Below, piece after piece: positions 1-60,441 of a stretch of 60,441 nt of DNA. The stretch spans positions 1 through 60,441 of the forward strand of contig JANNVX010000072.1 in the NCBI GenBank assembly GCA_031414595.1. Direction: 5' to 3'. Below the pieces are notes generated by a model. The model searched no databases. It was given only the letters and a program-made list of their open reading frames with translations, and was not told where the DNA came from. The position numbers were made by a program, and so were the translations under genes. This DNA is from Deinococcales bacterium (GTDB taxonomy: Bacteria > Deinococcota > Deinococci > Deinococcales > JAAFIG01). Numbering within the stretch: the stretch's first letter is position 1; each line of letters starts with the position of its first letter.

Positions 1-85
1 CAGGACAGACACAGGGGTCTGTCCCTACAAAATCCATAAAAATACGTCAGGTAGGGGCGGACCCCCGTGTCCGCCCTGTGACCAA
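1..85. repeat. GTAG-type REP doublet (REPIN-like)
   Basis: Two hairpins, CAGGACAGACACAGGGGTCTGTCCCTAC and GTAGGGGCGGACCCCCGTGTCCGCCCTG, with GTAG/CTAC feet facing inward; close copies at 37969-38052 and 45695-45798. Confidence 0.85.
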
Positions 86-100
86 TTGTCTGTTTTTGGT

Positions 101-140
101 CTATTTGAAATCAGGAAGTTATTCTTGGACAGTTCCTAAG
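101..140 (-). mobile_element. putative IS/MITE terminus
   Basis: Reverse complement CTTAGGAACTGTCCAAGAATAACTTCCTGATTTCAA matches 60302-60337 at 31/36 nt. Confidence 0.5.
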
Positions 141-189
141 AGAAACAGCCTACCCCCAGCAAATAAGGTTTGTTATTGGTGTTCGTTCA

Positions 190-1353
190 TTACGGTAAAA
201 ATACAGAAACAGGCATTGGCTTATTGATAAGCGCGGTATCATCACCGAGTTGTCCAACATCATCATATCCCCATGCCAGCATTTTCCCATCGGATTTTAA
301 GGCAAGCGAATGATACCCACCAGCTGAAATAGCGCTAATGCTTGTTGCGCTCGAAACAGAAACAGGAATAGGATTATTGGCGAGTGTTACATCATTACCT
401 AATTGCCCTTTATCATCCTGTCCCCATGCAAACACAGTGTTATCAGATTTTAATGCAAGTGAAATTTCAGCACCGGCAGAAATGGCGGCAATACTTGTTG
501 TACCTGAAATAGAAACAGGAGTCGGTTTATAGACAAGTGTAGCATCATCCCCTAATTGTCCATAATCATCTGATCCCCATGCCAGCATTGTGCCATCAGA
601 TTTACGCGCAAGCGAATGATCGCCACCGGCAGAAATGGCGGTAATAGCCGTTAGTCCCAAGACAGGTACGGGCGTGGTTTTATGGTTTAGGGCAGCGTCA
701 TCACCCAATTGTCCTTTACTATCCACTCCCCATGCCAACACAGTGTTATCGGATTTTAAGGCAAGCGAATGTTGACCACCGGCAGAAATAGCAATAATAC
801 CCGTTGCACCTAAGACGGGAACAGGCGTGGATATGGCGGTATTGACGCTACCATCTCCTATTTGTCCACCGCCGCTCCATCCCCAAGCCAGCATTGTGCC
901 ATCGGATTTTAGTGCAAGCGAATGAAAATAACCCGCCGAAATAGCAATAATATTTGTTGCACCCAAAACAGGAACAGGTGTGGGTTTATCGTCGAGTGCA
1001 GCATTATTACCTAATTGTCCTCGAGCATCTGACCCCCATGCCAGCACTGTGCCATCAGATTTTAGTGCAAGCGAATGATAACCACCTGCCGCAACGGCAA
1101 TAATACCTATTGCACCCGAGACGGGAACAGGTGTGGGTTTATCATCAAGTCCAAAACCATCACCTAATTGTCCTTGATTATCACGTCCCCACGCCAGCAC
1201 TGTGCCGTCAGATTTTAAGCCAAGCGAGTGAAATGCACCCGCCGAAATTTTGGTGATAACCGTTGGCGTGCTTGGTGGCGGCGGTGGCGTGGTTGTTATA
1301 CACGAAAGAAGTGACGCGGACAGTCCAAGAGCTACAAATAGAATTTTTTGCAC
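190..1353 (-). CDS. RCC1-repeat (beta-propeller) lipoprotein
   Basis: GTG start with GGAGG RBS, lipobox-like LLSC, Pro-rich linker, seven ISAGxxHSLALKSDGTxLAWGxxxxGQLG repeats. Confidence 0.9.
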   Translation of the reverse strand: MQKILFVALGLSASLLSCITTTPPPPPSTPTVITKISAGAFHSLGLKSDGTVLAWGRDNQGQLGDGFGLDDKPTPVPVSGAIGIIAVAAGGYHSLALKSDGTVLAWGSDARGQLGNNAALDDKPTPVPVLGATNIIAISAGYFHSLALKSDGTMLAWGWSGGGQIGDGSVNTAISTPVPVLGATGIIAISAGGQHSLALKSDNTVLAWGVDSKGQLGDDAALNHKTTPVPVLGLTAITAISAGGDHSLARKSDGTMLAWGSDDYGQLGDDATLVYKPTPVSISGTTSIAAISAGAEISLALKSDNTVFAWGQDDKGQLGNDVTLANNPIPVSVSSATSISAISAGGYHSLALKSDGKMLAWGYDDVGQLGDDTALINKPMPVSVFLP

Positions 1354-1411
1354 ATTTCCTCCAGCATTCAGTGATGCCTATGTTTTGTATTTTCCGAGTC
1401 GAGAATTAACC

Positions 1412-2356
1412 TTAATTGAGTGTTTCTAGATAGGCTTTTATATCAGCCGTACTGGTTTCGACAAAGGTTAAGTTCTCGGTCAGATTAGCCGTTACAGTAA
1501 TGGTTTTCCGAGCAAGGTACTGTTTGCCACCATTAAAGGTGAGGGCGACAATTTCGGTATTTAAGCCAATTGGCACACCATTTGAGTCTTCATAGCTTTT
1601 GCGTTTGTTTGCGCCATCTTTGCTGTATAAGGCAATGACCGTATTGATACCTTGAGGAATCATGAAAACAATTGTATTGGCATCATTAATGGCATCAAAA
1701 GTAACGCGCAATGTGGTCTTAGTGCGTCCATCACTATAGAAAAAATCGCAGTTAATCCAGCCCTTATTAAAAATACTAAACACATACGAACCCGGAAGTG
1801 TGGTTTTATCAATGCCAAACTGTCCAGCAACTGGCTTCCAATTGACACTCGAGTCACCTGCGGCAAGTGGCGTAGGGTCAGCCACAAATTGCTGCATCCT
1901 ATCTTCTATCGCAGGTGTTCCAGCTGCGTTGGCTTTGAGTGGCACTGCCGCCGCTACGCCCTTGGCTGGATTGACATTGAGTGGCGCACCATCGGCTTCT
2001 TTTTTGAGTTCTAAGAAAAACATCCCACCCGAGACAAGTGGCTTTTCGCCAGCAACAGTCAGCACGTTACTGAGCAGCGCATCAGCTTTTGAAGCAATCT
2101 CACGGACTTGTAACACAGCATTACCTGTAAAAACCGAGCCATCGGGGTTGACCACTGAATCGTTGTTAAAAGTTAGGGTTGTGCCTTTAGTAAAACTCAC
2201 CTTAACGACTCCACTTCCAAGGGTAACAATTTTAGTTTGAATTGGTACGCCGTTGGCATCAAAGAAGGCTTGTGGATTGGCTGGCACTGGAATGATTGGT
2301 GGGGTACAGGCAGCAAGACCGAGGGCGAGGGCAGCAATGGTTAAAAACTTTTTCAT
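1412..2356 (-). CDS. hypothetical lipoprotein
   Basis: AGGAG RBS, signal peptide with LAAC lipobox, 314 aa, GWINCD motif. Confidence 0.85.
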   Translation of the reverse strand: MKKFLTIAALALGLAACTPPIIPVPANPQAFFDANGVPIQTKIVTLGSGVVKVSFTKGTTLTFNNDSVVNPDGSVFTGNAVLQVREIASKADALLSNVLTVAGEKPLVSGGMFFLELKKEADGAPLNVNPAKGVAAAVPLKANAAGTPAIEDRMQQFVADPTPLAAGDSSVNWKPVAGQFGIDKTTLPGSYVFSIFNKGWINCDFFYSDGRTKTTLRVTFDAINDANTIVFMIPQGINTVIALYSKDGANKRKSYEDSNGVPIGLNTEIVALTFNGGKQYLARKTITVTANLTENLTFVETSTADIKAYLETLN

Positions 2357-2476
2357 GATGGTTCTCCTAATAGGTACTACTTGAGAAGGCGGAAGTCTGG
2401 GGTTATTTTTTAGTGATGTGGCTCGAGATTTCTTGAACTGCTTGTGACAACCTCCTGTTGTGGACTTGTGAGGCAG

Positions 2477-2509
2477 AGCATAATTTTTAGGGTCTTAAAA
2501 CGGTCTTAA
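2477..2509 (-). promoter_or_regulatory. promoter with tandem TTAAGACC direct repeat (11-bp period) and -10 TATGCT
   Basis: GGTCTTAA at 2491-2498 and 2502-2509; on the minus strand the 3' repeat lies 8 nt before TATGCT (2482-2477). Confidence 0.7.
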
Positions 2510-2662
2510 GGGCTTCTCGAGAAGCGTTGGTCACTGCCCTCGAGTAGAAAAGTTGGTCAGTCCGACCTCCAAACGCCAAGATTTTTTAGCATCGCACCAT
2601 TAAGCGCCATGCCCGTCTACCAACTGTCTACTTAGTTAAATCTTAGTGATATACACTCAGAT

Positions 2663-4288
2663 TTAATGATTATACTCTTGGGTTTTCTCGAGAACCCAAT
2701 TGCTATAAATTCCATTTAGAAAACCATTTATTTTGGCTGTTGTATCTCGTGCATCGTAATCCCAGATAGCACTTGGATCGAGTTGATAAGCGCTTCGCAA
2801 GGAGGCAATGCTGTTTTGCCAGCCTAGTGCCAAACGCAAATCTCGGGTCAGTTTCCAAATCGCTTTCCGCGCACGATTTTTCTCAAGTTCAGACAACGCA
2901 TCTGCATAAAGTGCATCAGTAATTTGTTCTAAACTAGCTGTTCCGCCCTGCTCGAGAATAAAAACCAGTAATTCACCAATTCGACTGGTTGGTGATATTG
3001 GCACAGGACGCTGATTGACTTTGACTTGCAGCACACCCAAAGCCACAATTTCGACTTTGGTTTGCACAATGTACTCGAGGGTTATTGGTGGGGATTCCAG
3101 CAAGGCAAACAGGCTTGGAAAAGCACGGCGTTCTTCCCGCATTTGTAAAGTATTCAAAGGAATTTCTTGCAGTAGGTCGTGGGCTTTTTGATTATTCTCA
3201 GCCCGCAATTCGAGTTCGGCACGGGCAACAATGGCTAACTGCTGACTGTTGACATTTGCCAGTGGCACAGCATTATCAAGGTCTTTTTGGCAAAGGGCAT
3301 TTAAGCCCAATGCCAGTAAAGTCATGGCTCGAGTGACCAGCAAAGTAGGGATTGACCCATGCTTAAAAATAGCCGCTTCGATCACCTCAAGGGCTGTGCC
3401 AACTTGCCCCGCCAAACGCAATGTCCGAGCCAAACCCTGACGGGCAGCCAAGTCATCATCTAAATCTATGGCACAAGCGATGGCTTGATGCAGTAAAAAT
3501 TCGGCTCGAGCAAATTCGCCTTTGGAACGCCTGAAAGAAGCCAAGCCACGCAGCACCGCCGAGCGTAAACCCTTGGCTTGTGGTTTACGGGTCAGGTGTT
3601 CGGCAATCAAAAAATGTTGTTCGGCTTCTGGGTTCTCTATGCGTAAGGCATTATTACCAAGGTTAAAGCGAAGCCATGCCAAATAAAAATAATCGCGTTT
3701 GAAGTAAAATAGGGCTTGTGTGTAAAGTTGTTGAGCAACATCTGGTTGATTAGCAATTGCTTGGCAAGCAGCATAATCTAACAAGGTAAGACCATAAGCA
3801 CGTCCTTGTTGTAACTTGAGTGCTTCTTGAAAATAAAATTGCCAGTTTTGTTGAAGTCGAAATTGTGAAATTCCTAAACGTCGCAATGCAACACCACGAA
3901 GATGATCTTCTAAATAAGGGAGCGCCGAAAAAAGTATAGTTTGGCTTTCCGTGTGTTTGTTTTGGATAATCAAAGCGAATGCACGGTCAACAAGAATTTG
4001 TGCATTTGTTCTATCATCAAATAAACCAGCAACAGAATCTGTAAATTCGAGTAATTCTGGTACAAGACGATTACCCATTAAAACAGTTGCATAAGAAGCC
4101 GCGACTCGAGCCGAAGATAAACGAACATTTTCTGGAACAAGTTGTAAACAATTAAGGAGTGGTTTCCATTGGTCTTGGGATTGGATTTGTAATGTAAAGT
4201 CTAAAATCTTTGTAGCAGCTTCTTCGTAGCGCTGCTGAAAAATCAAATGTCGAACAATAAGTTGAATCCGAGTTATCGAAAATGACAC
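2663..4288 (-). CDS. TPR-repeat protein with C-terminal OmpR/SARP-like winged-helix domain (putative peptide-sensing transcription activator)
   Basis: Helical TPR-like repeats (e.g. YLAWLRFNLGNNALRI), then VEIVALGVLQVKVNQRPV...ELLVFILEQGG...ITDALY...LRLALGW...YQLDP. Start moved to in-frame GTG 4288 (GGGGG RBS) because the upstream extension overlaps a hairpin and the small gene. Confidence 0.8.
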   Translation of the reverse strand: MSFSITRIQLIVRHLIFQQRYEEAATKILDFTLQIQSQDQWKPLLNCLQLVPENVRLSSARVAASYATVLMGNRLVPELLEFTDSVAGLFDDRTNAQILVDRAFALIIQNKHTESQTILFSALPYLEDHLRGVALRRLGISQFRLQQNWQFYFQEALKLQQGRAYGLTLLDYAACQAIANQPDVAQQLYTQALFYFKRDYFYLAWLRFNLGNNALRIENPEAEQHFLIAEHLTRKPQAKGLRSAVLRGLASFRRSKGEFARAEFLLHQAIACAIDLDDDLAARQGLARTLRLAGQVGTALEVIEAAIFKHGSIPTLLVTRAMTLLALGLNALCQKDLDNAVPLANVNSQQLAIVARAELELRAENNQKAHDLLQEIPLNTLQMREERRAFPSLFALLESPPITLEYIVQTKVEIVALGVLQVKVNQRPVPISPTSRIGELLVFILEQGGTASLEQITDALYADALSELEKNRARKAIWKLTRDLRLALGWQNSIASLRSAYQLDPSAIWDYDARDTTAKINGFLNGIYSNWVLEKTQEYNH

Positions 4289-4321
4289 AAAATCCCCCAC
4301 TCGAGTATGACACAAAAATTT

Positions 4322-4345
4322 AGACGGAGTTTTATAACTCCGCCT
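4322..4345 (-). terminator. stem-loop between the peptide gene and the TPR regulator
   Basis: AGGCGGAGTT-ATAA-AACTCCGTCT inverted repeat on the minus strand; weak U-tail. Confidence 0.55.
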
Positions 4346-4361
4346 ATTACAACAAGAATAA

Positions 4362-4511
4362 TTATCCGCCAGTTCCAATTTTCGGTTCATCTTCGGCAAT
4401 AATCTGAACTGGGCTACTATGGCTCGAGAAATTGCTTGCCACAAATGCTATTGCCATTAAACTAAGAATTCCAGCGATAAAAAAGCGGTTGACTAAACGA
4501 ATTTGTTTCAT
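4362..4511 (-). CDS. 49-aa secreted propeptide MKQIRLVNRFFIAGILSLMAIAFVASNFSSHSSPVQIIAEDEPKIGTGG (putative signalling peptide precursor)
   Basis: Not in the supplied ORF track; AAGGAG RBS 7 nt before ATG; basic N-region, 16-aa hydrophobic core, polar linker and charged/Gly C-tail; TAA at 4364-4362. Confidence 0.8.
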   Translation of the reverse strand: MKQIRLVNRFFIAGILSLMAIAFVASNFSSHSSPVQIIAEDEPKIGTGG

Positions 4512-4613
4512 GGTATTTCTCCTTTTGGAACGAATGAGGGCGGATTCCGATAACTGTTTGATTTATTTTTTGGTGTTGACCTCCTTGGTGTTGCTGATGC
4601 CAAGAAGGTATAA

Positions 4614-4661
4614 AAAGACCCCTTAAACCACTCATAAGGGGTTAAGGGGTAGGTCTTAAAG
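4614..4661. promoter_or_regulatory. imperfect inverted repeat containing the TTAAGACC motif, upstream of the peptide gene
   Basis: AAGACC-CCTTAA...TTAAGGGG-TA-GGTCTTAA; GGTCTTAA at 4652-4659 is identical to the unit at 2491/2502. Confidence 0.55.
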
Positions 4662-4695
4662 GTTCTGCTGGATTATGTTTTTTGACTCGAGACAA

Positions 4696-4727
4696 CAAAA
4701 AACCCCAACTTTTAGGTTGGGGTTGGG
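4696..4727 (-). terminator. intrinsic terminator after the subtilase gene
   Basis: AACCCCAAC-loop-GTTGGGGTT followed by a T run on the minus strand. Confidence 0.8.
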
Positions 4728-4745
4728 GCTACCTTGAATTATGCT

Positions 4746-6419
4746 TTACGGCACTAGAATTCCTGCGATATTTAAGAGTCCCGCGCCGCATTTTGTGCTT
4801 AGGCAACTCTGAAAATTGGCTGTGCCAGATGGTATGGCGGTGCTGAGTAGTTTTTGCTTAAAGGTTTGGGGGGTGACTGCTAAACCGATATTCTGGGCGT
4901 AGTACAAACTAGCGGCAGCACTGACTTGTGGGGCGCTAAAGGATGTGCCAGAAAACACCCGCAGAGCGGTGGGCGGGGATAAATTATTGGCAGCCAAAGA
5001 CTGCACCACACCATTGGCGCTAACGCTGACGCTGCTGGCTTCGCTCGAGAAATCCGAAGCCCTAAAAATAGTGGTGGCTGGAATTTGTTCGACACTGGCA
5101 ACCGAAATTAAACCAGACACGGCTTCAAAACTGCCTTGGGCGGCAAGGCTGTGGTTGGCTGGAAAGTTCGGTGGTTTACTGACCACCAAGCCTTTATTTC
5201 CTGCCGAAGTGATAATGCTCATGCCTCTGGCGCTGGCTTCGGTTAGGGCGCTAAACAGTAAACTCGAGGGGTATTTAGAACCTAGGCTGAGGTTAATGAT
5301 TTTGACTGGGCTACTTCCAGTATTCAGGCTAATGGCGTAGCAAACACCCATGACCACACTCGAGTTGCGGCAACGTCCGGCTGCCCCTTCACAGGTTTTA
5401 ATTGGCACAATCATTTTGTCCATTTGGGCGGTGTAGGCGCTCGCCATTGGTGCAAAGGTTTTGAGGATTGTAGCGCCAATAACGCCAGCTACGGCAGTAC
5501 CATGCCCAACCATACTCGAGGTGATTGGTGTACCATCGGCGCTGCGTTCGGTGGCGAGGTCGGAAACATCGGTCATCGTGCCTTCGCTGGTAAAATTACG
5601 AGCTGCTGCCGTGTCTATAAAATTCTTTCCGCCGAAAATAGCAAAAACTGGATGAGGGCTAACACCAGAATCAAGCACTGCCACTCGAGCGGTGCTTAAA
5701 TCGGTGGGAATAGCGGCTGGGCGCACCTCTGGAACAACCTCGAGAGATAGCATTTGGCTTAAGCCTGAGCTTGGTTCATCGGCAATGTACTTGGCATTTA
5801 AGTCAAAAATCACATCTGGCTCGAGTGTGGCTAGGCTGCGCTGTAAGGCATTTAAGCCGTCTATTACAGAACGCCCGATGGTGTTATCGGCTAAGACAAC
5901 CAATGTCTGACCACAAACACTGCTGCTGTTTAGCACAAATGGTTCTTGGGTTTGGGTAACACTAAAGTTTGCCGCACCAATGGCAGCTAGAACTGCTGTT
6001 CGGTTAGCGTTGGGCTTAAAAGCCAGTAAACCACCACTTCCAAGAATGTACTGATTGCGTGTGGACACAGCCCCATAATCAGCTTCAGATAAAACATCAG
6101 CTAACTCGAGGACGGTTATTCCAGCTTGAAGCGTGGTGTTTGCAGCAGTGTTATTGACTTGCAAGGTATATGTGCCACTTGGTATAGCGCTGAGAATTTT
6201 GACTTTTACAAAAGTGCCGTTGGGGTCGGTCTCGAGAATCTGGGTGGCTTGCCCAGCAATCAGTACCGATTGTGGAAATAATTGTTGACCTTCGATTAAG
6301 AACTCGGTGCTGCTGCTTGAAACGAGGGTACTTGGGTGTAATTTTGGGGCAAGATTGACGACTGGTCTGAGGCAAGCCGTTAAGCCAAGCATCAGGATAA
6401 GCCAAATAATTTTTTTCAT
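4746..6419 (-). CDS. S8 subtilisin-like serine protease, lipoprotein
   Basis: LTAC lipobox; catalytic motifs VLDSG, GHGTAVAG, SAGN, GTSFSAP. Confidence 0.92.
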   Translation of the reverse strand: MKKIIWLILMLGLTACLRPVVNLAPKLHPSTLVSSSSTEFLIEGQQLFPQSVLIAGQATQILETDPNGTFVKVKILSAIPSGTYTLQVNNTAANTTLQAGITVLELADVLSEADYGAVSTRNQYILGSGGLLAFKPNANRTAVLAAIGAANFSVTQTQEPFVLNSSSVCGQTLVVLADNTIGRSVIDGLNALQRSLATLEPDVIFDLNAKYIADEPSSGLSQMLSLEVVPEVRPAAIPTDLSTARVAVLDSGVSPHPVFAIFGGKNFIDTAAARNFTSEGTMTDVSDLATERSADGTPITSSMVGHGTAVAGVIGATILKTFAPMASAYTAQMDKMIVPIKTCEGAAGRCRNSSVVMGVCYAISLNTGSSPVKIINLSLGSKYPSSLLFSALTEASARGMSIITSAGNKGLVVSKPPNFPANHSLAAQGSFEAVSGLISVASVEQIPATTIFRASDFSSEASSVSVSANGVVQSLAANNLSPPTALRVFSGTSFSAPQVSAAASLYYAQNIGLAVTPQTFKQKLLSTAIPSGTANFQSCLSTKCGAGLLNIAGILVP

Positions 6420-6450
6420 AGTTTCTCCGTGTCAGCAAAAAAATCTGCGT

Positions 6451-9189
6451 TTAAGAACGCAGCGACTCGAGTTTAGCAGTGACCTCAGCTAGGTTATCAT
6501 GAATGTCTGGACGCACTGGAAGATGGCTATTCTCCAAGGTCTGAATGGCGTTTTGGTATTGCTGTTGCGCCATTTCAAATTGCCCAAGTTCAAAGTAGGT
6601 TACGCCCAAATTATTGAACGCAATGGCAATCCCAGTTGGATTTTCAAAACGTTGTTGCAACCCTAAACTGCGTTCTTGAAACTCGAGGGCGGTGGTCAAT
6701 TGATTCTTTGTGCCGTAAAACATCCCAAGATTGGTTAAAGCCCTCGAGACCCCATGCAGGTCGCCGTTGGTTTCGCGTAAATGCAGACATTCCAGCAGAT
6801 GCTTTTCGGCTTTGCTGTCGTTTAGGGCGGTATAAACCAAGCCCAACCCGCCAAGTGAATCGGCAAGCCTGACCGAATCGCCAAGTACCCGCCGAATTCT
6901 TTGGGCTTTTTGGTAATACACAAGGGCATTGGTATAATCTTTATTGTTGTACTCGAGTGAACCGAGTAAATTATAGGTCTGACTGATGGCGCTCTGGGCG
7001 GCACTGCTGGCAATACCGCCTAACAAATCAAGGGCTGTTGCTAAAAGCCTTGCAGATTGCACAAAATCACGGTATTCGCGTTGCAAAATCCAGACTCGGG
7101 TATTGAGTAACTTAGCTTGCAGCACAGGTTCTAGTATCGCTGTGATGCTCTGGGCAGTCTCGAGTTCTTCAAGGGCTTCTTGGTAACGCCCAAAACTTTC
7201 TAGGGTATTGGCAGTCTCTAAGAATACTTCGGCTCGAGCTTCTGGGCTTCGGGCAATACTTAAACTACGCCCTAACCACATTTGGGCAAGCGCCAAATCA
7301 CCACGTTGGGTTTGGATTTGAGCCAGTTCAAGAAAGGCATGAAAAGCGCTTTTTTCGTCTTTTTCATCCCAGACACTGCGAGCTTCCCAATAATGCCGTG
7401 CGGTGTTGTGGTTTTTGATTTGCGTCGCCCGAAAATGCAGCAAACTGCGCCGTGAAGCCGAAATGTTTTGGTCCAAGACCTCGCGCACAATATCGTGTGC
7501 AAAACCAATTTGTGTGGCGGTTTGACTAATCAGCATGGCATGCCCTAATTCCTCGAGTGCCGCATTTAATTCATCCAACGAACGCCCCGAAACAATTCGG
7601 AGTTCTGCCAGTGTCGCCAGCCCATAAATACACAACGCCTCGAGAATCTGCCGTGCAAGTTCGCTTAAGTTATGCAAGCGCGAACCCACCATTTCCGAGG
7701 TTTTACTTTGTGCATCTGGGGCAAAACGCAGCAATTCCAAAACAAAAAAAGCATTGCCGCCAGAACGTTTTTGTAAAGTAGCAAAGTCTAGGCTGTCCGT
7801 CCCGATGGCTCGAGCCATTTGCATCATGGCGGTTTCGGATAAAGCACTTAACGCCAAAAACTTTGCATGGTGCGCCTCGAGAACCGCCTTGATATTGCTG
7901 CGTGGCGTTTGGGTGTTGCGTTGGGTCAGTAGTAAACGCAAGTCTGGTATTGGGCGCTCGAGCAGAAAAAGCACAAACTCGAGGCTGCTCGAGTCTAACC
8001 ATTGGGCATCTTCAAGCAGCAGTAGGCTAACTTTACAATGGGTCAGTAATACTTTAATGGCTTGAAACAAGACAATCCGCTGACTCGAAAAGCGCGACTC
8101 GAGTAAACTGCTTAAAACGGCTTGTTCGGTTGCCGCTAAAACACTTAAAGCATCAGGAAAATCTTTTAAGCACTCCTGCACCAGCATTTCTAAAAGCGCA
8201 AAGCCAAGGCTTTCTTGGTGAGAACTTAAGCAAATTGTGTAACCCCCAGTAAGCCGCATAACCTCGAGTGCCAACCGTGTTTTTCCTGCGCCCGGCTCAC
8301 CAAGAATCACGGTTGCTTGACCAGCTTGTAAAAAGTTTAGAACCTGCTCGAGTTCTGATTCACGTCCAATCAAGGTTAATTCGGTCTTGGTTATTGGTGC
8401 AGGAATGAGCTGCTGCCCCAACTCGAGTTGCAAGGCTTTTTTACACGCCTCGGGTTGTTCGGAGCGAATGAGTTCAAGCGCCTCTAAGGTACGCCTGCTT
8501 GGTTCAACCCCAAGCTCTTCGAGCAGTAATGTACTGATTTGCGTAAACACCAAAACACCTTGGTCTGCCAGCCCAATTGCTCCAAATGCCAGCATCAAAT
8601 ACCGCGCTGCATCCTCGAACGGGTCGCCATCGGTTGTTTGACTGACTTTAAGAAAGGTTACGGCTGCCTTGTACTCACCAAGCCTGATTTGTTGCACCCC
8701 AAGCCGCACTGCAAATTCTCGACGCTCTAAAATCAAGGTTTCTCTGGTGGTCAATAACCATTCTTCAAATTCTGCCCCTAAACCCATTTCCCAATCGGTT
8801 AAGCGTAAACCTGTCAAAAATGCACCGCGCCATAAATCCCAAACCGAACCATCCAAAGCCGCCATGCCGTTTCTGAACTCGAGGACATCACAAGAAAAAC
8901 CTGTTTGTAAGGCAAAAAACTCTTGGTTGGTGTCCAACACACCCTTACCCAAGGCTTTCTCGAGGGTGTTACGCGCCACCGATAAGTTATTCAAAGCGTT
9001 CGGCGCATCCGCCCAGAGCATGATGCCCAGTTCACGCCGCGAAATCCGCCCACCAAGTGCGGCAATTGCCAGCATCGCAAGGGGTTTAACCCCCAGTTTA
9101 ATGGCTTTTTGACCCAGAAAAACACCTGCCGCACCCAGTAACTCGAGTCTTAAGGGTGATACAACAACGCTTTGGGCTACGACCTGCAT
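6451..9189 (-). CDS. SARP/BTAD-type regulator with AAA ATPase and TPR domains
   Basis: N-terminal LELLG...wHTH/BTAD (ELGVEPS), Walker A GEPGAGKT, LEDAQWLD, GGNAFF, FAHDIVRE, C-terminal TPRs. Confidence 0.9.
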   Translation of the reverse strand: MQVVAQSVVVSPLRLELLGAAGVFLGQKAIKLGVKPLAMLAIAALGGRISRRELGIMLWADAPNALNNLSVARNTLEKALGKGVLDTNQEFFALQTGFSCDVLEFRNGMAALDGSVWDLWRGAFLTGLRLTDWEMGLGAEFEEWLLTTRETLILERREFAVRLGVQQIRLGEYKAAVTFLKVSQTTDGDPFEDAARYLMLAFGAIGLADQGVLVFTQISTLLLEELGVEPSRRTLEALELIRSEQPEACKKALQLELGQQLIPAPITKTELTLIGRESELEQVLNFLQAGQATVILGEPGAGKTRLALEVMRLTGGYTICLSSHQESLGFALLEMLVQECLKDFPDALSVLAATEQAVLSSLLESRFSSQRIVLFQAIKVLLTHCKVSLLLLEDAQWLDSSSLEFVLFLLERPIPDLRLLLTQRNTQTPRSNIKAVLEAHHAKFLALSALSETAMMQMARAIGTDSLDFATLQKRSGGNAFFVLELLRFAPDAQSKTSEMVGSRLHNLSELARQILEALCIYGLATLAELRIVSGRSLDELNAALEELGHAMLISQTATQIGFAHDIVREVLDQNISASRRSLLHFRATQIKNHNTARHYWEARSVWDEKDEKSAFHAFLELAQIQTQRGDLALAQMWLGRSLSIARSPEARAEVFLETANTLESFGRYQEALEELETAQSITAILEPVLQAKLLNTRVWILQREYRDFVQSARLLATALDLLGGIASSAAQSAISQTYNLLGSLEYNNKDYTNALVYYQKAQRIRRVLGDSVRLADSLGGLGLVYTALNDSKAEKHLLECLHLRETNGDLHGVSRALTNLGMFYGTKNQLTTALEFQERSLGLQQRFENPTGIAIAFNNLGVTYFELGQFEMAQQQYQNAIQTLENSHLPVRPDIHDNLAEVTAKLESLRS

Positions 9190-9277
9190 TTGATTTCGAT
9201 CATGACATATTTAATGCCACTAAAACCAATCAAAAAACAGGTTTGAACGTTTTTAGACTGACTTGCGTATTTAGAGC

Positions 9278-9814
9278 ATGAATAATTTTCCTCGAGTTCT
9301 CGGAATTGGGCTTCTCGGTATTGCTGGCGCACTAGGCATCTCGAGCGCTCAGAATATAGGCACAAGCGCCCCCGAATTTCAAGCCGATGGGATTTGGCTT
9401 AACAGTCCTGCTAAAAAAGTTTCTGATTTTAAGGGTAAGGTGCTGCTGGTCAACATCTGGGTTCATTCGTGCATTAACTGCCACAATAGCTTGCCGACGC
9501 TTCGAGCCTGGTATGCCAAGTACCAAGCCCAAGGTTTTGAAATTGTTGGTGTTCACACGCCCGAATTTGAAAGTGACAAAGACCCCAATATCCTCAAAGC
9601 TAGTTTAATCAAAGACAACGTGACATGGGCGATTTTTCAAGATAATTTAGAGCGAACTTGGCAAGCCTATAACAACCGCTATTGGCCCGCTTTTTACTTT
9701 GTGGACAAAAACGGCAAAATCCGAGTGACCCATGCTGGCGAACTCTCAAGCCGCTATCCAAATGCTATTCCGGGACTCGAGAAAACCATTCAGGGCTTGT
9801 TAGCCGAAAAATAA
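9278..9814 (+). CDS. secreted redoxin/thioredoxin-like protein (DipZ-like)
   Basis: Signal peptide, CINC motif, GVHTPEF, NRYWPA. Confidence 0.9.
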   Translation: MNNFPRVLGIGLLGIAGALGISSAQNIGTSAPEFQADGIWLNSPAKKVSDFKGKVLLVNIWVHSCINCHNSLPTLRAWYAKYQAQGFEIVGVHTPEFESDKDPNILKASLIKDNVTWAIFQDNLERTWQAYNNRYWPAFYFVDKNGKIRVTHAGELSSRYPNAIPGLEKTIQGLLAEK

Positions 9815-9826
9815 ATCACGGCTTAT

Positions 9827-9967
9827 TTAAGTACAACCCCGAAATGTTTTAGAGTTTTGTTCCTAAAACATTTCCGACTAACAGGAGTAAGGGCAACGTA
9901 TCTCACGCTGGAATGACAGAATTGACGCTTTTCTGGAAATTCTAAAATGAAAGCGTGAGATACTTAG
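9827..9967 (-). mobile_element. ~140-bp MITE-like element, copy 1
   Basis: Highly similar to the reverse complement of 51822-51962; short terminal inverted repeats, two internal hairpins, YTAR-type ends. Confidence 0.8.
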
Positions 9968-10536
9968 GTCTCTTGGGATTCGGATTGCAAAGATGTTTGC
10001 TCTGGCTCGAGACTTGGTTGTACAGGCATTGTCTCGAGAACAGGAGCGGGTACAACTTTGGCGGGCAAAAAACTGGCGGCAATTAACAACAACACCCCGC
10101 CGACCACGCCCATATCGGCTAAATTAAAAATAGGAAAAATCTGATTGGGTTGCAAAATTCGGTAAATTGCAGTCAGCCAGTGGCTTTGCAGCATATCCAC
10201 CACATAACCGTACCGAAGTCCGTCTATGGCGTTGCCCCACGCCCCAGCCACAATAAAAGCAAAGGCGACCGACTCGAGTTTAGAACGCGGTTTACGCAAC
10301 AACCAAACCAGAATAGCCGCACCGACCAATAGCCGCACCACAATTAAAACAGGCGTAGCACTCGAGAATAAACTCCAAGCTGCCCCGGTGTTTCGCACAT
10401 GCGCCAAAGACATAAAAGCCGGAAAAGATTCATATGGATGAACCATGCCAAAAGGCACATTAGCAATTGTCCAGAATTTTAGAGCTTGGTCAAGCCCGAC
10501 CCAAATTGCCATAATCCCAATGATTAAACCTTGCAC
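9964..10536 (-). CDS. lspA: lipoprotein signal peptidase II
   Basis: DQALK, NTGAAWS, GAWGNAID, VVD and FNLAD motifs. Confidence 0.95.
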   Translation of the reverse strand: MQGLIIGIMAIWVGLDQALKFWTIANVPFGMVHPYESFPAFMSLAHVRNTGAAWSLFSSATPVLIVVRLLVGAAILVWLLRKPRSKLESVAFAFIVAGAWGNAIDGLRYGYVVDMLQSHWLTAIYRILQPNQIFPIFNLADMGVVGGVLLLIAASFLPAKVVPAPVLETMPVQPSLEPEQTSLQSESQET

Positions 10537-10579
10537 GGGCAGCAGCTTACCCTATTTTCTGTAAACTCGAGAAAGCCAT

Positions 10580-10640
10580 CTTCTTGACCCCTACAGCAGC
10601 ACCTTCTTGACCCCTACGGCAGCACCTTCGGGCTACTCGC
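10580..10640 (-). repeat. 23-bp tandem repeat; member of the AGCCCG-AGGTGC-CAAGA family
   Basis: CTTCTTGACCCCTACAGCAGCAC / CTTCTTGACCCCTACGGCAGCAC (22/23 identical). Confidence 0.75.
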
Positions 10641-10712
10641 AAATATCCCACAGCCCATAAATACCATATGCCCTAAAATTCGACCTAGACAGTAAAAAAG
10701 CCTATTGGAGGC

Positions 10713-10745
10713 ATCACGCTCATATCACACCAAGTTCTGTAGACT
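10713..10745 (+). promoter_or_regulatory. promoter with 11-bp-period direct repeat and -10 TAGACT
   Basis: ATCACGCT at 10713, ATCACACC at 10724, 8 nt, then TAGACT at 10740-10745. Confidence 0.55.
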
Positions 10746-10771
10746 TGGCACAGTTCCAATCAGGAGGATTT

Positions 10772-11323
10772 ATGAAAAAACTGATTTTTGCCGCCATCGC
10801 TTTCTCGAGCCTCGTCTATGCCCAAAGCGCCACCAGTTGGACAACCGACGTTAAAGTTGTCACCCTAGAAGCCAACAAAACCGTTTCGGTCAAAGGTAAA
10901 TTCGAGGATGGCAAGCCAATGGAAGACCTGCGTTGGGCAGCCACCAGCAGCATGGCGTGTTTTCCAGCCACCCAAAATGCCAATTTCAGGGGAAACCATG
11001 TCTTCTTTGCCACCCGTATTCCGACCAGAGGCGAACTGCGAATCAAACTGATTCCCAAGGACACCAATCAAAAAACCAGTATTTATGCCTACAGCGTTGC
11101 CACCAATAATTTTAGGCAGCCACCAGTTGTACAAAGTGCTGTGACCTGCGAAGCCGAACACACTTGGGATCGTCCAAAAAAGGACAAAACCCAAGACCAC
11201 ACCCGTCCACTGCCCGCCCCTTTGGTTTCGATGGGCAATCCGTACAATGTCTTTGTAGGTGTAAGCGGTACAGCCGATGTCAAAGCCGGTGAGTTTACCC
11301 TCGAGTTTGAATGGAAGCAGTAA
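10772..11323 (+). CDS. secreted hypothetical protein
   Basis: AGGAGG RBS, signal peptide ending VYA-Q. Confidence 0.85.
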   Translation: MKKLIFAAIAFSSLVYAQSATSWTTDVKVVTLEANKTVSVKGKFEDGKPMEDLRWAATSSMACFPATQNANFRGNHVFFATRIPTRGELRIKLIPKDTNQKTSIYAYSVATNNFRQPPVVQSAVTCEAEHTWDRPKKDKTQDHTRPLPAPLVSMGNPYNVFVGVSGTADVKAGEFTLEFEWKQ

Positions 11324-11331
11324 CACCACAA

Positions 11332-11365
11332 AATAAAAAGACAGCCTTTGGGCTGTCTTTTTATT
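11332..11365. terminator. bidirectional intrinsic terminator
   Basis: AATAAAAAGACAGCC-TTTG-GGCTGTCTTTTTATT between convergent genes. Confidence 0.9.
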
Positions 11366-11371
11366 AGATTA

Positions 11372-11800
11372 TTACTGCACTGTGACGTTAATTGAAAGCG
11401 TGGAAGTCTGACCTGTTTGGGTGTTTTCTAAAGTAATCAGCACAGGGTACGTCCCAAAACTGTTGGTACTCTCGAGGTCAAAGATAAATTTAAGACTTGG
11501 GTTGCCATTGCTGTCTGTGCCAAGGCTGCATTCGTCCATACTGACTTTTAGGGCATCTGGGGCGACAATATTTTTGACTTTAATAACTTGGTCTAAAGCT
11601 AAAAAACCATATTGCAAACGAATCAGTTGCAAGTTATCAATCAGACTCATGGCATTGATTTCAAAGCTGCTTGTGGTACTGGCAAAAATATCTACCGTAG
11701 CTGTGGTTTGCCAATTGGCGGTTTGTGCAAAGGCAAGACTGGCATAAGTTCCAGAAAGGGCGGTGACCAGAGCGAGGGCGGCGAGTTTTAAGTTTTTCAT
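11372..11800 (-). CDS. secreted hypothetical protein
   Basis: AAGGAG RBS, signal peptide ending AFA-Q. Confidence 0.8.
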   Translation of the reverse strand: MKNLKLAALALVTALSGTYASLAFAQTANWQTTATVDIFASTTSSFEINAMSLIDNLQLIRLQYGFLALDQVIKVKNIVAPDALKVSMDECSLGTDSNGNPSLKFIFDLESTNSFGTYPVLITLENTQTGQTSTLSINVTVQ

Positions 11801-11990
11801 ATTTTTTCTCCTTAAGCGTGGGTGTTTCCCGTTTGCTTAGGGAATAGTTTGCGCTTTGCAAGTGCAGAAAAAACGCAAAACTCGAGGGGATTTGATGAAG
11901 TACCTCGAGTCTTGCGTAAAAACATCTTGTATGGCGTGATGAACAACTAAATCAAGCCGCCATAAAAACAGCCACTTCACAACTTCTGCA

Positions 11991-12824
11991 TCAATACCGT
12001 GGTAAATCCCGTTCGAGTAGGGTTGCACCAGCCCCGCAAGTAATTTTAAGCACTGCATCGCTTGGTTTGGTCTGGGCTAATTTGCAATTAAAGGCATTGA
12101 TTAAACGCACTGGCGCAACAGTGCGCCCTCCTAGCACTTGCACCGGACGCGGTAACTCGAGACTGGTGTTGGCAAAAACATTCTGGACAGTGGTACTGCC
12201 ACGTTCAAGCAACAATTTAATGCCGTTGTATTCCCAAGCCAGTTTGCCATTTTCGGGTTCAAAACGCCCACCAAAGGCTTTGGCAAACTCGAGGGGCGCA
12301 ATAAACGCCACGGTCGGATCAATCACACGGTTTGGGGGCATGGACGTAACCGGAGCAGTACCTAAAACAACCGCGTTTTTACAGGGTAATTCGGCATATG
12401 CCTCACGAAAACCTGTGGTGTTAAAGGTGGCACTCCAAGCTAAATTCATTTTTTCGGGCATGGTCATTCGGGTTTGATTGGACTTGGCAAGACCATCCAA
12501 GAAAGAAAAGGTTGCATTTTGCGCTAAAAGCAACAAGCCGCTTTCGGGTTCAAAACCAAAACGTTGTTGCCGCAGTTCGCCAGTATCAAATTGCCAAGTC
12601 ACCAAAGGCGATTGTTCACGATTTAATTTGATTTTTGGATCGAGTACCACTTCGACTCGAGTTCCGACACAACGCATTTTTAGGCTTGCCCCTCGAGCCA
12701 GAGATTCGGTGGTGACAATCTGATTATTGACACCCGGCGTGCGAATGACGCTAAAGCCATTGGTATTCTGCGCTAAACCCAAACCAAGCAGTGCCGTGCC
12801 GACAAAAACCAAAGTTGTTTTCAT
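11991..12824 (-). CDS. secreted protein with C-terminal copper-amine-oxidase N-terminal-like (stalk) region
   Basis: Signal peptide MKTTLVFVGTALLGLGLA; PVQVLGGRTVAPVRLI resembles the stalk motif; start moved to ATG 12824. Confidence 0.7.
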   Translation of the reverse strand: MKTTLVFVGTALLGLGLAQNTNGFSVIRTPGVNNQIVTTESLARGASLKMRCVGTRVEVVLDPKIKLNREQSPLVTWQFDTGELRQQRFGFEPESGLLLLAQNATFSFLDGLAKSNQTRMTMPEKMNLAWSATFNTTGFREAYAELPCKNAVVLGTAPVTSMPPNRVIDPTVAFIAPLEFAKAFGGRFEPENGKLAWEYNGIKLLLERGSTTVQNVFANTSLELPRPVQVLGGRTVAPVRLINAFNCKLAQTKPSDAVLKITCGAGATLLERDLPRY

Positions 12825-12868
12825 AGGACTATTCTGCCCTAAAAAAATGAGTAGAGCCGTTAAAACCT

Positions 12869-13204
12869 TTATTCCTCGAGAATTCGCACCTCGAGAACAC
12901 CATGTAGGCAGCGAATCTCGGCTTGGGCATTGGGCATGGTCAGCCATGTATTCAGTTCCCTAGGCTCGAGCAGGATTGGGACACAACCATCAAGCCAAAG
13001 CGCAATAGGCGGGTAATGACTGACTTCAAGAATTTCGATTTGCTTAGGGCTAAGTGCCAGTACCGCATGAAAAACCCGCGTGGCAAGCATTTGCCTACCA
13101 ATCGCTTCAAGGTTTTTGGCGGTGCGTTCAAGACTGGTGTGCGGCACAAGCGGCGATATAAAAACCAGAGGGGCGCATAAGCCCCCCTTATGAATGCGCT
13201 GCAT
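12869..13204 (-). CDS. hypothetical protein (true start probably downstream of the ssb hairpin)
   Basis: ORF fills the gap between co-oriented genes; no family recognised. Confidence 0.4.
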   Translation of the reverse strand: MQRIHKGGLCAPLVFISPLVPHTSLERTAKNLEAIGRQMLATRVFHAVLALSPKQIEILEVSHYPPIALWLDGCVPILLEPRELNTWLTMPNAQAEIRCLHGVLEVRILEE

Positions 13205-13209
13205 ATGCT

Positions 13210-14016
13210 TTAAGCCGATGCAGACCGAGCTTGACGTTGACGGCGCACAGGTGGAGCTTCAAATGGAATGTCCTCGGCAGGTGCTTCGGCATTGGCGCTG
13301 TCGGCGTTGCTTCGGCGTTCGAGAATCTCGAGACGGTCAGCACTGATTTGTAATTTAGAGCGTTTTTGCCCAGCGCTATCTGTCCAAGAATCCGACTCGA
13401 GCCGCCCAGACACAAAAATTGGTGTGCCTTTGGGGAGCATGGCGGCGCTTTCGGCTAAAGAACCCCAAAGCGTGACATCTAAGTAATGGGCTTTATCGCG
13501 CCAGTTGCCACTGGCATCTTTCCAAGATTCATTGACCGCCACCGAAACACTGGTGACGGGTGTACCACTGCTGGTGTGACGCAGCACCGCATCCTTGGTC
13601 AGGTTGCCAGCAATTACGGCGCGGTTGACCCCCTCGAGCAGCCTGTACCCACCAGTACGGTCGGCGGTAAGGCGCTCGGTGTTGGATTCTTTCAGCAGCT
13701 CGAGTTGATTCACCCGCAGCACCACTCGGCTGCGTTTCTCGCCAAGGTCATTTTCCCAGGCTTGGTACTCGAGTTTGCCCTCGAGCAGCAGGGCAACACC
13801 CGGCTTGAGGCTTTCTGCCATGCTTTCGGCGTTCTTGGAGATGTACTCGGCACGGTGATACCAAGCCACACTGCGAACCTCGCCTGTGCTGTCGGTGATG
13901 GTGCTGTCTCCTGCCACGGTAAAGGATAAAACGGCAGCGCCATTGGGGGTGTAGCGAAGTTCTGCATCCCGAACCAATGCGCCAATTAAAATAATACTGT
14001 TGATACCTCGAGCCAT
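13210..14016 (-). CDS. ssb: single-stranded DNA-binding protein, Deinococcus-Thermus two-OB-fold type
   Basis: MARGINSIILIGALVRDAELRYTPNG; second OB fold NRAVIAGNLTKDAVLRHTSSG; acidic EDIPF motif. Confidence 0.95.
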   Translation of the reverse strand: MARGINSIILIGALVRDAELRYTPNGAAVLSFTVAGDSTITDSTGEVRSVAWYHRAEYISKNAESMAESLKPGVALLLEGKLEYQAWENDLGEKRSRVVLRVNQLELLKESNTERLTADRTGGYRLLEGVNRAVIAGNLTKDAVLRHTSSGTPVTSVSVAVNESWKDASGNWRDKAHYLDVTLWGSLAESAAMLPKGTPIFVSGRLESDSWTDSAGQKRSKLQISADRLEILERRSNADSANAEAPAEDIPFEAPPVRRQRQARSASA

Positions 14017-14094
14017 AATCTGTTCTCCTTGCTGTTCTCTGTGAATGAATTGCTTGATTGCCTAGTATGCTGCTTTGACACTCGAGTGTGTCGT

Positions 14095-14128
14095 TTATGG
14101 TTATAGCATAATAACACAGGGTTGTCAA
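14095..14128 (-). promoter_or_regulatory. ssb promoter overlapped by an RDRM (DdrO operator)
   Basis: TTGACA (14128-14123)-N17-TATAAC; 17-bp palindrome TTATGCTATAACCATAA at 14111-14095. Confidence 0.8.
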
Positions 14129-14186
14129 GCCCCTCACCTATTGACCGTTACAATAGCTCACTTGTTTACGGTACAATGCTGCACTT

Positions 14187-15113
14187 GTGTTGGTTGTTAA
14201 GAATCTGCAAAAACGTTACGAGAAATTCATTGCCGTCCATGACGTTAGTTTTCATGTGCAACGCGGTGAGGTTTACGGCTTACTCGGTCCCAATGGGGCT
14301 GGCAAATCCAGTACCATTCGGGTTTTGTCTTGCCTCGCCAAGCCCGATTTGGGTTCGGTTCAGATAGACGGCTTAGATATTGTCAGAGACCAAGCAGGAG
14401 TCAAACGCACGATTGGCATTGTGCCGCAGGATTTTGCGCTCTACGATGATTTTTCGGCACTCGAGAACTTGGTGTTTTTTGGGCGCTTGTACGGGATTGC
14501 TGGGCGTGAGCTTAAAATCAGAGCCAATGAACTGCTCGAGGCGGTCGGTTTGCTCGAACGTGGGCATGAGGCAGTCGGGACATTTTCGGGCGGAATGAAA
14601 CGCCGTATCAACATTGCGGCGGGTTTGATGCACAAACCCAAGATGCTCTATTTGGATGAACCAACCGTGGGAATTGACCCACAGTCAAGGCGCAAAATTC
14701 TTGATTTGGTCAAAACATTAAACGCCGGCGGTTTGACTGTGCTGTACACCACCCACTACATGGAAGAAGCCGAGGAGTTGTGTCACCGCATTGGGATAAT
14801 AGACCAAGGCAAAATTATTGCCGAGGGGACACTGCCAGAGATGCGACAAATGGCTGGGGAAACCGCTCCGATTCGCCTCGAGTTACGAGAACCACTATCC
14901 CCCAAGCACCTCGAGCAATTAAAGACCCTAGCCGATGAACTGATTGCCGAGGACAACGCGATTACCTTGTTTACCAAAGACCCCAAAGATGCCTTGTCGG
15001 GGATTTTACAAATGCTGTCTAGCTTTGGGGCGCATGTGCATCATTTAGAACTCGATGAACCAGACTTAGAAACCGTTTTCCTTAAATTAACAGGGCGGCG
15101 ATTGCGTGATTAA
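14187..15113 (+). CDS. ABC exporter ATP-binding protein
   Basis: GPNGAGKS, FSGGMKRR, LDEPT. Confidence 0.95.
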   Translation: MLVVKNLQKRYEKFIAVHDVSFHVQRGEVYGLLGPNGAGKSSTIRVLSCLAKPDLGSVQIDGLDIVRDQAGVKRTIGIVPQDFALYDDFSALENLVFFGRLYGIAGRELKIRANELLEAVGLLERGHEAVGTFSGGMKRRINIAAGLMHKPKMLYLDEPTVGIDPQSRRKILDLVKTLNAGGLTVLYTTHYMEEAEELCHRIGIIDQGKIIAEGTLPEMRQMAGETAPIRLELREPLSPKHLEQLKTLADELIAEDNAITLFTKDPKDALSGILQMLSSFGAHVHHLELDEPDLETVFLKLTGRRLRD

Positions 15114-16287
15114 TGTACTTTTTGTGATTGCTTGGCGTGATTTATTAGCACAATTGCGTTCACGCAGTTTTTTGGTGCAAACGCTGTTGCTGCCGTTTAT
15201 TTTAACCCTTTTAATTGGCAATGCGATTGGTGGGACACGAAAAGCCGAGCCATTACCTGTGGCGGTGGTTGGCACAGGCGAAATTGCACAAAGTATTGGT
15301 GATTTACTCGAGGATTCAAAAATTGCTAAGGTTTTTAGGCTACCTGATGCCCCGAGTGCCGAAAATGCAGTACGAACAGGCGTGGCAACCATGGCGGTGA
15401 TTTTACCCGAACGGTTTGAAACCAAGTTACTGCGAAATGACAAACTCGAGGTGCGGGTACTTATAGACCCCACCAGTCATCAGCGTGGCGAAGTGGTCAA
15501 ACAATTGGTACGTGGTTATATGCAGCAACTCGAGGCGGCACGGGCTGCCATTCTTGGTGGGGTACGAGCTATTGCACCGGCTTCGGCGCAGGAATTACAA
15601 GAAACACTAACTTTGGTGCGTGGCAAAGTGCAAAAGCAATTCCAAACTGCCAGTATCGAATTACAAACCAAAGAAGCCTCTGGGCGCAGCCAAGGGATTT
15701 TTGCCTATTACGCAGTGGCATTCGGGGTGATGTTTACGCTCTTAAGTGCCACCAACGGGGCTGGTGGGGTGATAGATGAACTCGAGCGTGGCACGATTCA
15801 CCGCTTACTATCTGCACCAGTCACCCCTGTATTACTTTTAATTGCTAAATTTATTGCGCTGTGGCTGCTTGGAATTTGGCAACTTGGGGCTTTTGCGCTG
15901 TTCTCGAGCCTTATTTACGGGGTTTCATGGGGTGCGCCGTTGGCGGTTTTTCCTGTGCTATTGGCAACGGCGGCGGCGGCGGCGGGCTTTGGTGGAATTA
16001 TCATTGGCATTTCAAGGTCACGCGAACAACTGAATACTTTATCGTTGGTCTTTGTGTTGGTCATGAGTTTACTTGGCGGTTCGATGTGGCCGCTCGAGAC
16101 GCTGCCCGGGATTGCCCAAGCGCTGTCTAAATTTACCTATAACCGTTGGAGTATCGAGGCGTTTCAACTGACCGCGATTGGTTCAAACGACCCACATTTA
16201 TTTTTAGCGATTGGTGTTCTAAGCAGTATGGCAGTGGTCGGCGTGATTTTTGGGTCTTTTCAACTCTCAAAGCGGTTTTCACGATGA
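15106..16287 (+). CDS. ABC-2 type permease
   Basis: N-terminal TM, extracytoplasmic loop, ExERGTxxRLLSAP, C-terminal TMs. Confidence 0.9.
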   Translation: MINVLFVIAWRDLLAQLRSRSFLVQTLLLPFILTLLIGNAIGGTRKAEPLPVAVVGTGEIAQSIGDLLEDSKIAKVFRLPDAPSAENAVRTGVATMAVILPERFETKLLRNDKLEVRVLIDPTSHQRGEVVKQLVRGYMQQLEAARAAILGGVRAIAPASAQELQETLTLVRGKVQKQFQTASIELQTKEASGRSQGIFAYYAVAFGVMFTLLSATNGAGGVIDELERGTIHRLLSAPVTPVLLLIAKFIALWLLGIWQLGAFALFSSLIYGVSWGAPLAVFPVLLATAAAAAGFGGIIIGISRSREQLNTLSLVFVLVMSLLGGSMWPLETLPGIAQALSKFTYNRWSIEAFQLTAIGSNDPHLFLAIGVLSSMAVVGVIFGSFQLSKRFSR

Positions 16288-17423
16288 ACACCTTCAAAAC
16301 CATCCTGCACATAGCCATTGCCGAAGCCAGACACGTCTGGAAACAGCCCCATTTACTGGCAATGCTGATTATTTTGCCAATTGTCTTCTCGAGTATTTTG
16401 TCAGTTTTACAAAGCAGCGATGTTGGACCAGTGCGAATTTTAATCACTCGCTTTGATACTCCCAAAGCCAAGGCGTTTGAACGTGAACTTGCCAGTCTTG
16501 GGGCAGCCGTCGAAATCGCGGGTTTACGCGCCCAAACCCTTGTGACCACCGCCGACCGAGATGCTTGGGTCAAATTACCGAACAGTTTTGACACCGACAT
16601 TGAACAACTTAAACCCATTAAACTCGAGTTAATCACCAGCGCTGGCAATACTCGAGTCTGGGATGCGATGGAACGCATCAGGGCTGCCGTAATTCGCTTA
16701 CAAACCCCGTACATTGCTGCCATTGCCGCACCAAACACCAATGCGGCGGCTCGAGCCGAAGAATTACTGCAAACCAGTATCATCAATGTCTCGAGTGAAA
16801 AAGTCACAGTCAAAAACAGCAAAGTCATTGAAATTGCTGGTTCAGAACAAATCGCGCCTGGTATGACCCTGATGTTTGCGCTGCTGTTTGGCGCTCAGAC
16901 AGGGCTGGCTTTTTTGCGTGAACGCACGGCTGGCACACTGACTCGGCTTTTTGCTGCCCCCGTCTCGAGGGTGACAATGATTCTTGGTAAATTACTGGGC
17001 AACACTTTGGTGCTTTGTATTCAACTTTTTATCATGGTCACTTTTTCAAATCTGGTCTTGGGGGTGCGTTGGGGCAACCCGCCAGCCCTGATTCTGCCTG
17101 CCTTTGCCTTTGCTTTTGCTTCGGCTGGCTTTGGGGCGCTTTGTGCCGCACTAACCCGCACTCCATCACAACTTGGAGCGTTTAGTGTGCTGAGTGTCAA
17201 TGTGCTTTCGGCATTGGGCGGACTGTGGTGGCCCTTAGAAGTCACCCCCGAATGGATGCAGCAACTTGCCCGTTTCTTACCAACCTACTGGGGCTTAAAC
17301 GCCATGCAGAACGTCATTCTAAAGCAATCCAGTATCCTCGAGTTAATCCCTCATACCCTGATTTTACTGGGTTTTGCGGCGATTTTTATTGCGATTGGCT
17401 CGAGGGCATTTAAGTATGAGTAG
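16284..17423 (+). CDS. ABC-2 type permease
   Basis: ATGA overlap with previous gene; ERTAGTLTRLFAAP; LGGLWWPLE. Confidence 0.9.
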   Translation: MNTFKTILHIAIAEARHVWKQPHLLAMLIILPIVFSSILSVLQSSDVGPVRILITRFDTPKAKAFERELASLGAAVEIAGLRAQTLVTTADRDAWVKLPNSFDTDIEQLKPIKLELITSAGNTRVWDAMERIRAAVIRLQTPYIAAIAAPNTNAAARAEELLQTSIINVSSEKVTVKNSKVIEIAGSEQIAPGMTLMFALLFGAQTGLAFLRERTAGTLTRLFAAPVSRVTMILGKLLGNTLVLCIQLFIMVTFSNLVLGVRWGNPPALILPAFAFAFASAGFGALCAALTRTPSQLGAFSVLSVNVLSALGGLWWPLEVTPEWMQQLARFLPTYWGLNAMQNVILKQSSILELIPHTLILLGFAAIFIAIGSRAFKYE

Positions 17424-17542
17424 AAAAGCATAGGTAAAAAGTAGAAAAGGTTAAAAGGTTAAAGCCAAACCCACTTTTAACCTTTTAACCCTCAAAGCTC
17501 AAAGCCCTTACTTTTAACCCTTTGACCTTTTAACCCTAGCCC
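17424..17542. repeat. short 7-8 nt repeats in inverted arrangement between convergent genes
   Basis: AAAAGGTT units followed by TTTTAACC(C) units. Confidence 0.6.
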
Positions 17543-17800
17543 CTAGGCTTCGACCCGTTTTTTGGTTGGGGTATTGCTTTGTTGCTGCATTTGCGAAGCG
17601 GCTTGTCCGACTTGGACCCCGAACATCCAAGCTAAACGGTGCATAAACGAGACGGTTTCAATATCGCCTGCCAGCACACGGTCACGCATGTAGGCATCCA
17701 CACCTATTGGAAATTGGACACTTTTAACTTCTTCAAGGTTGTGTTGTTTCATGCGTTCAATAAAGGCACGAACTTCGGCTAAACCCTCGGCTTCTTTCAT
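17543..17800 (-). CDS. ddrH: DdrH-like DNA damage response protein
   Basis: GDIETVSFMHRLAWMFGVQVGQAA and terminal RVEA resemble the Deinococcus DdrH core, recognised from memory; leaderless TAAACT-N6-ATG. Confidence 0.7.
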   Translation of the reverse strand: MKEAEGLAEVRAFIERMKQHNLEEVKSVQFPIGVDAYMRDRVLAGDIETVSFMHRLAWMFGVQVGQAASQMQQQSNTPTKKRVEA

Positions 17801-17916
17801 ACGAATAGTTTAGCGCTTTTATCCGAATTTTGGATAGTCTTTACTTTTGGACTCGAGATTTGACAGGTTCTGGTTGCTACCGACGCTCTGGTTCTGGTGA
17901 ATTGGGTTACTGCTAT

Positions 17917-20760
17917 TCAGTCCGCAACCAAGGCTGTCGTTTGAAGCGCGAAACGCACCGCCTCCTCGAGTTTCATGACTTTGCCAGTCTTCCAGTGGGC
18001 TTGAAAACTGCTGTTACCGAGCCGGTTTTTGGTCATGGACATGAAGCGCTGGTTGCGTTCATACCAAAGCATGGTCATGCGCGAGTTGTCCTCGGGCTGG
18101 AAGCGTTCGGCTGCTCCCCACAACTGCGCGGCACGTTTTGGCTGTCCTTGCAGTACCGCCAGGCTGGCAAAGTTCTCGAGCGCATTGCGAATGTTCATGG
18201 TGTTTTTGATTTGCCAACTGTACTTGAGCGATTGTTCTGCCAGTAATCGTGCCATTTCCAGTTCGCCAAGGTCCTGCATCACTGCACTGAGGCTGTCTTG
18301 GGCAACGCTCACCATGTAGAGGTCGGGTAAGTCGTGGGCTATTTGCAGTGATTCCTCGAGATAGGTTTTGGCAGCCTGCAAGTCGCCAAGCAAAAACACC
18401 AGAAAGCCCAAATTGTTCAGCGACTGCCCAATGTCAAAACGCGAACCTAAATGACGATTGAGGCTCAGGCTTTCTTCGAGATACTTGCGCCCGTTGACGT
18501 AATCACCTGTAATAATTGCCAAGTTACCACCAACAATCCAAAGTGCATTGGCAATCAGTTTTGGATTCTCAAGTTTTCGTGCCAAGGACAGACCAGCCTC
18601 ACCGTACTCTTGCATTGCTGTCCAGTTGTATTGCTTTTGAGCCACTAAACTTAGACGCAAATAGGCTTGGACAATCTGCTCGTTGTTCTCAAGGCTTTTG
18701 GCAAGCGCCAGACCTTCTTGTCCAGACTCGAGGGCAAGCGCGACGTATTCACTGTGAAGCGAGGCGATGCGTGAAAGCAAAAGTAAGGCTTCTACCCGTT
18801 CTGGGCTGGCGCTTGCCTCTGGGTGCGACAGTACAGTTCTAAGCCAATGAATGCCTTCAGAGCTATAACCCTGAGATTGCCACAAAGCACCAAGCCGCAA
18901 AGCCAGCTTTAACCCAAACATTGCTTGGTTAGTTTCTTGCGACCAAGCCAAGGCAGCCAGTAGGTTTTCGTACTCGCCTTGGCAACATTTAATTTGGGTT
19001 TGCAAACCATCCAAACTGCTTATTTGAATCAGCCCCAGAAAATACTGCGCGTGCTGGTTGCGGGTTATGGGAAGTTCGCCCAACCCAACCAGCTTTTGGC
19101 TGGCATACTCGAGCAGCAAAGGATGAAAGTCGTACCGTCCTTCGGGTTCTGCCAGACGCAATACCGATTTGCCAACCAGTCCAGACAGCAGCCCCAGATT
19201 GGTGTCCGCCACGCTCGAGGCAGCCAGACGGGTAAACCCACCACGAAAGACTGAAAGTTGAGCCAGAATGCGTTGCTCTTTGGGTTTTAAGAGCTTCCAA
19301 GAATGTTCAAAAACCGCTTCGATACTCTGATGCCGACCCGCAATGTTACGGCTCTTGGTCTCGAGCAAACCAATGTTCTGACCGATTTCTGAGGCAATCT
19401 CTGCCAAGGACAGCGAACCCAACCAGACGGCTGCCAGTTCGATGCCCAAAGGTGAGCCTTCTACAAGGCGGCAAATCTCGAGGACTTGCGGCAAATTCTG
19501 GGGGGTCAGTTCAAAGTCCAGCCGCGCCCGTTTAGCGCGTTGCACAAAAAGCCGAATCGCATCTATATACTCGCTTTCGGCAAAGCTGACGTGGTTAGAA
19601 AAAGGCAAGCCTTGAAGGGGCATGATGTATTCTTCTTCAAGGTTGAGGCGTTCCCGTGATGTGACCACGATTTTTAGATGAGGGCATCCGATTAGGATTT
19701 GGGAAACCAGCAGCGCCGCGTCTATCAGATGCTCAAAGTTATCCAAAACCAACAGCAATTGTTGCTTGCCTATCCCTGCCATAACTGAGGCAAAAGGGTC
19801 TTGCTGAACGGTAATCTGGAGTGTTTGGGCAAGGGTGAGTAAAATCTGGTTGGGTTCAGCTAAAGACTCGAGCGGCACGAAGTACACACCATCAGGAAAA
19901 TTCTGTTCTTGTAACTGTTCGCGTGCCAACTGCAAGGCAAGGCGCGTCTTGCCAATGCCGCCCATGCCCAAGAGCGTAATCAACAGCACTTCGGGTTCGG
20001 AAAGCAACTGCCCCAACTCGAGTAATTCTGGGTCACGCCCAATAAATGAAGTCTTGGCTCGAGGCAAATTGTGCGGCGTACCCCCAGCGATGGTCTCTGA
20101 TTGAGCCGCCGAAACAAAACGTGCTTGGGCTTCGGCTCGAGTTTGGCTAAGCTCGAGACCAAACATTTTGCTTTGCTGCTTGGCTTCGCTACACAGCGAA
20201 CTATCACCCGCCAGCAACAACGGATACAAGCGCTCGAGGTCTTCAGGCGGTAAGTCTTGCTTACCTAGCAAAAAGGCTTTTTGGGCATACTGCACTGATA
20301 TCGAAAACATGCCTTGCTTGGCTTCTCGTTCGGCAGCTTTCAGGTACACACCACGCACCGCTCGAGTCACAAATTCACGGGTGCTGTAGACCCATTCCTC
20401 GAGTTCGGCATTCCAATCGGGCAACGAAAAACCCTGCAAGAACTCGCCTGTGTAAAACGCCTCGAGTTTGTTTGGGTTGCGCTCAGCAATGATGCTTTGC
20501 AACTCGGTCAGGTCATACGCAATTTTGGTGGACACGGTGCGTTCATCTGTCAGCACCAAATCAGGGGCGACTTTGCGAAACTGCCCTAAAGCCATTCGCA
20601 AACTGGTGGCTGGGTCAGATGCACCAGACCAGAACAATTCGTACAAATGGCGTTTTTCCTTACTGCCTTCGATTGCTAAGTACGCCAGCAGCAACAACAG
20701 CTTGGGGCGTGGAAAATCCACGAATTCCAAAGCCAGTTTGCCCAACGTTCTAAGGCGCAT
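17917..20760 (-). CDS. SARP/BTAD-like regulator with NB-ARC (STAND) ATPase and TPRs (AfsR-like architecture)
   Basis: MRLRTLGKL wHTH start, HNLPRAKTSFIGR, GMGGIGKTRLA, LVLDNFEH, VTSRERL, GSPLGIELAA, TPRs; TATAAT-N7-ATG at 20760. Confidence 0.92.
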   Translation of the reverse strand: MRLRTLGKLALEFVDFPRPKLLLLLAYLAIEGSKEKRHLYELFWSGASDPATSLRMALGQFRKVAPDLVLTDERTVSTKIAYDLTELQSIIAERNPNKLEAFYTGEFLQGFSLPDWNAELEEWVYSTREFVTRAVRGVYLKAAEREAKQGMFSISVQYAQKAFLLGKQDLPPEDLERLYPLLLAGDSSLCSEAKQQSKMFGLELSQTRAEAQARFVSAAQSETIAGGTPHNLPRAKTSFIGRDPELLELGQLLSEPEVLLITLLGMGGIGKTRLALQLAREQLQEQNFPDGVYFVPLESLAEPNQILLTLAQTLQITVQQDPFASVMAGIGKQQLLLVLDNFEHLIDAALLVSQILIGCPHLKIVVTSRERLNLEEEYIMPLQGLPFSNHVSFAESEYIDAIRLFVQRAKRARLDFELTPQNLPQVLEICRLVEGSPLGIELAAVWLGSLSLAEIASEIGQNIGLLETKSRNIAGRHQSIEAVFEHSWKLLKPKEQRILAQLSVFRGGFTRLAASSVADTNLGLLSGLVGKSVLRLAEPEGRYDFHPLLLEYASQKLVGLGELPITRNQHAQYFLGLIQISSLDGLQTQIKCCQGEYENLLAALAWSQETNQAMFGLKLALRLGALWQSQGYSSEGIHWLRTVLSHPEASASPERVEALLLLSRIASLHSEYVALALESGQEGLALAKSLENNEQIVQAYLRLSLVAQKQYNWTAMQEYGEAGLSLARKLENPKLIANALWIVGGNLAIITGDYVNGRKYLEESLSLNRHLGSRFDIGQSLNNLGFLVFLLGDLQAAKTYLEESLQIAHDLPDLYMVSVAQDSLSAVMQDLGELEMARLLAEQSLKYSWQIKNTMNIRNALENFASLAVLQGQPKRAAQLWGAAERFQPEDNSRMTMLWYERNQRFMSMTKNRLGNSSFQAHWKTGKVMKLEEAVRFALQTTALVAD

Positions 20761-20779
20761 ACAGCCCATTATAAACGAG

Positions 20780-20812
20780 TTTACGCCCAATTTACGCCCC
20801 TCCTTGTAAGGT
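20780..20812 (+). promoter_or_regulatory. promoter with tandem TTTACGCCC repeat (11-bp period) and -10 TAAGGT
   Basis: Repeats at 20780-20788 and 20791-20799; TAAGGT at 20807-20812; lies between the divergent regulator and lipoprotein genes. Confidence 0.7.
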
Positions 20813-20881
20813 CTGTCCAACTGGCTTGGGTTTGAAAAGCCATTCGCCCCGAATCCTTGGTAGTTCTTTATGGAGGTTTGT

Positions 20882-23557
20882 ATGCAGTTCAACTCGAGTA
20901 TCATCGGCAAAACACTTTTAGCGGGTTTTCTCATGCTCGGTCTGGTGGCTTGTCCCCCAGCCCCAGTCACACCAGATTTTAGTTTAACCTTGGGTGGCGC
21001 GACTGTCACAGTTAAAAAAACCGAATCTGGGACAATGGCGGTTAGCTTAAATAAAACTGGGGGTTTTACGGATTCAGTGGCGCTCAGTCTCGAGGGAACG
21101 CCGACTGGAGTAACCAGCAGCTTTAATCCCGCTTCAACCAGCAGCGCCAGCGCTTTGACTTTGAACGTTGCCGCCAATGCTGCTCTGGGCGAAACAACCC
21201 TGACGGTCAAAGGCATTTCAGGCACACTGACCAAAACCGCGACCTTCAAATTAACCGTGACCGCCGCGCCAGTTACGGGGGATACCACCCCACCCACCGT
21301 GGTCAGTACCACCGCCTCGAGCAACACCAGTGTGACTGTGGTCTTTAGTGAAGCCATTGCAGGCGGTAATTTAGCCACGAATTTTAGTTTTCCATCACAG
21401 GGATTAAACGTATCGGCTGCCAGTCTTGCGGCAGATAACAAAACTGTGACCCTGACCACCTCGGCACAATCCGCAATTTCTTATGCCCTGCTGGTTAGCT
21501 CGAGCCTAACCGATTTGGCGGGTAATGCCTATAATCTGGCACTACAAAATACCACCCAGACTTCATTTCAAGGCACAAACTCGAGCATTACCTCTGTAAC
21601 TGCCAGCACCAACATGACTGTGGTCAGTGGCGGAACGCAAGCCAATTTAAGTGCTGTAGTCGTAGGAACAGGTACGTTTAGCAATGCTGTCACTTGGAGC
21701 ATTAGCAGTGGAGTAGGTTCATTGCTTGCCACGACAGGTTCACCAGTTATTTTTTCAGTTCCCAGCACCGCCCCAAATGGCACAACTGTGGTTCGTGCCA
21801 CCAGCAATCAGGATTCCAGCAAATTTGGCGAAGTGAGCTTGACCATCACAGCCGCCGCCCCGGGTGTGACTGCCGTGACCATCAGTGCCGCTTCCACAAC
21901 CGTCTTACCTGCCACCAACACCATGCTGACTGCCAATGTGACTGGAATAGCCCCGTTTGGCAATGCCGTAACTTGGAGCATTGTCAGTGGTACTGCTGGA
22001 GGTCTTTCCGCAACCACTGGTTCAGAAGTTGACTTTCAGACTCCAGGTTCTGGTTCTATTAACGAAGGTACAGTGGTGATTAAAGCCACCAGCAATGCTG
22101 ACCCCACCAAATTCGGCACGATCACCATGACAGTACAAGCAGCCAGCATCACGGGACTGACCTTGAGCGCCCAAAAAACAGTCTTAAATCCCAGTGGCAC
22201 GACCCAACTCACCGCAACAGTCACCTCGAGCGGCGGTCAATTTCAGTTTAGTTCAGCCGTCAATTGGAAAATCGAAAACGACGGCATTGGAACACTCTCG
22301 AGCGGAGGCAATGGTTCACTGGCGTTTAACTCAGGTACGGACAGTTTGACCAACACCTACACAGCTCCAGCCAGCAGTTTTGGACGGGTGGTACGAATTA
22401 CCGCCTCGAGTGTCCAAGACCCAACCAAGAAACAAACCATTTTCGTTAGTGTTAATCCAAATAAAGCCAGTATCAGTGGTGGTCAACATCATTCCCTAGC
22501 CTTAAAATCAGACAACACCGTTCTTGCTTGGGGAGAAGGTGCTTTTGGGCAACTCGGCACAAGCAACCTCAACAACTCACCCACACCGGTGGCGGTCAGC
22601 GGCGCAAAGAACACCAACATCGTGGCGGTCTCGGCAGGTGGATTTTTTTCGCTGGCACTGAAAAACGATGGCTCGCTCATCAGTTGGGGCGACAATACTT
22701 ACGGACAACTTGGCAATAACCTACAAGGCTTTATTAACTCGACAACCATTCCTGTAGATGTTGGTGTGACCTTCAAATTTACTTCAATTGCTACTGGTAC
22801 AAACCATTCATTGGCATTAGGAGACGATGGCAAGGTCTACAGTTGGGGTGATAATCGCAAAAAACAACTCGGCAACACTGTACCAAACAACACGACACCA
22901 ACCGAAATACCAGGCACAAGCAACACCATCGCAATCGCGGCAGGCACAAATCATTCCTTGGCATTGAAATCCGACGGCACAGTGCTGGCTTGGGGCGATG
23001 ATGAATTTGGGCAACTCGGCGACAATGCTACAAGCGCTAGTTCATTCACACCCGTAACCGTACTAGGCGCGACCAACATTGTCGCCATTGCCGCCGGTCG
23101 GTTTCATTCTTTGGCGCTTAAATCAGACAGCACACTGCTAGCTTGGGGAGGCAATTTTAGCGGCGAAATCGGCGATGGCTCGAGTACCGATAGATTTACG
23201 CCCGTTGCCGTTGGTGGCAGTAACAGCAACAACATCGTGGCAATCGCGGCAGGTCTGAATCATTCTGTGGCACTCAGAAAAGACGGCACGGTGCTAACTT
23301 GGGGTTCGGACGAATTTGGGCAGCTCGGCGATGGAACAGCCCTCGAGGATAAATCCACCCCAGTTGTTATTGGTGGTGCAAGCAACGTTGTGGCTATTGC
23401 CGCAGGTGGATTTCATACTCTGGCACTCAAAGCCGACGGCACAATGCTAAGCTGGGGCAAAGATGACCTTGGGCAACTTGGCAATAATGCGGCACTCGTG
23501 AATCAGGTCTCACCAGTCTCGGTGTTGCTCGGGGCGTTTACCATTCGTTTGCCGTAA
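20882..23557 (+). CDS. large lipoprotein with Ig-like domains and C-terminal RCC1 repeats
   Basis: GGAGG RBS, LVAC lipobox, DTTPP Ig-like domain, repeated AVTWSI domains, HSLALKSDGTVLAWG repeats. Confidence 0.92.
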   Translation: MQFNSSIIGKTLLAGFLMLGLVACPPAPVTPDFSLTLGGATVTVKKTESGTMAVSLNKTGGFTDSVALSLEGTPTGVTSSFNPASTSSASALTLNVAANAALGETTLTVKGISGTLTKTATFKLTVTAAPVTGDTTPPTVVSTTASSNTSVTVVFSEAIAGGNLATNFSFPSQGLNVSAASLAADNKTVTLTTSAQSAISYALLVSSSLTDLAGNAYNLALQNTTQTSFQGTNSSITSVTASTNMTVVSGGTQANLSAVVVGTGTFSNAVTWSISSGVGSLLATTGSPVIFSVPSTAPNGTTVVRATSNQDSSKFGEVSLTITAAAPGVTAVTISAASTTVLPATNTMLTANVTGIAPFGNAVTWSIVSGTAGGLSATTGSEVDFQTPGSGSINEGTVVIKATSNADPTKFGTITMTVQAASITGLTLSAQKTVLNPSGTTQLTATVTSSGGQFQFSSAVNWKIENDGIGTLSSGGNGSLAFNSGTDSLTNTYTAPASSFGRVVRITASSVQDPTKKQTIFVSVNPNKASISGGQHHSLALKSDNTVLAWGEGAFGQLGTSNLNNSPTPVAVSGAKNTNIVAVSAGGFFSLALKNDGSLISWGDNTYGQLGNNLQGFINSTTIPVDVGVTFKFTSIATGTNHSLALGDDGKVYSWGDNRKKQLGNTVPNNTTPTEIPGTSNTIAIAAGTNHSLALKSDGTVLAWGDDEFGQLGDNATSASSFTPVTVLGATNIVAIAAGRFHSLALKSDSTLLAWGGNFSGEIGDGSSTDRFTPVAVGGSNSNNIVAIAAGLNHSVALRKDGTVLTWGSDEFGQLGDGTALEDKSTPVVIGGASNVVAIAAGGFHTLALKADGTMLSWGKDDLGQLGNNAALVNQVSPVSVLLGAFTIRLP

Positions 23558-23582
23558 AATTCAATTGTTCCACGGAGGAAGT

Positions 23583-24263
23583 ATGAATAAATGGTCTGTT
23601 GCAGTTCTGCTCTTGGTCACAACTTTGGTTGCTTGCCCAAGCCCCAATCCCAATCCTAGCCCTACGATTGGTTCTGTGGTGGTCAGTGCCAATCCCACCA
23701 GCATTAACACCAATGCAACCAGTGCCATCAGCGCGGTGGTCAGTGGCACAGGTGCATTTAGTAGCACGGTTACTTGGAGCATTGTCAGTGGTGGTGGTAC
23801 TTTAAGCAATCAAACCTCAACCAGTGCCACTTTTACGGCTGCACCTCAAGCAGGTAGTACCGTGATTAAAGCCACCAGCAGCCAAGACTCGAGTAAATCT
23901 GGAACGGTGACCGTCACAACCGTCCAGCCTTCTGGCGATACCACCGCCCCAAAAATTGCCAGTACAGTTGCTTTAACCAAAACCAGTGTCGAAGTGACCT
24001 TTAACGAAGCCCTTGCTCCTGCTTCGATTTCTGCCGCACAATTTTCGTTTCCTGGTGGTGGTTTAACCGCAACCAACGCCGTATTATCGGCAAGCAATGC
24101 AGCCAAAGTTATTGTGACTACATCTTCACAAACAACCAACACGCCCTATGCGGTCTTGGTCAATAACAACGCCGGTCAGCCTAAAGTGACTGATGTGGCA
24201 GGTAATGCCCATATTTCTGGGGATGGTGTAACAAGTTTCTCGGCTTCGTTTGATGGTTTATAG
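23583..24263 (+). CDS. Ig-like domain lipoprotein
   Basis: GGAGG RBS, LVAC lipobox; domains paralogous to the upstream lipoprotein. Confidence 0.88.
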   Translation: MNKWSVAVLLLVTTLVACPSPNPNPSPTIGSVVVSANPTSINTNATSAISAVVSGTGAFSSTVTWSIVSGGGTLSNQTSTSATFTAAPQAGSTVIKATSSQDSSKSGTVTVTTVQPSGDTTAPKIASTVALTKTSVEVTFNEALAPASISAAQFSFPGGGLTATNAVLSASNAAKVIVTTSSQTTNTPYAVLVNNNAGQPKVTDVAGNAHISGDGVTSFSASFDGL

Positions 24264-24296
24264 AGCCTCTCGGTGTAGTTCCTCGAGCGACCCTGC

Positions 24297-24362
24297 GCGA
24301 ATAGCCCGTTAGGTGCTGTTTTATGAGCAAGAAGCCCGTAAGGTGCATCTTAGGGTCAAGAA
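24297..24362 (+). repeat. two tandem copies of the ~30-nt AGCCCG-AGGTGC-CAAGA repeat
   Basis: AGCCCGTTAGGTGCTGTTTTATGAGCAAGA + AGCCCGTAAGGTGCATCTTAGGGTCAAGA. Confidence 0.7.
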
Positions 24363-24392
24363 GCCACCCCATTTATTAGGGGTGGCTTTTTC
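24361..24392 (+). terminator. intrinsic terminator
   Basis: AAGCCACCCC-loop-GGGGTGGCTT followed by a T run. Confidence 0.85.
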
Positions 24393-24675
24393 TGGCTCGA
24401 GCCACACCACCAAAAACAATCACTTGTTTCGCACCCGTAAAACCTGCCACTCGAGCCGCGATTTGCCGCAGGGTTGGCATATCTGTCGGTAAGCGTCTTG
24501 GCTCTGGGTCATGAATTATTGAAGTGATTTGACTCATGGTCAGTGCCATTCAAGCACTCGAGGCTTATAATTAACGGGCAGCGATGGCGGTATTGATGAC
24601 CACCTTAGCTAAGTTTTCCTAGAGCTAAAAATGCTTGACTATTTTTTAGGGTTCTAAAACCATTACAATACCAAA

Positions 24676-27333
24676 GTGAAAAAAAGTCTTTTAATTGGTT
24701 TGCTGGTCGGTGCGGCTTTACTTCTGCCCCAAGCCGCCGCGCTTGAATTAAAAACCGAGCGCTATACCCTTAAAAATGGTTTAACTGTGATTCTGCACGA
24801 AGATACCCGCAACCCCAATGTCACTGTTAATTTTTTAGTCAAAGTTGGTTCTAAAGACGAACTCGAGCGGCGCAGTGGTTTTGCCCATTTGTTTGAACAC
24901 CTGATGTTTATGGGAACAAAACGGGTCGGGGTCGGGCAGTACGATAAAATCATCGAATCGTATGGCGGTTATAACAATGCCTTTACTGCCCCAGACATGA
25001 CCTTGTACTACTCGAGCGCCCCCGCCAAAGCCCTGCCAACCCTGCTTTGGCTCGAGGCAGACCGACTCGAGGCGTTGGGCGAAAACATTGACCAGAAAAA
25101 ACTTGATTTACAACGGGCAGTGGTCTTAAATGAACGCCGTCAAAGTGTCGAGAACACCCCATATGGCGAAGCAGAAGAAGCCATTAACCAATTGATTTAC
25201 CCGCTTGACCACCCCTATCACCGTGGCACAATTGGTTCACCGTCAGATTTGAACGCCGCAACGGTTGAGGATGTCAAGGCTTTTTTTGCCACCTATTATG
25301 TGCCGAATAACATTTCGTTGTTGGTGGCTGGGAACTTTAAGTCAAGCGAGGTCAAGCCGCAAATCGAAAAACTATTCGCTGGCTTAGCCCGTAAAAACGA
25401 TACGCTTAGAAAGTACGTACCCGCTAAGGTTTCGCTTGGTACAAAGCGCGTGACGTTTGTGGATAGGGTTTCGCAACCTCGGGTCAGCATGGTTTGGCGT
25501 GTGCCAAAAATCGGTTCGGATGATTTTCTTAAACTCGATGTGGTCACCACTGCCCTGCAAAACCGCATTAACGAAGCACTTCTGGATGAAGGAGTTGCCT
25601 CGGATGCTTATATTTATGTCCAAGGCGGCTTACTCGAGTCTCAGATGAATTTCACGGCGTTTCCGGGCGAAGCAGTCAGTGTGGCAACCTTAGAGCAGAA
25701 AATGGATGCGGTGCTGAATGACTTTAATAAAACGGGTATCACATCATCTGAATTAAAGTCGGCAGTGGCTGCCACCGAAAAAACCCTGATTGGCACAATG
25801 CAAAACCTAGTGGATAGGGCGCAAGCCATGAACATAGATTCGTATTATTACAATAATCCAAACTACACCCTGCAAAGTTTGGAGCGTTACAAGAAACTGA
25901 CCACAACTCAAGTGACAGCCTCGAGCCGAGCTTTTTTAGTGCCTAATGATCGCCTGATTCAAACTGTCCTGCCAATGGTTGAAACTTCTGACCCCAGCAC
26001 TCGAGACACCCGCCCAAATGATGCGGGCAGCGTGGCTTTTGCTTTCCCAAAGAATAGCCAGATTAGACTCAGCAACGGTATCAGTGTTTCGTACTGGCAA
26101 TCTGGGCAATTCCCAATGACTTACCTCAATGTCTCGAGTAACCAAGGCACTGGTACAGAAAGCATTGTCGGCAGCACCCAGTTACTAGCAACCATGCTTG
26201 ACAAGGGCAGCAAAACCAAGAATTTTTCGAGGGTCTTAGGCAGTCTAGGCGCAGAAATTAGTGTCATGGCAGATGCTAAACAAACTGTGTTAAGTGCCAA
26301 AACCTTATCGCGTAATCTCGAGCCGAGCTTAGCCTTAATCACCGAGGCGTTAAGCTCGCCTGTACTGACCAAAGACGAATTTGAGAATGAACAAGCCAAC
26401 TTTAATTTTGAACGCGAAGGATTGACCGATGACCCACGGGCTTTATCTTTTGAAATTGCGATGAATGCTTTTCATGGGTCAAATCATCCATTGGGGCGTT
26501 TTGTCAGCCCAAGCCAAGTCAAGAAACTAACTTTAGAACAAATGAAAACCCGCTACAAAGAAGTGATGTATCCAAGCAACCTCAATGTTTTTATGGCTGG
26601 GGATTTAAGTCTCAACCAAGCCAAAGCCATACTCGAGCAAACCCTTGGGGCTTGGAAAGCCAGTGGTGCAGCCAAAGCTGCCCTGCCAATGCCAGCCCCC
26701 GCCCCAAGCAAAGCCAGATTGCTGTTGGTTGACCGCCCAGAATCGCCGCAAACTTTTATTCGTGTTCTGACCCCAAGTGTGGGTTATAACAACGGCAGTT
26801 ACCTCGAGTACAACACCCTCGGCATGGCACTGGGTGGGACGTTTACCAGCCGTTTAATGGCAAACCTACGCGAAGACAAAGGCTACACCTACGGCATTGG
26901 GGCTGGATTTATTTTTGAAAAAACTTACGGCATCCTCAACACCCGCAGCGCGGTCGAAAGCAGTGTGACTGGCGAATCGCTCAAAGAAATCCTCAAAGAA
27001 TTTAGGTTGATTAGCGAAAAAGGCATTTCTGACGAAGAAACCCAGAAAGCCACCCAAAGCCTGCTGAGTGGTTTACTCGAGGGTGTTTCGACCCCAGAAA
27101 GTATTGTTGGCAGTGCTAATCTGCTCAGCACCGAAGGACGCAGTTTTGCAGATTTAAGTATAGAAAGTAATGCCTTAGCCAAAGTCAGTACCGCCAATGT
27201 CAATGCCATTGCCAAAAATGCAGTCCAGCTTAATAATGCCATTTGGGTCTTGGTTGGCGATAAGAAAACCGTACTGCCGCAACTCGAGGGCTTAGGTTTA
27301 CCAAGCCCCGAAGATATTGCCCCAAACCCATAA
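24676..27333 (+). CDS. M16 family zinc protease (pitrilysin/PqqL-like), secreted
   Basis: Signal peptide, inverted zincin HLFEH, LREDKGYTYG in the second half. Confidence 0.95.
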   Translation: MKKSLLIGLLVGAALLLPQAAALELKTERYTLKNGLTVILHEDTRNPNVTVNFLVKVGSKDELERRSGFAHLFEHLMFMGTKRVGVGQYDKIIESYGGYNNAFTAPDMTLYYSSAPAKALPTLLWLEADRLEALGENIDQKKLDLQRAVVLNERRQSVENTPYGEAEEAINQLIYPLDHPYHRGTIGSPSDLNAATVEDVKAFFATYYVPNNISLLVAGNFKSSEVKPQIEKLFAGLARKNDTLRKYVPAKVSLGTKRVTFVDRVSQPRVSMVWRVPKIGSDDFLKLDVVTTALQNRINEALLDEGVASDAYIYVQGGLLESQMNFTAFPGEAVSVATLEQKMDAVLNDFNKTGITSSELKSAVAATEKTLIGTMQNLVDRAQAMNIDSYYYNNPNYTLQSLERYKKLTTTQVTASSRAFLVPNDRLIQTVLPMVETSDPSTRDTRPNDAGSVAFAFPKNSQIRLSNGISVSYWQSGQFPMTYLNVSSNQGTGTESIVGSTQLLATMLDKGSKTKNFSRVLGSLGAEISVMADAKQTVLSAKTLSRNLEPSLALITEALSSPVLTKDEFENEQANFNFEREGLTDDPRALSFEIAMNAFHGSNHPLGRFVSPSQVKKLTLEQMKTRYKEVMYPSNLNVFMAGDLSLNQAKAILEQTLGAWKASGAAKAALPMPAPAPSKARLLLVDRPESPQTFIRVLTPSVGYNNGSYLEYNTLGMALGGTFTSRLMANLREDKGYTYGIGAGFIFEKTYGILNTRSAVESSVTGESLKEILKEFRLISEKGISDEETQKATQSLLSGLLEGVSTPESIVGSANLLSTEGRSFADLSIESNALAKVSTANVNAIAKNAVQLNNAIWVLVGDKKTVLPQLEGLGLPSPEDIAPNP

Positions 27334-27340
27334 ACCAATC

Positions 27341-27628
27341 ATGCAGCAGATTAACCCTTCCCAAATCCCAGATAAGGCAGTCCTCATAGACATCCGTGAT
27401 GACCTCGAGCAAGCCGCCAAACCGCTTGTCTCGAGTTTTCGGGTGCTTGCGATTGCGTTATCTGAACTCGAAGATGGAAACCCAAGCCTACCAAACTGCC
27501 CATTGGTGGTGGTTTGCAGCACCGGACGGCAATCGGAATACGCTGGGGCGCTGCTCGAGGCATTGGGGGCAAGTGATGTGCTGATTCTAGAGGGTGGTTT
27601 CAAAGCCTTAACGCCACCGCCCAATTAA
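27341..27628 (+). CDS. rhodanese-like protein
   Basis: LIDIR, VVCSTGRQS, LEGGF. Confidence 0.85.
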   Translation: MQQINPSQIPDKAVLIDIRDDLEQAAKPLVSSFRVLAIALSELEDGNPSLPNCPLVVVCSTGRQSEYAGALLEALGASDVLILEGGFKALTPPPN

Positions 27629-27646
27629 ACTTGTTAGAGTAAGCCA

Positions 27647-28345
27647 ATGTACCGAATTCAAATTGATCCAGCTATTTTACAAACTTTTTCACAGTATTCA
27701 TTGATGGTGATTTACGCTAAAGGTTTACATAACTTACCAAGCCAACCCTGGAGTACCGAAATTCTTAGGCAAGCCGAAAATACCCAGCGCCTTGTTATAG
27801 AAAAACCTGCCGAGCATCCGCATATTGCCGCATGGCGCTCTGCCTATGCAGAATTTGGCTTAAAACCCTCTAAATTTCTTTGTTCTGCCGAAGCCTTGCT
27901 GTCTCGAGTCGTCAAAGGGCAGGATTTACCAAATATCAATACCTTGGTTGATTTGTATAACGCCGTCAGTATCGCTTCGGTGCTGCCAATCGGCGGCGAG
28001 GACTGGGATAAACTCGAGGCGGATTTGGTACTGCGTTTTGCAGATGGTACAGAAAGTTTTGATACTTTCAAAGATGGTCAGGCTGTTCTCGAGAACCCAC
28101 AACAAGGCGAGGTCATCTGGGCAGATAAAAACCGTGTCACTTGCCGCGCTTGGAATTGGCGACAAGGGATTCGTACCCGTCTGACTTCAAATTCGGTCAA
28201 TGCCTATTTTATTCTTGACCACCTAGCCCCGTATCCGCTCGAGCATTTACACACGGCTGGCAATCAACTGATTGAATACTTAAAACAAGTTGCGCCAAAT
28301 TGTGAAATCGAAACCGAATTTTTCGGAGCAGCCAAACCGATATGA
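27647..28345 (+). CDS. B3/B4 domain protein (tRNA-editing-like)
   Basis: AWRSAY, CSAEALLSRV, INTLVDLYNAVS, WNWRQ. Confidence 0.9.
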   Translation: MYRIQIDPAILQTFSQYSLMVIYAKGLHNLPSQPWSTEILRQAENTQRLVIEKPAEHPHIAAWRSAYAEFGLKPSKFLCSAEALLSRVVKGQDLPNINTLVDLYNAVSIASVLPIGGEDWDKLEADLVLRFADGTESFDTFKDGQAVLENPQQGEVIWADKNRVTCRAWNWRQGIRTRLTSNSVNAYFILDHLAPYPLEHLHTAGNQLIEYLKQVAPNCEIETEFFGAAKPI

Positions 28346-29184
28346 GTGCTGATGTTCTGGCTGCACTGTGGGGTTTAGCTTCGGCGGCGGCTTGGGGCTT
28401 TGGTGATTTTGCTGGTGGGCTGGCTACGCGGCGTTCAAGTGAATTAACCGTAATGCGGGTCTCGAGTGTGATTGGTTTGGTGTTTTTAGTGGCTTTGGCT
28501 TTGTTGCGTGGTTCGCCACTCCCAAGCCTCCAAGATGCACTGCTCGGAGTGGTTGGAGGTTTGGTGGGCGTGATTGGTTTGCTAACCCTTTACCGTGCCT
28601 TGGCAACAGGGCAAATGAGTCTGGTTGCTCCAATCACCGCTGTTATGGCAAATTTGGTCGCGGTTGCCATTAGCGCCGCCACCGAGGGTGTACCTGGAAT
28701 TCTGAAATGGTTGGGTTTTGGTCTGGCAGCCTTTGGTGTTTGGTTACTGAGTCGTCCAAGTGGTGCGGTGCAACTCTCAAAGGCTGTGCTGGGTTTATCG
28801 GTCTTGGCAGGAGTTTGTTTCGGTGGAACATTTGCGATTGCCGCTCAGTATTCAGGGGCAGATGTGGGTTGGACAGTGGTGTGTTTGCGTCTGACTACGG
28901 TTGTTTCTATTTTTATAATCATTGCATTTCAAAAAGGTGTGCCGTCCTTACCTCGAGCCTTGCTGCCTTTGGTCTTGGTGGCTGGTATTTGTGACAGCCT
29001 TGGTAATGTTTTTTTTGCACTTGCTGGACAAGCTGGGCGTTTGGATGTCAGTGCCGTCTCAAGTTCGTTGTATCCAGCCTTTACGCTGTTCATGGCGGTC
29101 TTGGTGCTGCGTGAGCGCTTGCAGCCGTGGCAGATACTTGGGGCGGGGTTGTGCTTGGTCAGTATTGGCTTAATTGTGGTTTGA
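28342..29184 (+). CDS. EamA/DMT family transporter
   Basis: About 10 TM segments, WGFGDFAGG, SSLYPAFT, LRERL. Confidence 0.9.
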   Translation: MSADVLAALWGLASAAAWGFGDFAGGLATRRSSELTVMRVSSVIGLVFLVALALLRGSPLPSLQDALLGVVGGLVGVIGLLTLYRALATGQMSLVAPITAVMANLVAVAISAATEGVPGILKWLGFGLAAFGVWLLSRPSGAVQLSKAVLGLSVLAGVCFGGTFAIAAQYSGADVGWTVVCLRLTTVVSIFIIIAFQKGVPSLPRALLPLVLVAGICDSLGNVFFALAGQAGRLDVSAVSSSLYPAFTLFMAVLVLRERLQPWQILGAGLCLVSIGLIVV

Positions 29185-29238
29185 GGAAAGATAGTTTGGG
29201 CTATCCATTGTTTGTACAAATTTGACTTGATTCAGAGT

Positions 29239-29628
29239 TTATTTCTTTTTTGCAGTGGCTTTTTGAAGATTTTCCTGCACTCTAAAAATCACAATTTTAC
29301 GAATTAAATCATAGGGAATTGCTTGCTCGAGCGGAAATTTGACTGAGCCTTTGCCCGATTGGTACTGACTTAACTCGGCTTTGAATTCGCTAATACCATC
29401 AGGTGTTGGATACAAACCAATGTGTTTTTTGAACGCCGCAAAATAGACCAGGTAATGCCCGTGTAGCTTAAAAGTCGGCATTTGATAACTGATGCTTTCC
29501 GTGGCTTCAGGGGCAATTTCTTGAATCAGGCTTCTGATTTTCTCGAGAATGATTCGTACATCTTCAGGGAAAGTGGCGATATAAGCACTGATGTTTTCGG
29601 GGGCTGCTGGCTTGGGTTTCATGGGCAT
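29239..29628 (-). CDS. DUF1801/YdhG-like protein
   Basis: ESISYQMPTF, FAAFKKHIGLYP, KGSVKFP. Confidence 0.9.
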   Translation of the reverse strand: MPMKPKPAAPENISAYIATFPEDVRIILEKIRSLIQEIAPEATESISYQMPTFKLHGHYLVYFAAFKKHIGLYPTPDGISEFKAELSQYQSGKGSVKFPLEQAIPYDLIRKIVIFRVQENLQKATAKKK

Positions 29629-29655
29629 TTTTATAGCTTAGCGTTTATCCGAAAT

Positions 29656-30132
29656 TCATGTTGTATCAATTCGAGTAAATCGCATTGTCCAATTTTTCTC
29701 CCAAGTTGTTCCGTTATCGCTCGAGAATTCTTGTTCCCAGAGCGCAGTTTTGTCGGTGATTCCAGACCATGTAAACCGAACTCGAATGGGGACTTCATCT
29801 AAAGTGTCTTGTCCTTCAAAAATCCCAATACCATCTTTGAAAACACCCACTACAGGTGGCTCGAGTGTACCGGTGGTGTTGCTCATCCAGTAAATGCTCC
29901 ATTGCTGGGCGACCAGATTAAATAAGCGTAAGGTTGTGCCAATAAAGTCTGGTCGCCAATCTTGGGCAATAAAATCGTCTATGTTACCAAGCCCAGCTAA
30001 AATTGGTTTAGCTGTACTTGTGGCAGTGAAAGTTTCCCACTCGGTACAGTTTTGTAAGCGTTTTTTTAAGAAACGATTTTCTATTTGCCAAGTACCAAAT
30101 AGAAAATCGAAATCGTGGTTTGGGTTGTTCAT
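29656..30132 (-). CDS. DUF1579-like hypothetical protein
   Basis: HDFDFLFGTW...WEQEFSSDNGTTWEKNW; GGAGG RBS before ATG 30132. Confidence 0.8.
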   Translation of the reverse strand: MNNPNHDFDFLFGTWQIENRFLKKRLQNCTEWETFTATSTAKPILAGLGNIDDFIAQDWRPDFIGTTLRLFNLVAQQWSIYWMSNTTGTLEPPVVGVFKDGIGIFEGQDTLDEVPIRVRFTWSGITDKTALWEQEFSSDNGTTWEKNWTMRFTRIDTT

Positions 30133-30203
30133 TGTTACCTCCAAAAACAGTCTAAGACCAATTCCCGACAATCTTCGGCGACAATTCGTGGCAAACTACA
30201 AAG

Positions 30204-31148
30204 ATGTACAGCCCAACTTTGCGATTATTGACATTACTTGAATTACTCGAGTCCAAAGAACGGGTGACTGGTCTTGAATTAGCCCAGAAACTCGAGGTCA
30301 GTTCGCGCAGTATCCAGCGTTATGTTTTGCAATTACAAGACCTTGGTATTCCTGTTGAATCCACCCGAGGTGTGGGTGGCGCATACCGCTTAAAGGCTGG
30401 TTTTCGACTGCCACCTTTGATGTTTACGAATCAAGAAGCACTGGCATTGGCACTCGGATTACAAGCCCTTGAGTCATTTGGTTTAACCGCCACTGCCCAA
30501 GTTTCGGCACAAAGTAAACTGACACGGGTTTTACCAAAATCTATTGCTGCACAAATGCAAATGGTACAAGACACAATGCGCCTTATGTCTTTTGGGTGGT
30601 TGGTCAAAACCAATACAAATTTATTGTTGCAACTGATGAAAGCCAGCCACGCGTGTCATCCAATTGAATTGGCATATCAGTCATCTCGAGATGAAATTAC
30701 AAATCGAATCATCGAGCCGTATAAACTGCTGCATTTTAACCAACGCTGGTATCTGGTTGGATATTGCCGATTGCGCCTTGCCCCACGAATTTTTCGTTTA
30801 GATCGGATTTTGGATGTTGTCCTGCTTGAGGAGAATTTTGAACCGCCCCAGAACTTTGATGCACTTCAATTCTTATCTGATTCAATTCCTTTTGCCTCTA
30901 CACCGTGGAATATCGAGGTACTGCTGGACTTACCGATTACTGAGGCTCGTTGGCGGGTTTTGCCGCATCAGATGACACTCGAGGAAGTGGAAGCTGGAAC
31001 ATTACTGCGTTGTGGCAGTAGCGACCTTGAGTGGATTGCGGCAATTCTGCTCAGTTTCAAGTGTGAATTTAGGGTTGTTCAACCACCTGAATTACTCGAG
31101 GCATTTCATCACTTGGCAACTCGAGCGCTGCGTTTTGGTAAATCATGA
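30204..31148 (+). CDS. YafY-family HTH-WYL transcriptional regulator
   Basis: HTH_11 start, GVGGAYRL, LPPLMFT, RWYLVGYC, RIFRLDRI. Confidence 0.93.
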   Translation: MYSPTLRLLTLLELLESKERVTGLELAQKLEVSSRSIQRYVLQLQDLGIPVESTRGVGGAYRLKAGFRLPPLMFTNQEALALALGLQALESFGLTATAQVSAQSKLTRVLPKSIAAQMQMVQDTMRLMSFGWLVKTNTNLLLQLMKASHACHPIELAYQSSRDEITNRIIEPYKLLHFNQRWYLVGYCRLRLAPRIFRLDRILDVVLLEENFEPPQNFDALQFLSDSIPFASTPWNIEVLLDLPITEARWRVLPHQMTLEEVEAGTLLRCGSSDLEWIAAILLSFKCEFRVVQPPELLEAFHHLATRALRFGKS

Positions 31149-31211
31149 TGGATTGAGTGACAATTTTGTTTTGATGTATTTGAGCGGGGAGTTAATTCTA
31201 AATACACTAGT

Positions 31212-31240
31212 TTGACAAATTGTTGTATATATGCAACAAT
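31212..31240 (+). promoter_or_regulatory. promoter with palindromic operator
   Basis: TTGACA at 31212 followed by ATTGTTG-TATATATG-CAACAAT (31219-31240). Confidence 0.7.
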
Positions 31241-31247
31241 ATATTTT

Positions 31248-31520
31248 ATGAAAGCTACAAAAAATAAAACTTCTACAATAGCTATTCATAACCGCTTGCC
31301 AGTGCTTCGTGCCGAACGCAACCTGAGCCGCCAAGACCTTGCCGATGCGGTTGGCATAAATTTTCAAACCATTGGCTACCTCGAGCGCGGCGATTACAAC
31401 CCCAGTTTAGAACTGGCATTTAAGCTCTCTGAATTTTTTGGCTTACCCATCGAAGCAATTTTTTCAAAGACACCATTTAAGCCACTTTCCGAAAGCCTGT
31501 ACAACAAAGGAGTCGTATGA
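31248..31520 (+). CDS. XRE-family HTH regulator
   Basis: NRLPVLRAERNLSRQDLADAVGINFQTIGYLERGDYNPSLELA. Confidence 0.92.
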   Translation: MKATKNKTSTIAIHNRLPVLRAERNLSRQDLADAVGINFQTIGYLERGDYNPSLELAFKLSEFFGLPIEAIFSKTPFKPLSESLYNKGVV

Positions 31521-31981
31521 CCATGCCACAAGAACCCCTCAATTTTAAGTTGGCTCGAGTCACCCCAAAATGGGCATTTAAGCAATCAGCACGACGCTTT
31601 TTGGTGATAACATTTTTTCTTGTGCCATTTGTGGCTGGCACTGCCGCAGGGTACATCAATTCGCTTTGGAGCTTGTTATTCGCTCCATTTGCGATTGTGC
31701 CGATTGTCTGTTTTCTTTGGCTGGTTGGAGCAACTGGCGCTCGAGCCGATAGCCCAGACGAATACCTTGATGAACGCGAAATTGCAGTGCGTAACGAAGT
31801 CTACTTAAATGCCTTTCGGATTCTTGGTGCAGTGATTGCCTTTGGTTTTGCGGTCTTTACATTTTTTCCAGACCTACCCGTTGGTGCAAATAATGTTTTT
31901 GCAACGCTGTTTCCACTGGCTATACTCCTGCCTACTTTTACTTTAGCTTGGACACAACCAGACCCACTCGAGGAGGCATAA
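31517..31981 (+). CDS. membrane protein with DERE motif (DUF2178-like)
   Basis: Four TMs, LDEREIAVR, ends AWTQPDP. Confidence 0.8.
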   Translation: MTMPQEPLNFKLARVTPKWAFKQSARRFLVITFFLVPFVAGTAAGYINSLWSLLFAPFAIVPIVCFLWLVGATGARADSPDEYLDEREIAVRNEVYLNAFRILGAVIAFGFAVFTFFPDLPVGANNVFATLFPLAILLPTFTLAWTQPDPLEEA

Positions 31982-31984
31982 CCC

Positions 31985-32491
31985 ATGACCCAACCCATCA
32001 AAAATCCGTTTCCAACGCCAATTCGTCTGTTGGGAAGCCAAAAGAATCGCCGAATTATAACAGTGCTGAGTATGGTGTTTTTGCTCATAGCAATTGTTTT
32101 AGCAGGCTCGAGCCAAGGCACTTGGGCATTAGCGGCGGTGATTATCAGTATGGTGCTTGGAATCGTACTGCATTTTGCCACCCGTAACATTGCCAATGCC
32201 ATGAACATCATCACCGATGAACGCGAACGCAGTTTACGCGACCACGCCCACCGAATTGCATACTGGGTACTTTCTGGGATTCTAGGCGGAATTTTTGGAC
32301 TGGTTGCAGGGTTTATTTCGACTCGAGAAGCCGAAAAAGTGCTGGTATTGGTCAAAGATTTGCACCGTTTAGAAATACAAGTTTTATTACTTTCATTTAC
32401 GGCTGTTTTCTTGGGTTTACCAACCGCTATTATTGCGTGGCTCGAGCCAGACCCACTCAAGGATGAAGAAACTCAGTTCACTCGAGGCTGA
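31985..32491 (+). CDS. membrane protein with DERE motif (paralog of upstream gene)
   Basis: Four TMs, TDERERSLR, AWLEPDP. Confidence 0.8.
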   Translation: MTQPIKNPFPTPIRLLGSQKNRRIITVLSMVFLLIAIVLAGSSQGTWALAAVIISMVLGIVLHFATRNIANAMNIITDERERSLRDHAHRIAYWVLSGILGGIFGLVAGFISTREAEKVLVLVKDLHRLEIQVLLLSFTAVFLGLPTAIIAWLEPDPLKDEETQFTRG

Positions 32492-32553
32492 AAAAAAACT
32501 CAGTTCACTCGAGGAATAACCGATTCTACGCACAGAAATTTTTAAGGAGTGGT

Positions 32554-33978
32554 ATGAAAAAATTGTTTAGCATTATTTTCTTTGGAATTGCTTTGGTCAT
32601 AAGTGCTTCAAATGTTTCAGGGCAAACTAGCTCAGCTTTTGAAAAAGTGGTTTGTCCAACGGGTATTACAGCCACAAGTTGTGGTTTTGTCAGTGTGCCA
32701 GAAAATCGGGGGAAACCCGAAAAGAAAATTAAACTCTTTGTGACGATTACAAAAGCAAAAACCCAAAAGCAAGAACCTTTGTTTTTTCTGGCTGGTGGAC
32801 CCGGTGAACATGGCTCTCAGTACGCTGTACTTGCAACAGCGTTTCCGACTCGCGACTTTATTGCTTTTGACCAACGTGGTGTTGGAAGGTCTCAACCCGC
32901 TCTGGATTGCGATACTACTGCGGCTGGCTCAGAAAGTTCAATTGCAGCAGGTGATGCACTGCTGAAAACCTTAACAACTTGTGGTGAAAACTGGAAAACC
33001 CAAGGAATTGACCTAAGCGCTTATAATGCCACCGAAAGCGCCGCCGATGTCAACGATATTCGCCTTGCTTTGGGATACGAAAAAATCAGTTTATATGGTG
33101 TTTCTTATGGGACACGTTTAGCCCAAGAAGTGATGCGAACTTTTAGTCCAAGCCTAAAAAGCGTTTTGATAGACAGTGTTATTCCGTTACAAATTGATCG
33201 TGTTGCCGATACGCTTTACAGCATTGATGAAGCACTCAAAAAAGTTTTTGCAACTTGTAAAGCCGAGGCTGATTGCAACAACAGATACCCGAATCTCGAG
33301 GCAGAATACCAAAATCTATACCAAGCCTTGAATACCAAACCTTTGGAAGTGACCTTGGGTAAAGAAAAACTCCTAATGAGCGGTAACACCATGCAGGGCA
33401 TTGTTTTTATTTCAATGTACAGCGCTTTTGGTATTGCCGAATTACCTCAGCTTCTGTTTGGCTTAAAAGCTGGTCGGGCTAACGTGCTACAAGGTAAATT
33501 TGTCGAGAATTTTCTTAATGCAGTCAGCACAGGAATTTCTTCTGGAGCATTTTTTACGCATGAATGCCGTGGCGAATTTGCATTCTCGAGTCTGGCACAA
33601 CTGCGCCGGACTTATGTAGCCTTACCGCAATGGGCAAATTCATTTAGCAGTAGTGTGGGTATTGCTGGCGAACGTGGTTTTACCTTGTGTCAAAACCTTG
33701 GTTTAACCACACCCAGCGGACTCGAGAATACGGCGGTGACAAGCCCTGTTCGTACCTTGCTGATGGCTGGCGAATTTGACCCAGTAACACCCGCTCGTTA
33801 CCTTGCTATCGCCAGTGCTGGATTAAACAATAGTGTCAGTGTAACCATGAAAGGCGGCGCACACGCCGTTTCACTCAGTAGTCAGTGCGGTCTAAGCATT
33901 ATGTTGGCATTCTTTGCCAACCCAGAAGCCCCTTTGGATTCAAAATGTGCCAATCAAGGAAGCATCCGTTTTCAATAA
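32554..33978 (+). CDS. secreted alpha/beta hydrolase (TAP-like peptidase)
   Basis: AAGGAG RBS, LAGGPG, DQRGVG, GVSYG, GEFDPVTP. Confidence 0.9.
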   Translation: MKKLFSIIFFGIALVISASNVSGQTSSAFEKVVCPTGITATSCGFVSVPENRGKPEKKIKLFVTITKAKTQKQEPLFFLAGGPGEHGSQYAVLATAFPTRDFIAFDQRGVGRSQPALDCDTTAAGSESSIAAGDALLKTLTTCGENWKTQGIDLSAYNATESAADVNDIRLALGYEKISLYGVSYGTRLAQEVMRTFSPSLKSVLIDSVIPLQIDRVADTLYSIDEALKKVFATCKAEADCNNRYPNLEAEYQNLYQALNTKPLEVTLGKEKLLMSGNTMQGIVFISMYSAFGIAELPQLLFGLKAGRANVLQGKFVENFLNAVSTGISSGAFFTHECRGEFAFSSLAQLRRTYVALPQWANSFSSSVGIAGERGFTLCQNLGLTTPSGLENTAVTSPVRTLLMAGEFDPVTPARYLAIASAGLNNSVSVTMKGGAHAVSLSSQCGLSIMLAFFANPEAPLDSKCANQGSIRFQ

Positions 33979-34116
33979 TTTTGATTACCAGTAAGCGGCT
34001 AAGCAAACCAAAATTTTGTTTTCATTTCTCCTTAAGCCTTTGCGAACTCGAGGAAGCCATAGAAATTCTTAACGCACCTTGAATAACAGCCGCCTATGGT
34101 ACGCTACAAATAGGTT

Positions 34117-35259
34117 ATGGATAAGTTCAAACGAATAAAAATTCAGGGGTATCGTCGTCTCGAGGACATTGACCTCGAGATGCGTCCTTTGATGGTGCTG
34201 ATTGGTGCAAATGGTTCTGGAAAAACCTCTTTTTTAGACACATTTTCTTTGCTGGCGGCTTCGGCTCGAGGCAATTTGCAAGATGAATTGAGTGAACAAG
34301 GTGGTATTTCAGAAGTCTTAACCCGTGGCAAAGCACATCAACTTAGGTTTTTCATCCACACGAATACCCTAAAAGGAAATCCATTTCAGTATGAGCTTGT
34401 ATTGAAAATAAATGGATTCGCGTATGAAATTGTCTCTGAATCACTAATTGAAACAGAAGAATATCAAAATATGTCTCCTAGTCCATATAAACATATTTCA
34501 ACCTTGAGAGGGTTGATACTTTACCAAGATGCTATCCCTGACTGGGATATGAAATTTCTTGAAACTGCCCTTTCGCAAGTTCCAAAAACAGATAAAGATT
34601 CAGAATCGTTTCGGCGTGGTTTGGCAGGTTGCACTTACTATGGTTCTGGATTACTGAATGTATCTAAACAAAGCCCTATTCGTTTGCCGCAAACATTGCG
34701 TCCTGCAACTTTACCCGGTGTCAATGGTGAAAACTTGGTTTCGTACTTGTATACGCTTAAAGAATCAGATACGAGTCGTTTTGAGCAATTGACCGATATT
34801 ATTTCGGCGGCTTTTCCAGATTTTAAGGGCTTTGGCTTTCCTTTGATTGCGGCTGGCACTGCTACGATCACTTGGTTGGATAAAAATTATTCGCAACCGA
34901 TGTATTTACGTGAATTATCCGAAGGAACACTGCGGTTTTTATGGTTGGTGGCTTTGCTGCAAAGTTCGGACTTACCGACCATAACGCTACTCGACGAACC
35001 AGAACTGAGTTTACATCCAGAGCTACTGCGTCATCTTGTTCCGCTTTTACGGGATGCTTCTGAGCGCACTCAGTTGATTGTGGCAACACATTCAGATCGT
35101 TTGGTGCGTTTTTTAGAACCCAAAGAAATAGTGGTTTGCGATCTCGAGGATGGCAGTACCAAAATGACTTGGGCAGATTCTTTTCCACTGGCAAAATGGC
35201 TCGAGGATTATACTTTAGACCAACTCTGGGCAATGAATATTTTTGGTGGTCGTCCGTGA
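34117..35259 (+). CDS. AAA_21-type (ABC-like) ATPase
   Basis: GANGSGKT, LSEGTLR, LLDEPELSLHP, VATHS. Confidence 0.92.
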   Translation: MDKFKRIKIQGYRRLEDIDLEMRPLMVLIGANGSGKTSFLDTFSLLAASARGNLQDELSEQGGISEVLTRGKAHQLRFFIHTNTLKGNPFQYELVLKINGFAYEIVSESLIETEEYQNMSPSPYKHISTLRGLILYQDAIPDWDMKFLETALSQVPKTDKDSESFRRGLAGCTYYGSGLLNVSKQSPIRLPQTLRPATLPGVNGENLVSYLYTLKESDTSRFEQLTDIISAAFPDFKGFGFPLIAAGTATITWLDKNYSQPMYLRELSEGTLRFLWLVALLQSSDLPTITLLDEPELSLHPELLRHLVPLLRDASERTQLIVATHSDRLVRFLEPKEIVVCDLEDGSTKMTWADSFPLAKWLEDYTLDQLWAMNIFGGRP

Positions 35260-35861
35260 AAATCGCTATTTTGGTTGAAGGGGATACCGAAGTGGCGTTC
35301 AAAGAAAAACTGCGCGAGTTCTTGAAAAATTATTTGGCTGGTAAAATGCCTAAGCTCGAGTTTAAGACCCAAGATGGTCGTATTCCAAAGCAAGATAAAC
35401 TTAAACGAGTCGTTAAAAATCTGTTAGATAACGACGGTTTTGATGCTGTGATTGCCCTGACCGATGTCTACACTGGCACGAATGATTTTGCTGGTGCTGC
35501 GGATGCCAAAAAGAAAATGCAGGACTGGGTGGGTCATGATTCTCGGTTTTTTCCGTGCGTTGCGCTACACGATTTTGAGGCATGGCTGTTACCGTATTGG
35601 GCAACCATTCAAAAGAAAGCTGGTCATAATCAAAGCGCTCCAAGTGGGCAACCAGAAGGCGTGAATCACAATAATCCGCCTTCGTACAGACTCAAGGAGA
35701 TTTACCGCAAAGGTCGTGGCAAAGAGTACAACAAAATTGCCGATGCCAAAGCCATCCTCAAAGACAATGACCTTAGGGTGGCGGTACAAGCCTGTCCAGA
35801 ACTCAAAATTTTTATTAATTGCATCATTGAGCTTTGCGACCCAAGTCAAAAAATCCTCTAA
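35256..35861 (+). CDS. DUF4276-like (TOPRIM-like) protein
   Basis: GTGA overlap; ILVEGDTE, LTDVY, HDFEAWLL, VNHNNPPSYRL. Confidence 0.82.
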   Translation: MKIAILVEGDTEVAFKEKLREFLKNYLAGKMPKLEFKTQDGRIPKQDKLKRVVKNLLDNDGFDAVIALTDVYTGTNDFAGAADAKKKMQDWVGHDSRFFPCVALHDFEAWLLPYWATIQKKAGHNQSAPSGQPEGVNHNNPPSYRLKEIYRKGRGKEYNKIADAKAILKDNDLRVAVQACPELKIFINCIIELCDPSQKIL

Positions 35862-37015
35862 GCTCGAGCAAAATCCAAAGCCGCTTTTGCCAATAATTCC
35901 GTAGCCAGTGGTAAGCAACCCGTGTCGTCAATGTCAAACTTGGGATGATGGTGTGGGTAGCCAGCCCCACTGCCGACCAAGAAATACACACCGGGGACTC
36001 GAGCCAGAAATTCTGCCACATCATCGCCGCCCATTGTTGGATTTGGCGTTTCAACACCCTCAACAATCTCGAGCGCAAGTTTTTTGAAGCGTTCGGTCAG
36101 TTCGGCATTATTCACCACTGGCGGCACACCAGATTTCCACTCGAGCCGTGCTGAACCACCAAAAGCCGTAGCCGTGGAAGTACAGAGCGTTTCGATGCGG
36201 GCTTGGAGTTTAGTGCGTAGTTCAGGGTCAAAGGTTCGCAGCGTGCAGCGCAGTTCGATACTGTCTGGAATAATGTTATATGCCCCTTCACCAGCAATAA
36301 TGGTACAGACCGACACCACACTGGGGAATTGCGGGTCAGTTTCACGGCTAACAATGGTTTGTAGTGCCAGCACAAGCTGTGAACCAATCACAATTGGGTC
36401 TATGCACTGGTGTGGTGAAGCCGCATGACCACCTTTGCCTTGAATAAAGACACTAAAAGCATCGGCGGAAGCAAAACTCGCCCCTGCTCGAGCGCCAACC
36501 CAACCCACAGGTTTGTCATTCCAGAGGTGCAAGCCCACCACCGCATCTATGCCCTCGAGCAAGTCTGGTTTATCTTGTAGCATGGCTTTTGCGCCAGATA
36601 CGATTTCCTCGGCAGGTTGGAAAACAAATCTAAAATTCCCTTTGAGCGTGTCTTTGTGCTTAGCCAAAATACTGGCAACGTGCATGGCGATGCTGGCGTG
36701 TCCATCGTGTCCACAAGCGTGCATTGCACCAGCGTTTATCGAGGCATACTCTGCACCTGTTTGTTCACTAAAGGGCAGTGCATCTATGTCAGCGCGAATT
36801 AAAACGGTTTTACCGGGCTTACCGCCTTTAAGTTCGGCAACCACACCAGTCTTACCCACATTACGTTCAACCTCGAGACCCAGATTCTCGAGATGCGTGG
36901 CAATAATGTTACTGGTGCGGACTTCTTCAAAGGCAATTTCGGCATGAATATGAAAGTCACGGCGCACTGCGACAAGGCTTTCAGTCAGGGCTGCCACTTC
37001 GGTTTTTAGGTTCAT
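35858..37015 (-). CDS. M20 family amidohydrolase
   Basis: RADIDALP, MHACGHDGH, FQPAEE, HHHPKF. Confidence 0.95.
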   Translation of the reverse strand: MNLKTEVAALTESLVAVRRDFHIHAEIAFEEVRTSNIIATHLENLGLEVERNVGKTGVVAELKGGKPGKTVLIRADIDALPFSEQTGAEYASINAGAMHACGHDGHASIAMHVASILAKHKDTLKGNFRFVFQPAEEIVSGAKAMLQDKPDLLEGIDAVVGLHLWNDKPVGWVGARAGASFASADAFSVFIQGKGGHAASPHQCIDPIVIGSQLVLALQTIVSRETDPQFPSVVSVCTIIAGEGAYNIIPDSIELRCTLRTFDPELRTKLQARIETLCTSTATAFGGSARLEWKSGVPPVVNNAELTERFKKLALEIVEGVETPNPTMGGDDVAEFLARVPGVYFLVGSGAGYPHHHPKFDIDDTGCLPLATELLAKAALDFARA

Positions 37016-37028
37016 GGCAAAGTATACG

Positions 37029-37799
37029 TTAAACCGCCGCGCTCATTCCACCATCAAAGTTAATCGCACAACCACTGATATAAGCGGCTCTGGCACTGAC
37101 CAAAAAGGCAATAAAATCAGCAAATTCTTCAGCTTTTCCGACTCGAGCCAGTGGGATGTTGTTTTCTACGGGTAACTTGGCGTACAAACTTTCGATACTT
37201 TGGTTACTTTGCATTGCCCGACGCGCCCATTGGTCAGACTCAACCAAACCAATCAGCACACCATTCACGCGGATATTGTCTTTGCCAAGGTCTTTACTCA
37301 TGGCTTTCATCAGTGCCATCCCTGCGGCTCGAGAAACCGTGCTGGGCATACTGTTGGCGGCTGGGGTTTTTCCGCCAATTGCCAGTACATGGACAATACT
37401 GCCACCACCGACAGCTTTCATGTGCGGCACTGCAAGTTTAGATAACCGAATCGCCGCAAAGAATTTCATGTCTAAGTCCTCTTGCCATTCTTGTTCCGTA
37501 ATACTTTCAAATGGCTTAGCGGCTGCCCGTCCAGCGTTATTGACAATTGCATCTATGCGTCCAAAACGAGCCACGGTTTGAGTCACCAGATTCTCGAGAT
37601 GCACGGGGTTAGTCACATCGGTTTGAATCGCCAAGGCTTGCCCACCAATCATCGCGGCGGTTTTGGTCAGTTTATCTAAACCCCGAGCCGCAATCACCAC
37701 ATTCGCGCCTTCTTTGGCGCAAGCTAAGGCAGTGGCTGCGCCTAGTCCGTCGCTGCCTCCGGTAATAATGACCACTTTGCCACCAAGTTGTAAATCCAT
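37029..37799 (-). CDS. SDR family oxidoreductase
   Basis: TGGSDGLG, NNAG, DGG terminus. Confidence 0.93.
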   Translation of the reverse strand: MDLQLGGKVVIITGGSDGLGAATALACAKEGANVVIAARGLDKLTKTAAMIGGQALAIQTDVTNPVHLENLVTQTVARFGRIDAIVNNAGRAAAKPFESITEQEWQEDLDMKFFAAIRLSKLAVPHMKAVGGGSIVHVLAIGGKTPAANSMPSTVSRAAGMALMKAMSKDLGKDNIRVNGVLIGLVESDQWARRAMQSNQSIESLYAKLPVENNIPLARVGKAEEFADFIAFLVSARAAYISGCAINFDGGMSAAV

Positions 37800-37841
37800 G
37801 CTTTAGTTTAACACCTAAAGAATTAGGAGGAAGGAGGAAGC

Positions 37842-37879
37842 GCGAACAGCCCGATAGGTGCTGTCTTGTGAGCAAGAAG
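37842..37879 (+). repeat. copy of the AGCCCG-AGGTGC-CAAGA repeat
   Basis: GCGAACAGCCCGATAGGTGCTGTCTTGTGAGCAAGAAG, close to 24297-24334. Confidence 0.7.
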
Positions 37880-37968
37880 GAGAAAATTTATGTCCTCCCT
37901 CAAACCTTCGCCTTTTCTCAGAACCACCGAACGGTCTGGGATTATTGTTGAATACGTGAATGGAACAG

Positions 37969-38052
37969 CAGGGCGAACACAGGGATTCGCCCCTACCTCA
38001 CGCATCTTTCATGCCATGACCGTAGGGACAGACCCCTGTGTCTGTCCTGTGA
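37969..38052. repeat. GTAG-type REP doublet
   Basis: CAGGGCGAACACAGGGATTCGCCCCTAC ... GTAGGGACAGACCCCTGTGTCTGTCCTG. Confidence 0.85.
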
Positions 38053-38137
38053 CGAACGATGAATGGCATTCGTTTGGAGGCTCTACCTTTCCTCGAGCGG
38101 GGCGTTTTGCTCATTAAATACTGTTATTTTGGGCAAT

Positions 38138-39922
38138 GTGAAGTTGATTTCTGTTGCGCGAATGACTTTTATACTCGCGCTTTTACTCTCTGCCTTAGCT
38201 TTGGCACAAACCAGCCAACCAAATCGGCAAGCTCCTAAACTAGCCACGCGGCAGTTGGTTTGGCCCTTGGATGCCAATTTTGGTTTCTTGAATGGGTCTC
38301 GAGTCCAGTTTACCTCGAGCGCTCGCACCGTGGATGGGCGTACCGTCTTGCCGCTTCGGGAACTCGGACGGGTGCTTGGTATTCCAATCGAAAGTGTGCG
38401 TGATGTCCCTGATGGTTTGCGTTTTGGCAAACTCGAGTTGTACCCAAGTATACGTTTGGCGCGTTTGAACGGCAGACAAGTCCCGCTTGCCGAAGTCGCT
38501 ACAGTTCTCGAGGGCAATATGTTTGTGGTGGCTCGGATTCTCGACCAAGCCCTAAACGCCACGGTGTCGTTTGATACGGTGCAACGTTTAATTAGTATTA
38601 CGGTTGCCAGGGATGGTGCGGTGGATACGAGTTTACCTGTGGCACGTTTTGCGACCGATAAAAAAGAGTACCGCATTGGTGAGCCAGTGCGAATTATTGA
38701 GTACAGTTATGACCCAAATGGTGTGCCGATTACCTTAGAGCGTTTTGCGGGGCGTGAAGATGCCTATTTTACCCCCGGCATCAAAAGCCTTGCCTTGGTG
38801 GTCACCAACCGCAATGGCTTGGTTTCCGAGCCTTTTGTGGTCAATATCAAGGTGATTAACGAAGTGATGTACACCGCTAAAGAATATGGTTTACGTTTTG
38901 TACCTGTCGGGCGCACCTTTCCAGACTCGGATGTTTTAAGTTACCCGCAAGCCCAAATTGCCCGTACCGATGAAGCCATACCACTGATTTTTTCGGATTC
39001 GCCAGAAGAACCAGACCGCAGTGGTTTGCTGTACGAAGAAGTGGTCAATGGGGCAGCCCGTTTAATGGCGTATCACACCAACGGCATGAGTTCGGCTGGG
39101 CGTTTAATGGTTTGGGTCACGAATTTAGAGAATACCCCTGTGTCGGTCAAGATTTCGCGCTTTGGTGTGACCAGTGCCACCACCGTGGTTGCCACGCTTG
39201 GACGTGCCAGTTTACTGGATTTTTTAACTTCAAGTGGTTTAGAAACCCTGACTTTAGAACCAGGCAAAGCCGAACCGTTGTTCTTGTCTAATCCACTTGA
39301 TACAGGCGAGGGCTTAAACCTGATGTTTGACCTTGAAACCAACGGACGGGTGCAAACCTCCGTCTTTTTCTTAGATGAAGCCTTGGTTGCGCCTAGCCTG
39401 AGTGATTTACGCGGGGCGTTAATGCTGACCACTTTGCGTAATTTACCAGCCCTACCTCGAGATGGGATTCATCAACGTGGCACATTTTATGGGGCAGTAC
39501 GACGAATCAACGTGGATTTAGCCCAAGTTCAAACCGGGACGGCGATTCGTCAGATTATTGGCGATGGCAATTACGACCCGAACATCATTGGGCGAGATGT
39601 GCTGAGTGGCGACCAAATGAGCTTAAAAGGCAATTTTGGCGTGACCTACTCAATTACCCTCGAGAATGCGAGGGGTACAGTTGGGGCGCTTGTGCCAAGG
39701 GGCGGTCCATATGCTGGAGCAATGAAAATCAACGGGGTTTATACCGCCTTGCCAGACAGTGGCACATTGTACCGCAATGATTTACCCGTGGTGGTCTACC
39801 GTGCCAATGACCGTGACCGCATTGAAATTGAGATTGTGCCTGCCAGTGGTTCGTACTTGCCGATTAACTTTTTGTATTACCGTCCAGAACCACGTATCCT
39901 GAGTTTAACAGGAGCAAAGTAA
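38138..39922 (+). CDS. secreted protein with copper amine oxidase N-terminal-like domain
   Basis: Signal peptide ALA-Q, DGRTVLPLRELGRVLG, LIFSDSPE, HQRGTF; start is GTG 38138 or ATG 38162. Confidence 0.8.
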   Translation: MKLISVARMTFILALLLSALALAQTSQPNRQAPKLATRQLVWPLDANFGFLNGSRVQFTSSARTVDGRTVLPLRELGRVLGIPIESVRDVPDGLRFGKLELYPSIRLARLNGRQVPLAEVATVLEGNMFVVARILDQALNATVSFDTVQRLISITVARDGAVDTSLPVARFATDKKEYRIGEPVRIIEYSYDPNGVPITLERFAGREDAYFTPGIKSLALVVTNRNGLVSEPFVVNIKVINEVMYTAKEYGLRFVPVGRTFPDSDVLSYPQAQIARTDEAIPLIFSDSPEEPDRSGLLYEEVVNGAARLMAYHTNGMSSAGRLMVWVTNLENTPVSVKISRFGVTSATTVVATLGRASLLDFLTSSGLETLTLEPGKAEPLFLSNPLDTGEGLNLMFDLETNGRVQTSVFFLDEALVAPSLSDLRGALMLTTLRNLPALPRDGIHQRGTFYGAVRRINVDLAQVQTGTAIRQIIGDGNYDPNIIGRDVLSGDQMSLKGNFGVTYSITLENARGTVGALVPRGGPYAGAMKINGVYTALPDSGTLYRNDLPVVVYRANDRDRIEIEIVPASGSYLPINFLYYRPEPRILSLTGAK

Positions 39923-39931
39923 AAAAAATCT

Positions 39932-40354
39932 ATGCTCGAGATTATTGCCGAAACCAAAGTGCCAGTTGGACTGCGCCCAAAACTGCGGCAGGTCATGACT
40001 TTGTTAATGAAAACCCATGCAATAAAAAGTGCTGTCTGTGTGGTCTTATCTACCGATGCCAGACTTCGCGCTATGAAACTCGAGTTTTGGGGTGAGGATG
40101 TCAATACCGATGTTCTGACCTTCCCACAATGGGAACCTGGCGACCCCTTTATGCCGCCAGTGCTGGGGGATATTTACATCAGCCTCGAGACGGCGCAAAG
40201 GCAAGCACTCGAGCATGGGCATGATTTGAACACGGAAGTGATTGTGCTTGCCAGTCATGGCTTAACCCATTTACTGGGCTTTGACCATCAGAGCAAAAAA
40301 GATTGGAAGCCGTTTAGGGAGATGGAAAAACTTGCCTTATCGGTTCTGTCCTAA
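39932..40354 (+). CDS. ybeY: rRNA maturation RNase YbeY
   Basis: TDVLTFP, LGDIYIS, HGLTHLLGFDH. Confidence 0.95.
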   Translation: MLEIIAETKVPVGLRPKLRQVMTLLMKTHAIKSAVCVVLSTDARLRAMKLEFWGEDVNTDVLTFPQWEPGDPFMPPVLGDIYISLETAQRQALEHGHDLNTEVIVLASHGLTHLLGFDHQSKKDWKPFREMEKLALSVLS

Positions 40355-40396
40355 AGTTTGGGAACTTTTTGTTTGGTTTATGCGTATACTATTGTC

Positions 40397-40600
40397 ATGA
40401 AAGCGATTGTCACTGGTTTGGTTGTGGTTGCGGTTCTCGCCGTGGTTTTATTCTTCACTTGGGGTTTTTATATCCCCTTCTTTGACAGTTCAATCCGAGT
40501 AGGCACACTGATTCTGACGGTTGCCATTCCCTTGCTGGTTGGCTTATTGGTTGGGTTTTTTATGGGACGCAACAACGCCAAACCAAAAATCAAGAAGTAA
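40397..40600 (+). CDS. small membrane protein
   Basis: TATACT-N6-ATG; two hydrophobic segments and basic tail. Confidence 0.75.
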   Translation: MKAIVTGLVVVAVLAVVLFFTWGFYIPFFDSSIRVGTLILTVAIPLLVGLLVGFFMGRNNAKPKIKK

Positions 40601-41429
40601 ATTGCTCCAAGTATTTGGCAGCCACAGCAATGGCTCGAGGCTCGTCGGAAGCCAAGCGCCCTTCGATGACAATAAAGCCGGTGCTGTCTTTCATCTTCTC
40701 GAGTAGTTTGGGGATGATATTTTGCAGGTCTAAACGCCCTTCGCCAAGCAGTGCATGGGTTTTTTCCTCGCTGGTGTCTGATAAATGAACATGGACTATC
40801 CGTGGTACTCGGGCCAGGAATTCTTCGGGGTCGCCGATTGTGCCAGCATGGGCAATATCTAAGCAAATTCCGACATGTCGCGCACCCACCGAAACCAAGA
40901 CCCCAGTAAGGCGTTCTAAACTGGCAATGCCAGTCACAAATTGCAATTTCTTTTTTTCCATGGCTTCGATTGCCACGGTTAAGCCTAAACGTGTGGCTCG
41001 GGAATCGAGTTGCACCACAAATTCCTCGAGTTTACCCCAGTAGCCTTCAACATCATCGGTGGTACTAGAAAGCGCTCCAGGATGCACGACCGCGATTTTT
41101 GCCTCGAGTTGGGCTGCTACTTCAAGTGAATCTAAAACCAAACGGCGCGATAAACTACGAATTTCGGAATTGCTCGAGAGTGGATTTAAGTCATAACTTG
41201 GGGCATGTAAGGATAATTTTAAGCCAAGTTCATTGGCTCGTTTTTTAACCGAAAAAGGTGGAATTCCAGAGTCGGTAATATGGCTTGCCCAGACCTCGGC
41301 GGCTAGAAAACCAGCTTTGGCAATCCCATCAAGCGCTCCGAGAATTCCAGCGCTCCACAATAAACGTGTGGCTGGCGCAAATTGCGGATGAAGAGATGTG
41401 GAAAATTGTGAATCATCAGAAACTGTCAC
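40590..41429 (-). CDS. sugar phosphate isomerase/epimerase (AP endonuclease 2 TIM barrel)
   Basis: SLHAP, VVHPG, LDIAHA, HVHLSD. Confidence 0.88.
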   Translation of the reverse strand: MTVSDDSQFSTSLHPQFAPATRLLWSAGILGALDGIAKAGFLAAEVWASHITDSGIPPFSVKKRANELGLKLSLHAPSYDLNPLSSNSEIRSLSRRLVLDSLEVAAQLEAKIAVVHPGALSSTTDDVEGYWGKLEEFVVQLDSRATRLGLTVAIEAMEKKKLQFVTGIASLERLTGVLVSVGARHVGICLDIAHAGTIGDPEEFLARVPRIVHVHLSDTSEEKTHALLGEGRLDLQNIIPKLLEKMKDSTGFIVIEGRLASDEPRAIAVAAKYLEQFTS

Positions 41430-41555
41430 TTATCTAGTGTACCGAATTCCAAGTGGGTGAAGTGTCAGCTTGATTGGGTAATTCAAACAAAGCTCCTGAA
41501 GCTCAACTAGGCAGACAAGGGGATAGTGCCTAAAGCGCAGTGCTAGAATCTTTTT

Positions 41556-42143
41556 ATGACCTTAGCGTTGGAACGCCCAACCAAAACACCACCAGTCGAG
41601 CTTGCCCCGAGACGGTTTTCCTATGCCGAATTTGAACAGATGAGCGAGTCTGGATTGTTTGCATCCGAACACGTTGAATTGCTGAACGGAGAGATATTTG
41701 TGAAAGGAATGCAAGGACCAAAACACGCTCGAGCCATTCGTCATTTGAACAAGGTTTTTACTGAATTATTCACCAATAAGGCAATTATATCGCCGCAATT
41801 GCCTCTTATTTTACTGTCCCCACCACCTGATTTTGTTGAACCAGACATGGCACTTTTGCAACTTCCAGAAAATCTTTACGAAGACCGTAACCCAACTTCA
41901 ACCGATGCTATTTTGGTCATTGAGGTTTCAGACACTACCTTGGAGCGCGACCAAAACGCCAAGCTAAGCGCCTATGCCCGAAATAAAATCCCCGAATACT
42001 GGATATTAAATTTGCACACCAATCAACTCGAGGTCAACCGCAACCCAGACAATGAGGACTACCTCGAGACGAATAAATACAAAGTTGGGCAAACTGTTGC
42101 ACCGCTTGAGTTTTTAGATGTGCGGCTTGAGTGGTGGGTGTGA
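41556..42143 (+). CDS. Uma2 family endonuclease-like protein
   Basis: VELLNGEI, EPD, LVIEVSDTTL, YARNKIPEYWILN. Confidence 0.92.
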   Translation: MTLALERPTKTPPVELAPRRFSYAEFEQMSESGLFASEHVELLNGEIFVKGMQGPKHARAIRHLNKVFTELFTNKAIISPQLPLILLSPPPDFVEPDMALLQLPENLYEDRNPTSTDAILVIEVSDTTLERDQNAKLSAYARNKIPEYWILNLHTNQLEVNRNPDNEDYLETNKYKVGQTVAPLEFLDVRLEWWV

Positions 42144-42145
42144 CC

Positions 42146-43405
42146 ATGCTTCAAAGCATTGCTCGCCCAATGGTAGTTGGGTCAGAAAATCATTTGCTCG
42201 AGTCAGACCGTGGAGTACATGATTGGTATCGTTTTGTATTGTCCTTTCCTGCCCACCTCGTCAGGGATTATTTAAGCACTTGGAACTTAAACACTTCCCA
42301 TAAGCTACTTGATCCGTTTTGTGGCACGGGTTCGACTTTGGTTGAAGCACAAAAACACGGTGTCCAGACCATTGGTTTAGATGGAAATCCTGTGGCACAC
42401 TTTGTTGCTGCCACCAAAACCAATTGGTTGCCAAGCCCAAATGGTTTACTTAGATACGCAAAACAAATGGCTGAAATTGCAGAAAATACTCGAGATGATG
42501 CAAACGAACTGAGTGCCGAAACCTATGATTTACTGCTCACAGATTCAATTAGTCCTAAACCGTTACAAAAAATTTTGCGCTTAAAACAGGTCTTACTCGA
42601 GTTAAAAGACACTCAATACTTTGACCATGCCATGCTGGCACTGATAAAAACGGCTGTGACCAATGCCAGTAACCTTCGATTTAGACCCGAAGTTGGTGTA
42701 ACGACCAAGAAAAAAGAGGATGCGGATGTTTACACAAATTGGCTCAGACACATCCAAACCATGACCACCGACTTAGGTTTTATACAAAACTTGCAAGCTC
42801 CTCAAAGTCAAGTGCTTCTTGGTGATGCGCGAAAAGTCAGTTCTTATCTTGAAGCAAGGAGTATAGACGCGGTTTTTACATCCCCACCCTACCCAAACGA
42901 AAAAGATTACACCCGAACAACCAGACTAGAAGCCGTACTACTCGGATTTTTACAGAACAAGCAAGACCTAAGAAACTTAAAACAAAACTTACTCCGATCC
43001 AACACCCGAAACATCTATAAAAATGACACCGACGAACAACATATTTGGCAATTTGATTCAATTATGAATTTAGCCGAGCAAATCGAGAATCGTAGAATTG
43101 AACTCGAGAAAACCAGTGGATTTGAACGCCTGTACGCCAAAGTGACCAAACATTACTTTGGTGGAATAGCCCAGCACTTAGCTTCGTTACGTGCTGTTTT
43201 ACGCCCCGGAGCGCATTTGGGTTATGTGGTTGGTGATCAAGCCTCGTTTTTTAGAATTCTTATTCGCACAGGACAATTAACCGCCGAAATAGCCCAGTCG
43301 CTAGGTTACGAACTGGTCGGTATTAACTTATTCCGCACACGATTCTCGAGCATCACCAAAGAAAACCTACGAGAAGAAATTGTGGTTTTAAGGTGGCACG
43401 GATGA
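42146..43405 (+). CDS. DNA methyltransferase, amino (probably N4-cytosine) type
   Basis: Motif I DPFCGTGST precedes motif IV TSPPY. Confidence 0.92.
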   Translation: MLQSIARPMVVGSENHLLESDRGVHDWYRFVLSFPAHLVRDYLSTWNLNTSHKLLDPFCGTGSTLVEAQKHGVQTIGLDGNPVAHFVAATKTNWLPSPNGLLRYAKQMAEIAENTRDDANELSAETYDLLLTDSISPKPLQKILRLKQVLLELKDTQYFDHAMLALIKTAVTNASNLRFRPEVGVTTKKKEDADVYTNWLRHIQTMTTDLGFIQNLQAPQSQVLLGDARKVSSYLEARSIDAVFTSPPYPNEKDYTRTTRLEAVLLGFLQNKQDLRNLKQNLLRSNTRNIYKNDTDEQHIWQFDSIMNLAEQIENRRIELEKTSGFERLYAKVTKHYFGGIAQHLASLRAVLRPGAHLGYVVGDQASFFRILIRTGQLTAEIAQSLGYELVGINLFRTRFSSITKENLREEIVVLRWHG

Positions 43406-44195
43406 ACAAAACCAATCGCTATGCCCAAATCATCGAATATATTTTCTTAGAACAGTACCAAATTGGAACTCGAGAAATTCTTTCCAGCCGCGAAGACCTG
43501 ACTCGAGTTGCCAATAAACTTGGAATTGTTTTACCAAAAAACTTAGGCGACCTGATTTGCTCATTTCGTTACCGCACCCAACTCCCAGAACAAATCCTAA
43601 ACACCACCCCGCAAGGACAAACATGGGTGATTCGCCCAGCAGGACGCGGACAATACAAATTTGCACTGATCGTCGAAACCAAAATAATACCCAACACGCT
43701 CCTTGCCGAAACCAAAATTCCTGATTCCACCCCAGGCATGGTTTTACGTTACTGCGGCACAGACGAACAGGCATTGCTGGCTAAACTAAGATACAACCGC
43801 CTGATTGATATTTTTACAGGCATCACCTCGTACAGCTTACAAAACCATCTTCGTACCACCGTACCCAACATGGGACAAGTCGAAACCGACGAAATCTACG
43901 TTGGCATAGATAAACGCGGCGCACATCATGTTTTTCCTGTTCAAGCCAAAGGTGGAACTGACCGCCTGAGTATCGTCCAAATCGAACAAGACATTGCCCT
44001 TTGTAAACACAAATTACTGATTTAACTTGCCTAGCCATCGCTGCACAGTTCATGGCTGATAACAAAATAGCCCTATTCGCCTTTCAGGAAACCAATCAAA
44101 CCGCGCAGTTAGTCCTCGAGCGGCACTACCGCTTGGTACAACCCCAAGACCTCAGCAACCAGGAATTGCTCGAGTATCAAAATCGGTTAGATTAA
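43402..44195 (+). pseudogene. putative restriction endonuclease with a 1-nt frameshift near 44015
   Basis: ATGA coupling to the MTase; ETDEIYVG...VQAK PD-(D/E)xK-like motif; reading continues in another frame (TDLTCLAIAAQFM...ERHYRLV...) to TAA 44195. Confidence 0.72.
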
Positions 44196-44352
44196 AGGAT
44201 AGCTATGATACTAGAACAGAAAATTAGCAGTGCTTTGAAAAAAAGCCGAAGCCAAGCTAGAACTCGAGGTCATAAAGATGCAACTCGAGACGAAATTAAA
44301 TTTGCAAAACGTTTTGAAATTTCGTGATTCGAGTATTTGAGGAATAATATCT

Positions 44353-44667
44353 ATGACAAAAAAAACTGAAACTGTAAAACTGAGTGAGTTACGAAATTTG
44401 ACCAATGCAATTTTTGATGAACTCGAGAATTTAGGTCAATCACAAATCTACTTGCGTCATGATTATTATTGGTCATTTGTTGGTCAAAAGCGATACGAAA
44501 TTGAACCGACCCCCAAGCCATCACTCGGTCAACTTTATGACGATTTAGAATTTTTACGAACTGCAAATACTGAAACTAGATTGACTGCATCTCATCTATG
44601 CAATCTTGCTGGCTTATTTAACTACATTGGTGATTTAGGAAACCAAGTCTTTTATGAAGAAAAATAA
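44353..44667 (+). CDS. hypothetical protein
   Basis: GAGG RBS, 104 aa, DYYW and [12 protein letters not shown] motifs. Confidence 0.75.
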
Positions 44668-47600
44668 TATCTATTCTCTCCTCGAGTCACGCATTCTAGT
44701 TTTAGATGGCGCAATGGGAACAATGATTCAGCAGCATAATCTGCATGAAAAAGATTTTCGTCACTCAAGTTTTTCGTCGGTGCAAAGTCTATTTGGCGAT
44801 AATGACCTTCTGTCCATTTCGCGTCCTGAGATCATTCAGGGCATTCATGAAGCCTATCTCGAGGCTGGGGCAGACATCATCAGCACCAATACGTTTAATG
44901 CCACAGCCATTAGCCAACTCGATTATGAAATGCAAAGCCATGTGCGGGAAATTAACCTAGCGGCGGCAAGAGTGGCTCGAGCGGCAGTAGATAAATTCCA
45001 GAGTCTCGAGCAACCACGTTTTGTGGCTGGGGCGCTTGGTCCGACTTCTCGCACGGCAAGTATCAGCCCTAAAGTTGAGGATGCTGCATTTAGAAATGTA
45101 ACTTTTGATGAACTGGTCGAAACCTATACCGAACAAGCCACGGCACTGCTGGATGGTGGTGTGGATTTACTGCTTCTCGAGACGATTTTTGATACCTTAA
45201 ACGCCAAAGCTGCACTGTTTGCCCTCGAGAATTTATTTGAGGCAAGGGGCGTAAGAACCCCGTTAATTATTTCTGGCACGATTACCGACCAATCTGGGCG
45301 AACCCTTTCTGGGCAAACCGCCGAGGCATTTTATATTTCGGTCAAACACGCTAAACCCCTTGCAGTCGGCTTAAATTGTGCATTGGGCGCAGAGATGTTC
45401 CGCCCACACCTTCGGGCGCTCTCGAGCATCGCCACCGAGTTTGTCAGTTGCTACCCAAATGCTGGTTTGCCCAATGCCTTTGGCGAGTACGACGACACCC
45501 CCGAGTACATGGCGCAAGTGCTGGGCAATTTTGCCAAGGAGGGGCTGCTGAACCTCGTGGGTGGCTGTTGCGGCAGTACCCCAGAACATATCAGGGCGAT
45601 TGCCAATGCGGTGCGTGGTCTCGAGCCGAGAAGAGTGCAAGGGGCTTTGGCTGGTCAGCGACCCAGCCCGTCAGGTGCATCTTTAGGGTCAAGACAGGAC
45701 AGACACGGGGGTCTGTCCCTACAAAAACACGAACCTATAGGGGCGAAACAAAAACACGAACCTGTAGGGGCGAACCCCCGTGTTCGCCCTGTTACCAACC
45801 ATGATTCCCCATTTTCCAATCCGATGTTCTCCGGTCTCGAGCCTTTGATTATTACCTCAGACACGAATTTTGTGAACGTTGGTGAGCGCAGCAACATCAC
45901 GGGAAGCCCGAAGTTTTCCAAGGCGATTCTCGAGGGTGATTTTGAGGCTGGGCTGGTGATTGCACGGCAGCAAGTTACGGCTGGGGCGCAAATTGTTGAC
46001 ATCAACATGGATGAGGGTTTGCTCGATTCACAAGCCGCAATGGTTAAATTCCTCAGTCTGGTGGCGGGTGAACCAGAAATTGCTCGAGTGCCTTTGATGA
46101 TTGACTCGAGCAAATGGGATGTTCTCGAGGCTGGCTTGAAGTGTGTGCAGGGCAAAGCGATTGTTAATTCTCTGAGCCTTAAAGATGGCGAACTCGAGTT
46201 TAAGCGCAAAGCCGAACTGGTGCGGCGTTATGGTGCGGCGGCGGTGGTCATGGCGTTCGATGAAGCTGGACAAGCCGATACGCTCGAGCGCCGTAAAGAA
46301 ATTTGCTCGAGGGCGTATCACATTTTGCTCGAGGGTGGTTGGGATGCCACCGATATTATTTTTGACCCGAATGTGCTGACAGTTGCCACAGGCATCGAGG
46401 CGCACAATGCTTATGCACTGGATTTTATTGAGGCGACCCGTTGGATAAAAGAGAATCTGCACGGGGCGCTGGTATCGGGTGGCATCAGCAATGTGTCATT
46501 TAGTTTTCGCGGCAATAACACGGTGCGTGAAGCGATGCACGGCGTTTTTTTGTACCATGCCATCAAAGCTGGGTTGGACATGGGGATTGTCAATGCGGGG
46601 ATGCTCGAGGTTTTTGAGAATATCGCCCCAGACCTGCGTGATTGTGTCGAAGATGTGATTTTGAACCGCCGTGAAGATGCCTCTGAACGCCTGCTCGAGA
46701 TGGCAAATACAGTCAAAGGCGAAAAGAAATCCGAAACCAAGAAACTCGAGTGGCGCAGTTTTGATGTCGAAAAACGCCTCGAGTTTGCGCTGGTGCAAGG
46801 CATTGCCGACTTTATTGAAACTGATGTTGAAGAAGCAAGACACTTGTTTGCTCGTCCGCTTGAGGTCATCGAACAGCCCCTAATGCGTGGTATGAATGTG
46901 GTCGGAGATTTATTTGGGGCTGGCAAAATGTTCCTGCCACAAGTCGTTAAGTCGGCTCGAGTGATGAAAAAAGCCGTGGCGTACCTGACCCCATTTCTCG
47001 AGGCAGATAAACTCGGCAGTGGCTCGAGCAGTGCAGGCAAGGTGCTGATGGCAACCGTCAAAGGTGATGTCCATGACATCGGTAAAAATATCGTCGGGGT
47101 GGTGCTGGGTTGCAATGGCTATGAAATTACCGATATGGGTGTGATGGTTTCGGCTGAACGCATTCTCGAGAAAGCCCAAGAGATTGGCGCGGACTTAATC
47201 GGCTTATCTGGTCTTATCACCCCAAGTTTGGATGAGATGGTCTTTGTGGCTCGGGAAATGACACGCTTGGGAATCACCACACCCCTTTTAATTGGCGGGG
47301 CAACCACCTCTAAAGCACACACGGCTGTAAAAATTGAACCTGTTATCAGCAGTCCAGTGGTTCATGTTTTGGATGCCTCGAGAGCCGTGACTGTGGCGCA
47401 AAAACTTTTATCTACCGAGCGCGATTCGTACCATGCGGATATCAAAGCCCAGTATGCCGCCCTGCGTGCCGCTCGAGCCGAGCGCACCATTAAATTCCTG
47501 AGTTTGGATGAAGCACAAACTAAAAAACCAGTTCTCGAGTTTGCGCCTGTAAAACCCGCGTGGCTCGGCACAAAAACCCTCGAGTACAGCATCTCGAGTT

Positions 47601-48475
47601 TACGTGAGTTGATTGATTGGACACCATTTTTTATTGCATGGGAACTCAAAGGGCGTTATCCGTATATTTTTGATGATGCCGCCGTTGGCAAACAAGCCAA
47701 AGAATTGTTTGCCGATGCCCAAACCATGTTGAATATGCTCGAGACCAAACTAACAGCCAAAGCCGTGATTGGTTTTTGGGAAGCTAATGCGGTGAACGAT
47801 GACATTCATTTAACCTTGGACACCGTAGGGGCGAGGCATGCCTCGCCCCTACGACACGGGATTTTGCATACCATTCGCCAACAACGTGACCAGCGTGAAG
47901 CCAATACCGCCTTATCGGATTTTATCGCGCCAATCAATTCTGGGGTACAAGATTATATTGGGGCGTTTGCTTGCACCATCCACGGGGCAGAACAGGTGGC
48001 TCGAGACTATGAACAAGGGCTAGATGATTACAATTCAATTCTGGTCAAAGCCCTAGCAGACCGTCTCGCCGAGGCACTCGCAGAACAGCTTCATGCCGAT
48101 GTGCGTCGCCAGCATTGGGGCTATGCTCGAGATGAAAGTCTAAGCACTCAGGATTTAATCAAGGAGCGCTATAACGGAATTCGTCCAGCCCCGGGCTATC
48201 CAGCCCAACCAGACCATACCGAAAAAGCCACAATTTTTGCGTTGCTGGGGGCAGAACGAATCGGTTTAGAACTGACCGAAAGTTACGCCATGACCCCCGC
48301 CTCAAGTGTTTCGGGCTTGTATTTCGCACATGCTGACTCGAGGTACTTTGCAGTTGGGCGCATTGCAAAAGACCAAGTAATGGATTATGCAGTGCGTAAA
48401 AACATCAGTCTCGAGGTGGCAGAACGTTGGCTCGCGCCGATTCTTGGCTATGAACCAATTCCATCTGGGCTGTGA
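44654..48475 (+). CDS. metH: B12-dependent methionine synthase with two in-frame repeat insertions
   Basis: [44 protein letters not shown]. Confidence 0.98.
45658..45798. repeat. composite repeat insertion inside metH (AGCCCG repeat + REP doublet + 27-bp tandem duplication)
   Basis: Matches 24333-24361 and 1-85; ACAAAAACACGAACCT(A/G)TAGGGGCGAA occurs twice. Confidence 0.85.
47824..47853. repeat. perfect 30-bp GTAG-REP palindrome inside metH
   Basis: CGTAGGGGCGAGGCATGCCTCGCCCCTACG, read in frame as [10 protein letters not shown]. Confidence 0.9.
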
Positions 48476-48490
48476 ACCCTCAGTGTAGTT

Positions 48491-48847
48491 TTACTCGAGG
48501 CTGTACTCGAGTTGACCCGTGGCTTCCGCAAATTCGATTCGCATTTTTTGTGTGCCTGTCGGTAGGGTCAAGCGCAGATTAAAGTCATCCACCCATTCGC
48601 GTTTGATTGTGCCGTTTATTTTTAAGGTGATTCGCCCTTCTTTGAGTGTTCCCCAAACCCGCAAACTCGAGGGGCGTTTGAGTAGAAAGGTGCGTTCAAT
48701 TGGGCGTTTGCTGTGGCTCAAGAAAGCAGGTGTGTACGGCGGGTAGCCAAGATAAAAGTTGCCGTAAACTTGAAAAGTGATGACGGTGAAATACACCAGT
48801 AAGCCGCAGATAATCAATGCCCATTGCCAGCGCTTAAATTTGTACAT
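48491..48847 (-). CDS. hypothetical membrane-anchored protein
   Basis: GAGG RBS before ATG 48847; one N-terminal TM. Confidence 0.75.
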   Translation of the reverse strand: MYKFKRWQWALIICGLLVYFTVITFQVYGNFYLGYPPYTPAFLSHSKRPIERTFLLKRPSSLRVWGTLKEGRITLKINGTIKREWVDDFNLRLTLPTGTQKMRIEFAEATGQLEYSLE

Positions 48848-48947
48848 GGACACCTCTGGGTTTAATCTACTCGAGTTCTTGGTGGTGCATGTCCTAGGGG
48901 TTTGTGTCCTTGCAACCATTTCATCTTTCAAGTCGTAAACTATTTGT

Positions 48948-49976
48948 ATGAAACCCGATCTTCCCTCCAACCAAAAAGCCCGTGATTGGCTGACGCAAAT
49001 AGATCAAAGCTCCTCTTGGTTGCCTTTGGGCGCTTTTTTACTGGCGTTGTTGTTTACGCCGCTCGGGACACTGTGGTGGCTGTGGCTTTTGGTGATTGGT
49101 GGCTTGTTCTTGGCACAGCGCTTACAATCGAGTACCGCCGTGCTTTGGGCGGTGGTGGCTTTGGCAGGTGGGATTTTAACGGCTGGAGCGTGGAATCCGC
49201 GTACCCTTAGTCCAGCTTTGCGGAATGAACCGAACGATTTGCAAACTTTGGATTGGTCTGGGGTGCAACGTCTCGAGATTCGGGGTTTTAATGGCAATTT
49301 GCGCTTAAATGTCCGTGAAACTGGTGGGGATTTGCGTTTGGAGCGCAAAGGCGGGGCAAGTGTGGCACTCGAAAAACGCGGCGATACTTTGCGTTTGGTA
49401 GCACGGAAACCCTTTTTTAGTTTCTCGAGTGGGGTGAACATGATTTTGGATATTCCACCGAATTTATTTTTGAATCTTCAAACCAGTAATGGTGGTGTGC
49501 GAATCGAGGGTCTAGCCCGTGAAATTCTAGCCAAAACCAGCAATGGGCGAATCGAAGTACGTGACACAGGTAAAACCAAAGCGAACCTCGAGACCAGCAA
49601 TGGCGAGATTATTTTGGAACGTGTATCTGGAGAAGTAAAAGCCAAGACCAGCAATGCTAAAATTCGGGTTTTGCAAAGCTCAGAGGTGCGGCTTAAATTA
49701 CAAACCAGCAATGCCGATGTGCAACTTGAAAATGTGGGTTTACAAAACAACACCAATTCAAGTATCGAGAGTAGCAATGGAGCGGTTCAACTCGAGCATA
49801 TTCGCGCCAGTAGTGGTTTAACAATTCGTGGCAGTACCAATAATTCACGGGTTGAGGTGGATTTACCTGAGTTTGAGGTGAGATTAGAGGATCAGCGTTT
49901 TGAAGCCCTTAAATCTGGGTTTGGGATGGCGGTTCTCGAGGTGCGTACCAGTAATGAACGTATTGTGGTGCGTTAG
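48948..49976 (+). CDS. DUF4097 beta-strand repeat membrane protein
   Basis: N-terminal TMs, repeated TSNG motifs. Confidence 0.85.
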   Translation: MKPDLPSNQKARDWLTQIDQSSSWLPLGAFLLALLFTPLGTLWWLWLLVIGGLFLAQRLQSSTAVLWAVVALAGGILTAGAWNPRTLSPALRNEPNDLQTLDWSGVQRLEIRGFNGNLRLNVRETGGDLRLERKGGASVALEKRGDTLRLVARKPFFSFSSGVNMILDIPPNLFLNLQTSNGGVRIEGLAREILAKTSNGRIEVRDTGKTKANLETSNGEIILERVSGEVKAKTSNAKIRVLQSSEVRLKLQTSNADVQLENVGLQNNTNSSIESSNGAVQLEHIRASSGLTIRGSTNNSRVEVDLPEFEVRLEDQRFEALKSGFGMAVLEVRTSNERIVVR

Positions 49977-50018
49977 CAGCCGTATTGTGGCGGGTTAATT
50001 TTTGCTATTCTATCGGCA

Positions 50019-50828
50019 ATGGCAATTTCGGGTACAGTTCTGCTTGACAAGTACCGCATTGTGCGCCCGATAGCCCGTGGCACATCGAGCGTTGTCTATT
50101 TGGCATTCGATATGTTTGGTGCGCCTTTTGCGGTGAAATTATTCCCGCCAGAACTGGCTTCTCGAGCCGACCGCGAGTATCTGGTGGGCAGTCGTTTGCG
50201 CCATAAAAACGCCAATCCAGTCCTGGCGCGGATTGTGGTCGAAGGGCAGCCAGGGGTTTTAATGCCATTTGCTCCGGGGGTGCGTTTCTCGGAGTATGTT
50301 TCGCAACATGGGCTGGTGCAGTTCTTGGCGGTTTTTTCTCAGGCACTCGAGGGGTTGTCGCACATGCACGAACAGGGGATGGTGCATCGGGATTTTAAGC
50401 CAGAAAATCTGGTGGTCTCGCCGGGTGAAACTCCCAGTGGACTCGAGGTCAAGCTGATTGATTATGATTTATCTGGTCCAACCTTAGAGTTTTTTAGAGA
50501 CCGAATCACGCCGGGGACAGTCGCCTATATTTCACCTGAAGCGATTCAGGGTTTGCCGTTATCGCCTGCGGCGGATTTATACAGTGCTGGGGTGATGTTG
50601 TACTGGGGGATTACGGGGCAGCATCCGTTCGATGGCGACCCGCAAGAAGTGCTGCAAGCGCATTTGTATCATGTGCCGCCAGAACCCTCGAGTGTGCGTG
50701 ATGGCAGAATTTCTCATGTGTTGGACCGAGTAGCCATGCGTTTATTACAAAAAGATGCTGCTGCGCGGTATCCAGATGCAATTTCGGTGCTGACTGAACT
50801 GAGTAAATTGACCACCATTGAGTATTGA
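50019..50828 (+). CDS. Ser/Thr protein kinase
   Basis: AVK, HRDFKPEN, DYDL, GTVAYISPE, DLYSAG. Confidence 0.95.
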   Translation: MAISGTVLLDKYRIVRPIARGTSSVVYLAFDMFGAPFAVKLFPPELASRADREYLVGSRLRHKNANPVLARIVVEGQPGVLMPFAPGVRFSEYVSQHGLVQFLAVFSQALEGLSHMHEQGMVHRDFKPENLVVSPGETPSGLEVKLIDYDLSGPTLEFFRDRITPGTVAYISPEAIQGLPLSPAADLYSAGVMLYWGITGQHPFDGDPQEVLQAHLYHVPPEPSSVRDGRISHVLDRVAMRLLQKDAAARYPDAISVLTELSKLTTIEY

Positions 50829-50928
50829 ATTGTGGTCGTGTTTTCAATCAAATTGCGTCCTAGACCCACTATCAATCGTAAGCAAGGGCGGTGTATTGTC
50901 TAGTCAAGCTGACCTAGGATAAATAAGG

Positions 50929-51825
50929 ATGCCGACAATGCTAAACTTCAAAGAAAAAACAATACCCAAAGAAGCCATAGCCTATTGTCGTGGTATCACC
51001 TCGCACCACAGTAAAACTTTTTACTTTGGCAGTTGTTTTTTTCCTTTTAAGCAACGTCAAGCGGTCTGGACGGTTTATGCGGCTTGCCGAATTGGTGATG
51101 ACACCGTAGACGAATTGGTCGGACAAGAAGCCCGGGATGCCTTGGAGACTTGGCGGACTCGAGTCGAAAATGCCTTAGCAGGTAAGCCAGACCATCACCC
51201 AATGGCACAAGGTTTAGCTTGGGCAGCCGGTCAGTATCCAATCGAATATGCCCCTTTTCACGAATTGTACCTTGGACTGAAAATGGATTTAGAGCAGCAC
51301 CAATATCAAACCCTTGACCAACTGATGCTCTACTGTCGCCGTGTGGCTGGTGTGGTGGGTTGGATGATCACCCCAATTGCTGGTTTTGATGGCGGAGCAG
51401 CCACTTTAGAACGTGCCTTAAAACTCGGTATGGCAATGCAAATCACCAATATTTTACGTGATGTTGGCGAGGACTTAGAACGTAACCGAATTTACTTACC
51501 GATAGACCTGATGGCAAAACATGGTGTGACCGCTTTTGACCTCGAGCAACGCCGCGTTACCCCCAATTACATCGCCTTAATGCGCGAACTCGACTGTATT
51601 GCCCGTCAACTCTACCGCGAAGGCTGGTGTGGCTTACCGCACCTGCATGGCGCAGCCCGAATTGCGGTGGCAGTTGCCGCCAAGTCTTATGAGGCGATTC
51701 TTGGGGCGCTCGAGTTAAATGGTTTTGATAATTTTCATAAACGCGCCTCGATTTCTGGGCAGAAAAAACTCGCCATGATTCCCACGGCGTACCTCGAGTT
51801 ACAACGCACACGGCATCTGCATTAA
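50929..51825 (+). CDS. crtB: phytoene synthase
   Basis: HSKTFY, DDTVDE, YCRRVAGVVG, QITNILRDVGED, RIYLP. Confidence 0.93.
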   Translation: MPTMLNFKEKTIPKEAIAYCRGITSHHSKTFYFGSCFFPFKQRQAVWTVYAACRIGDDTVDELVGQEARDALETWRTRVENALAGKPDHHPMAQGLAWAAGQYPIEYAPFHELYLGLKMDLEQHQYQTLDQLMLYCRRVAGVVGWMITPIAGFDGGAATLERALKLGMAMQITNILRDVGEDLERNRIYLPIDLMAKHGVTAFDLEQRRVTPNYIALMRELDCIARQLYREGWCGLPHLHGAARIAVAVAAKSYEAILGALELNGFDNFHKRASISGQKKLAMIPTAYLELQRTRHLH

Positions 51826-51962
51826 GTACCTCACGCTTTCATTTTAGGATTTCCAGAAAAACGTCAATTCTGTCATTTCAGCGTGAGATACGCCGTCCTT
51901 ACTCCTGTTAGTCGCAAAATGTTTTAGGAAAAACACCTAAAACATTTCGGGGATGTACCTAG
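51822..51962 (+). mobile_element. ~140-bp MITE-like element, copy 2
   Basis: Reverse complement of 9827-9967 with a few differences; starts at the crtB TAA; ends TTAA and CTAG. Confidence 0.8.
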
Positions 51963-51978
51963 CTCATCCTTTGGTGGG

Positions 51979-52824
51979 ATGACAAAGTTGCTTTTGAACC
52001 GCCAGAATAAAGCCATGCGAATTGGAATGGTTTTGGTTATTACTGGTGTTTTGCTGTTTGTGGCAACACTGCCAGAATCGGTTTGGTTATCTCGAGGGCA
52101 AGGTACTGAAAGCCGTACAAGTACGGTGATAGATAATGTCTTGGTCTCGGGAACAAAAAGCAGCAGCTCGAGTTACGAATTGGTGGACATCAATACCCTT
52201 GTCCTCGAAACCTTTTCGGGCGACATTGAAGTTGAAATTAGCCACACCATGAGTTCTTTGGGCGAATTTGAAATAAAAGAAAAAGCCGATGATAAACGTG
52301 GAGTGTCGCAAAAAACGCCCGTTCTCGAGCGAAAAGGTAATGTGCTGAGTCTTAAAGCCATAAAACCCAACGCTTGCCTCAATTGCAGCATCAGTTACCG
52401 AATCAAACTTGGTAAAGCCATGCGTTTAGAGCTTCGAGCCGACAACGGCGATATTACTGTGGTTGGTTTAAGCAATAGTATTAAGGCAAAAAATACCAAT
52501 GGTGATATTGTAATTTCTCAGACTGGCAAAACGGTACTTGACTTAGAAAGTAACAATGGCGACATCACCCTCGAGAATTTGGCATTGGTGGCGAGCAGTC
52601 AAAATACAATTCGCAACGAAAACGGCGGTATTGTTTTGAAGCAACTCAAGAACACCACTGGTTTACACCTGTATGGAACAACCAAAAATGGCAATTTTGT
52701 TTCAGACCGCGAGGACTTACAAATGAGTACACCCGACAACGATCAATTCCAAGCCAATTTGAACGGTGATAATCCTGCTCGAGTCGAGTTATTCAGCAAC
52801 AATGGCGATATTACCCTCGAGTGA
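51979..52824 (+). CDS. DUF4097 beta-strand repeat protein
   Basis: N-terminal TM, repeated NGDI motifs. Confidence 0.85.
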   Translation: MTKLLLNRQNKAMRIGMVLVITGVLLFVATLPESVWLSRGQGTESRTSTVIDNVLVSGTKSSSSSYELVDINTLVLETFSGDIEVEISHTMSSLGEFEIKEKADDKRGVSQKTPVLERKGNVLSLKAIKPNACLNCSISYRIKLGKAMRLELRADNGDITVVGLSNSIKAKNTNGDIVISQTGKTVLDLESNNGDITLENLALVASSQNTIRNENGGIVLKQLKNTTGLHLYGTTKNGNFVSDREDLQMSTPDNDQFQANLNGDNPARVELFSNNGDITLE

Positions 52825-52859
52825 TGAAATCTTAGGTATTGGTCAGTATCCAGACTCGA

Positions 52860-52891
52860 GTCACGCTGTTGTCACGCTGGGCTGGCATACT
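52860..52891 (+). promoter_or_regulatory. promoter with tandem GTCACGCTG repeat (11-bp period) and -10 CATACT
   Basis: Repeats at 52860-52868 and 52871-52879; CATACT at 52886-52891, 6 nt before ATG. Confidence 0.65.
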
Positions 52892-52897
52892 AGACCC

Positions 52898-53449
52898 ATG
52901 AAGAAAATAATGCTGGTTGGTTTATTACTTGTCTCGAGTCTGGTTATGGCACAAACCAAACGCGGTTTACTTGACCATTGGCAAAAAATGCCTAAAAGTA
53001 TTTATGATACGTCTAACCGCAAAGTTATTGTTCAGGACATCAAAAACGATTACCTCGAGTTTAACGGCGGCAAAGATGGTTTTTGGGAAGGGACTGGCGA
53101 ATTTGCAGTTTGGCGCAAGAAAAACGGTACGGATTTAATCGGGATTACCGCCACAGGTTGTGGACCAGCATGTACGACCACTGATTTAATTTTTGCAATT
53201 TGGAACGGTAAAACCTACACCAAGCAAAACAACACCATACCCAAATTCTCGAGTTCACAACTCGGTGCGATGCTGGGCGTGTATAACAAAAAACGTAGTG
53301 AAGAAAAAATTACATTAGCCGAACAAGGTTGGTACTTCAAATTCCCACAAACAGGCACAACCATCGAAGTTCTCGAGCCAACTGGCGAATTTGCGCTGGG
53401 GTACTATAAATTCAATGGCACTGGTTTTACTTTTGAGGTCGCAAAATGA
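52898..53449 (+). CDS. secreted hypothetical protein
   Basis: Signal peptide MKKIMLVGLLLVSSLVMA; CGPAC motif. Confidence 0.8.
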   Translation: MKKIMLVGLLLVSSLVMAQTKRGLLDHWQKMPKSIYDTSNRKVIVQDIKNDYLEFNGGKDGFWEGTGEFAVWRKKNGTDLIGITATGCGPACTTTDLIFAIWNGKTYTKQNNTIPKFSSSQLGAMLGVYNKKRSEEKITLAEQGWYFKFPQTGTTIEVLEPTGEFALGYYKFNGTGFTFEVAK

Positions 53450-54294
53450 AAAAAATACTCATCGGAATACTTTTTGGCTCGAGCCTGATTGCCCTTGCAC
53501 AGGGCGCTCCTAAAGCCGTGTTGCTGCGGCTTGACCTAGAAGAAACCAGCATTGTCGGGGCGCTCGAGGGGAATAAATGGGCAAAAGGCGAAGACCTAAG
53601 CGCGAGTAGCCAAGCCTATATTAAAAACGGCTTAAAAACTGTTTTACTCAGTAACACTGGCACAATCGGTAAAGCCATGGCGGGCGGCAAAATCGAAACG
53701 GGGAGTATCTGCGATTGGGTGCGAACAACTGGCATCAGCACCCCAGTCAAATTACCGTACTTACCAACCTATGCCATAGAAGCAGCCTGGAATCCCGTAC
53801 CTCGAGCCATTACAACATTGTCAAACACCAACGCTACCTATCAAAAAGTTGTGGCAGATGAACTCAAACAGCGCCAAATCAGTAAGCCCGTTATTTTAAG
53901 CCAAGTCATTCAAACCGATTTGGATGGCGATAAATTAAACGAAATTCTACTGGTTGCTCAGAATCCACGCTTGGGTTTTGACGCTCAGAACCGCTTAAAT
54001 GGCAGTTACGGACAAGAAAAAGGCGAGTATTCGCTGGTGCAAGTGCGTAAAGTCGTGGCAGGCAAAGTTCAGACTTTTACCTTAAGCCAACGAATTGTCA
54101 CCAAGGTTTTTGATGGCACTTCTGGACAACCTCAAGTTTTAACCCAATTTATAAGCGCCATTGCCGACATTAACGGTGACGGCAAAATGGAAGTTTTTGT
54201 AGATGACCTTGTACACGAAGGCTACGGCGTAACGATTTACACTTGGAACGGCAAGGGCTTTAGTAAAATGCTCGAGTGGGGATGTGGCGTATGA
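53446..54294 (+). CDS. secreted hypothetical protein with DxDGD motifs
   Basis: Signal peptide ALA-Q; DLDGDK and DINGDGK; ATGA coupling. Confidence 0.85.
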   Translation: MKKILIGILFGSSLIALAQGAPKAVLLRLDLEETSIVGALEGNKWAKGEDLSASSQAYIKNGLKTVLLSNTGTIGKAMAGGKIETGSICDWVRTTGISTPVKLPYLPTYAIEAAWNPVPRAITTLSNTNATYQKVVADELKQRQISKPVILSQVIQTDLDGDKLNEILLVAQNPRLGFDAQNRLNGSYGQEKGEYSLVQVRKVVAGKVQTFTLSQRIVTKVFDGTSGQPQVLTQFISAIADINGDGKMEVFVDDLVHEGYGVTIYTWNGKGFSKMLEWGCGV

Positions 54295-54300
54295 CACATC

Positions 54301-55092
54301 CTAAGAACTGGCACTGGTGTATGAACGCAAAGCAAAACGCCAGAACCATCTCGAGGCTATAAAGAGTATTGCCGCTAAAGCTAAAGAAATCCAAACCGAG
54401 GTGGTCTCGAGTTTGCCCGTGAAGGCTTGAGCGGGAACAGTCGTAATAAAGGCGATTGGGATAACAAAAGTAAAAAATAAGCGCATCCAACCGGGGAAAA
54501 CCGTGACTGGGAACTGCCCTGCGCGGTAGAACCCCCAGAATAACTCGGTGATGTTTTCGACCCTGACAAACCAAAAAGCTGTTGTGGCAAGCATAAACCA
54601 AATGCTGTAAACCATAAAATAGGCACTCAGCAGTAATAGTAAGCCCAAAGACAGCCCAAGCAAATCTGGTCTAGGCTCGAGTTGCCAAATTGCCCAAATC
54701 ATAATCCCAAGCCCTAAAAAAATATCAGGTAGGCGCAACAAATTAAGATTGCGAAAACTGACCAAAAACTGGGCATCTATCGGTTTTAAGAGCGTAAAGT
54801 CCATTGTGCCAGTGCGAACACCTTCGGCGATGCGGTTCAGGTTGGGTGCAAGTGCCATGCTCATTAAGCCATCAAAGAGGGTAAAGATACCCAGTACCAC
54901 CGCCGCTTCTGGCAAAGACCAACCACCTAGGTTTTGGCTGTTGCCGACCAGAATGGTTAAACCAAGGTATGAACCAACCATTCGTAGCAAGGTTTCGATT
55001 AAATTGACCACAAAATTAGCACGGTACTCGAGTTGGGCGCTTAAACTTGCACCCATAAAAATGGCAATCAGTCTCGAGTAACGCCGTAGCAT
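54301..55092 (-). CDS. ABC-2 family permease (DUF990-like)
   Basis: LEYRANF, GTMDFTLLKPID, RSYTSASS terminus. Confidence 0.92.
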   Translation of the reverse strand: MLRRYSRLIAIFMGASLSAQLEYRANFVVNLIETLLRMVGSYLGLTILVGNSQNLGGWSLPEAAVVLGIFTLFDGLMSMALAPNLNRIAEGVRTGTMDFTLLKPIDAQFLVSFRNLNLLRLPDIFLGLGIMIWAIWQLEPRPDLLGLSLGLLLLLSAYFMVYSIWFMLATTAFWFVRVENITELFWGFYRAGQFPVTVFPGWMRLFFTFVIPIAFITTVPAQAFTGKLETTSVWISLALAAILFIASRWFWRFALRSYTSASS

Positions 55093-55094
55093 CC

Positions 55095-55757
55095 TTAGCG
55101 TGAACTGGCTTGACGCAAACGGCTACTGGGCAAAATAGCACTGGGGTTAAGAATGCTGCTGCCACTACGAATTTCAAAATGCAGATGCGGACCACTGCTG
55201 TTGCCTGTACTGCCCACTCTGGAAATCATTTGCCCTTGGCGAACCCGTTGCCCTTTAGCAACAAGTCGCCTCGAGTTATGGGCGTAATAGTAATCGCGCC
55301 CGTCTATACCGCGAATGGTAATCAGTTGCCCGTAACCAAAGACATTCCATCCCGAAAAAGTAACTGTGCCGGACAATGCCGCGTAAACTGGTGTGCCAGT
55401 CGGAGCAGCCAAATCCAATCCAGCATGACCATTTTTAGGACCTCGGTAGGAAAAACGCTGGGTGATTACCCCCATGAGCGGCCAGAGCGGACGTTCATAA
55501 GCACTTGAAACTCGAGTCACAGTGCTGGTACTGCTGCTGCTAGATATTCTCAGCACTTGTCCGATGCGGATTTGATCCGAAGACAAACCATTGGCAGTTC
55601 GCAATTGCGAAAGACTGACTCCATTTCGTTTGGCAATACTCGATAAGGTATCGCCGACACGCACAGTTACATTTTGGGCAGATGCAACCGCTAAAATACC
55701 AATGGCGGCTAAGCTAAGTACAATTTTTCCAAATCGGTTTTTGAGTAAATCTATCAT
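55095..55757 (-). CDS. LysM + M23 peptidase
   Basis: GDTLSSIAKR LysM, HAGLD, YAH, GPHLHFE; start set at ATG 55757. Confidence 0.92.
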   Translation of the reverse strand: MIDLLKNRFGKIVLSLAAIGILAVASAQNVTVRVGDTLSSIAKRNGVSLSQLRTANGLSSDQIRIGQVLRISSSSSTSTVTRVSSAYERPLWPLMGVITQRFSYRGPKNGHAGLDLAAPTGTPVYAALSGTVTFSGWNVFGYGQLITIRGIDGRDYYYAHNSRRLVAKGQRVRQGQMISRVGSTGNSSGPHLHFEIRSGSSILNPSAILPSSRLRQASSR

Positions 55758-55872
55758 CGCTTTGGGACAGTAGCACACCAGCCCAGCAGATGGAAGAGGG
55801 AATTTCACAGTCTCTTCAAATGGCACACCTATTACTCACCTATTGACATGACGACTGGCGGCATGATTCAAT

Positions 55873-55908
55873 TAAATCCGATTTATTTGGTCGGATTTAT
55901 CGGATTAA
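55873..55908. promoter_or_regulatory. palindromic operator upstream of the iron uptake operon
   Basis: TAAATCCGA-N9-TCGGATTTA (55873-55899) plus an extra TCGGATT half-site; TTGACA at 55843. Confidence 0.7.
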
Positions 55909-55972
55909 AAATAAATTCCTTTATCGCCCCTGTTCAGGTGCATCATTTGCACCCACCACAAAAGGTGAACCC

Positions 55973-56902
55973 ATGTATAAAAAGCTCAGAAAATTATCTC
56001 TTTCAGGTTTAATGTTGCTCTCGAGCTTGATGTTGGCACAAGCCCAAACGGGCAGCCTCAGCATCAAGCATGAAACTGGAACATACACTGCTACCCAAGC
56101 CGCCAAACGGGTGGTGGTTCTCGAGTACAGCTTTTTGGATAGCCTAATTGCTGTTGGCGTACCGCCTGTTGGCGCAGCCATTGGCACACAAGCTGGCGAC
56201 CGAGGCGCACCGCCCTATCTGCGCCCGCTTTTAACAGGCATCACCGAAGTCGGTTCTCGAGCCGCACCGAACTTGGAAGTGATGCTACGTCTAAAACCCG
56301 ATGTGATTGTGGCAGATGCTTTTGTTCATAAAACGCTGGAAGTCAACCTCAAAGCCATTGCCCCCGTAATCATGTTTAACTCGAGACGCGGCAGTTATGA
56401 CGACTTGCAAAGCCAAAGCCTCGAGTTGGCTAAATTGGTTGGCAAAGAAGACATCGCCAAACGCTTACTCGAAGAACAAGCGCGTTTAATTCAAAAAGCC
56501 AAAGCCTTTGCAAACCCCAAAGCCCCAAGTTTTGTGGCGGCTGTTGCCACCCCGACCAGCCTAACCCTGCACAGTACCGAGTCTTTTATTGGTAGTTTGC
56601 TCGAGAAACTTGGACGTAAAAATGCGGTTAAGCCCCAAGGTACAGCCACACAATATGAGGTTTCGCTCGAGGCATTGATTGCCCTAAATCCTGCTACCTT
56701 GGCATTATTTACAGGCAGCTTTGAAAAACCAATCACTGAAGAATGGGCAAAGAACCCGCTCTGGCAACGCCTAGAAGCCGTTAAGCGCAACCGCGTTTTT
56801 GTCTTTGACCGCGACCTCTGGACTCGTTCACGCAGACCGATTGCCCTAAAAAAAATCGTTGCCGAAGCCATTAACTCTGGCTTGTTAGCGGATAAAAAGT
56901 GA
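55973..56902 (+). CDS. Fe(III)-siderophore ABC transporter substrate-binding protein
   Basis: KRVVVLEYSFLDSL, VGSRAAPNLE, LKPDVI, NPLWQRLEAVK. Confidence 0.93.
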   Translation: MYKKLRKLSLSGLMLLSSLMLAQAQTGSLSIKHETGTYTATQAAKRVVVLEYSFLDSLIAVGVPPVGAAIGTQAGDRGAPPYLRPLLTGITEVGSRAAPNLEVMLRLKPDVIVADAFVHKTLEVNLKAIAPVIMFNSRRGSYDDLQSQSLELAKLVGKEDIAKRLLEEQARLIQKAKAFANPKAPSFVAAVATPTSLTLHSTESFIGSLLEKLGRKNAVKPQGTATQYEVSLEALIALNPATLALFTGSFEKPITEEWAKNPLWQRLEAVKRNRVFVFDRDLWTRSRRPIALKKIVAEAINSGLLADKK

Positions 56903-57477
56903 CCGCCCTAGAAACACTCGAGTTGAGTATTCAACAACGCCGAAGCTACAGTTTGGATTTACTCAAACCAGACCCTGTACCAAGGGAACTGATTGAACGT
57001 TGCTTGGATGCAGCCCGTTATGCACCAAATCATGGACGTACTAACCCATGTCGTTATGTGGTCATCCGTAGTGTCAGCGCCAAACAGTCTTTGGCTCGGG
57101 TTGCCCTCGAGATTCTGCCGCAAGTTCTCGAGCCAACCAAAAAAATTATCACATCGGTTCAGCAACTTATTCTCAATGCCCCTGTCTGGGTGGCAATTGG
57201 CATGACTCCGCGCCGCAGTAATCCCATGCCCGAGTGGGAAGAATTAGCCGCCGTCAGTATGGCAGCCCAAAACATCCACCTGATGGCACAAGCCCAAGGT
57301 TTAGGCGCTCTTTGGAAAAGTGGGGCATTGTGGACACATCCAGAATTGGCAGCTTATTTTGGTTGGAAAGCTCCAGATAAGCTGCTTGGTTTGTACTTTT
57401 TTGGCTTTCCAGAACACGACCCGAAACCCCGAGAACATACGCCACTCGAGCAAATGGTGACTTGGCAAGAAGCGTAA
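56899..57477 (+). CDS. nitroreductase family protein
   Basis: RRS, APNHGRTNP, AAQNIHLMAQAQGLG. Confidence 0.92.
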   Translation: MTALETLELSIQQRRSYSLDLLKPDPVPRELIERCLDAARYAPNHGRTNPCRYVVIRSVSAKQSLARVALEILPQVLEPTKKIITSVQQLILNAPVWVAIGMTPRRSNPMPEWEELAAVSMAAQNIHLMAQAQGLGALWKSGALWTHPELAAYFGWKAPDKLLGLYFFGFPEHDPKPREHTPLEQMVTWQEA

Positions 57478-57508
57478 ATGGCTTTGGTAGTATTGGACTG
57501 ATGCAACC

Positions 57509-58516
57509 ATGAAACTGAATCCATTTGTACCATCAACTCAAGCCTCGAGCCTGATACCATTGCTGCTGCTGATTGCCGTGGCTTGCAGTATCGTTTCGAT
57601 TGGGATTGGGGCAATTCGGATTCCGCCGCTCGAGGTCATTCAAGCCCTTTTTGATTCATCTGGCAGCATCAATGCTCGGATTGTCCAAGAATTGCGCTTA
57701 CCCAGAATTGTGGTGGCTTTAATTTGCGGCGCATTGTTTGCGGTTTCCGGCACAATGCTCCAAGGCGTGGTTCGTAACCCCTTAGCCAGCCCAGACCTTG
57801 TTGGGGTTGGGGCTGGTGCAGGGGTTTTTGCAGTCATCACCCTGATTTTGCTGCCAAGCGCCCCCAGTTGGTTACTGCCCGTTGGGGCGTTTGTTGGGGC
57901 ATGGCTTGGTTTTGCCTTGGTGCTGCTGCTTGCCCAAAAAGGCGGTGAGATTGCCCCAGTGCGGGTTGCCTTGATTGGCATTGCGGTTGGCGCAGCCCTA
58001 GGTGCAGTCCAACAACTGATTTTGGTTCGCGCCCCAGACGACATCGGACACGCTTTAATTTTTTTGGCTGGGACAGTCTACGGGGCAGATTGGTCTCGAG
58101 TCGAGCGTTTGCTGCCGTGGCTGGCATTGCTGCCCGTGGCATGGGTTTTAGCCTATAAACTGGACGTTCTGGCATTTTCAGATGATGTTGCCAGTGGGCT
58201 AGGAATGCGTTTAATGCTGGCTCGAGTCGTTTGTATGAGCGTAGCCGTTGCGTTAGCCGCCGCAGCCGTAACGGGCGTTGGGGTGCTGGGTTTTGTTGGT
58301 CTGATTGCGCCTCATGCGGCACGGCTTTTAATTGGAGCAAAACACACGTTTTTAATCCCTACCAGTGGGCTTCTTGGAGCAATTCTGGTGGTCTGTGCTG
58401 ATGCGCTTGGACGGGGGCTGATTCCACCCATCGAAGTTCCAGCCGGAATTCTGACCACTTTAATTGGTGCGCCTTACTTTTTAGCCTTAATGCGCCAACA
58501 AGGGAAAATAAAATGA
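57509..58516 (+). CDS. FecCD family iron ABC permease
   Basis: LRLPR, RNPLASP, FVGLIAPH, IGAPYF. Confidence 0.95.
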   Translation: MKLNPFVPSTQASSLIPLLLLIAVACSIVSIGIGAIRIPPLEVIQALFDSSGSINARIVQELRLPRIVVALICGALFAVSGTMLQGVVRNPLASPDLVGVGAGAGVFAVITLILLPSAPSWLLPVGAFVGAWLGFALVLLLAQKGGEIAPVRVALIGIAVGAALGAVQQLILVRAPDDIGHALIFLAGTVYGADWSRVERLLPWLALLPVAWVLAYKLDVLAFSDDVASGLGMRLMLARVVCMSVAVALAAAAVTGVGVLGFVGLIAPHAARLLIGAKHTFLIPTSGLLGAILVVCADALGRGLIPPIEVPAGILTTLIGAPYFLALMRQQGKIK

Positions 58517-59301
58517 GACTCGAGACACAACATTTAAGCCTTGGCTATGAAGATAAAATTATCGTTGAGGATTTGAATTTAACCCTCGAGATGGGCAAAA
58601 TCACCACAATTATCGGCTCGAATGGTTGTGGTAAAAGCACAATCCTGCGTTCTATTGCACGGCTCTTAAAACCCAAAATGGGGGCGGTGCTGTTGGATGG
58701 TAAAGCAATCCATACCCTGCCGAGTAAAACCGTAGCACAGCAACTGGCGATTCTGCCACAAACCCCAACTGCGCCCGAAGGGATTACCGTCGAAGCCTTG
58801 GTTCGTTTTGGGCGCTATCCACACCAAAAATTCTTGCAACCACGCAATCCCCAAGACGACCTCGCCATTGAACAGGCGCTCGAGCAAACCAAAATGCTTG
58901 AGTTGAGAACCCGTCCGCTCGAGACCTTATCAGGTGGGCAACGCCAAAGGGCTTGGATTGCCATGAGTCTGGCGCAAGACACGCCCATACTGCTGCTCGA
59001 TGAACCCACAACTTATTTGGATATTAAACATCAACTCGAGGTGTTGCATCTGCTCGAGGAACTGAATGCTAAAACAGGTAAAACCGTGGTGATGGTGTTG
59101 CACGACCTCAATCAAGCCGCCCGATACAGCCACCAGTTGATTGCAGTCCAAGATGGTCGGGTTATGGCACAGAACACCCCAGAATTGGTGTTGACCAACC
59201 AAGTCGTGCGTGATGTTTTTGGTATCGAGGCGCATCTGATTCTTGACCCGAGCAACGGCAAACCGCATGTGATTCCTTTTGCCTTGGCAGTTAAAAAATG
59301 A
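58513..59301 (+). CDS. iron ABC transporter ATP-binding protein
   Basis: GSNGCGKST, LSGGQRQR, LDEPT, LHDLN. Confidence 0.95.
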   Translation: MRLETQHLSLGYEDKIIVEDLNLTLEMGKITTIIGSNGCGKSTILRSIARLLKPKMGAVLLDGKAIHTLPSKTVAQQLAILPQTPTAPEGITVEALVRFGRYPHQKFLQPRNPQDDLAIEQALEQTKMLELRTRPLETLSGGQRQRAWIAMSLAQDTPILLLDEPTTYLDIKHQLEVLHLLEELNAKTGKTVVMVLHDLNQAARYSHQLIAVQDGRVMAQNTPELVLTNQVVRDVFGIEAHLILDPSNGKPHVIPFALAVKK

Positions 59302-60305
59302 TTCTGGCTCGAGACTTGAGAATGCTCAAGACGTGGTTGGCTTTCCCAATCATGCTTGGGGTTTTACTGTTTACTTTTTTGCTTTCGATTTCGGTGGGTG
59401 CAGCCAATATCCCCTTACTCGAGGTTTGGCGCTTGGTTTTTAACCCAGACGACAGCACCAACAGCCTGATTGTCCAAACCTTGCGACTTCCACGGGCAGT
59501 GGTGGCATTGATGGTTGGCTCGAGCCTCGCCATTAGCGCCGCGCTTTTGCAAGGCGTGACCCGTAATCCATTGGCGGGACCGGGGATTCTCGGGGTCAAT
59601 GCTGGGGCAGCACTGGGCATTTTGGTGGGCATTGTTTTTTTGCCGGGTCTACCAAGCTATCTTTTTGTGTTGCTGGCGTTTGCGGGTGGAGTTGGGGCGG
59701 CGGCTCTGACTTTTGGCGTAACAGCCGCCGTGGGCATTACACCTGTGCGTTTGGCGCTGGCTGGGATTGCGGTGGCATCCTTGCTGGCTGCACTTACTTC
59801 TGGTATTCAGATTTTATTTGAAGAACGCGCTCGAGCCGCTATTTTTAGTCTGGCGGGCAGTCTGGCTGGGCGCACATGGCAACACGCCCAGAGCATCGCT
59901 CCGTGGTTTGTGGTTTGTACAATGCTGGCGCTGCTCTCGAGTCAGTTACTCAATCTGGTTTCGCTTGGCGAAGATGTGGCAAGGGGCTTAGGCGTAAATG
60001 TCAATCTGGCACGGTTTGGTTTGGCGGGTTTGGCGGTGCTGCTTGCTAGTGCTGCCACCAGTGTGGCGGGTCCAATTGGATTTTTGGGTTTAATGTCGCC
60101 GCACTTAGCAAGGGGGCTGGTTGGAGCGGATAACCGCCTAGTGATACCACTTGCTGCCCTGATTGGCTCGAGTATTTTGCTGCTGGCAGATGTTGGCGCT
60201 CGAGTGGTGGATATGCCGCTCGAGACCCCTGTGGGGATTTTAATTACCGCGATTGGCGCACCTTTTTTTGTGTATTTAGCACGGCGGATTGGACGTGAAC
60301 ACTAA
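59298..60305 (+). CDS. FecCD family iron ABC permease
   Basis: LRLPR, TRNPLA, IGAPFF. Confidence 0.95.
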   Translation: MILARDLRMLKTWLAFPIMLGVLLFTFLLSISVGAANIPLLEVWRLVFNPDDSTNSLIVQTLRLPRAVVALMVGSSLAISAALLQGVTRNPLAGPGILGVNAGAALGILVGIVFLPGLPSYLFVLLAFAGGVGAAALTFGVTAAVGITPVRLALAGIAVASLLAALTSGIQILFEERARAAIFSLAGSLAGRTWQHAQSIAPWFVVCTMLALLSSQLLNLVSLGEDVARGLGVNVNLARFGLAGLAVLLASAATSVAGPIGFLGLMSPHLARGLVGADNRLVIPLAALIGSSILLLADVGARVVDMPLETPVGILITAIGAPFFVYLARRIGREH

Positions 60306-60343
60306 GGATTTGTCCCAGAATAACTTCCCGATTTCAAGAATAG
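60302..60343 (+). mobile_element. putative IS/MITE terminus at the stop codon
   Basis: 31/36 identity to the reverse complement of 105-140; begins at the TAA of the permease gene. Confidence 0.5.
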
Positions 60344-60441
60344 TGTCATTCGGTTCTCGGTTTGGTAAAGTCATTTGAATGCAGACCTACTCACTAAAAG
60401 TCAAAAATATGATGTTACGGCTGTACCAGTCACTTAATGAA

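What the first reader, a model, noticed from the sequence alone, without database searches (positions are those of the whole stretch)
1..60441. CTCGAG is a highly iterated palindrome across the window
Seen: CTCGAG occurs several times per kb in most genes, for example 7 copies in 46081-46335, whereas a random hexamer is expected about once per 4 kb. It appears in all three frames (LE, SS/SR, TR/AR) and in intergenic DNA, so codon bias alone does not explain it. Established: cyanobacterial HIP1 (GCGATCGC) is the precedent and is linked to DNA methyltransferases. Inference: a HIP-like signal tied to methylation-directed repair, recombination or DNA uptake in this lineage.
Basis: partly seen in the sequence, partly recalled or inferred. 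Interest (0 to 1): 0.7.

Follow-up and report, generated by a model that had tools for sequence, protein, structure and literature searches.

The report
Hyper-abundant CTCGAG palindrome in Deinococcales
The six-letter palindrome CTCGAG occurs about every 190 bases in genes and spacers of this uncultured Deinococcus relative and its whole family, a denser counterpart in another phylum of the unexplained HIP1 word of cyanobacteria.

Summary
The window has 318 CTCGAG sites against 6.5 in dinucleotide shuffles. The 4.49-Mb genome has 23,235, or 5.2/kb, about 24x base composition. All 19 of 19 genomes of its uncultured Deinococcales family carry 4.3-6.8/kb.

- The word is exactly 6 bp with no flank signal.
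- It is Poisson-scattered and equally dense in coding and non-coding DNA.
- It overrides codon choice about 10-fold and doubles the Leu-Glu dipeptide.
- Sites are kept far better than other hexamers, 78% vs 32% at 81% identity, also in spacers and against a same-codon control. Most positions still turn over between genera.

So a fixation bias reads the whole hexamer, as in a highly iterated palindrome.

The link to methylation is not shown. No XhoI nuclease, Vsr or family-wide methyltransferase was found in the classes tested. However, three cultured members of the order methylate CTCGAG with nuclease-less enzymes (Blow 2016 supplement).

The scan found this word before on other DNA of this clade. 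I found no published report.

The parts
1..60441 (.). 318 copies of CTCGAG scattered through the whole window (14-41 per 5 kb)
   Evidence: 278 are in ORFs (frames 166/57/55) and 40 outside. Shuffles give 6.5.
   Evidence: start positions 46083, 46105, 46124, 46193, 46283, 46306, 46328
44654..48475 (+). metH (B12-dependent methionine synthase) with 35 sites, used as the test gene for gain and retention of sites
   Evidence: One search gives the Pfam domains; 22-39 sites per gene in six CTCGAG-rich Deinococcales sequences and 0-1 in four outgroups. Outgroup I-E, V-E and I-D pairs are replaced by L-E = CTCGAG.

Best explanation
CTCGAG here is a sample of a genome-wide, family-wide highly iterated palindrome. 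It is not part of a longer repeat. It is kept at about 5 copies per kb by a per-site fixation bias that reads the complete 6-bp palindrome. Changes that create the word are fixed more often, even when they change amino acids, and changes that destroy it are fixed less often, at all six positions, in genes and in spacers. This much is shown. The mechanism I think most likely is that the word is an adenine-methylation site (CTCG-m6A-G, as measured in cultured members of the order). Hemimethylated or newly methylated sites would then bias strand choice in mismatch correction or gene conversion towards the strand that carries the word. New sites would ratchet in and old ones would be protected, without each site needing a function of its own. 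The enzyme in this family is not identified.
For: Enrichment: 24x genome-wide, and 10x over synonymous shuffles. Motif shape: no information outside the 6 bp, and every one of the 18 one-letter variants is at least 17x rarer (173-1,368 copies against 23,235). Distribution: the variance/mean ratio of counts per kb is 1.01 in G000 and 0.98 in G013. There is no under-dispersion, so no sign of selection on spacing. Density is 5.15/kb in coding and 5.34/kb in non-coding DNA. Gain: the L-E dipeptide occurs 20,173 times against 9,074 expected, while E-L is at 0.98. 60% of L-E pairs are CTCGAG, against about 1.6% expected from codon use elsewhere. Transversions at position 1 are needed in metH (ATC or GTC to CTC). 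Retention against five same-genus genomes is 90, 89, 78, 71 and 71%, against 74, 61, 32, 28 and 24% for other hexamers. In spacers it is 20/20, 13/16, 8/10 and 15/20 (binomial P 9e-6 to 2e-3). The same codons are kept better inside the word than outside, for example CTC 105/130 vs 39/111 against G003. Density stays constant across GC 47-59% while other palindromes differ. CTCGAG-free stretches are low-GC accessory islands carrying polysaccharide and defence genes. Methylation precedent: the S3 Table of Blow 2016 lists active m6A CTCGAG enzymes with no nuclease in three cultured Deinococcales species.
Against: No methyltransferase is shared by the family in the classes searched. G013, a closed genome, lacks PF01555 and TaqI_C enzymes altogether, and its PF02384 and PF00145 hits are at most 39% identical to G000 proteins. 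One of them is paired with a nuclease beside an IS. The G000 relative of these, L097, is the M subunit of a complete type I system. The methyltransferase linked to XhoI-family nucleases in family f4 has no orthologue in 0 of 19 family genomes. No Vsr was found in G000, and a MutH-family gene in only 2 of 19. No methylation data exist for this family. D12, MT-A70 and unclassified methyltransferases were not searched in G013. Parsimony on the nearest genomes gave 22 losses, 6 gains and 10 ambiguous events. That is not the balance expected at equilibrium, although parallel gains would be miscounted as losses.
Confidence: 0.4

Rival explanations
1. Each CTCGAG, methylated or not, is directly selected because an abundant protein reads it for a chromosome-level function such as nucleoid organisation. 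This is what Xu et al. 2018 proposed for HIP1.
For: Sites are conserved in genes and spacers beyond control hexamers and beyond the same codons elsewhere. This is the same test from which Xu et al. inferred selection (abstract and passages). Density is held at 4.3-6.8/kb in 19 of 19 genomes across GC 47-59%. This reading does not need a conserved methyltransferase, which fits the negative searches.
Against: Spacing is Poisson, not regular, and I saw no periodicity in contigs of 170-400 kb. That is a small sample and not Xu's method. Only 211 of 1,005 sites are shared between two genera, so positions are largely interchangeable. 23,000 individually selected sites that also cost amino-acid changes would need an effective benefit per site. 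No reader protein is known.
Confidence: 0.3
2. CTCGAG is a DNA-uptake or recombination signal. Fragments carrying it are taken up or recombined preferentially between kin, and this drives the word through the genome, as in the molecular-drive model of Haemophilus USS and Neisseria DUS.
For: The word is enriched in core DNA and missing from recently acquired low-GC islands. Proteins are rewritten to fit the word. Restriction-site avoidance is extreme, which implies heavy traffic of DNA past many restriction systems. Type IV pilin-like genes are present. Natural competence of Deinococcus and Thermus is recalled knowledge, not tested here.
Against: Known uptake signals are 9-12 bp, non-palindromic and have extended flanks (recalled; Xu 2018's introduction gives about 10 bp). 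Here there is no flank information at all. The competence genes of this family were not searched. No uptake specificity is known in this phylum.
Confidence: 0.12
3. A single-position repair bias creates the word: either very-short-patch (Vsr-type) T:G correction at a 5-methylcytosine, or Elhai's G-meC-directed mismatch repair.
For: C-to-T and T-to-C differences at positions 3 and 1 are the commonest one-letter differences between orthologous sites, 40 and 27 of 88. Five C5 methyltransferases are present in G000.
Against: No Vsr was found in G000. CTTGAG and CTCAAG are not depleted (O/E 1.06 and 1.08). Gains need changes at all positions, including transversions. There is no G at -1 or C at +1: G is 0.267 at -1, and GCTCGAGC (1,540) is similar to ACTCGAGT (1,324) and TCTCGAGA (1,406). 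One corrected position cannot raise a hexamer 24-fold. G010 (91% complete) has no C5 enzyme.
Confidence: 0.04
4. The excess is a by-product of codon, dipeptide or base composition, or an assembly or library artefact.
For: 59% of coding sites are in the CTC-GAG frame. The maximal-order Markov O/E is 1.16.
Against: Density is equal in non-coding DNA. Synonymous shuffles give 10x fewer sites. CTC and GAG are rare codons outside the word, 7.9% of Leu and 20% of Glu. The reversed word GAGCTC occurs 6 times. The maximal-order Markov expectation is circular. The same density is seen in 19 genomes and in five separately deposited MAG contigs.
Confidence: 0.01

Closest known systems
HIP1 (GCGATCGC) of cyanobacteria (Elhai 2015, PMC4390886; Xu, Lawrence and Durand 2018, PMC5861425)
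   Same: Both are short GC-containing palindromes, tens-fold over-represented, found in all frames and between genes, conserved between genomes beyond control words and beyond codon effects, lineage-wide, and of unknown function.
   Different: The word here is a hexamer and the phylum is different. It is denser: 5.2/kb, against about 0.5-2.5/kb (Elhai section 2.3) and at most one per 350 nt (Xu introduction). No co-occurring conserved methyltransferase was found here, whereas Elhai reports one for HIP1 and the alternate HIPs. There is no outer-position flank pattern of the G-meC kind. No periodicity was seen in the limited contiguous DNA available.
Alternate 6-mer HIP GGCGCC of Calothrix PCC 7103 (Elhai 2015, section 2.3)
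   Same: It is a plain palindromic hexamer that replaces HIP1 as the dominant word, with O/E of about 15 or more.
   Different: It is confined to one or two strains and tied to a resident GRCGYC methyltransferase. CTCGAG here spans at least five genera of a family with no shared enzyme found.
Nuclease-less CTCG-m6A-G methyltransferases of Meiothermus ruber (M.Mru1279II), M. chliarophilus (M.Mch9957IV) and Marinithermus hydrothermalis (M.Mhy14884I) (Blow et al. 2016, PMC4752239, S3 to S5 Tables)
   Same: Same word and same order. The enzymes are active (94-99.5% of sites detected) and no cognate nuclease is listed. Several genera of families f4 and f5 show milder CTCGAG excess over the reversed word.
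   Different: I found no orthologue in this family. G000's two are only about 24-28% identical to those of the f4 and f5 genomes. The paper does not discuss word abundance in these species; its main text mentions CTCGAG only for Nocardia origins.
DNA uptake sequences (USS of Pasteurellaceae, DUS of Neisseriaceae)
   Same: They are genome-wide and occur in genes and spacers. They reshape peptides, are absent from foreign islands, and are explainable by drive rather than per-site function.
   Different: They are 9-12 bp, not palindromic, have flanking preferences and occur at about 1/kb (recalled). Here the word is 6 bp and palindromic, has no flanks and occurs at 5/kb.
Restriction-site avoidance
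   Same: The same genome shows it strongly for other palindromes, matching its resident restriction enzymes.
   Different: CTCGAG goes the opposite way. In family f3 of the same order CTCGAG is itself avoided, at 37-1,193 per genome.

Membership tests
Highly iterated palindromes (HIP1 and alternate HIPs) | Short palindrome over-represented by an order of magnitude or more genome-wide | tested here: met
   O/E 23.9 at zero order, 43.5 at first order and 18.1 at second order. CTCGAG is the commonest hexamer by 3x. O/E is 14.7 in G013.
Highly iterated palindromes (HIP1 and alternate HIPs) | Present in all reading frames and in intergenic DNA, not explained by codon use | tested here: met
   Frames are 12,102 / 4,005 / 4,313. 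Non-coding density is 5.34/kb. Synonymous shuffles give about 1,990 vs 20,420 observed.
Highly iterated palindromes (HIP1 and alternate HIPs) | Sites conserved between genomes beyond control motifs and beyond the same codons elsewhere (Xu 2018) | tested here: met
   For example, 78% vs 32% against G003, and CTC kept 105/130 inside the word vs 39/111 outside.
Highly iterated palindromes (HIP1 and alternate HIPs) | Co-occurrence with a methyltransferase that recognises the word or its core (Elhai 2015) | tested here: inconclusive
   No enzyme is shared across the family among those tested. Specificities cannot be read from sequence, and some classes were not searched in G013.
Highly iterated palindromes (HIP1 and alternate HIPs) | Periodic distribution along the chromosome at 10-90 kb (Xu 2018) | tested here: inconclusive
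   The variance/mean ratio is 1.0-2.0 for 1-20 kb bins, and there is no consistent autocorrelation in four contigs over 170 kb or in 400 kb of G013. Whole chromosomes were not analysed.
Highly iterated palindromes (HIP1 and alternate HIPs) | Cyanobacterial lineage | tested here: not met
   The nearest named records are 'Deinococcales bacterium' MAGs.
DNA uptake signal sequences | Motif of about 9-12 bp with extended flanking consensus, read by the competence machinery | tested here: not met
   Flank base frequencies from -10 to +10 stay within 0.17-0.30, so there is no consensus beyond 6 bp. Uptake itself is not testable here.
Dispersed repeat elements (REP, MITE) | The word is embedded in a longer conserved repeat unit | tested here: not met
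   There is no flank conservation and spacing is Poisson.
XhoI-type restriction-modification system | XhoI-family endonuclease (PF04555) with an adjacent methyltransferase | tested here: not met
   PF04555 was found in 0 of 19 family genomes, 5 of 23 in f4 and 1 of 37 (broken) in f2. The methyltransferase linked to it in f4 has no orthologue in the family.

The most novel reading that the evidence does not exclude
CTCGAG is written and kept by a reader that is not a conventional conserved methyltransferase. It would be a whole-site biased gene-conversion system acting between the multiple chromosome copies that Deinococcota (like cyanobacteria) are known to carry. Hyper-iterated palindromes would then be a general by-product of sequence-specific conversion drive in polyploid bacteria, in a lineage that has purged almost every other palindrome. 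The expanded Uma2-type PD-(D/E)xK nucleases (18 paralogues in G000, one in the window) are a speculative candidate.
Probability: 0.15. Interest if true: 0.9.

Novelty: new variant of a known kind. Interest (0 to 1): 0.72.

Why it matters
HIP1 has been unexplained for about 30 years and is treated as a cyanobacterial peculiarity. [quoted passage not shown] A second, independent and denser case in another phylum shows that the phenomenon is general. It also gives a comparative handle. Within one order there are three states: hyper-abundance in f1, intermediate excess in parts of f2, f4 and f5, and avoidance in f3. Cultured members of the order already have measured CTCGAG methylation. That makes the question of whether methylation creates iterated palindromes directly testable. 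The force is strong enough to double one dipeptide across a proteome. This matters for annotation, codon models and phylogenetics of these genomes.

Tried and rejected
1. Maximal-order Markov correction gives O/E 1.16. I rejected it as a null because the sub-words are made by the motif.

2. XhoI nuclease, Vsr and MutH-like nickase as drivers: not found or not family-wide.

3. The methyltransferase next to XhoI-family nucleases in f4 has no family orthologue. Only motif-level hits exist, plus a 62-residue, 50%-identical fragment at the end of contig C5, which is cut by the contig end and contains a stop.

4. Candidate methyltransferases:
- L080, a C5 enzyme, is genus-only, with a stop in G003.
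- L084 occurs in 2/19 genomes.
- The TaqI-like L099 occurs in 3/19, and L102 in 3/19 plus one distant hit.
- L097 is the M subunit of a complete type I system.
- The G013/G011 enzyme shared at 82% identity is paired with a NucS_C-like nuclease beside an IS.
- The window's own methyltransferase-like ORF (42131-43405) matched only G005 by DNA among five same-genus genomes.

The 80 long loci were mostly high-GC phages in which CTC-GAG is ordinary codon use. No 47%-GC, GGCC-free phage turned up, so the scan says nothing about whether phages of this family carry the word.

6. Polarised gains and losses were too few to use: 6 gains, 22 losses and 10 ambiguous. The 140-bp repeat family has too few copies to serve as a neutral clock.

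8. Literature: seven searches found no report of CTCGAG abundance. Subscription journals are not held.


Full report
OBSERVATION. CTCGAG occurs 318 times in the 60,441-base window. In 100 dinucleotide-preserving shuffles the mean was 6.5, sd 2.7, largest 15, and none reached 318. With a crude ORF set (longest non-overlapping ORFs of at least 100 aa), the window has 278 sites in ORFs (frames 166/57/55) and 40 outside them. The window is contig C72 of a 4.49-Mb, 120-contig genome of 47.2% GC, 94% complete, with no 16S gene found. Its nearest named relatives by MetH are MAGs titled 'Deinococcales bacterium'.

GENOME-WIDE STATISTICS. The genome has 23,235 sites (5.18/kb) against 972 expected from base composition. 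CTCGAG is the commonest hexamer by threefold, and the next six in rank are words that overlap it. O/E is 43.5 under a first-order Markov model and 18.1 under a second-order model. The fourth-order (maximal) model gives 1.16. That result is circular: 23,235 of 25,876 CTCGA are followed by G, and 69% of all TCGA tetramers lie inside CTCGAG, so the model's expectation is built from the motif itself. Shuffling synonymous codons within each ORF keeps the amino-acid sequence and the already inflated CTC and GAG usage. It still gives about 1,990 sites against 20,420 observed.

ANATOMY.
- The ten bases on either side carry no information. All frequencies lie between 0.17 and 0.30, with only a mild lack of C at -1 and G at +1 (CCTCGAGG 178 copies). 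The unit is therefore the bare hexamer, not a longer repeat.
- All 18 one-letter variants have 173-1,368 copies, at least 17-fold fewer than the word. Transition variants sit near expectation (O/E 1.06-1.26) and transversion variants below it (0.16-0.70).
- Sites are scattered as a Poisson process. The coefficient of variation of gaps is 0.99 and the variance/mean ratio per kb is 1.01. There is a deficit below 20 bp, and no tandem copies occur (gap 6 never occurs). The ratio stays at 2.0 or below for bins up to 20 kb, and I saw no periodicity in the few long contigs.
- Density is the same in ORFs (5.15/kb) and outside them (5.34/kb).
- All 120 contigs carry 2.3-8.6/kb.
- The 42 gaps of at least 1.5 kb, against about 7 expected, lie mostly in low-GC (32-42%) stretches. 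I examined the ORFs of the 12 largest gaps. They encode polysaccharide-synthesis enzymes, defence or conflict systems, pilin-like proteins and unknowns. This is accessory DNA that looks recently acquired and sits at the chance level for the word.

EFFECT ON GENES. In frame 0 the word reads Leu-Glu. L-E occurs 20,173 times against 9,074 expected from residue frequencies (2.2x), whereas E-L is at 0.98. 60% of all L-E pairs are spelled CTCGAG, although CTC is 7.9% of Leu codons and GAG 20% of Glu codons elsewhere. In metH (44654-48475) the window has 35 sites and five other CTCGAG-rich Deinococcales sequences have 22-39. Four outgroup orthologues have 0-1. At several columns the outgroups' conserved I-E, V-E or I-D is replaced by L-E = CTCGAG. 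This requires transversions at position 1.

EVOLUTIONARY DYNAMICS. I aligned the window to orthologous loci of five same-genus genomes, covering 23-45 kb each at 94, 91, 81, 79 and 77% identity.
- CTCGAG sites of the window are intact in the relative in 90, 89, 78, 71 and 71% of cases. Other hexamers are intact in 74, 61, 32, 28 and 24%.
- The same holds outside ORFs: 19/20, 20/20, 13/16, 8/10 and 15/20. The binomial P against the non-coding background is 0.1, 9e-6, 1e-4, 2e-3 and 6e-5.
- The codons CTC, GAG, TCG and CGA are conserved far better inside the word than outside it. Against G003, CTC is kept 105/130 vs 39/111 and GAG 112/130 vs 46/139. This is the control Xu et al. used for HIP1.
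- Where orthologous sites differ by one letter, the changes are C/T at position 3 (40), C/T at position 1 (27), T/C at position 2 (7) and transversions (14). That spread fits codon constraint rather than one special position.
- Differing sites differ at two or more letters more often than other changed hexamers do (45% vs 28% against G005).
- Parsimony with G001 as outgroup gave only 6 gains, 22 losses and 10 ambiguous events. This is too few to use and is biased by parallel gains.
- Against a different genus (G013; 400 kb fetched, 59% GC, 170 orthologue pairs, 60% nucleotide identity), 211 of 1,005 G000 sites are shared, against 6.7% for other hexamers.

Sites are therefore protected, yet most positions turn over while density is held.

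DISTRIBUTION.
- All 19 of 19 genomes of family f1 (five genera) have 12,028-35,442 sites, or 4.3-6.8/kb by the rounded genome sizes. The reversed word GAGCTC is nearly absent: 0-25 copies in 16 of them, and 114, 161 and 568 in the other three.
- In 151 genomes of the order, family f3 avoids CTCGAG (37-1,193 per genome).
- Families f2, f4 and f5 range from parity with the reversed word to clear excess. Examples are G128 with 12,522 vs 429, G147 with 8,868 vs 73, and genus g13 at 5-11x.
- G013 has 4.7/kb (O/E 14.7) at 59% GC.
- The scan's earlier notes report the same word in at least ten genomes of this clade. One of them is marked 'part of it fell', with no detail given.

THE REST OF THE PALINDROMES. 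34 of 64 palindromic hexamers have O/E below 0.1 (GGGCCC 0, TGCGCA 2, CGATCG 3, and others), against 2% of 4,032 non-palindromic hexamers. GGCC occurs 152 times (O/E 0.011) and GATC is at 0.14. Degenerate sets such as GDGCHC, GRCGYC and GGNNCC are purged as well. The genome encodes matching systems: C5 methyltransferases next to NgoPII-, TdeIII- and NgoBV-family nucleases, an N4/N6 enzyme next to a ScaI-family nuclease, and a Dam-family enzyme next to a MutH-family protein. In G013 the avoided set differs: GATC is at 1.48 and GGCC at 0.43, 13 words are below 0.1, and 10 of those are shared with G000. So avoidance tracks a changing set of restriction systems, while CTCGAG enrichment is constant.

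SEARCH FOR A READER.
- G000 has 5 PF00145, 8 PF01555, 10 PF02384, 9 PF07669 and 1 PF02086 matches over the cut-offs. These overlap partly, giving roughly 25 genes. Nearly all carry CTCGAG at the genomic density.
- There is no XhoI-family nuclease in G000 or in any of the 18 other f1 genomes. It occurs in 5 of 23 f4 genomes, and broken in 1 of 37 f2 genomes.
- The PF01555 enzyme beside it in f4 has no orthologue in f1.
- No Vsr was found in G000. A MutH-family gene is present in only G000 and G005 of the 19.
- Among the methyltransferases without a recognised nuclease neighbour, L080 is confined to the genus (7/19, one with a stop) and L084 occurs in 2/19. The TaqI-like L099 occurs in 3/19, and L102 in 3/19 plus distant hits.
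- TaqI_C enzymes are found in 6 of 19 f1 genomes.
- Closed G013 has none of these and no PF01555 enzyme. Its four PF02384 hits and one PF00145 hit are at most 39% identical to any G000 ORF, against a median of 64% for orthologue pairs.
- G000's L097, the nearest G000 protein to three of these hits, is the M subunit of a complete type I system. One of the G013 hits, L403, sits beside a NucS_C-like nuclease and an IS.
- G010 (91% complete) shows no C5 enzyme.

No family-wide methyltransferase was therefore found in the classes searched. D12, MT-A70 and unclassified enzymes in G013 were not searched.

LITERATURE. I read the following parts of three papers.
- Elhai 2015 (abstract, sections 2.3 and 3.4) links HIPs to resident methyltransferases and proposes G-meC-directed mismatch repair. 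Its flank prediction is not met here.
- Xu et al. 2018 (abstract and passages) infer selection from conservation, and report periodicity and a maximum of one HIP1 per 350 nt.
- Blow et al. 2016 (S3-S5 Tables searched, main text searched) list active m6A enzymes for CTCGAG, with no cognate nuclease, in Meiothermus ruber (99.5% of sites detected), M. chliarophilus (94.1%) and Marinithermus hydrothermalis (94.6%). The main text mentions CTCGAG only for Nocardia replication origins.

Seven searches of the held library found no report of CTCGAG abundance.

INTERPRETATION.
- Shown: a per-site fixation bias that recognises the complete hexamer creates and preserves sites in genes and spacers, independently of position.
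- Inferred: The most likely mechanism is a methylation-coupled bias in mismatch correction or gene conversion (confidence 0.4). Direct selection for a chromosome-level function (0.3) and an uptake or recombination drive (0.12) are not excluded.
- Contradicted: single-position repair models, codon bias and artefact.

Noticed in passing
whole genome G000 (window included): Most other palindromes are almost entirely purged. 34 of 64 palindromic hexamers have O/E below 0.1. GGCC occurs 152 times in 4.49 Mb, GATC has O/E 0.14, and GDGCHC, GRCGYC and GGNNCC are depleted. These match resident NgoPII-, TdeIII-, NgoBV- and ScaI-family nucleases and a Dam plus MutH-family pair. The avoided set differs in another genus (G013).
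   Followed up: partly
window 45611-45880 (metH linker): The linker between the homocysteine- and pterin-binding domains of MetH carries an in-frame insertion of about 50-60 residues that four outgroups lack. It varies in length among close relatives. It is built from short modules (26-40 nt, one a hairpin) that recur at dozens of places in the genome (84 blast hits), including window 1-26 and 38024-38050. This recalls in-frame palindromic-element insertions.
   Followed up: partly
window 51821-51964 and 9828-9966 (opposite strand): A repeat of about 140 bp has about 5 full copies in G000 and many copies in all five same-genus genomes searched, so it looks MITE-like. None of the five G000 copies contains CTCGAG.
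   Followed up: partly
window 41556-44025: A cassette of a Uma2-family nuclease (41556-42143), a 424-aa methyltransferase-like ORF (42131-43405, weak PF01555/UPF0020 hits) and an unknown 210-aa ORF (43393-44025). The methyltransferase part matched only G005 among five same-genus genomes. G000 has 18 Uma2 paralogues.
   Followed up: partly
order-level genomes: Family f3 of the same order strongly avoids CTCGAG (as few as 37-62 copies in 2.8-3.0 Mb). XhoI-family nucleases occur in family f4. So the same word is driven up in one family and down in another.
   Followed up: no
G000 contigs C46:36.7-41.6 kb, C30:4.3-7.5 kb, C14:37.6-40.4 kb and others: CTCGAG-free, low-GC islands carry O-antigen or polysaccharide genes, an ABC-3C (CTD12 + DUF2326) module, a clostripain plus AAA/TPR pair, and SUKH immunity genes after a 3,646-aa ORF. 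The word's absence works as a marker of recent acquisition.
   Followed up: partly
window 6451-9189 and 17917-21459 (both - strand): Two large STAND-type ORFs: one with BTAD + AAA_16 + TPR (912 aa) and one with NB-ARC/NACHT + TPR (1,180 aa). Both carry CTCGAG at the usual density.
   Followed up: no

Follow-up and report, generated by a model that had tools for sequence, protein, structure and literature searches.

Analysis of the window (the whole 60,441-nt stretch of DNA from a Deinococcales bacterium) revealed a small gene and a neighbouring receptor gene that probably make up a two-gene peptide signalling cassette, previously undescribed, which would resemble the RRNPP systems of Bacillota in its working while being built from other parts. 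A first-pass annotation had proposed such a circuit; it named the correct phylum, Deinococcota, and all of the features that it described are present on the minus strand where it had located them. Its authors knew of no such system in this phylum, and our literature search likewise found no such peptide-receptor system described in Deinococcota.

The small gene is a 49-aa ORF (4511-4362, minus strand) with a Shine-Dalgarno sequence, GGAG, 8–9 nt ahead of its ATG. Its product begins with a positively charged N-region and a hydrophobic core, which a polar linker joins to a conserved C-terminal tail (..IIA-EDEPKIGTGG); it matched no family in Pfam or NCBIfam. Purifying selection on the peptide ORF was evident from a pooled pN/pS of 0.35 (17 pairs, with five unequal-length pairs left out), and values were 0.11–0.23 inside the orthologue group of the window's propeptide. 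Among 16 peptide pairs with identical last 10 residues, a mean of 3.7 synonymous bases differed per 30 nt. The hidden propeptide gene suspected by the first-pass annotation is thus a real, conserved gene, far beyond chance.

To assess the pairing of the two genes, we gathered 93 receptor loci from Deinococcota genomes and used the 92 whose upstream sequence extended to 250 nt or more. A signal-like ORF lay on the same strand upstream of the receptor in 82/92 loci, compared with 19 when those stretches were read as their reverse complement, and reading by eye placed a homologous signal-peptide ORF with the tail ..A-G-D-[DG]-P-K-x-G-[TAG]-G-G just upstream of the receptor in 81/92; no peptide ORF was found in 11/92, a point against the signalling reading. 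A fixed tail rule, drafted after the first 33 loci had been inspected, was passed in 70/92 loci and in 0/92 on the opposite strand; among the loci fetched after the rule was written, 44/59 passed. The median gap between peptide and receptor genes was 70 nt, and a Shine-Dalgarno-like sequence preceded the peptide ORF in 55/79 cases. The window's own genome carries six paralogous peptide-receptor pairs with five different tails, the receptor is present in 118/364 Deinococcota genomes, and the pair occurs throughout the Deinococcus-Thermus group.

A terminator-like hairpin with an 11-pair stem (4346-4321, minus strand), followed by the T-rich tail AAATTTTTGTG, separates the peptide and receptor genes; its folding z-score is -2.3, and a hairpin with a U-tail stands at the equivalent place in the orthologous loci L001, L002, and L004, where the stem sequence differs. 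This structural conservation would suit a cis-acting leader, in which translation of the ORF governs whether transcription passes the hairpin to reach the receptor gene, the peptide itself being functionless. However, the hairpin starts 16 nt past the peptide stop codon and is not overlapped by the ORF, signal-peptide features are conserved, and the tail amino acids are kept through synonymous change across families and over a wide range of GC content, all of which make a mere leader scarcely credible.

With the tails aligned at the conserved K (n = 69), the logo read A-G-D-[DG]-P-K-x-G-[TAG]-G-G-end, with D in 61/69 and P in 42/69 sequences and position +1 the most variable. Variant tails end in PKCC.GG or PC..C. 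Tail type tracks receptor clade, and the PKCC switch arose independently twice. Tails are nevertheless near-identical across genera, GDDPKIGTGG occurring in five loci with three genus codes, which counts against signalling: cross-talk would be possible, and in this respect the Deinococcota peptides differ from the fast-diverging Phr pherotypes.

A hydrophobic segment was found in all small-peptide members, which fits an anchored single-pass membrane or envelope partner that sequesters the receptor at the membrane or is sensed by it as unexported precursor. If the latter were true, the cassette would report secretion or envelope state, not cell density. Two further features fit anchoring and count against signalling. 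The window peptide has no good signal-peptidase site near its hydrophobic core, its presumed cut site lying ~14 residues past the core and therefore too distant for signal peptidase alone, and the unusually long, conserved, positive N-regions of Thermaceae-like members could form a cytoplasmic contact surface. Against this, what is conserved is the tail, and the positive-inside rule puts that part outside the cell (the N-region carries a net positive charge in 77/79 peptides and is more positive than the tail in 71/79), whereas the N-region shows no conservation across the family; moreover, several paralogues have a classical AxA site immediately ahead of the tail (AHA-EDGGKVNTGG, VLA-ENGPHCC, and AFA-DDPKPC..). 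We consider an anchored partner unlikely. These bacteria also possess an outer envelope, which a signalling peptide would have to cross twice, a further point against the signalling reading.

The receptor gene (4288-2663, minus strand) encodes 541 aa from a GTG start at 4288 that is consistent with the N-termini of homologues. The AlphaFold model (pLDDT 94.6, pTM 0.90) was all-helical up to residue 394 and showed an OmpR-type strand/helix/wing pattern at residues 411-511. Residues 1-394 (3107-4288, minus strand) form a TPR-type superhelix that is predicted to bind the peptide: in the PDB, the profile built from 40 homologues matched TPR proteins only, and Foldseek returned generic TPR superhelices. 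Residues 411-511 (2756-3058, minus strand) form a SARP/OmpR-type winged-helix DNA-binding domain (pLDDT 91 when modelled alone), for which the best Foldseek match was the AfsR SARP DNA-binding domain 8hvr_I (E 3.3e-4, TMq 0.72), followed by CadC, EmbR, PhoB, and PhoP; EmbR was the top PDB profile match (E 0.038), and Pfam Trans_reg_C was found in 8/32 family members (best E 8.8e-5). The association of a propeptide gene with a cytoplasmic TPR receptor bearing a C-terminal SARP-type winged helix, as first proposed, found support in all of the computational tests. RRNPP receptors were absent from the PDB profile hits and from the top Foldseek matches, and the receptor belongs to neither the RRNPP nor the SARP family; its lack of homology to RRNPP receptors counts against the signalling reading, and the earlier term RRNPP-like holds for the working likeness and not for family membership by homology.

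Complex modelling, which had been suggested with the original proposal, placed the last 13 residues of the propeptide (37-49) in the TPR groove with a median ipSAE of 0.74 (runs of 0.74, 0.77, and 0.27), compared with 0.01 for the best of three controls (0.00-0.01). The mark of the tool was reached by 58/80 solved complexes and 2/110 mismatched pairs in its calibration, counts that are only approximate here because our alignments were self-made. Contacts agreed between runs by at least 45% and the pLDDT of the partner was at least 38, with groove residues 35-348 touching peptide residues 37-49 and the tightest contacts at 43-48; conserved charged groove residues comprised R74 (68/93), R136 (77/93), and D/E171 (76/93). 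Against binding stand the one run of three that reached only 0.27 and the uncertain fold of the peptide itself (pLDDT 39-51), and the predicted interface was not more conserved than the remaining TPR domain (top-residue frequency 0.447 vs 0.458). The model suggests that the C-terminal tail binds the TPR groove; it shows the fit of tail and groove, not where in the cell the proteins meet, which leaves room for the anchored partner discussed above.

The TPR-winged-helix protein might instead sense something else, the small gene encoding only a co-transcribed or regulated secreted product, for instance a surface peptide or one that binds metal or acts like a bacteriocin. Metal binding or disulfide formation is conceivable for the Cys-Cys and CxxC tails, conservation of tails across genera is unlike that of private pheromones, and the position of the hairpin, behind the peptide gene, points to a distinct and abundant transcript. 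Yet it is the conserved tail itself that was modelled in the groove while the controls failed, the pairing is kept while the other neighbours all vary, and tail type shifts with receptor clade, including both PKCC switches. We therefore judge another ligand to be rather improbable.

Under the favoured signalling reading, the small gene would yield a Sec-type propeptide, whose export would be followed by cleavage behind a conserved hydrophobic-hydrophobic-Ala site. Signal peptidase alone could suffice for this in some paralogues; the window propeptide would probably need a second protease, possibly the adjoining subtilase. The cut would free a C-terminal peptide of ~10 residues, here about EDEPKIGTGG, which would build up outside the cell in a presumably density-dependent manner and re-enter, presumably via an Opp/Dpp-type permease. 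The genome holds 14 family-5 peptide-binding protein genes (15 matches, two being adjacent fragments of one gene), which as a putative import route are not discriminating. Docking of the peptide in the concave TPR groove of the cytoplasmic receptor would then switch the C-terminal winged helix, towards either activation or repression, and the helix would recognise 11-bp-spaced direct repeats 8 bp from a -10 element. In the window locus, boxes before the peptide gene would provide feedback and those before the downstream lipoprotein genes the output.

Copies of the motif GGTCTTAA, which reads TTAAGACC on the coding strand, lie at 4652-4659 and, as a tandem pair, at 2491-2509. The single box (4659-4652) belongs to a block upstream of the peptide gene (4600-4662, minus strand) that is kept in the window, L001, L002, and L004, contains an inverted repeat and a T-run, and carries TTAAGGGG 33 nt after the box; it may serve as a promoter or operator. 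The tandem TTAAGACC-N3-TTAAGACC, with an 11-nt period, is followed after 8 nt by the -10-like TATGCT upstream of the lipoprotein gene (2477-2509, minus strand). Five motif copies were present in the window vs 1.6 expected (3/100 shuffles reached five), the tandem form occurred once in the genome, and its near-matches were not enriched there (6 vs 15 for the control). Motif counts alone are weak support; the real support is conservation, as the single copy precedes the peptide gene in 4/4 orthologous loci and in both orthologous loci with that DNA, L002 and L004, the tandem again stands ahead of the downstream lipoprotein gene, in the same order of repeat, 8 nt, and TAnGCT. The repeat boxes noted earlier before both genes are thus conserved. 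Direct repeats of 11 nt standing 8 nt from TAnGCT fit the SARP promoter rule as quoted in the introduction of PMC10936776. Across the family, 11- or 22-nt repeats (at least 8/11 identical bases at either spacing) followed the receptor gene in 42/74 loci, compared with 13/74 for the coding control and 12/74 for the shuffled control. GTAGAC-N5-GTAGAC (2615-2631, minus strand), a second direct repeat whose period is again 11 nt, lies at the equivalent place in the window, L002, and L004, and an inverted repeat, TGAGTG..CACT.A, just past the receptor stop codon (2643-2659, minus strand) is shared by these three and by the paralogous loci L008, L009, and L023.

Upstream of the cassette, an S8 subtilase lipoprotein gene (4746-6419, minus strand; 557 aa; Pfam Peptidase_S8, E 2.7e-24), with a readable lipobox and D/H/S motifs in its translation, is followed by an intrinsic terminator (4724-4701). 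Such a protease beside a short gene with a conserved C-terminal core and, in some clades, Cys-bearing variants recalls LanP-type leader proteases and a RiPP precursor of leader and core, with the TPR-winged-helix protein as pathway regulator or peptide chaperone. However, the N-terminal part resembles a Sec signal rather than a RiPP leader, a modifiable pattern of Cys, Ser, or Thr is lacking from most tails, no conserved modifying enzyme adjoins the cassette, and the subtilase does so in only 3/33 loci with at least 1.5 kb of flank (the window, L001, and L002), which makes a RiPP pathway highly unlikely. Contrary to the initial proposal, the subtilase is not a general component; within the signalling reading it is a possible maturation protease for the window's clade only. 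Beyond it lies an AfsR-like 912-aa regulator with SARP winged-helix-BTAD, AAA/STAND ATPase, and TPR parts (6451-9189, minus strand; Pfam BTAD, AAA_16, TPR_12), which is another candidate for binding the direct repeats; it is syntenic in L002 (906 aa), and related large regulators adjoin L005 and L006.

Downstream, the gene for a 314-aa lipoprotein (1412-2356, minus strand), an ORF with a lipobox and no Pfam family, is likely a direct target of the repeat-bearing promoter, and the next gene, for a 387-aa RCC1-repeat lipoprotein (190-1353, minus strand; Pfam RCC1 and RCC1_2, E 1e-74 or better), may be co-regulated. L002 and L004 carry these promoter elements too, there ahead of a DUF11-domain lipoprotein of 1023 or 1036 aa. 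Control of surface lipoproteins, as first envisaged, fits the window's clade only; elsewhere the neighbour is mostly a WYL regulator, the gene after the receptor in 59/74 loci, often followed by type I-C cas3/cas5c, with type III-B cmr2 in some loci. In most other members the output gene would be this WYL-domain regulator or else type III-B cmr2, and in many species the cassette directly precedes CRISPR immunity genes.

The receptor gene lies within a string of minus-strand genes that comprises, in order, a gene for a 912-aa regulator with BTAD, AAA_16, and TPR domains by Pfam (SARP-STAND; 9189-6451), an S8 subtilase lipoprotein gene (6419-4746; Pfam E 2.7e-24), the 49-aa propeptide ORF (4511-4362; GGAG 8-9 nt before the ATG), an 11-pair hairpin with a T-rich tail (4346-4321), the 541-aa receptor ORF (4288-2663), a gene for a 314-aa lipoprotein without a Pfam family (2356-1412), and, last, a gene for a lipoprotein with seven RCC1 repeats (1353-190; Pfam E 1e-74 or better). 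The hairpin, located between the propeptide and receptor genes, recurred with its U-tail at the same place in three orthologous loci with differing stem sequences, and it fits a conserved terminator or attenuator after the propeptide gene.

Single-sequence Pfam and NCBIfam searches with the receptor returned only generic TPR matches, all sub-threshold, and a profile of 40 homologues matched TPR proteins in the PDB with a best E of 1e-45. The AlphaFold model built from the 40-homologue alignment (pLDDT 94.6, pTM 0.90) consisted of a helical superhelix at residues 1-394 and, at 411-511, a pair of short strands with three helices and a hairpin; neither a signal peptide nor a transmembrane segment was visible in the translation. 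Foldseek analysis of the whole model against the PDB revealed, among the matches listed, generic TPR superhelices only. When the last 140 residues were modelled separately (pLDDT 91), Foldseek ranked AfsR first, through its SARP domain (8hvr_I; E 3.3e-4, TMq 0.72), with CadC, EmbR, PhoB, and PhoP next. The winged helix is located at the receptor C-terminus, with approximately 30 residues beyond it. Sequence support for this domain was weak, with EmbR as the best PDB profile match (E 0.038) and Pfam Trans_reg_C matched in 8/32 receptor-family members (best E 8.8e-5), and a Pfam search of the 541-aa receptor at E up to 0.1 detected no BTAD domain. The first-pass annotation had described a TPR protein with a C-terminal SARP/OmpR-type winged helix, and this architecture was borne out by the model and the AfsR match, with which the weak sequence evidence agrees.

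A word-indexed protein search revealed only 12 receptor relatives. The first six genome loci of such relatives were all titled Deinococcales MAGs, and all of the first loci with upstream DNA (5/5) carried a similar small ORF. A whole-library profile search yielded 341 clusters (50% identity) at E ≤ 1e-30; among the best 150 of these, most were full-length (500-600 aa) and approximately 25 were shorter fragments. The receptor family is coherent and moderately large. Whole-genome searches within Deinococcota, from which 93 distinct receptor loci were collected, showed that the receptor was present in 118/364 genomes and was distributed unevenly among the families (coded f1-f6), occurring in f1 (17/18), f2 (63/125), and f4 (37/68) and not in f3 (0/23), f5 (0/128), or f6 (0/1). 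Metagenome contigs scanned with two patterns and viral contigs scanned with one pattern yielded no receptor relatives. The window's own genome encodes six full-length receptor paralogues, each following an ORF of 38-59 aa whose N-terminal segment is hydrophobic and whose tail is related. In the ESM Atlas, the clusters closest to the receptor were from Deinococcota, with BTAD+TPR regulators from other phyla coming next; because these are the nearest clusters outside Deinococcota, a descent of the receptor from SARP-type regulators is hinted at.

The reality of the propeptide gene was evaluated by scanning the 600 nt ahead of each receptor gene with a fixed rule, in which a signal-like ORF was a stop-delimited frame whose start lay no more than 25 codons from a hydrophobic 11-mer, and a tail had an acidic residue followed by K/H/P in the last 16 residues plus at least two G or C in the last six. 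Among the 92 loci with at least 250 nt upstream, 82 contained a signal-like ORF, and 70 of these also satisfied the tail rule, compared to 19 signal-like ORFs and 0 tail-rule passes on the reverse complement of the same 92 stretches. The rule was composed after the first 33 loci had been collected, and 44/59 loci fetched afterwards passed its tail part. Inspection by eye assigned a propeptide ORF to 81/92 loci: nine loci were added as hydrophobic-only (L029, L038, L074, L094, L097, L098, L100, L102, and L104; L numbers denote homologous receptor loci from Deinococcota genomes), L034 and L041 were added with ORFs lying further upstream or overlapping, and L053, L070, and L082 were judged spurious. 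Eight loci (L028, L039, L040, L058, L061, L086, L107, and L108) showed no such ORF.

Pooled pN/pS for the propeptide ORF was 0.35 (17 equal-length pairs, with five unequal-length pairs dropped), and values within the window's orthologue group were 0.11-0.23. In 16 pairs whose last 10 residues were identical, a mean of 3.7 synonymous base differences per 30 nt was observed. Selection on the propeptide ORF acts at the protein level. That the small ORF arose by chance was rejected on the upstream-versus-reverse counts, the pN/pS values, and the synonymous changes under identical tails. The small ORF had initially been noticed as an unannotated reading frame in a single genome, and the search for comparable ORFs beside homologous receptors confirmed it (81/92 by eye, 70/92 by rule). 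The propeptides matched no family in Pfam or NCBIfam, and an ESM Atlas search with the propeptide was uninformative (best score 0.82). With regard to existing annotation, the small gene in Deinococcus sp. KNUC1210 (L110, 3663-3836) is labelled 'hypothetical protein' (WP_239048411.1); for plasmid pMESIL01 of A. silvanus (L109, 3207-3620), the PLSDB table, which is incomplete, lists no gene at these coordinates, although the original record may.

The propeptides were 35-76 aa long (median 52), with a median gap of 70 nt to the receptor gene. The N-region carried a net positive charge in 77/79 propeptides and was more positive than the tail in 71/79, a pattern that matches the predicted topology of a Sec signal whose tail faces the outside. 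A conserved lysine was present within the last 10 residues in 69/81 propeptides, and the tail anchored on this lysine read A(31)-G(40)-D(61)-[D/G]-P(42)-K-x-G(41)/C(14)-[T/A/G]-G(58)-G(50), mostly followed by the protein end and preceded by two hydrophobic residues and Ala. Textbook AxA sites were observed in some paralogues (AHA|EDGGKVNTGG, VLA|ENGPHCC, and AFA|DDPKPC..), in which signal peptidase on its own could free a 7-11-mer. In the window's propeptide, the equivalent site (QIIA|EDEPKIGTGG) lies approximately 14 residues past the hydrophobic core, and at this distance release of the tail would require another protease. In the window's clade, and only there, the neighbouring subtilase is a candidate for that step. 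As a component of the family it was rejected, since it adjoins the cassette (propeptide gene plus receptor gene) in 3/33 loci with enough flank; its presence is local to the window's clade.

Several clades showed variant propeptides. Cys tails took the form PKCC.GG or placed PC..C at the very end, and the PKCC tail arose twice on the receptor tree within one genus code. Paired-Cys tails were observed at L026, L029, L030, L034, L041, L042, L074, L076, and L081, and further at L005, L006, L020, L021, L049, L050, and L052; they could serve disulfide formation, metal binding, or modification. L020 contained two successive propeptide-like ORFs (901-1170 and 1248-1385) before a single receptor gene, with tails ..VDDNPKPCSVC and ..ADDPKPCPACRR, an arrangement that recalls the tandemly duplicated pheromone genes of Bacillota. 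Propeptides of the Thermaceae-like family f4 carried an N-terminal extension of approximately 20-25 residues (..N.P.VG..G.K.S..W.KGG) before the hydrophobic core, conserved at the protein level (L036, L037, L041, L042, L060, L064, L065, L071-L073, L077, and L080).

The binding of the tail to the receptor was evaluated with a complex model of the TPR domain (residues 1-405, 40-row alignment) and propeptide residues 20-49 (29-row alignment). The runs scored 0.74, 0.77, and 0.27, and the median of 0.74 compared with 0.01 for the best of three controls, so that the modelling check of the tail against the TPR domain favoured the pairing. In calibration, the mark was reached by 58/80 solved complexes and 2/110 mismatched pairs, counts that hold only roughly because our analysis used its own alignments. 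At least 45% of contacts were shared in the complex runs, and the partner pLDDT was at least 38. Confident contacts involved propeptide residues 37-49, exactly the conserved tail, and were tightest at 43-48; on the receptor side they lay on the concave face, between residues 35 and 348. The model supports binding of the tail in the TPR groove. Conserved groove residues (counts among n = 93) were R74 (68), W104 (64), R136 (77), D/E171 (76), W205 (67), A282 (80), and G285 (81), and overall conservation of the interface was no higher than that of the rest of the TPR domain (0.447 vs 0.458). Clades with lysine-less or CxxC tails often differed at receptor position 171 or 205; because shared ancestry confounds this comparison, co-variation of tail type with groove residues is only suggestive.

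Opp/Dpp-type binding proteins are encoded in the window's genome. Taken together, comparative and modelling evidence lends good support to the core signalling interpretation, and we consider it rather probable that the propeptide gives rise to a diffusible peptide that is re-imported as the ligand of the receptor. Two other roles are its main rivals. In one, the small protein would be an anchored or secretion-state sensor; in the other, it would be a secreted product that is merely co-regulated with its neighbours.

Candidate DNA sites were observed ahead of both the peptide gene and the downstream lipoprotein gene. In the window, L002, and L004, the arrangement TTAAGACC-N3-TTAAGACC, followed after 8 nt by TAnGCT, was located ahead of the lipoprotein gene. 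PMC10936776 describes SARP target promoters as having direct repeats at a spacing of 11 or 22 bp, the 3' one lying 8 bp away from the -10, and the geometry of the window's lipoprotein promoter equals this rule. A second repeat, GTAGAC-N5-GTAGAC (window 2615-2631; 11-nt period), was present approximately 110 nt upstream of the TTAAGACC pair in the window, L002, and L004, which suggests two stacked regulator sites or promoters. Ahead of the peptide gene, all four orthologous loci had a common block that combines a single TTAAGACC with an inverted repeat and a T-run. Chance statistics for GGTCTTAA in the window were weak; the claim that one repeat motif precedes both the peptide and the lipoprotein genes thus rests on the orthologous loci, which sustain it. 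Across the genome, the tandem TTAAGACC had one exact site and its near-matches were not enriched (6 vs 15 in the control), and for these reasons the search could define no regulon.

For the wider family, the 200 nt after each receptor gene were scanned for the best 11-mer pair with a period of 11 or 22. Pairs with at least 8/11 identical bases were found at 42/74 loci, compared to 13/74 in the coding control and 12/74 in the shuffled control, and many of these repeats shared a GAC core. The paralogous loci L008, L009, and L023 each had their own 11-nt repeat ahead of the next gene. The 541-aa receptor and its 912-aa neighbour are candidate binders of the repeats. In orthologous and paralogous loci, an inverted repeat (TGAGTG..CACTCA followed by GAT[AT][AT]) was also seen directly 3' of the receptor stop, at window 2643-2659, L002 ~8320, L004 ~2200, and in L008, L009, and L023.

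Analysis of the genes downstream of the cassettes revealed that lipoprotein genes come next in the window's orthologue group, as the first-pass annotation had proposed for the controlled output; elsewhere the next gene mostly encoded a WYL regulator, and the proposed lipoprotein output fits the window's group only. An HTH-WYL-WCX regulator gene on the same strand, starting within 800 nt, was present at 59/74 loci with at least 1200 nt downstream, and all of the sampled regulator ORFs (6/6) exceeded the Pfam cut-offs for WYL and WCX. Within the 6-9 kb fetched, the Cas3 helicase part was found at 24/74 loci and Cas5c at 22/74. The receptor was often followed by the WYL gene and then by type I-C cas3/cas5c, and in one clade type III-B cmr2 came directly next. 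In Allomeiothermus silvanus DSM 9946, the receptor (annotated as 'tetratricopeptide repeat protein') is encoded directly upstream of annotated Cas3 and Cas5c, and the first ~335 residues of this Cas3 are WYL-like. In the window's genome, three of the six cassettes precede cas genes: Cas10/Cmr2 follows the cassette at L009 (Pfam Cmr2_N 2e-14, palm2 1.5e-28) and at L008 (tblastn), and one cassette precedes a WCX regulator, Cas3_HD, and Cas5c. No WYL gene was present at eleven other loci of the window's family for which 1.4 kb or more of downstream DNA was covered. Named loci for the WYL/cas neighbourhoods are L011/L125, L008, L009, L023, and L109 (A. silvanus pMESIL01). The link of the wider family with WYL regulators and CRISPR-Cas is the most consequential result beyond the window's locus.

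We compared the cassette with four known types of system. RRNPP/RRNPPA systems of Bacillota and phages (Rap-Phr, NprR-NprX, PlcR-PapR, PrgX, Rgg-SHP, and AimR-AimP), as described in general terms in PMC10075063 and PMC9765709, share with it an adjacent secreted-propeptide gene, a cytoplasmic TPR-type receptor, a C-terminal propeptide part as the presumed ligand, multiple paralogous pairs per genome, and a feedback site, here predicted, before the peptide gene. RRNPP receptors carry an N-terminal XRE-type HTH or, in Rap, an N-terminal effector domain, whereas the window's receptor has neither, its DNA-binding domain being a C-terminal SARP/OmpR winged helix (411-511). No Rap, NprR, PlcR, PrgX, Rgg, or AimR appeared among the best 60 PDB profile matches or the Foldseek matches listed. 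Unlike RRNPP systems, the cassette occurs in a phylum with an outer envelope, its ligand motif is conserved across genera, and its common putative outputs are WYL regulators and cas genes. Because both receptor homology and the N-terminal HTH are missing, the cassette is not a member of RRNPP.

Among the SARPs of Actinomycetota (AfsR, EmbR, and small SARPs), AfsR has the closest fold for the DNA-binding domain and likewise has a TPR domain. A pairing with a secreted-peptide gene is, to our knowledge, not a SARP feature. The candidate 11-bp direct repeats located 8 bp from the -10 are also shared with SARPs, according to the same promoter passages of PMC10936776. SARPs have an N-terminal wHTH followed by BTAD, whereas in the cassette receptor the TPR region comes first and the wHTH last, with no BTAD and no ATPase domain; the receptor is not a canonical SARP because its domain order is reversed and BTAD is absent.

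Acyl-homoserine-lactone quorum sensing in Pseudomonas aeruginosa and Serratia similarly places a signal receptor upstream of cas expression. There the signal is a small molecule and the LuxR-type sensors are encoded elsewhere in the genome, whereas the Deinococcota cassette has a proposed gene-encoded peptide and a receptor gene physically attached to the cas locus, although the window's own cassette is not adjacent to cas genes. With WYL-cas operons the cassette shares its commonest receptor neighbour, an HTH-WYL-WCX gene that directly precedes cas3 or is fused to it. A table of PMC5529391 records WYL beside cas3HD in many Thermus genomes, and TPR or tetratricopeptide has 0 occurrences in that paper. 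What the cassette adds is the peptide-receptor pair ahead of the WYL gene.

Literature searches found no peptide-quorum or RRNPP-like system for Deinococcota or Deinococcus, in agreement with the earlier statement that no such system had been described in this phylum. The main texts of the RRNPP surveys contained neither Deinococc- nor 'winged', and Thermus was absent from those of PMC10075063 and PMC9765709; the supplementary candidate lists of PMC10075063 may hold non-Bacillota entries. In these main texts, peptide signalling through cytoplasmic TPR receptors is presented as a trait of Bacillota and mobile elements, and a thermophile quorum-sensing survey reports no complete peptide system.

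We tentatively propose, as a possibility that we hold with some doubt, that the cassette represents an independently evolved peptide quorum sensing of Deinococcota, with a peptide of about 10 residues and a TPR/SARP-wHTH receptor, which includes cultured Deinococcus and Meiothermus-group members and has WYL and type I-C/III-B CRISPR-Cas as its ancestral and commonest output. If true, a gene-encoded pheromone would switch CRISPR immunity in Deinococcota, the window's family would have turned duplicated cassettes to other outputs, surface lipoproteins among them, and peptide signalling through a cytoplasmic receptor would be known for the first time beyond Bacillota and their phages. The same logic in a non-homologous cassette would mean that the design evolved more than once, including in outer-envelope bacteria. 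The joining of the receptor gene to WYL-cas3-cas5c or cmr2 provides a testable hypothesis for CRISPR-Cas regulation in Deinococcus, Meiothermus, and relatives. Cultured carriers exist, the predicted ligand is short, unmodified, and synthesisable, and the predicted DNA sites are defined. Among these carriers are A. silvanus DSM 9946, whose receptor MESIL_RS17030 is encoded on plasmid pMESIL01, Deinococcus sp. KNUC1210 with MF271_RS02160 and RS02155, and D. gobiensis I-0.

Two further features were observed around these loci. Just after a paralogous receptor gene of the window's genome, and convergent to it, L010 carries a PemK/MazF-type toxin gene (3078-3434, minus strand; Pfam E 9e-23). The palindrome CTCGAG occurred in 318 copies in the 60.4 kb, against 6.5 expected (sd 2.7), a count that no shuffle came near; the copies of this highly iterated palindrome (e.g., at 1020, 1848, 2422, and 2516) lay both inside and between genes and were also present in the loci of relatives.
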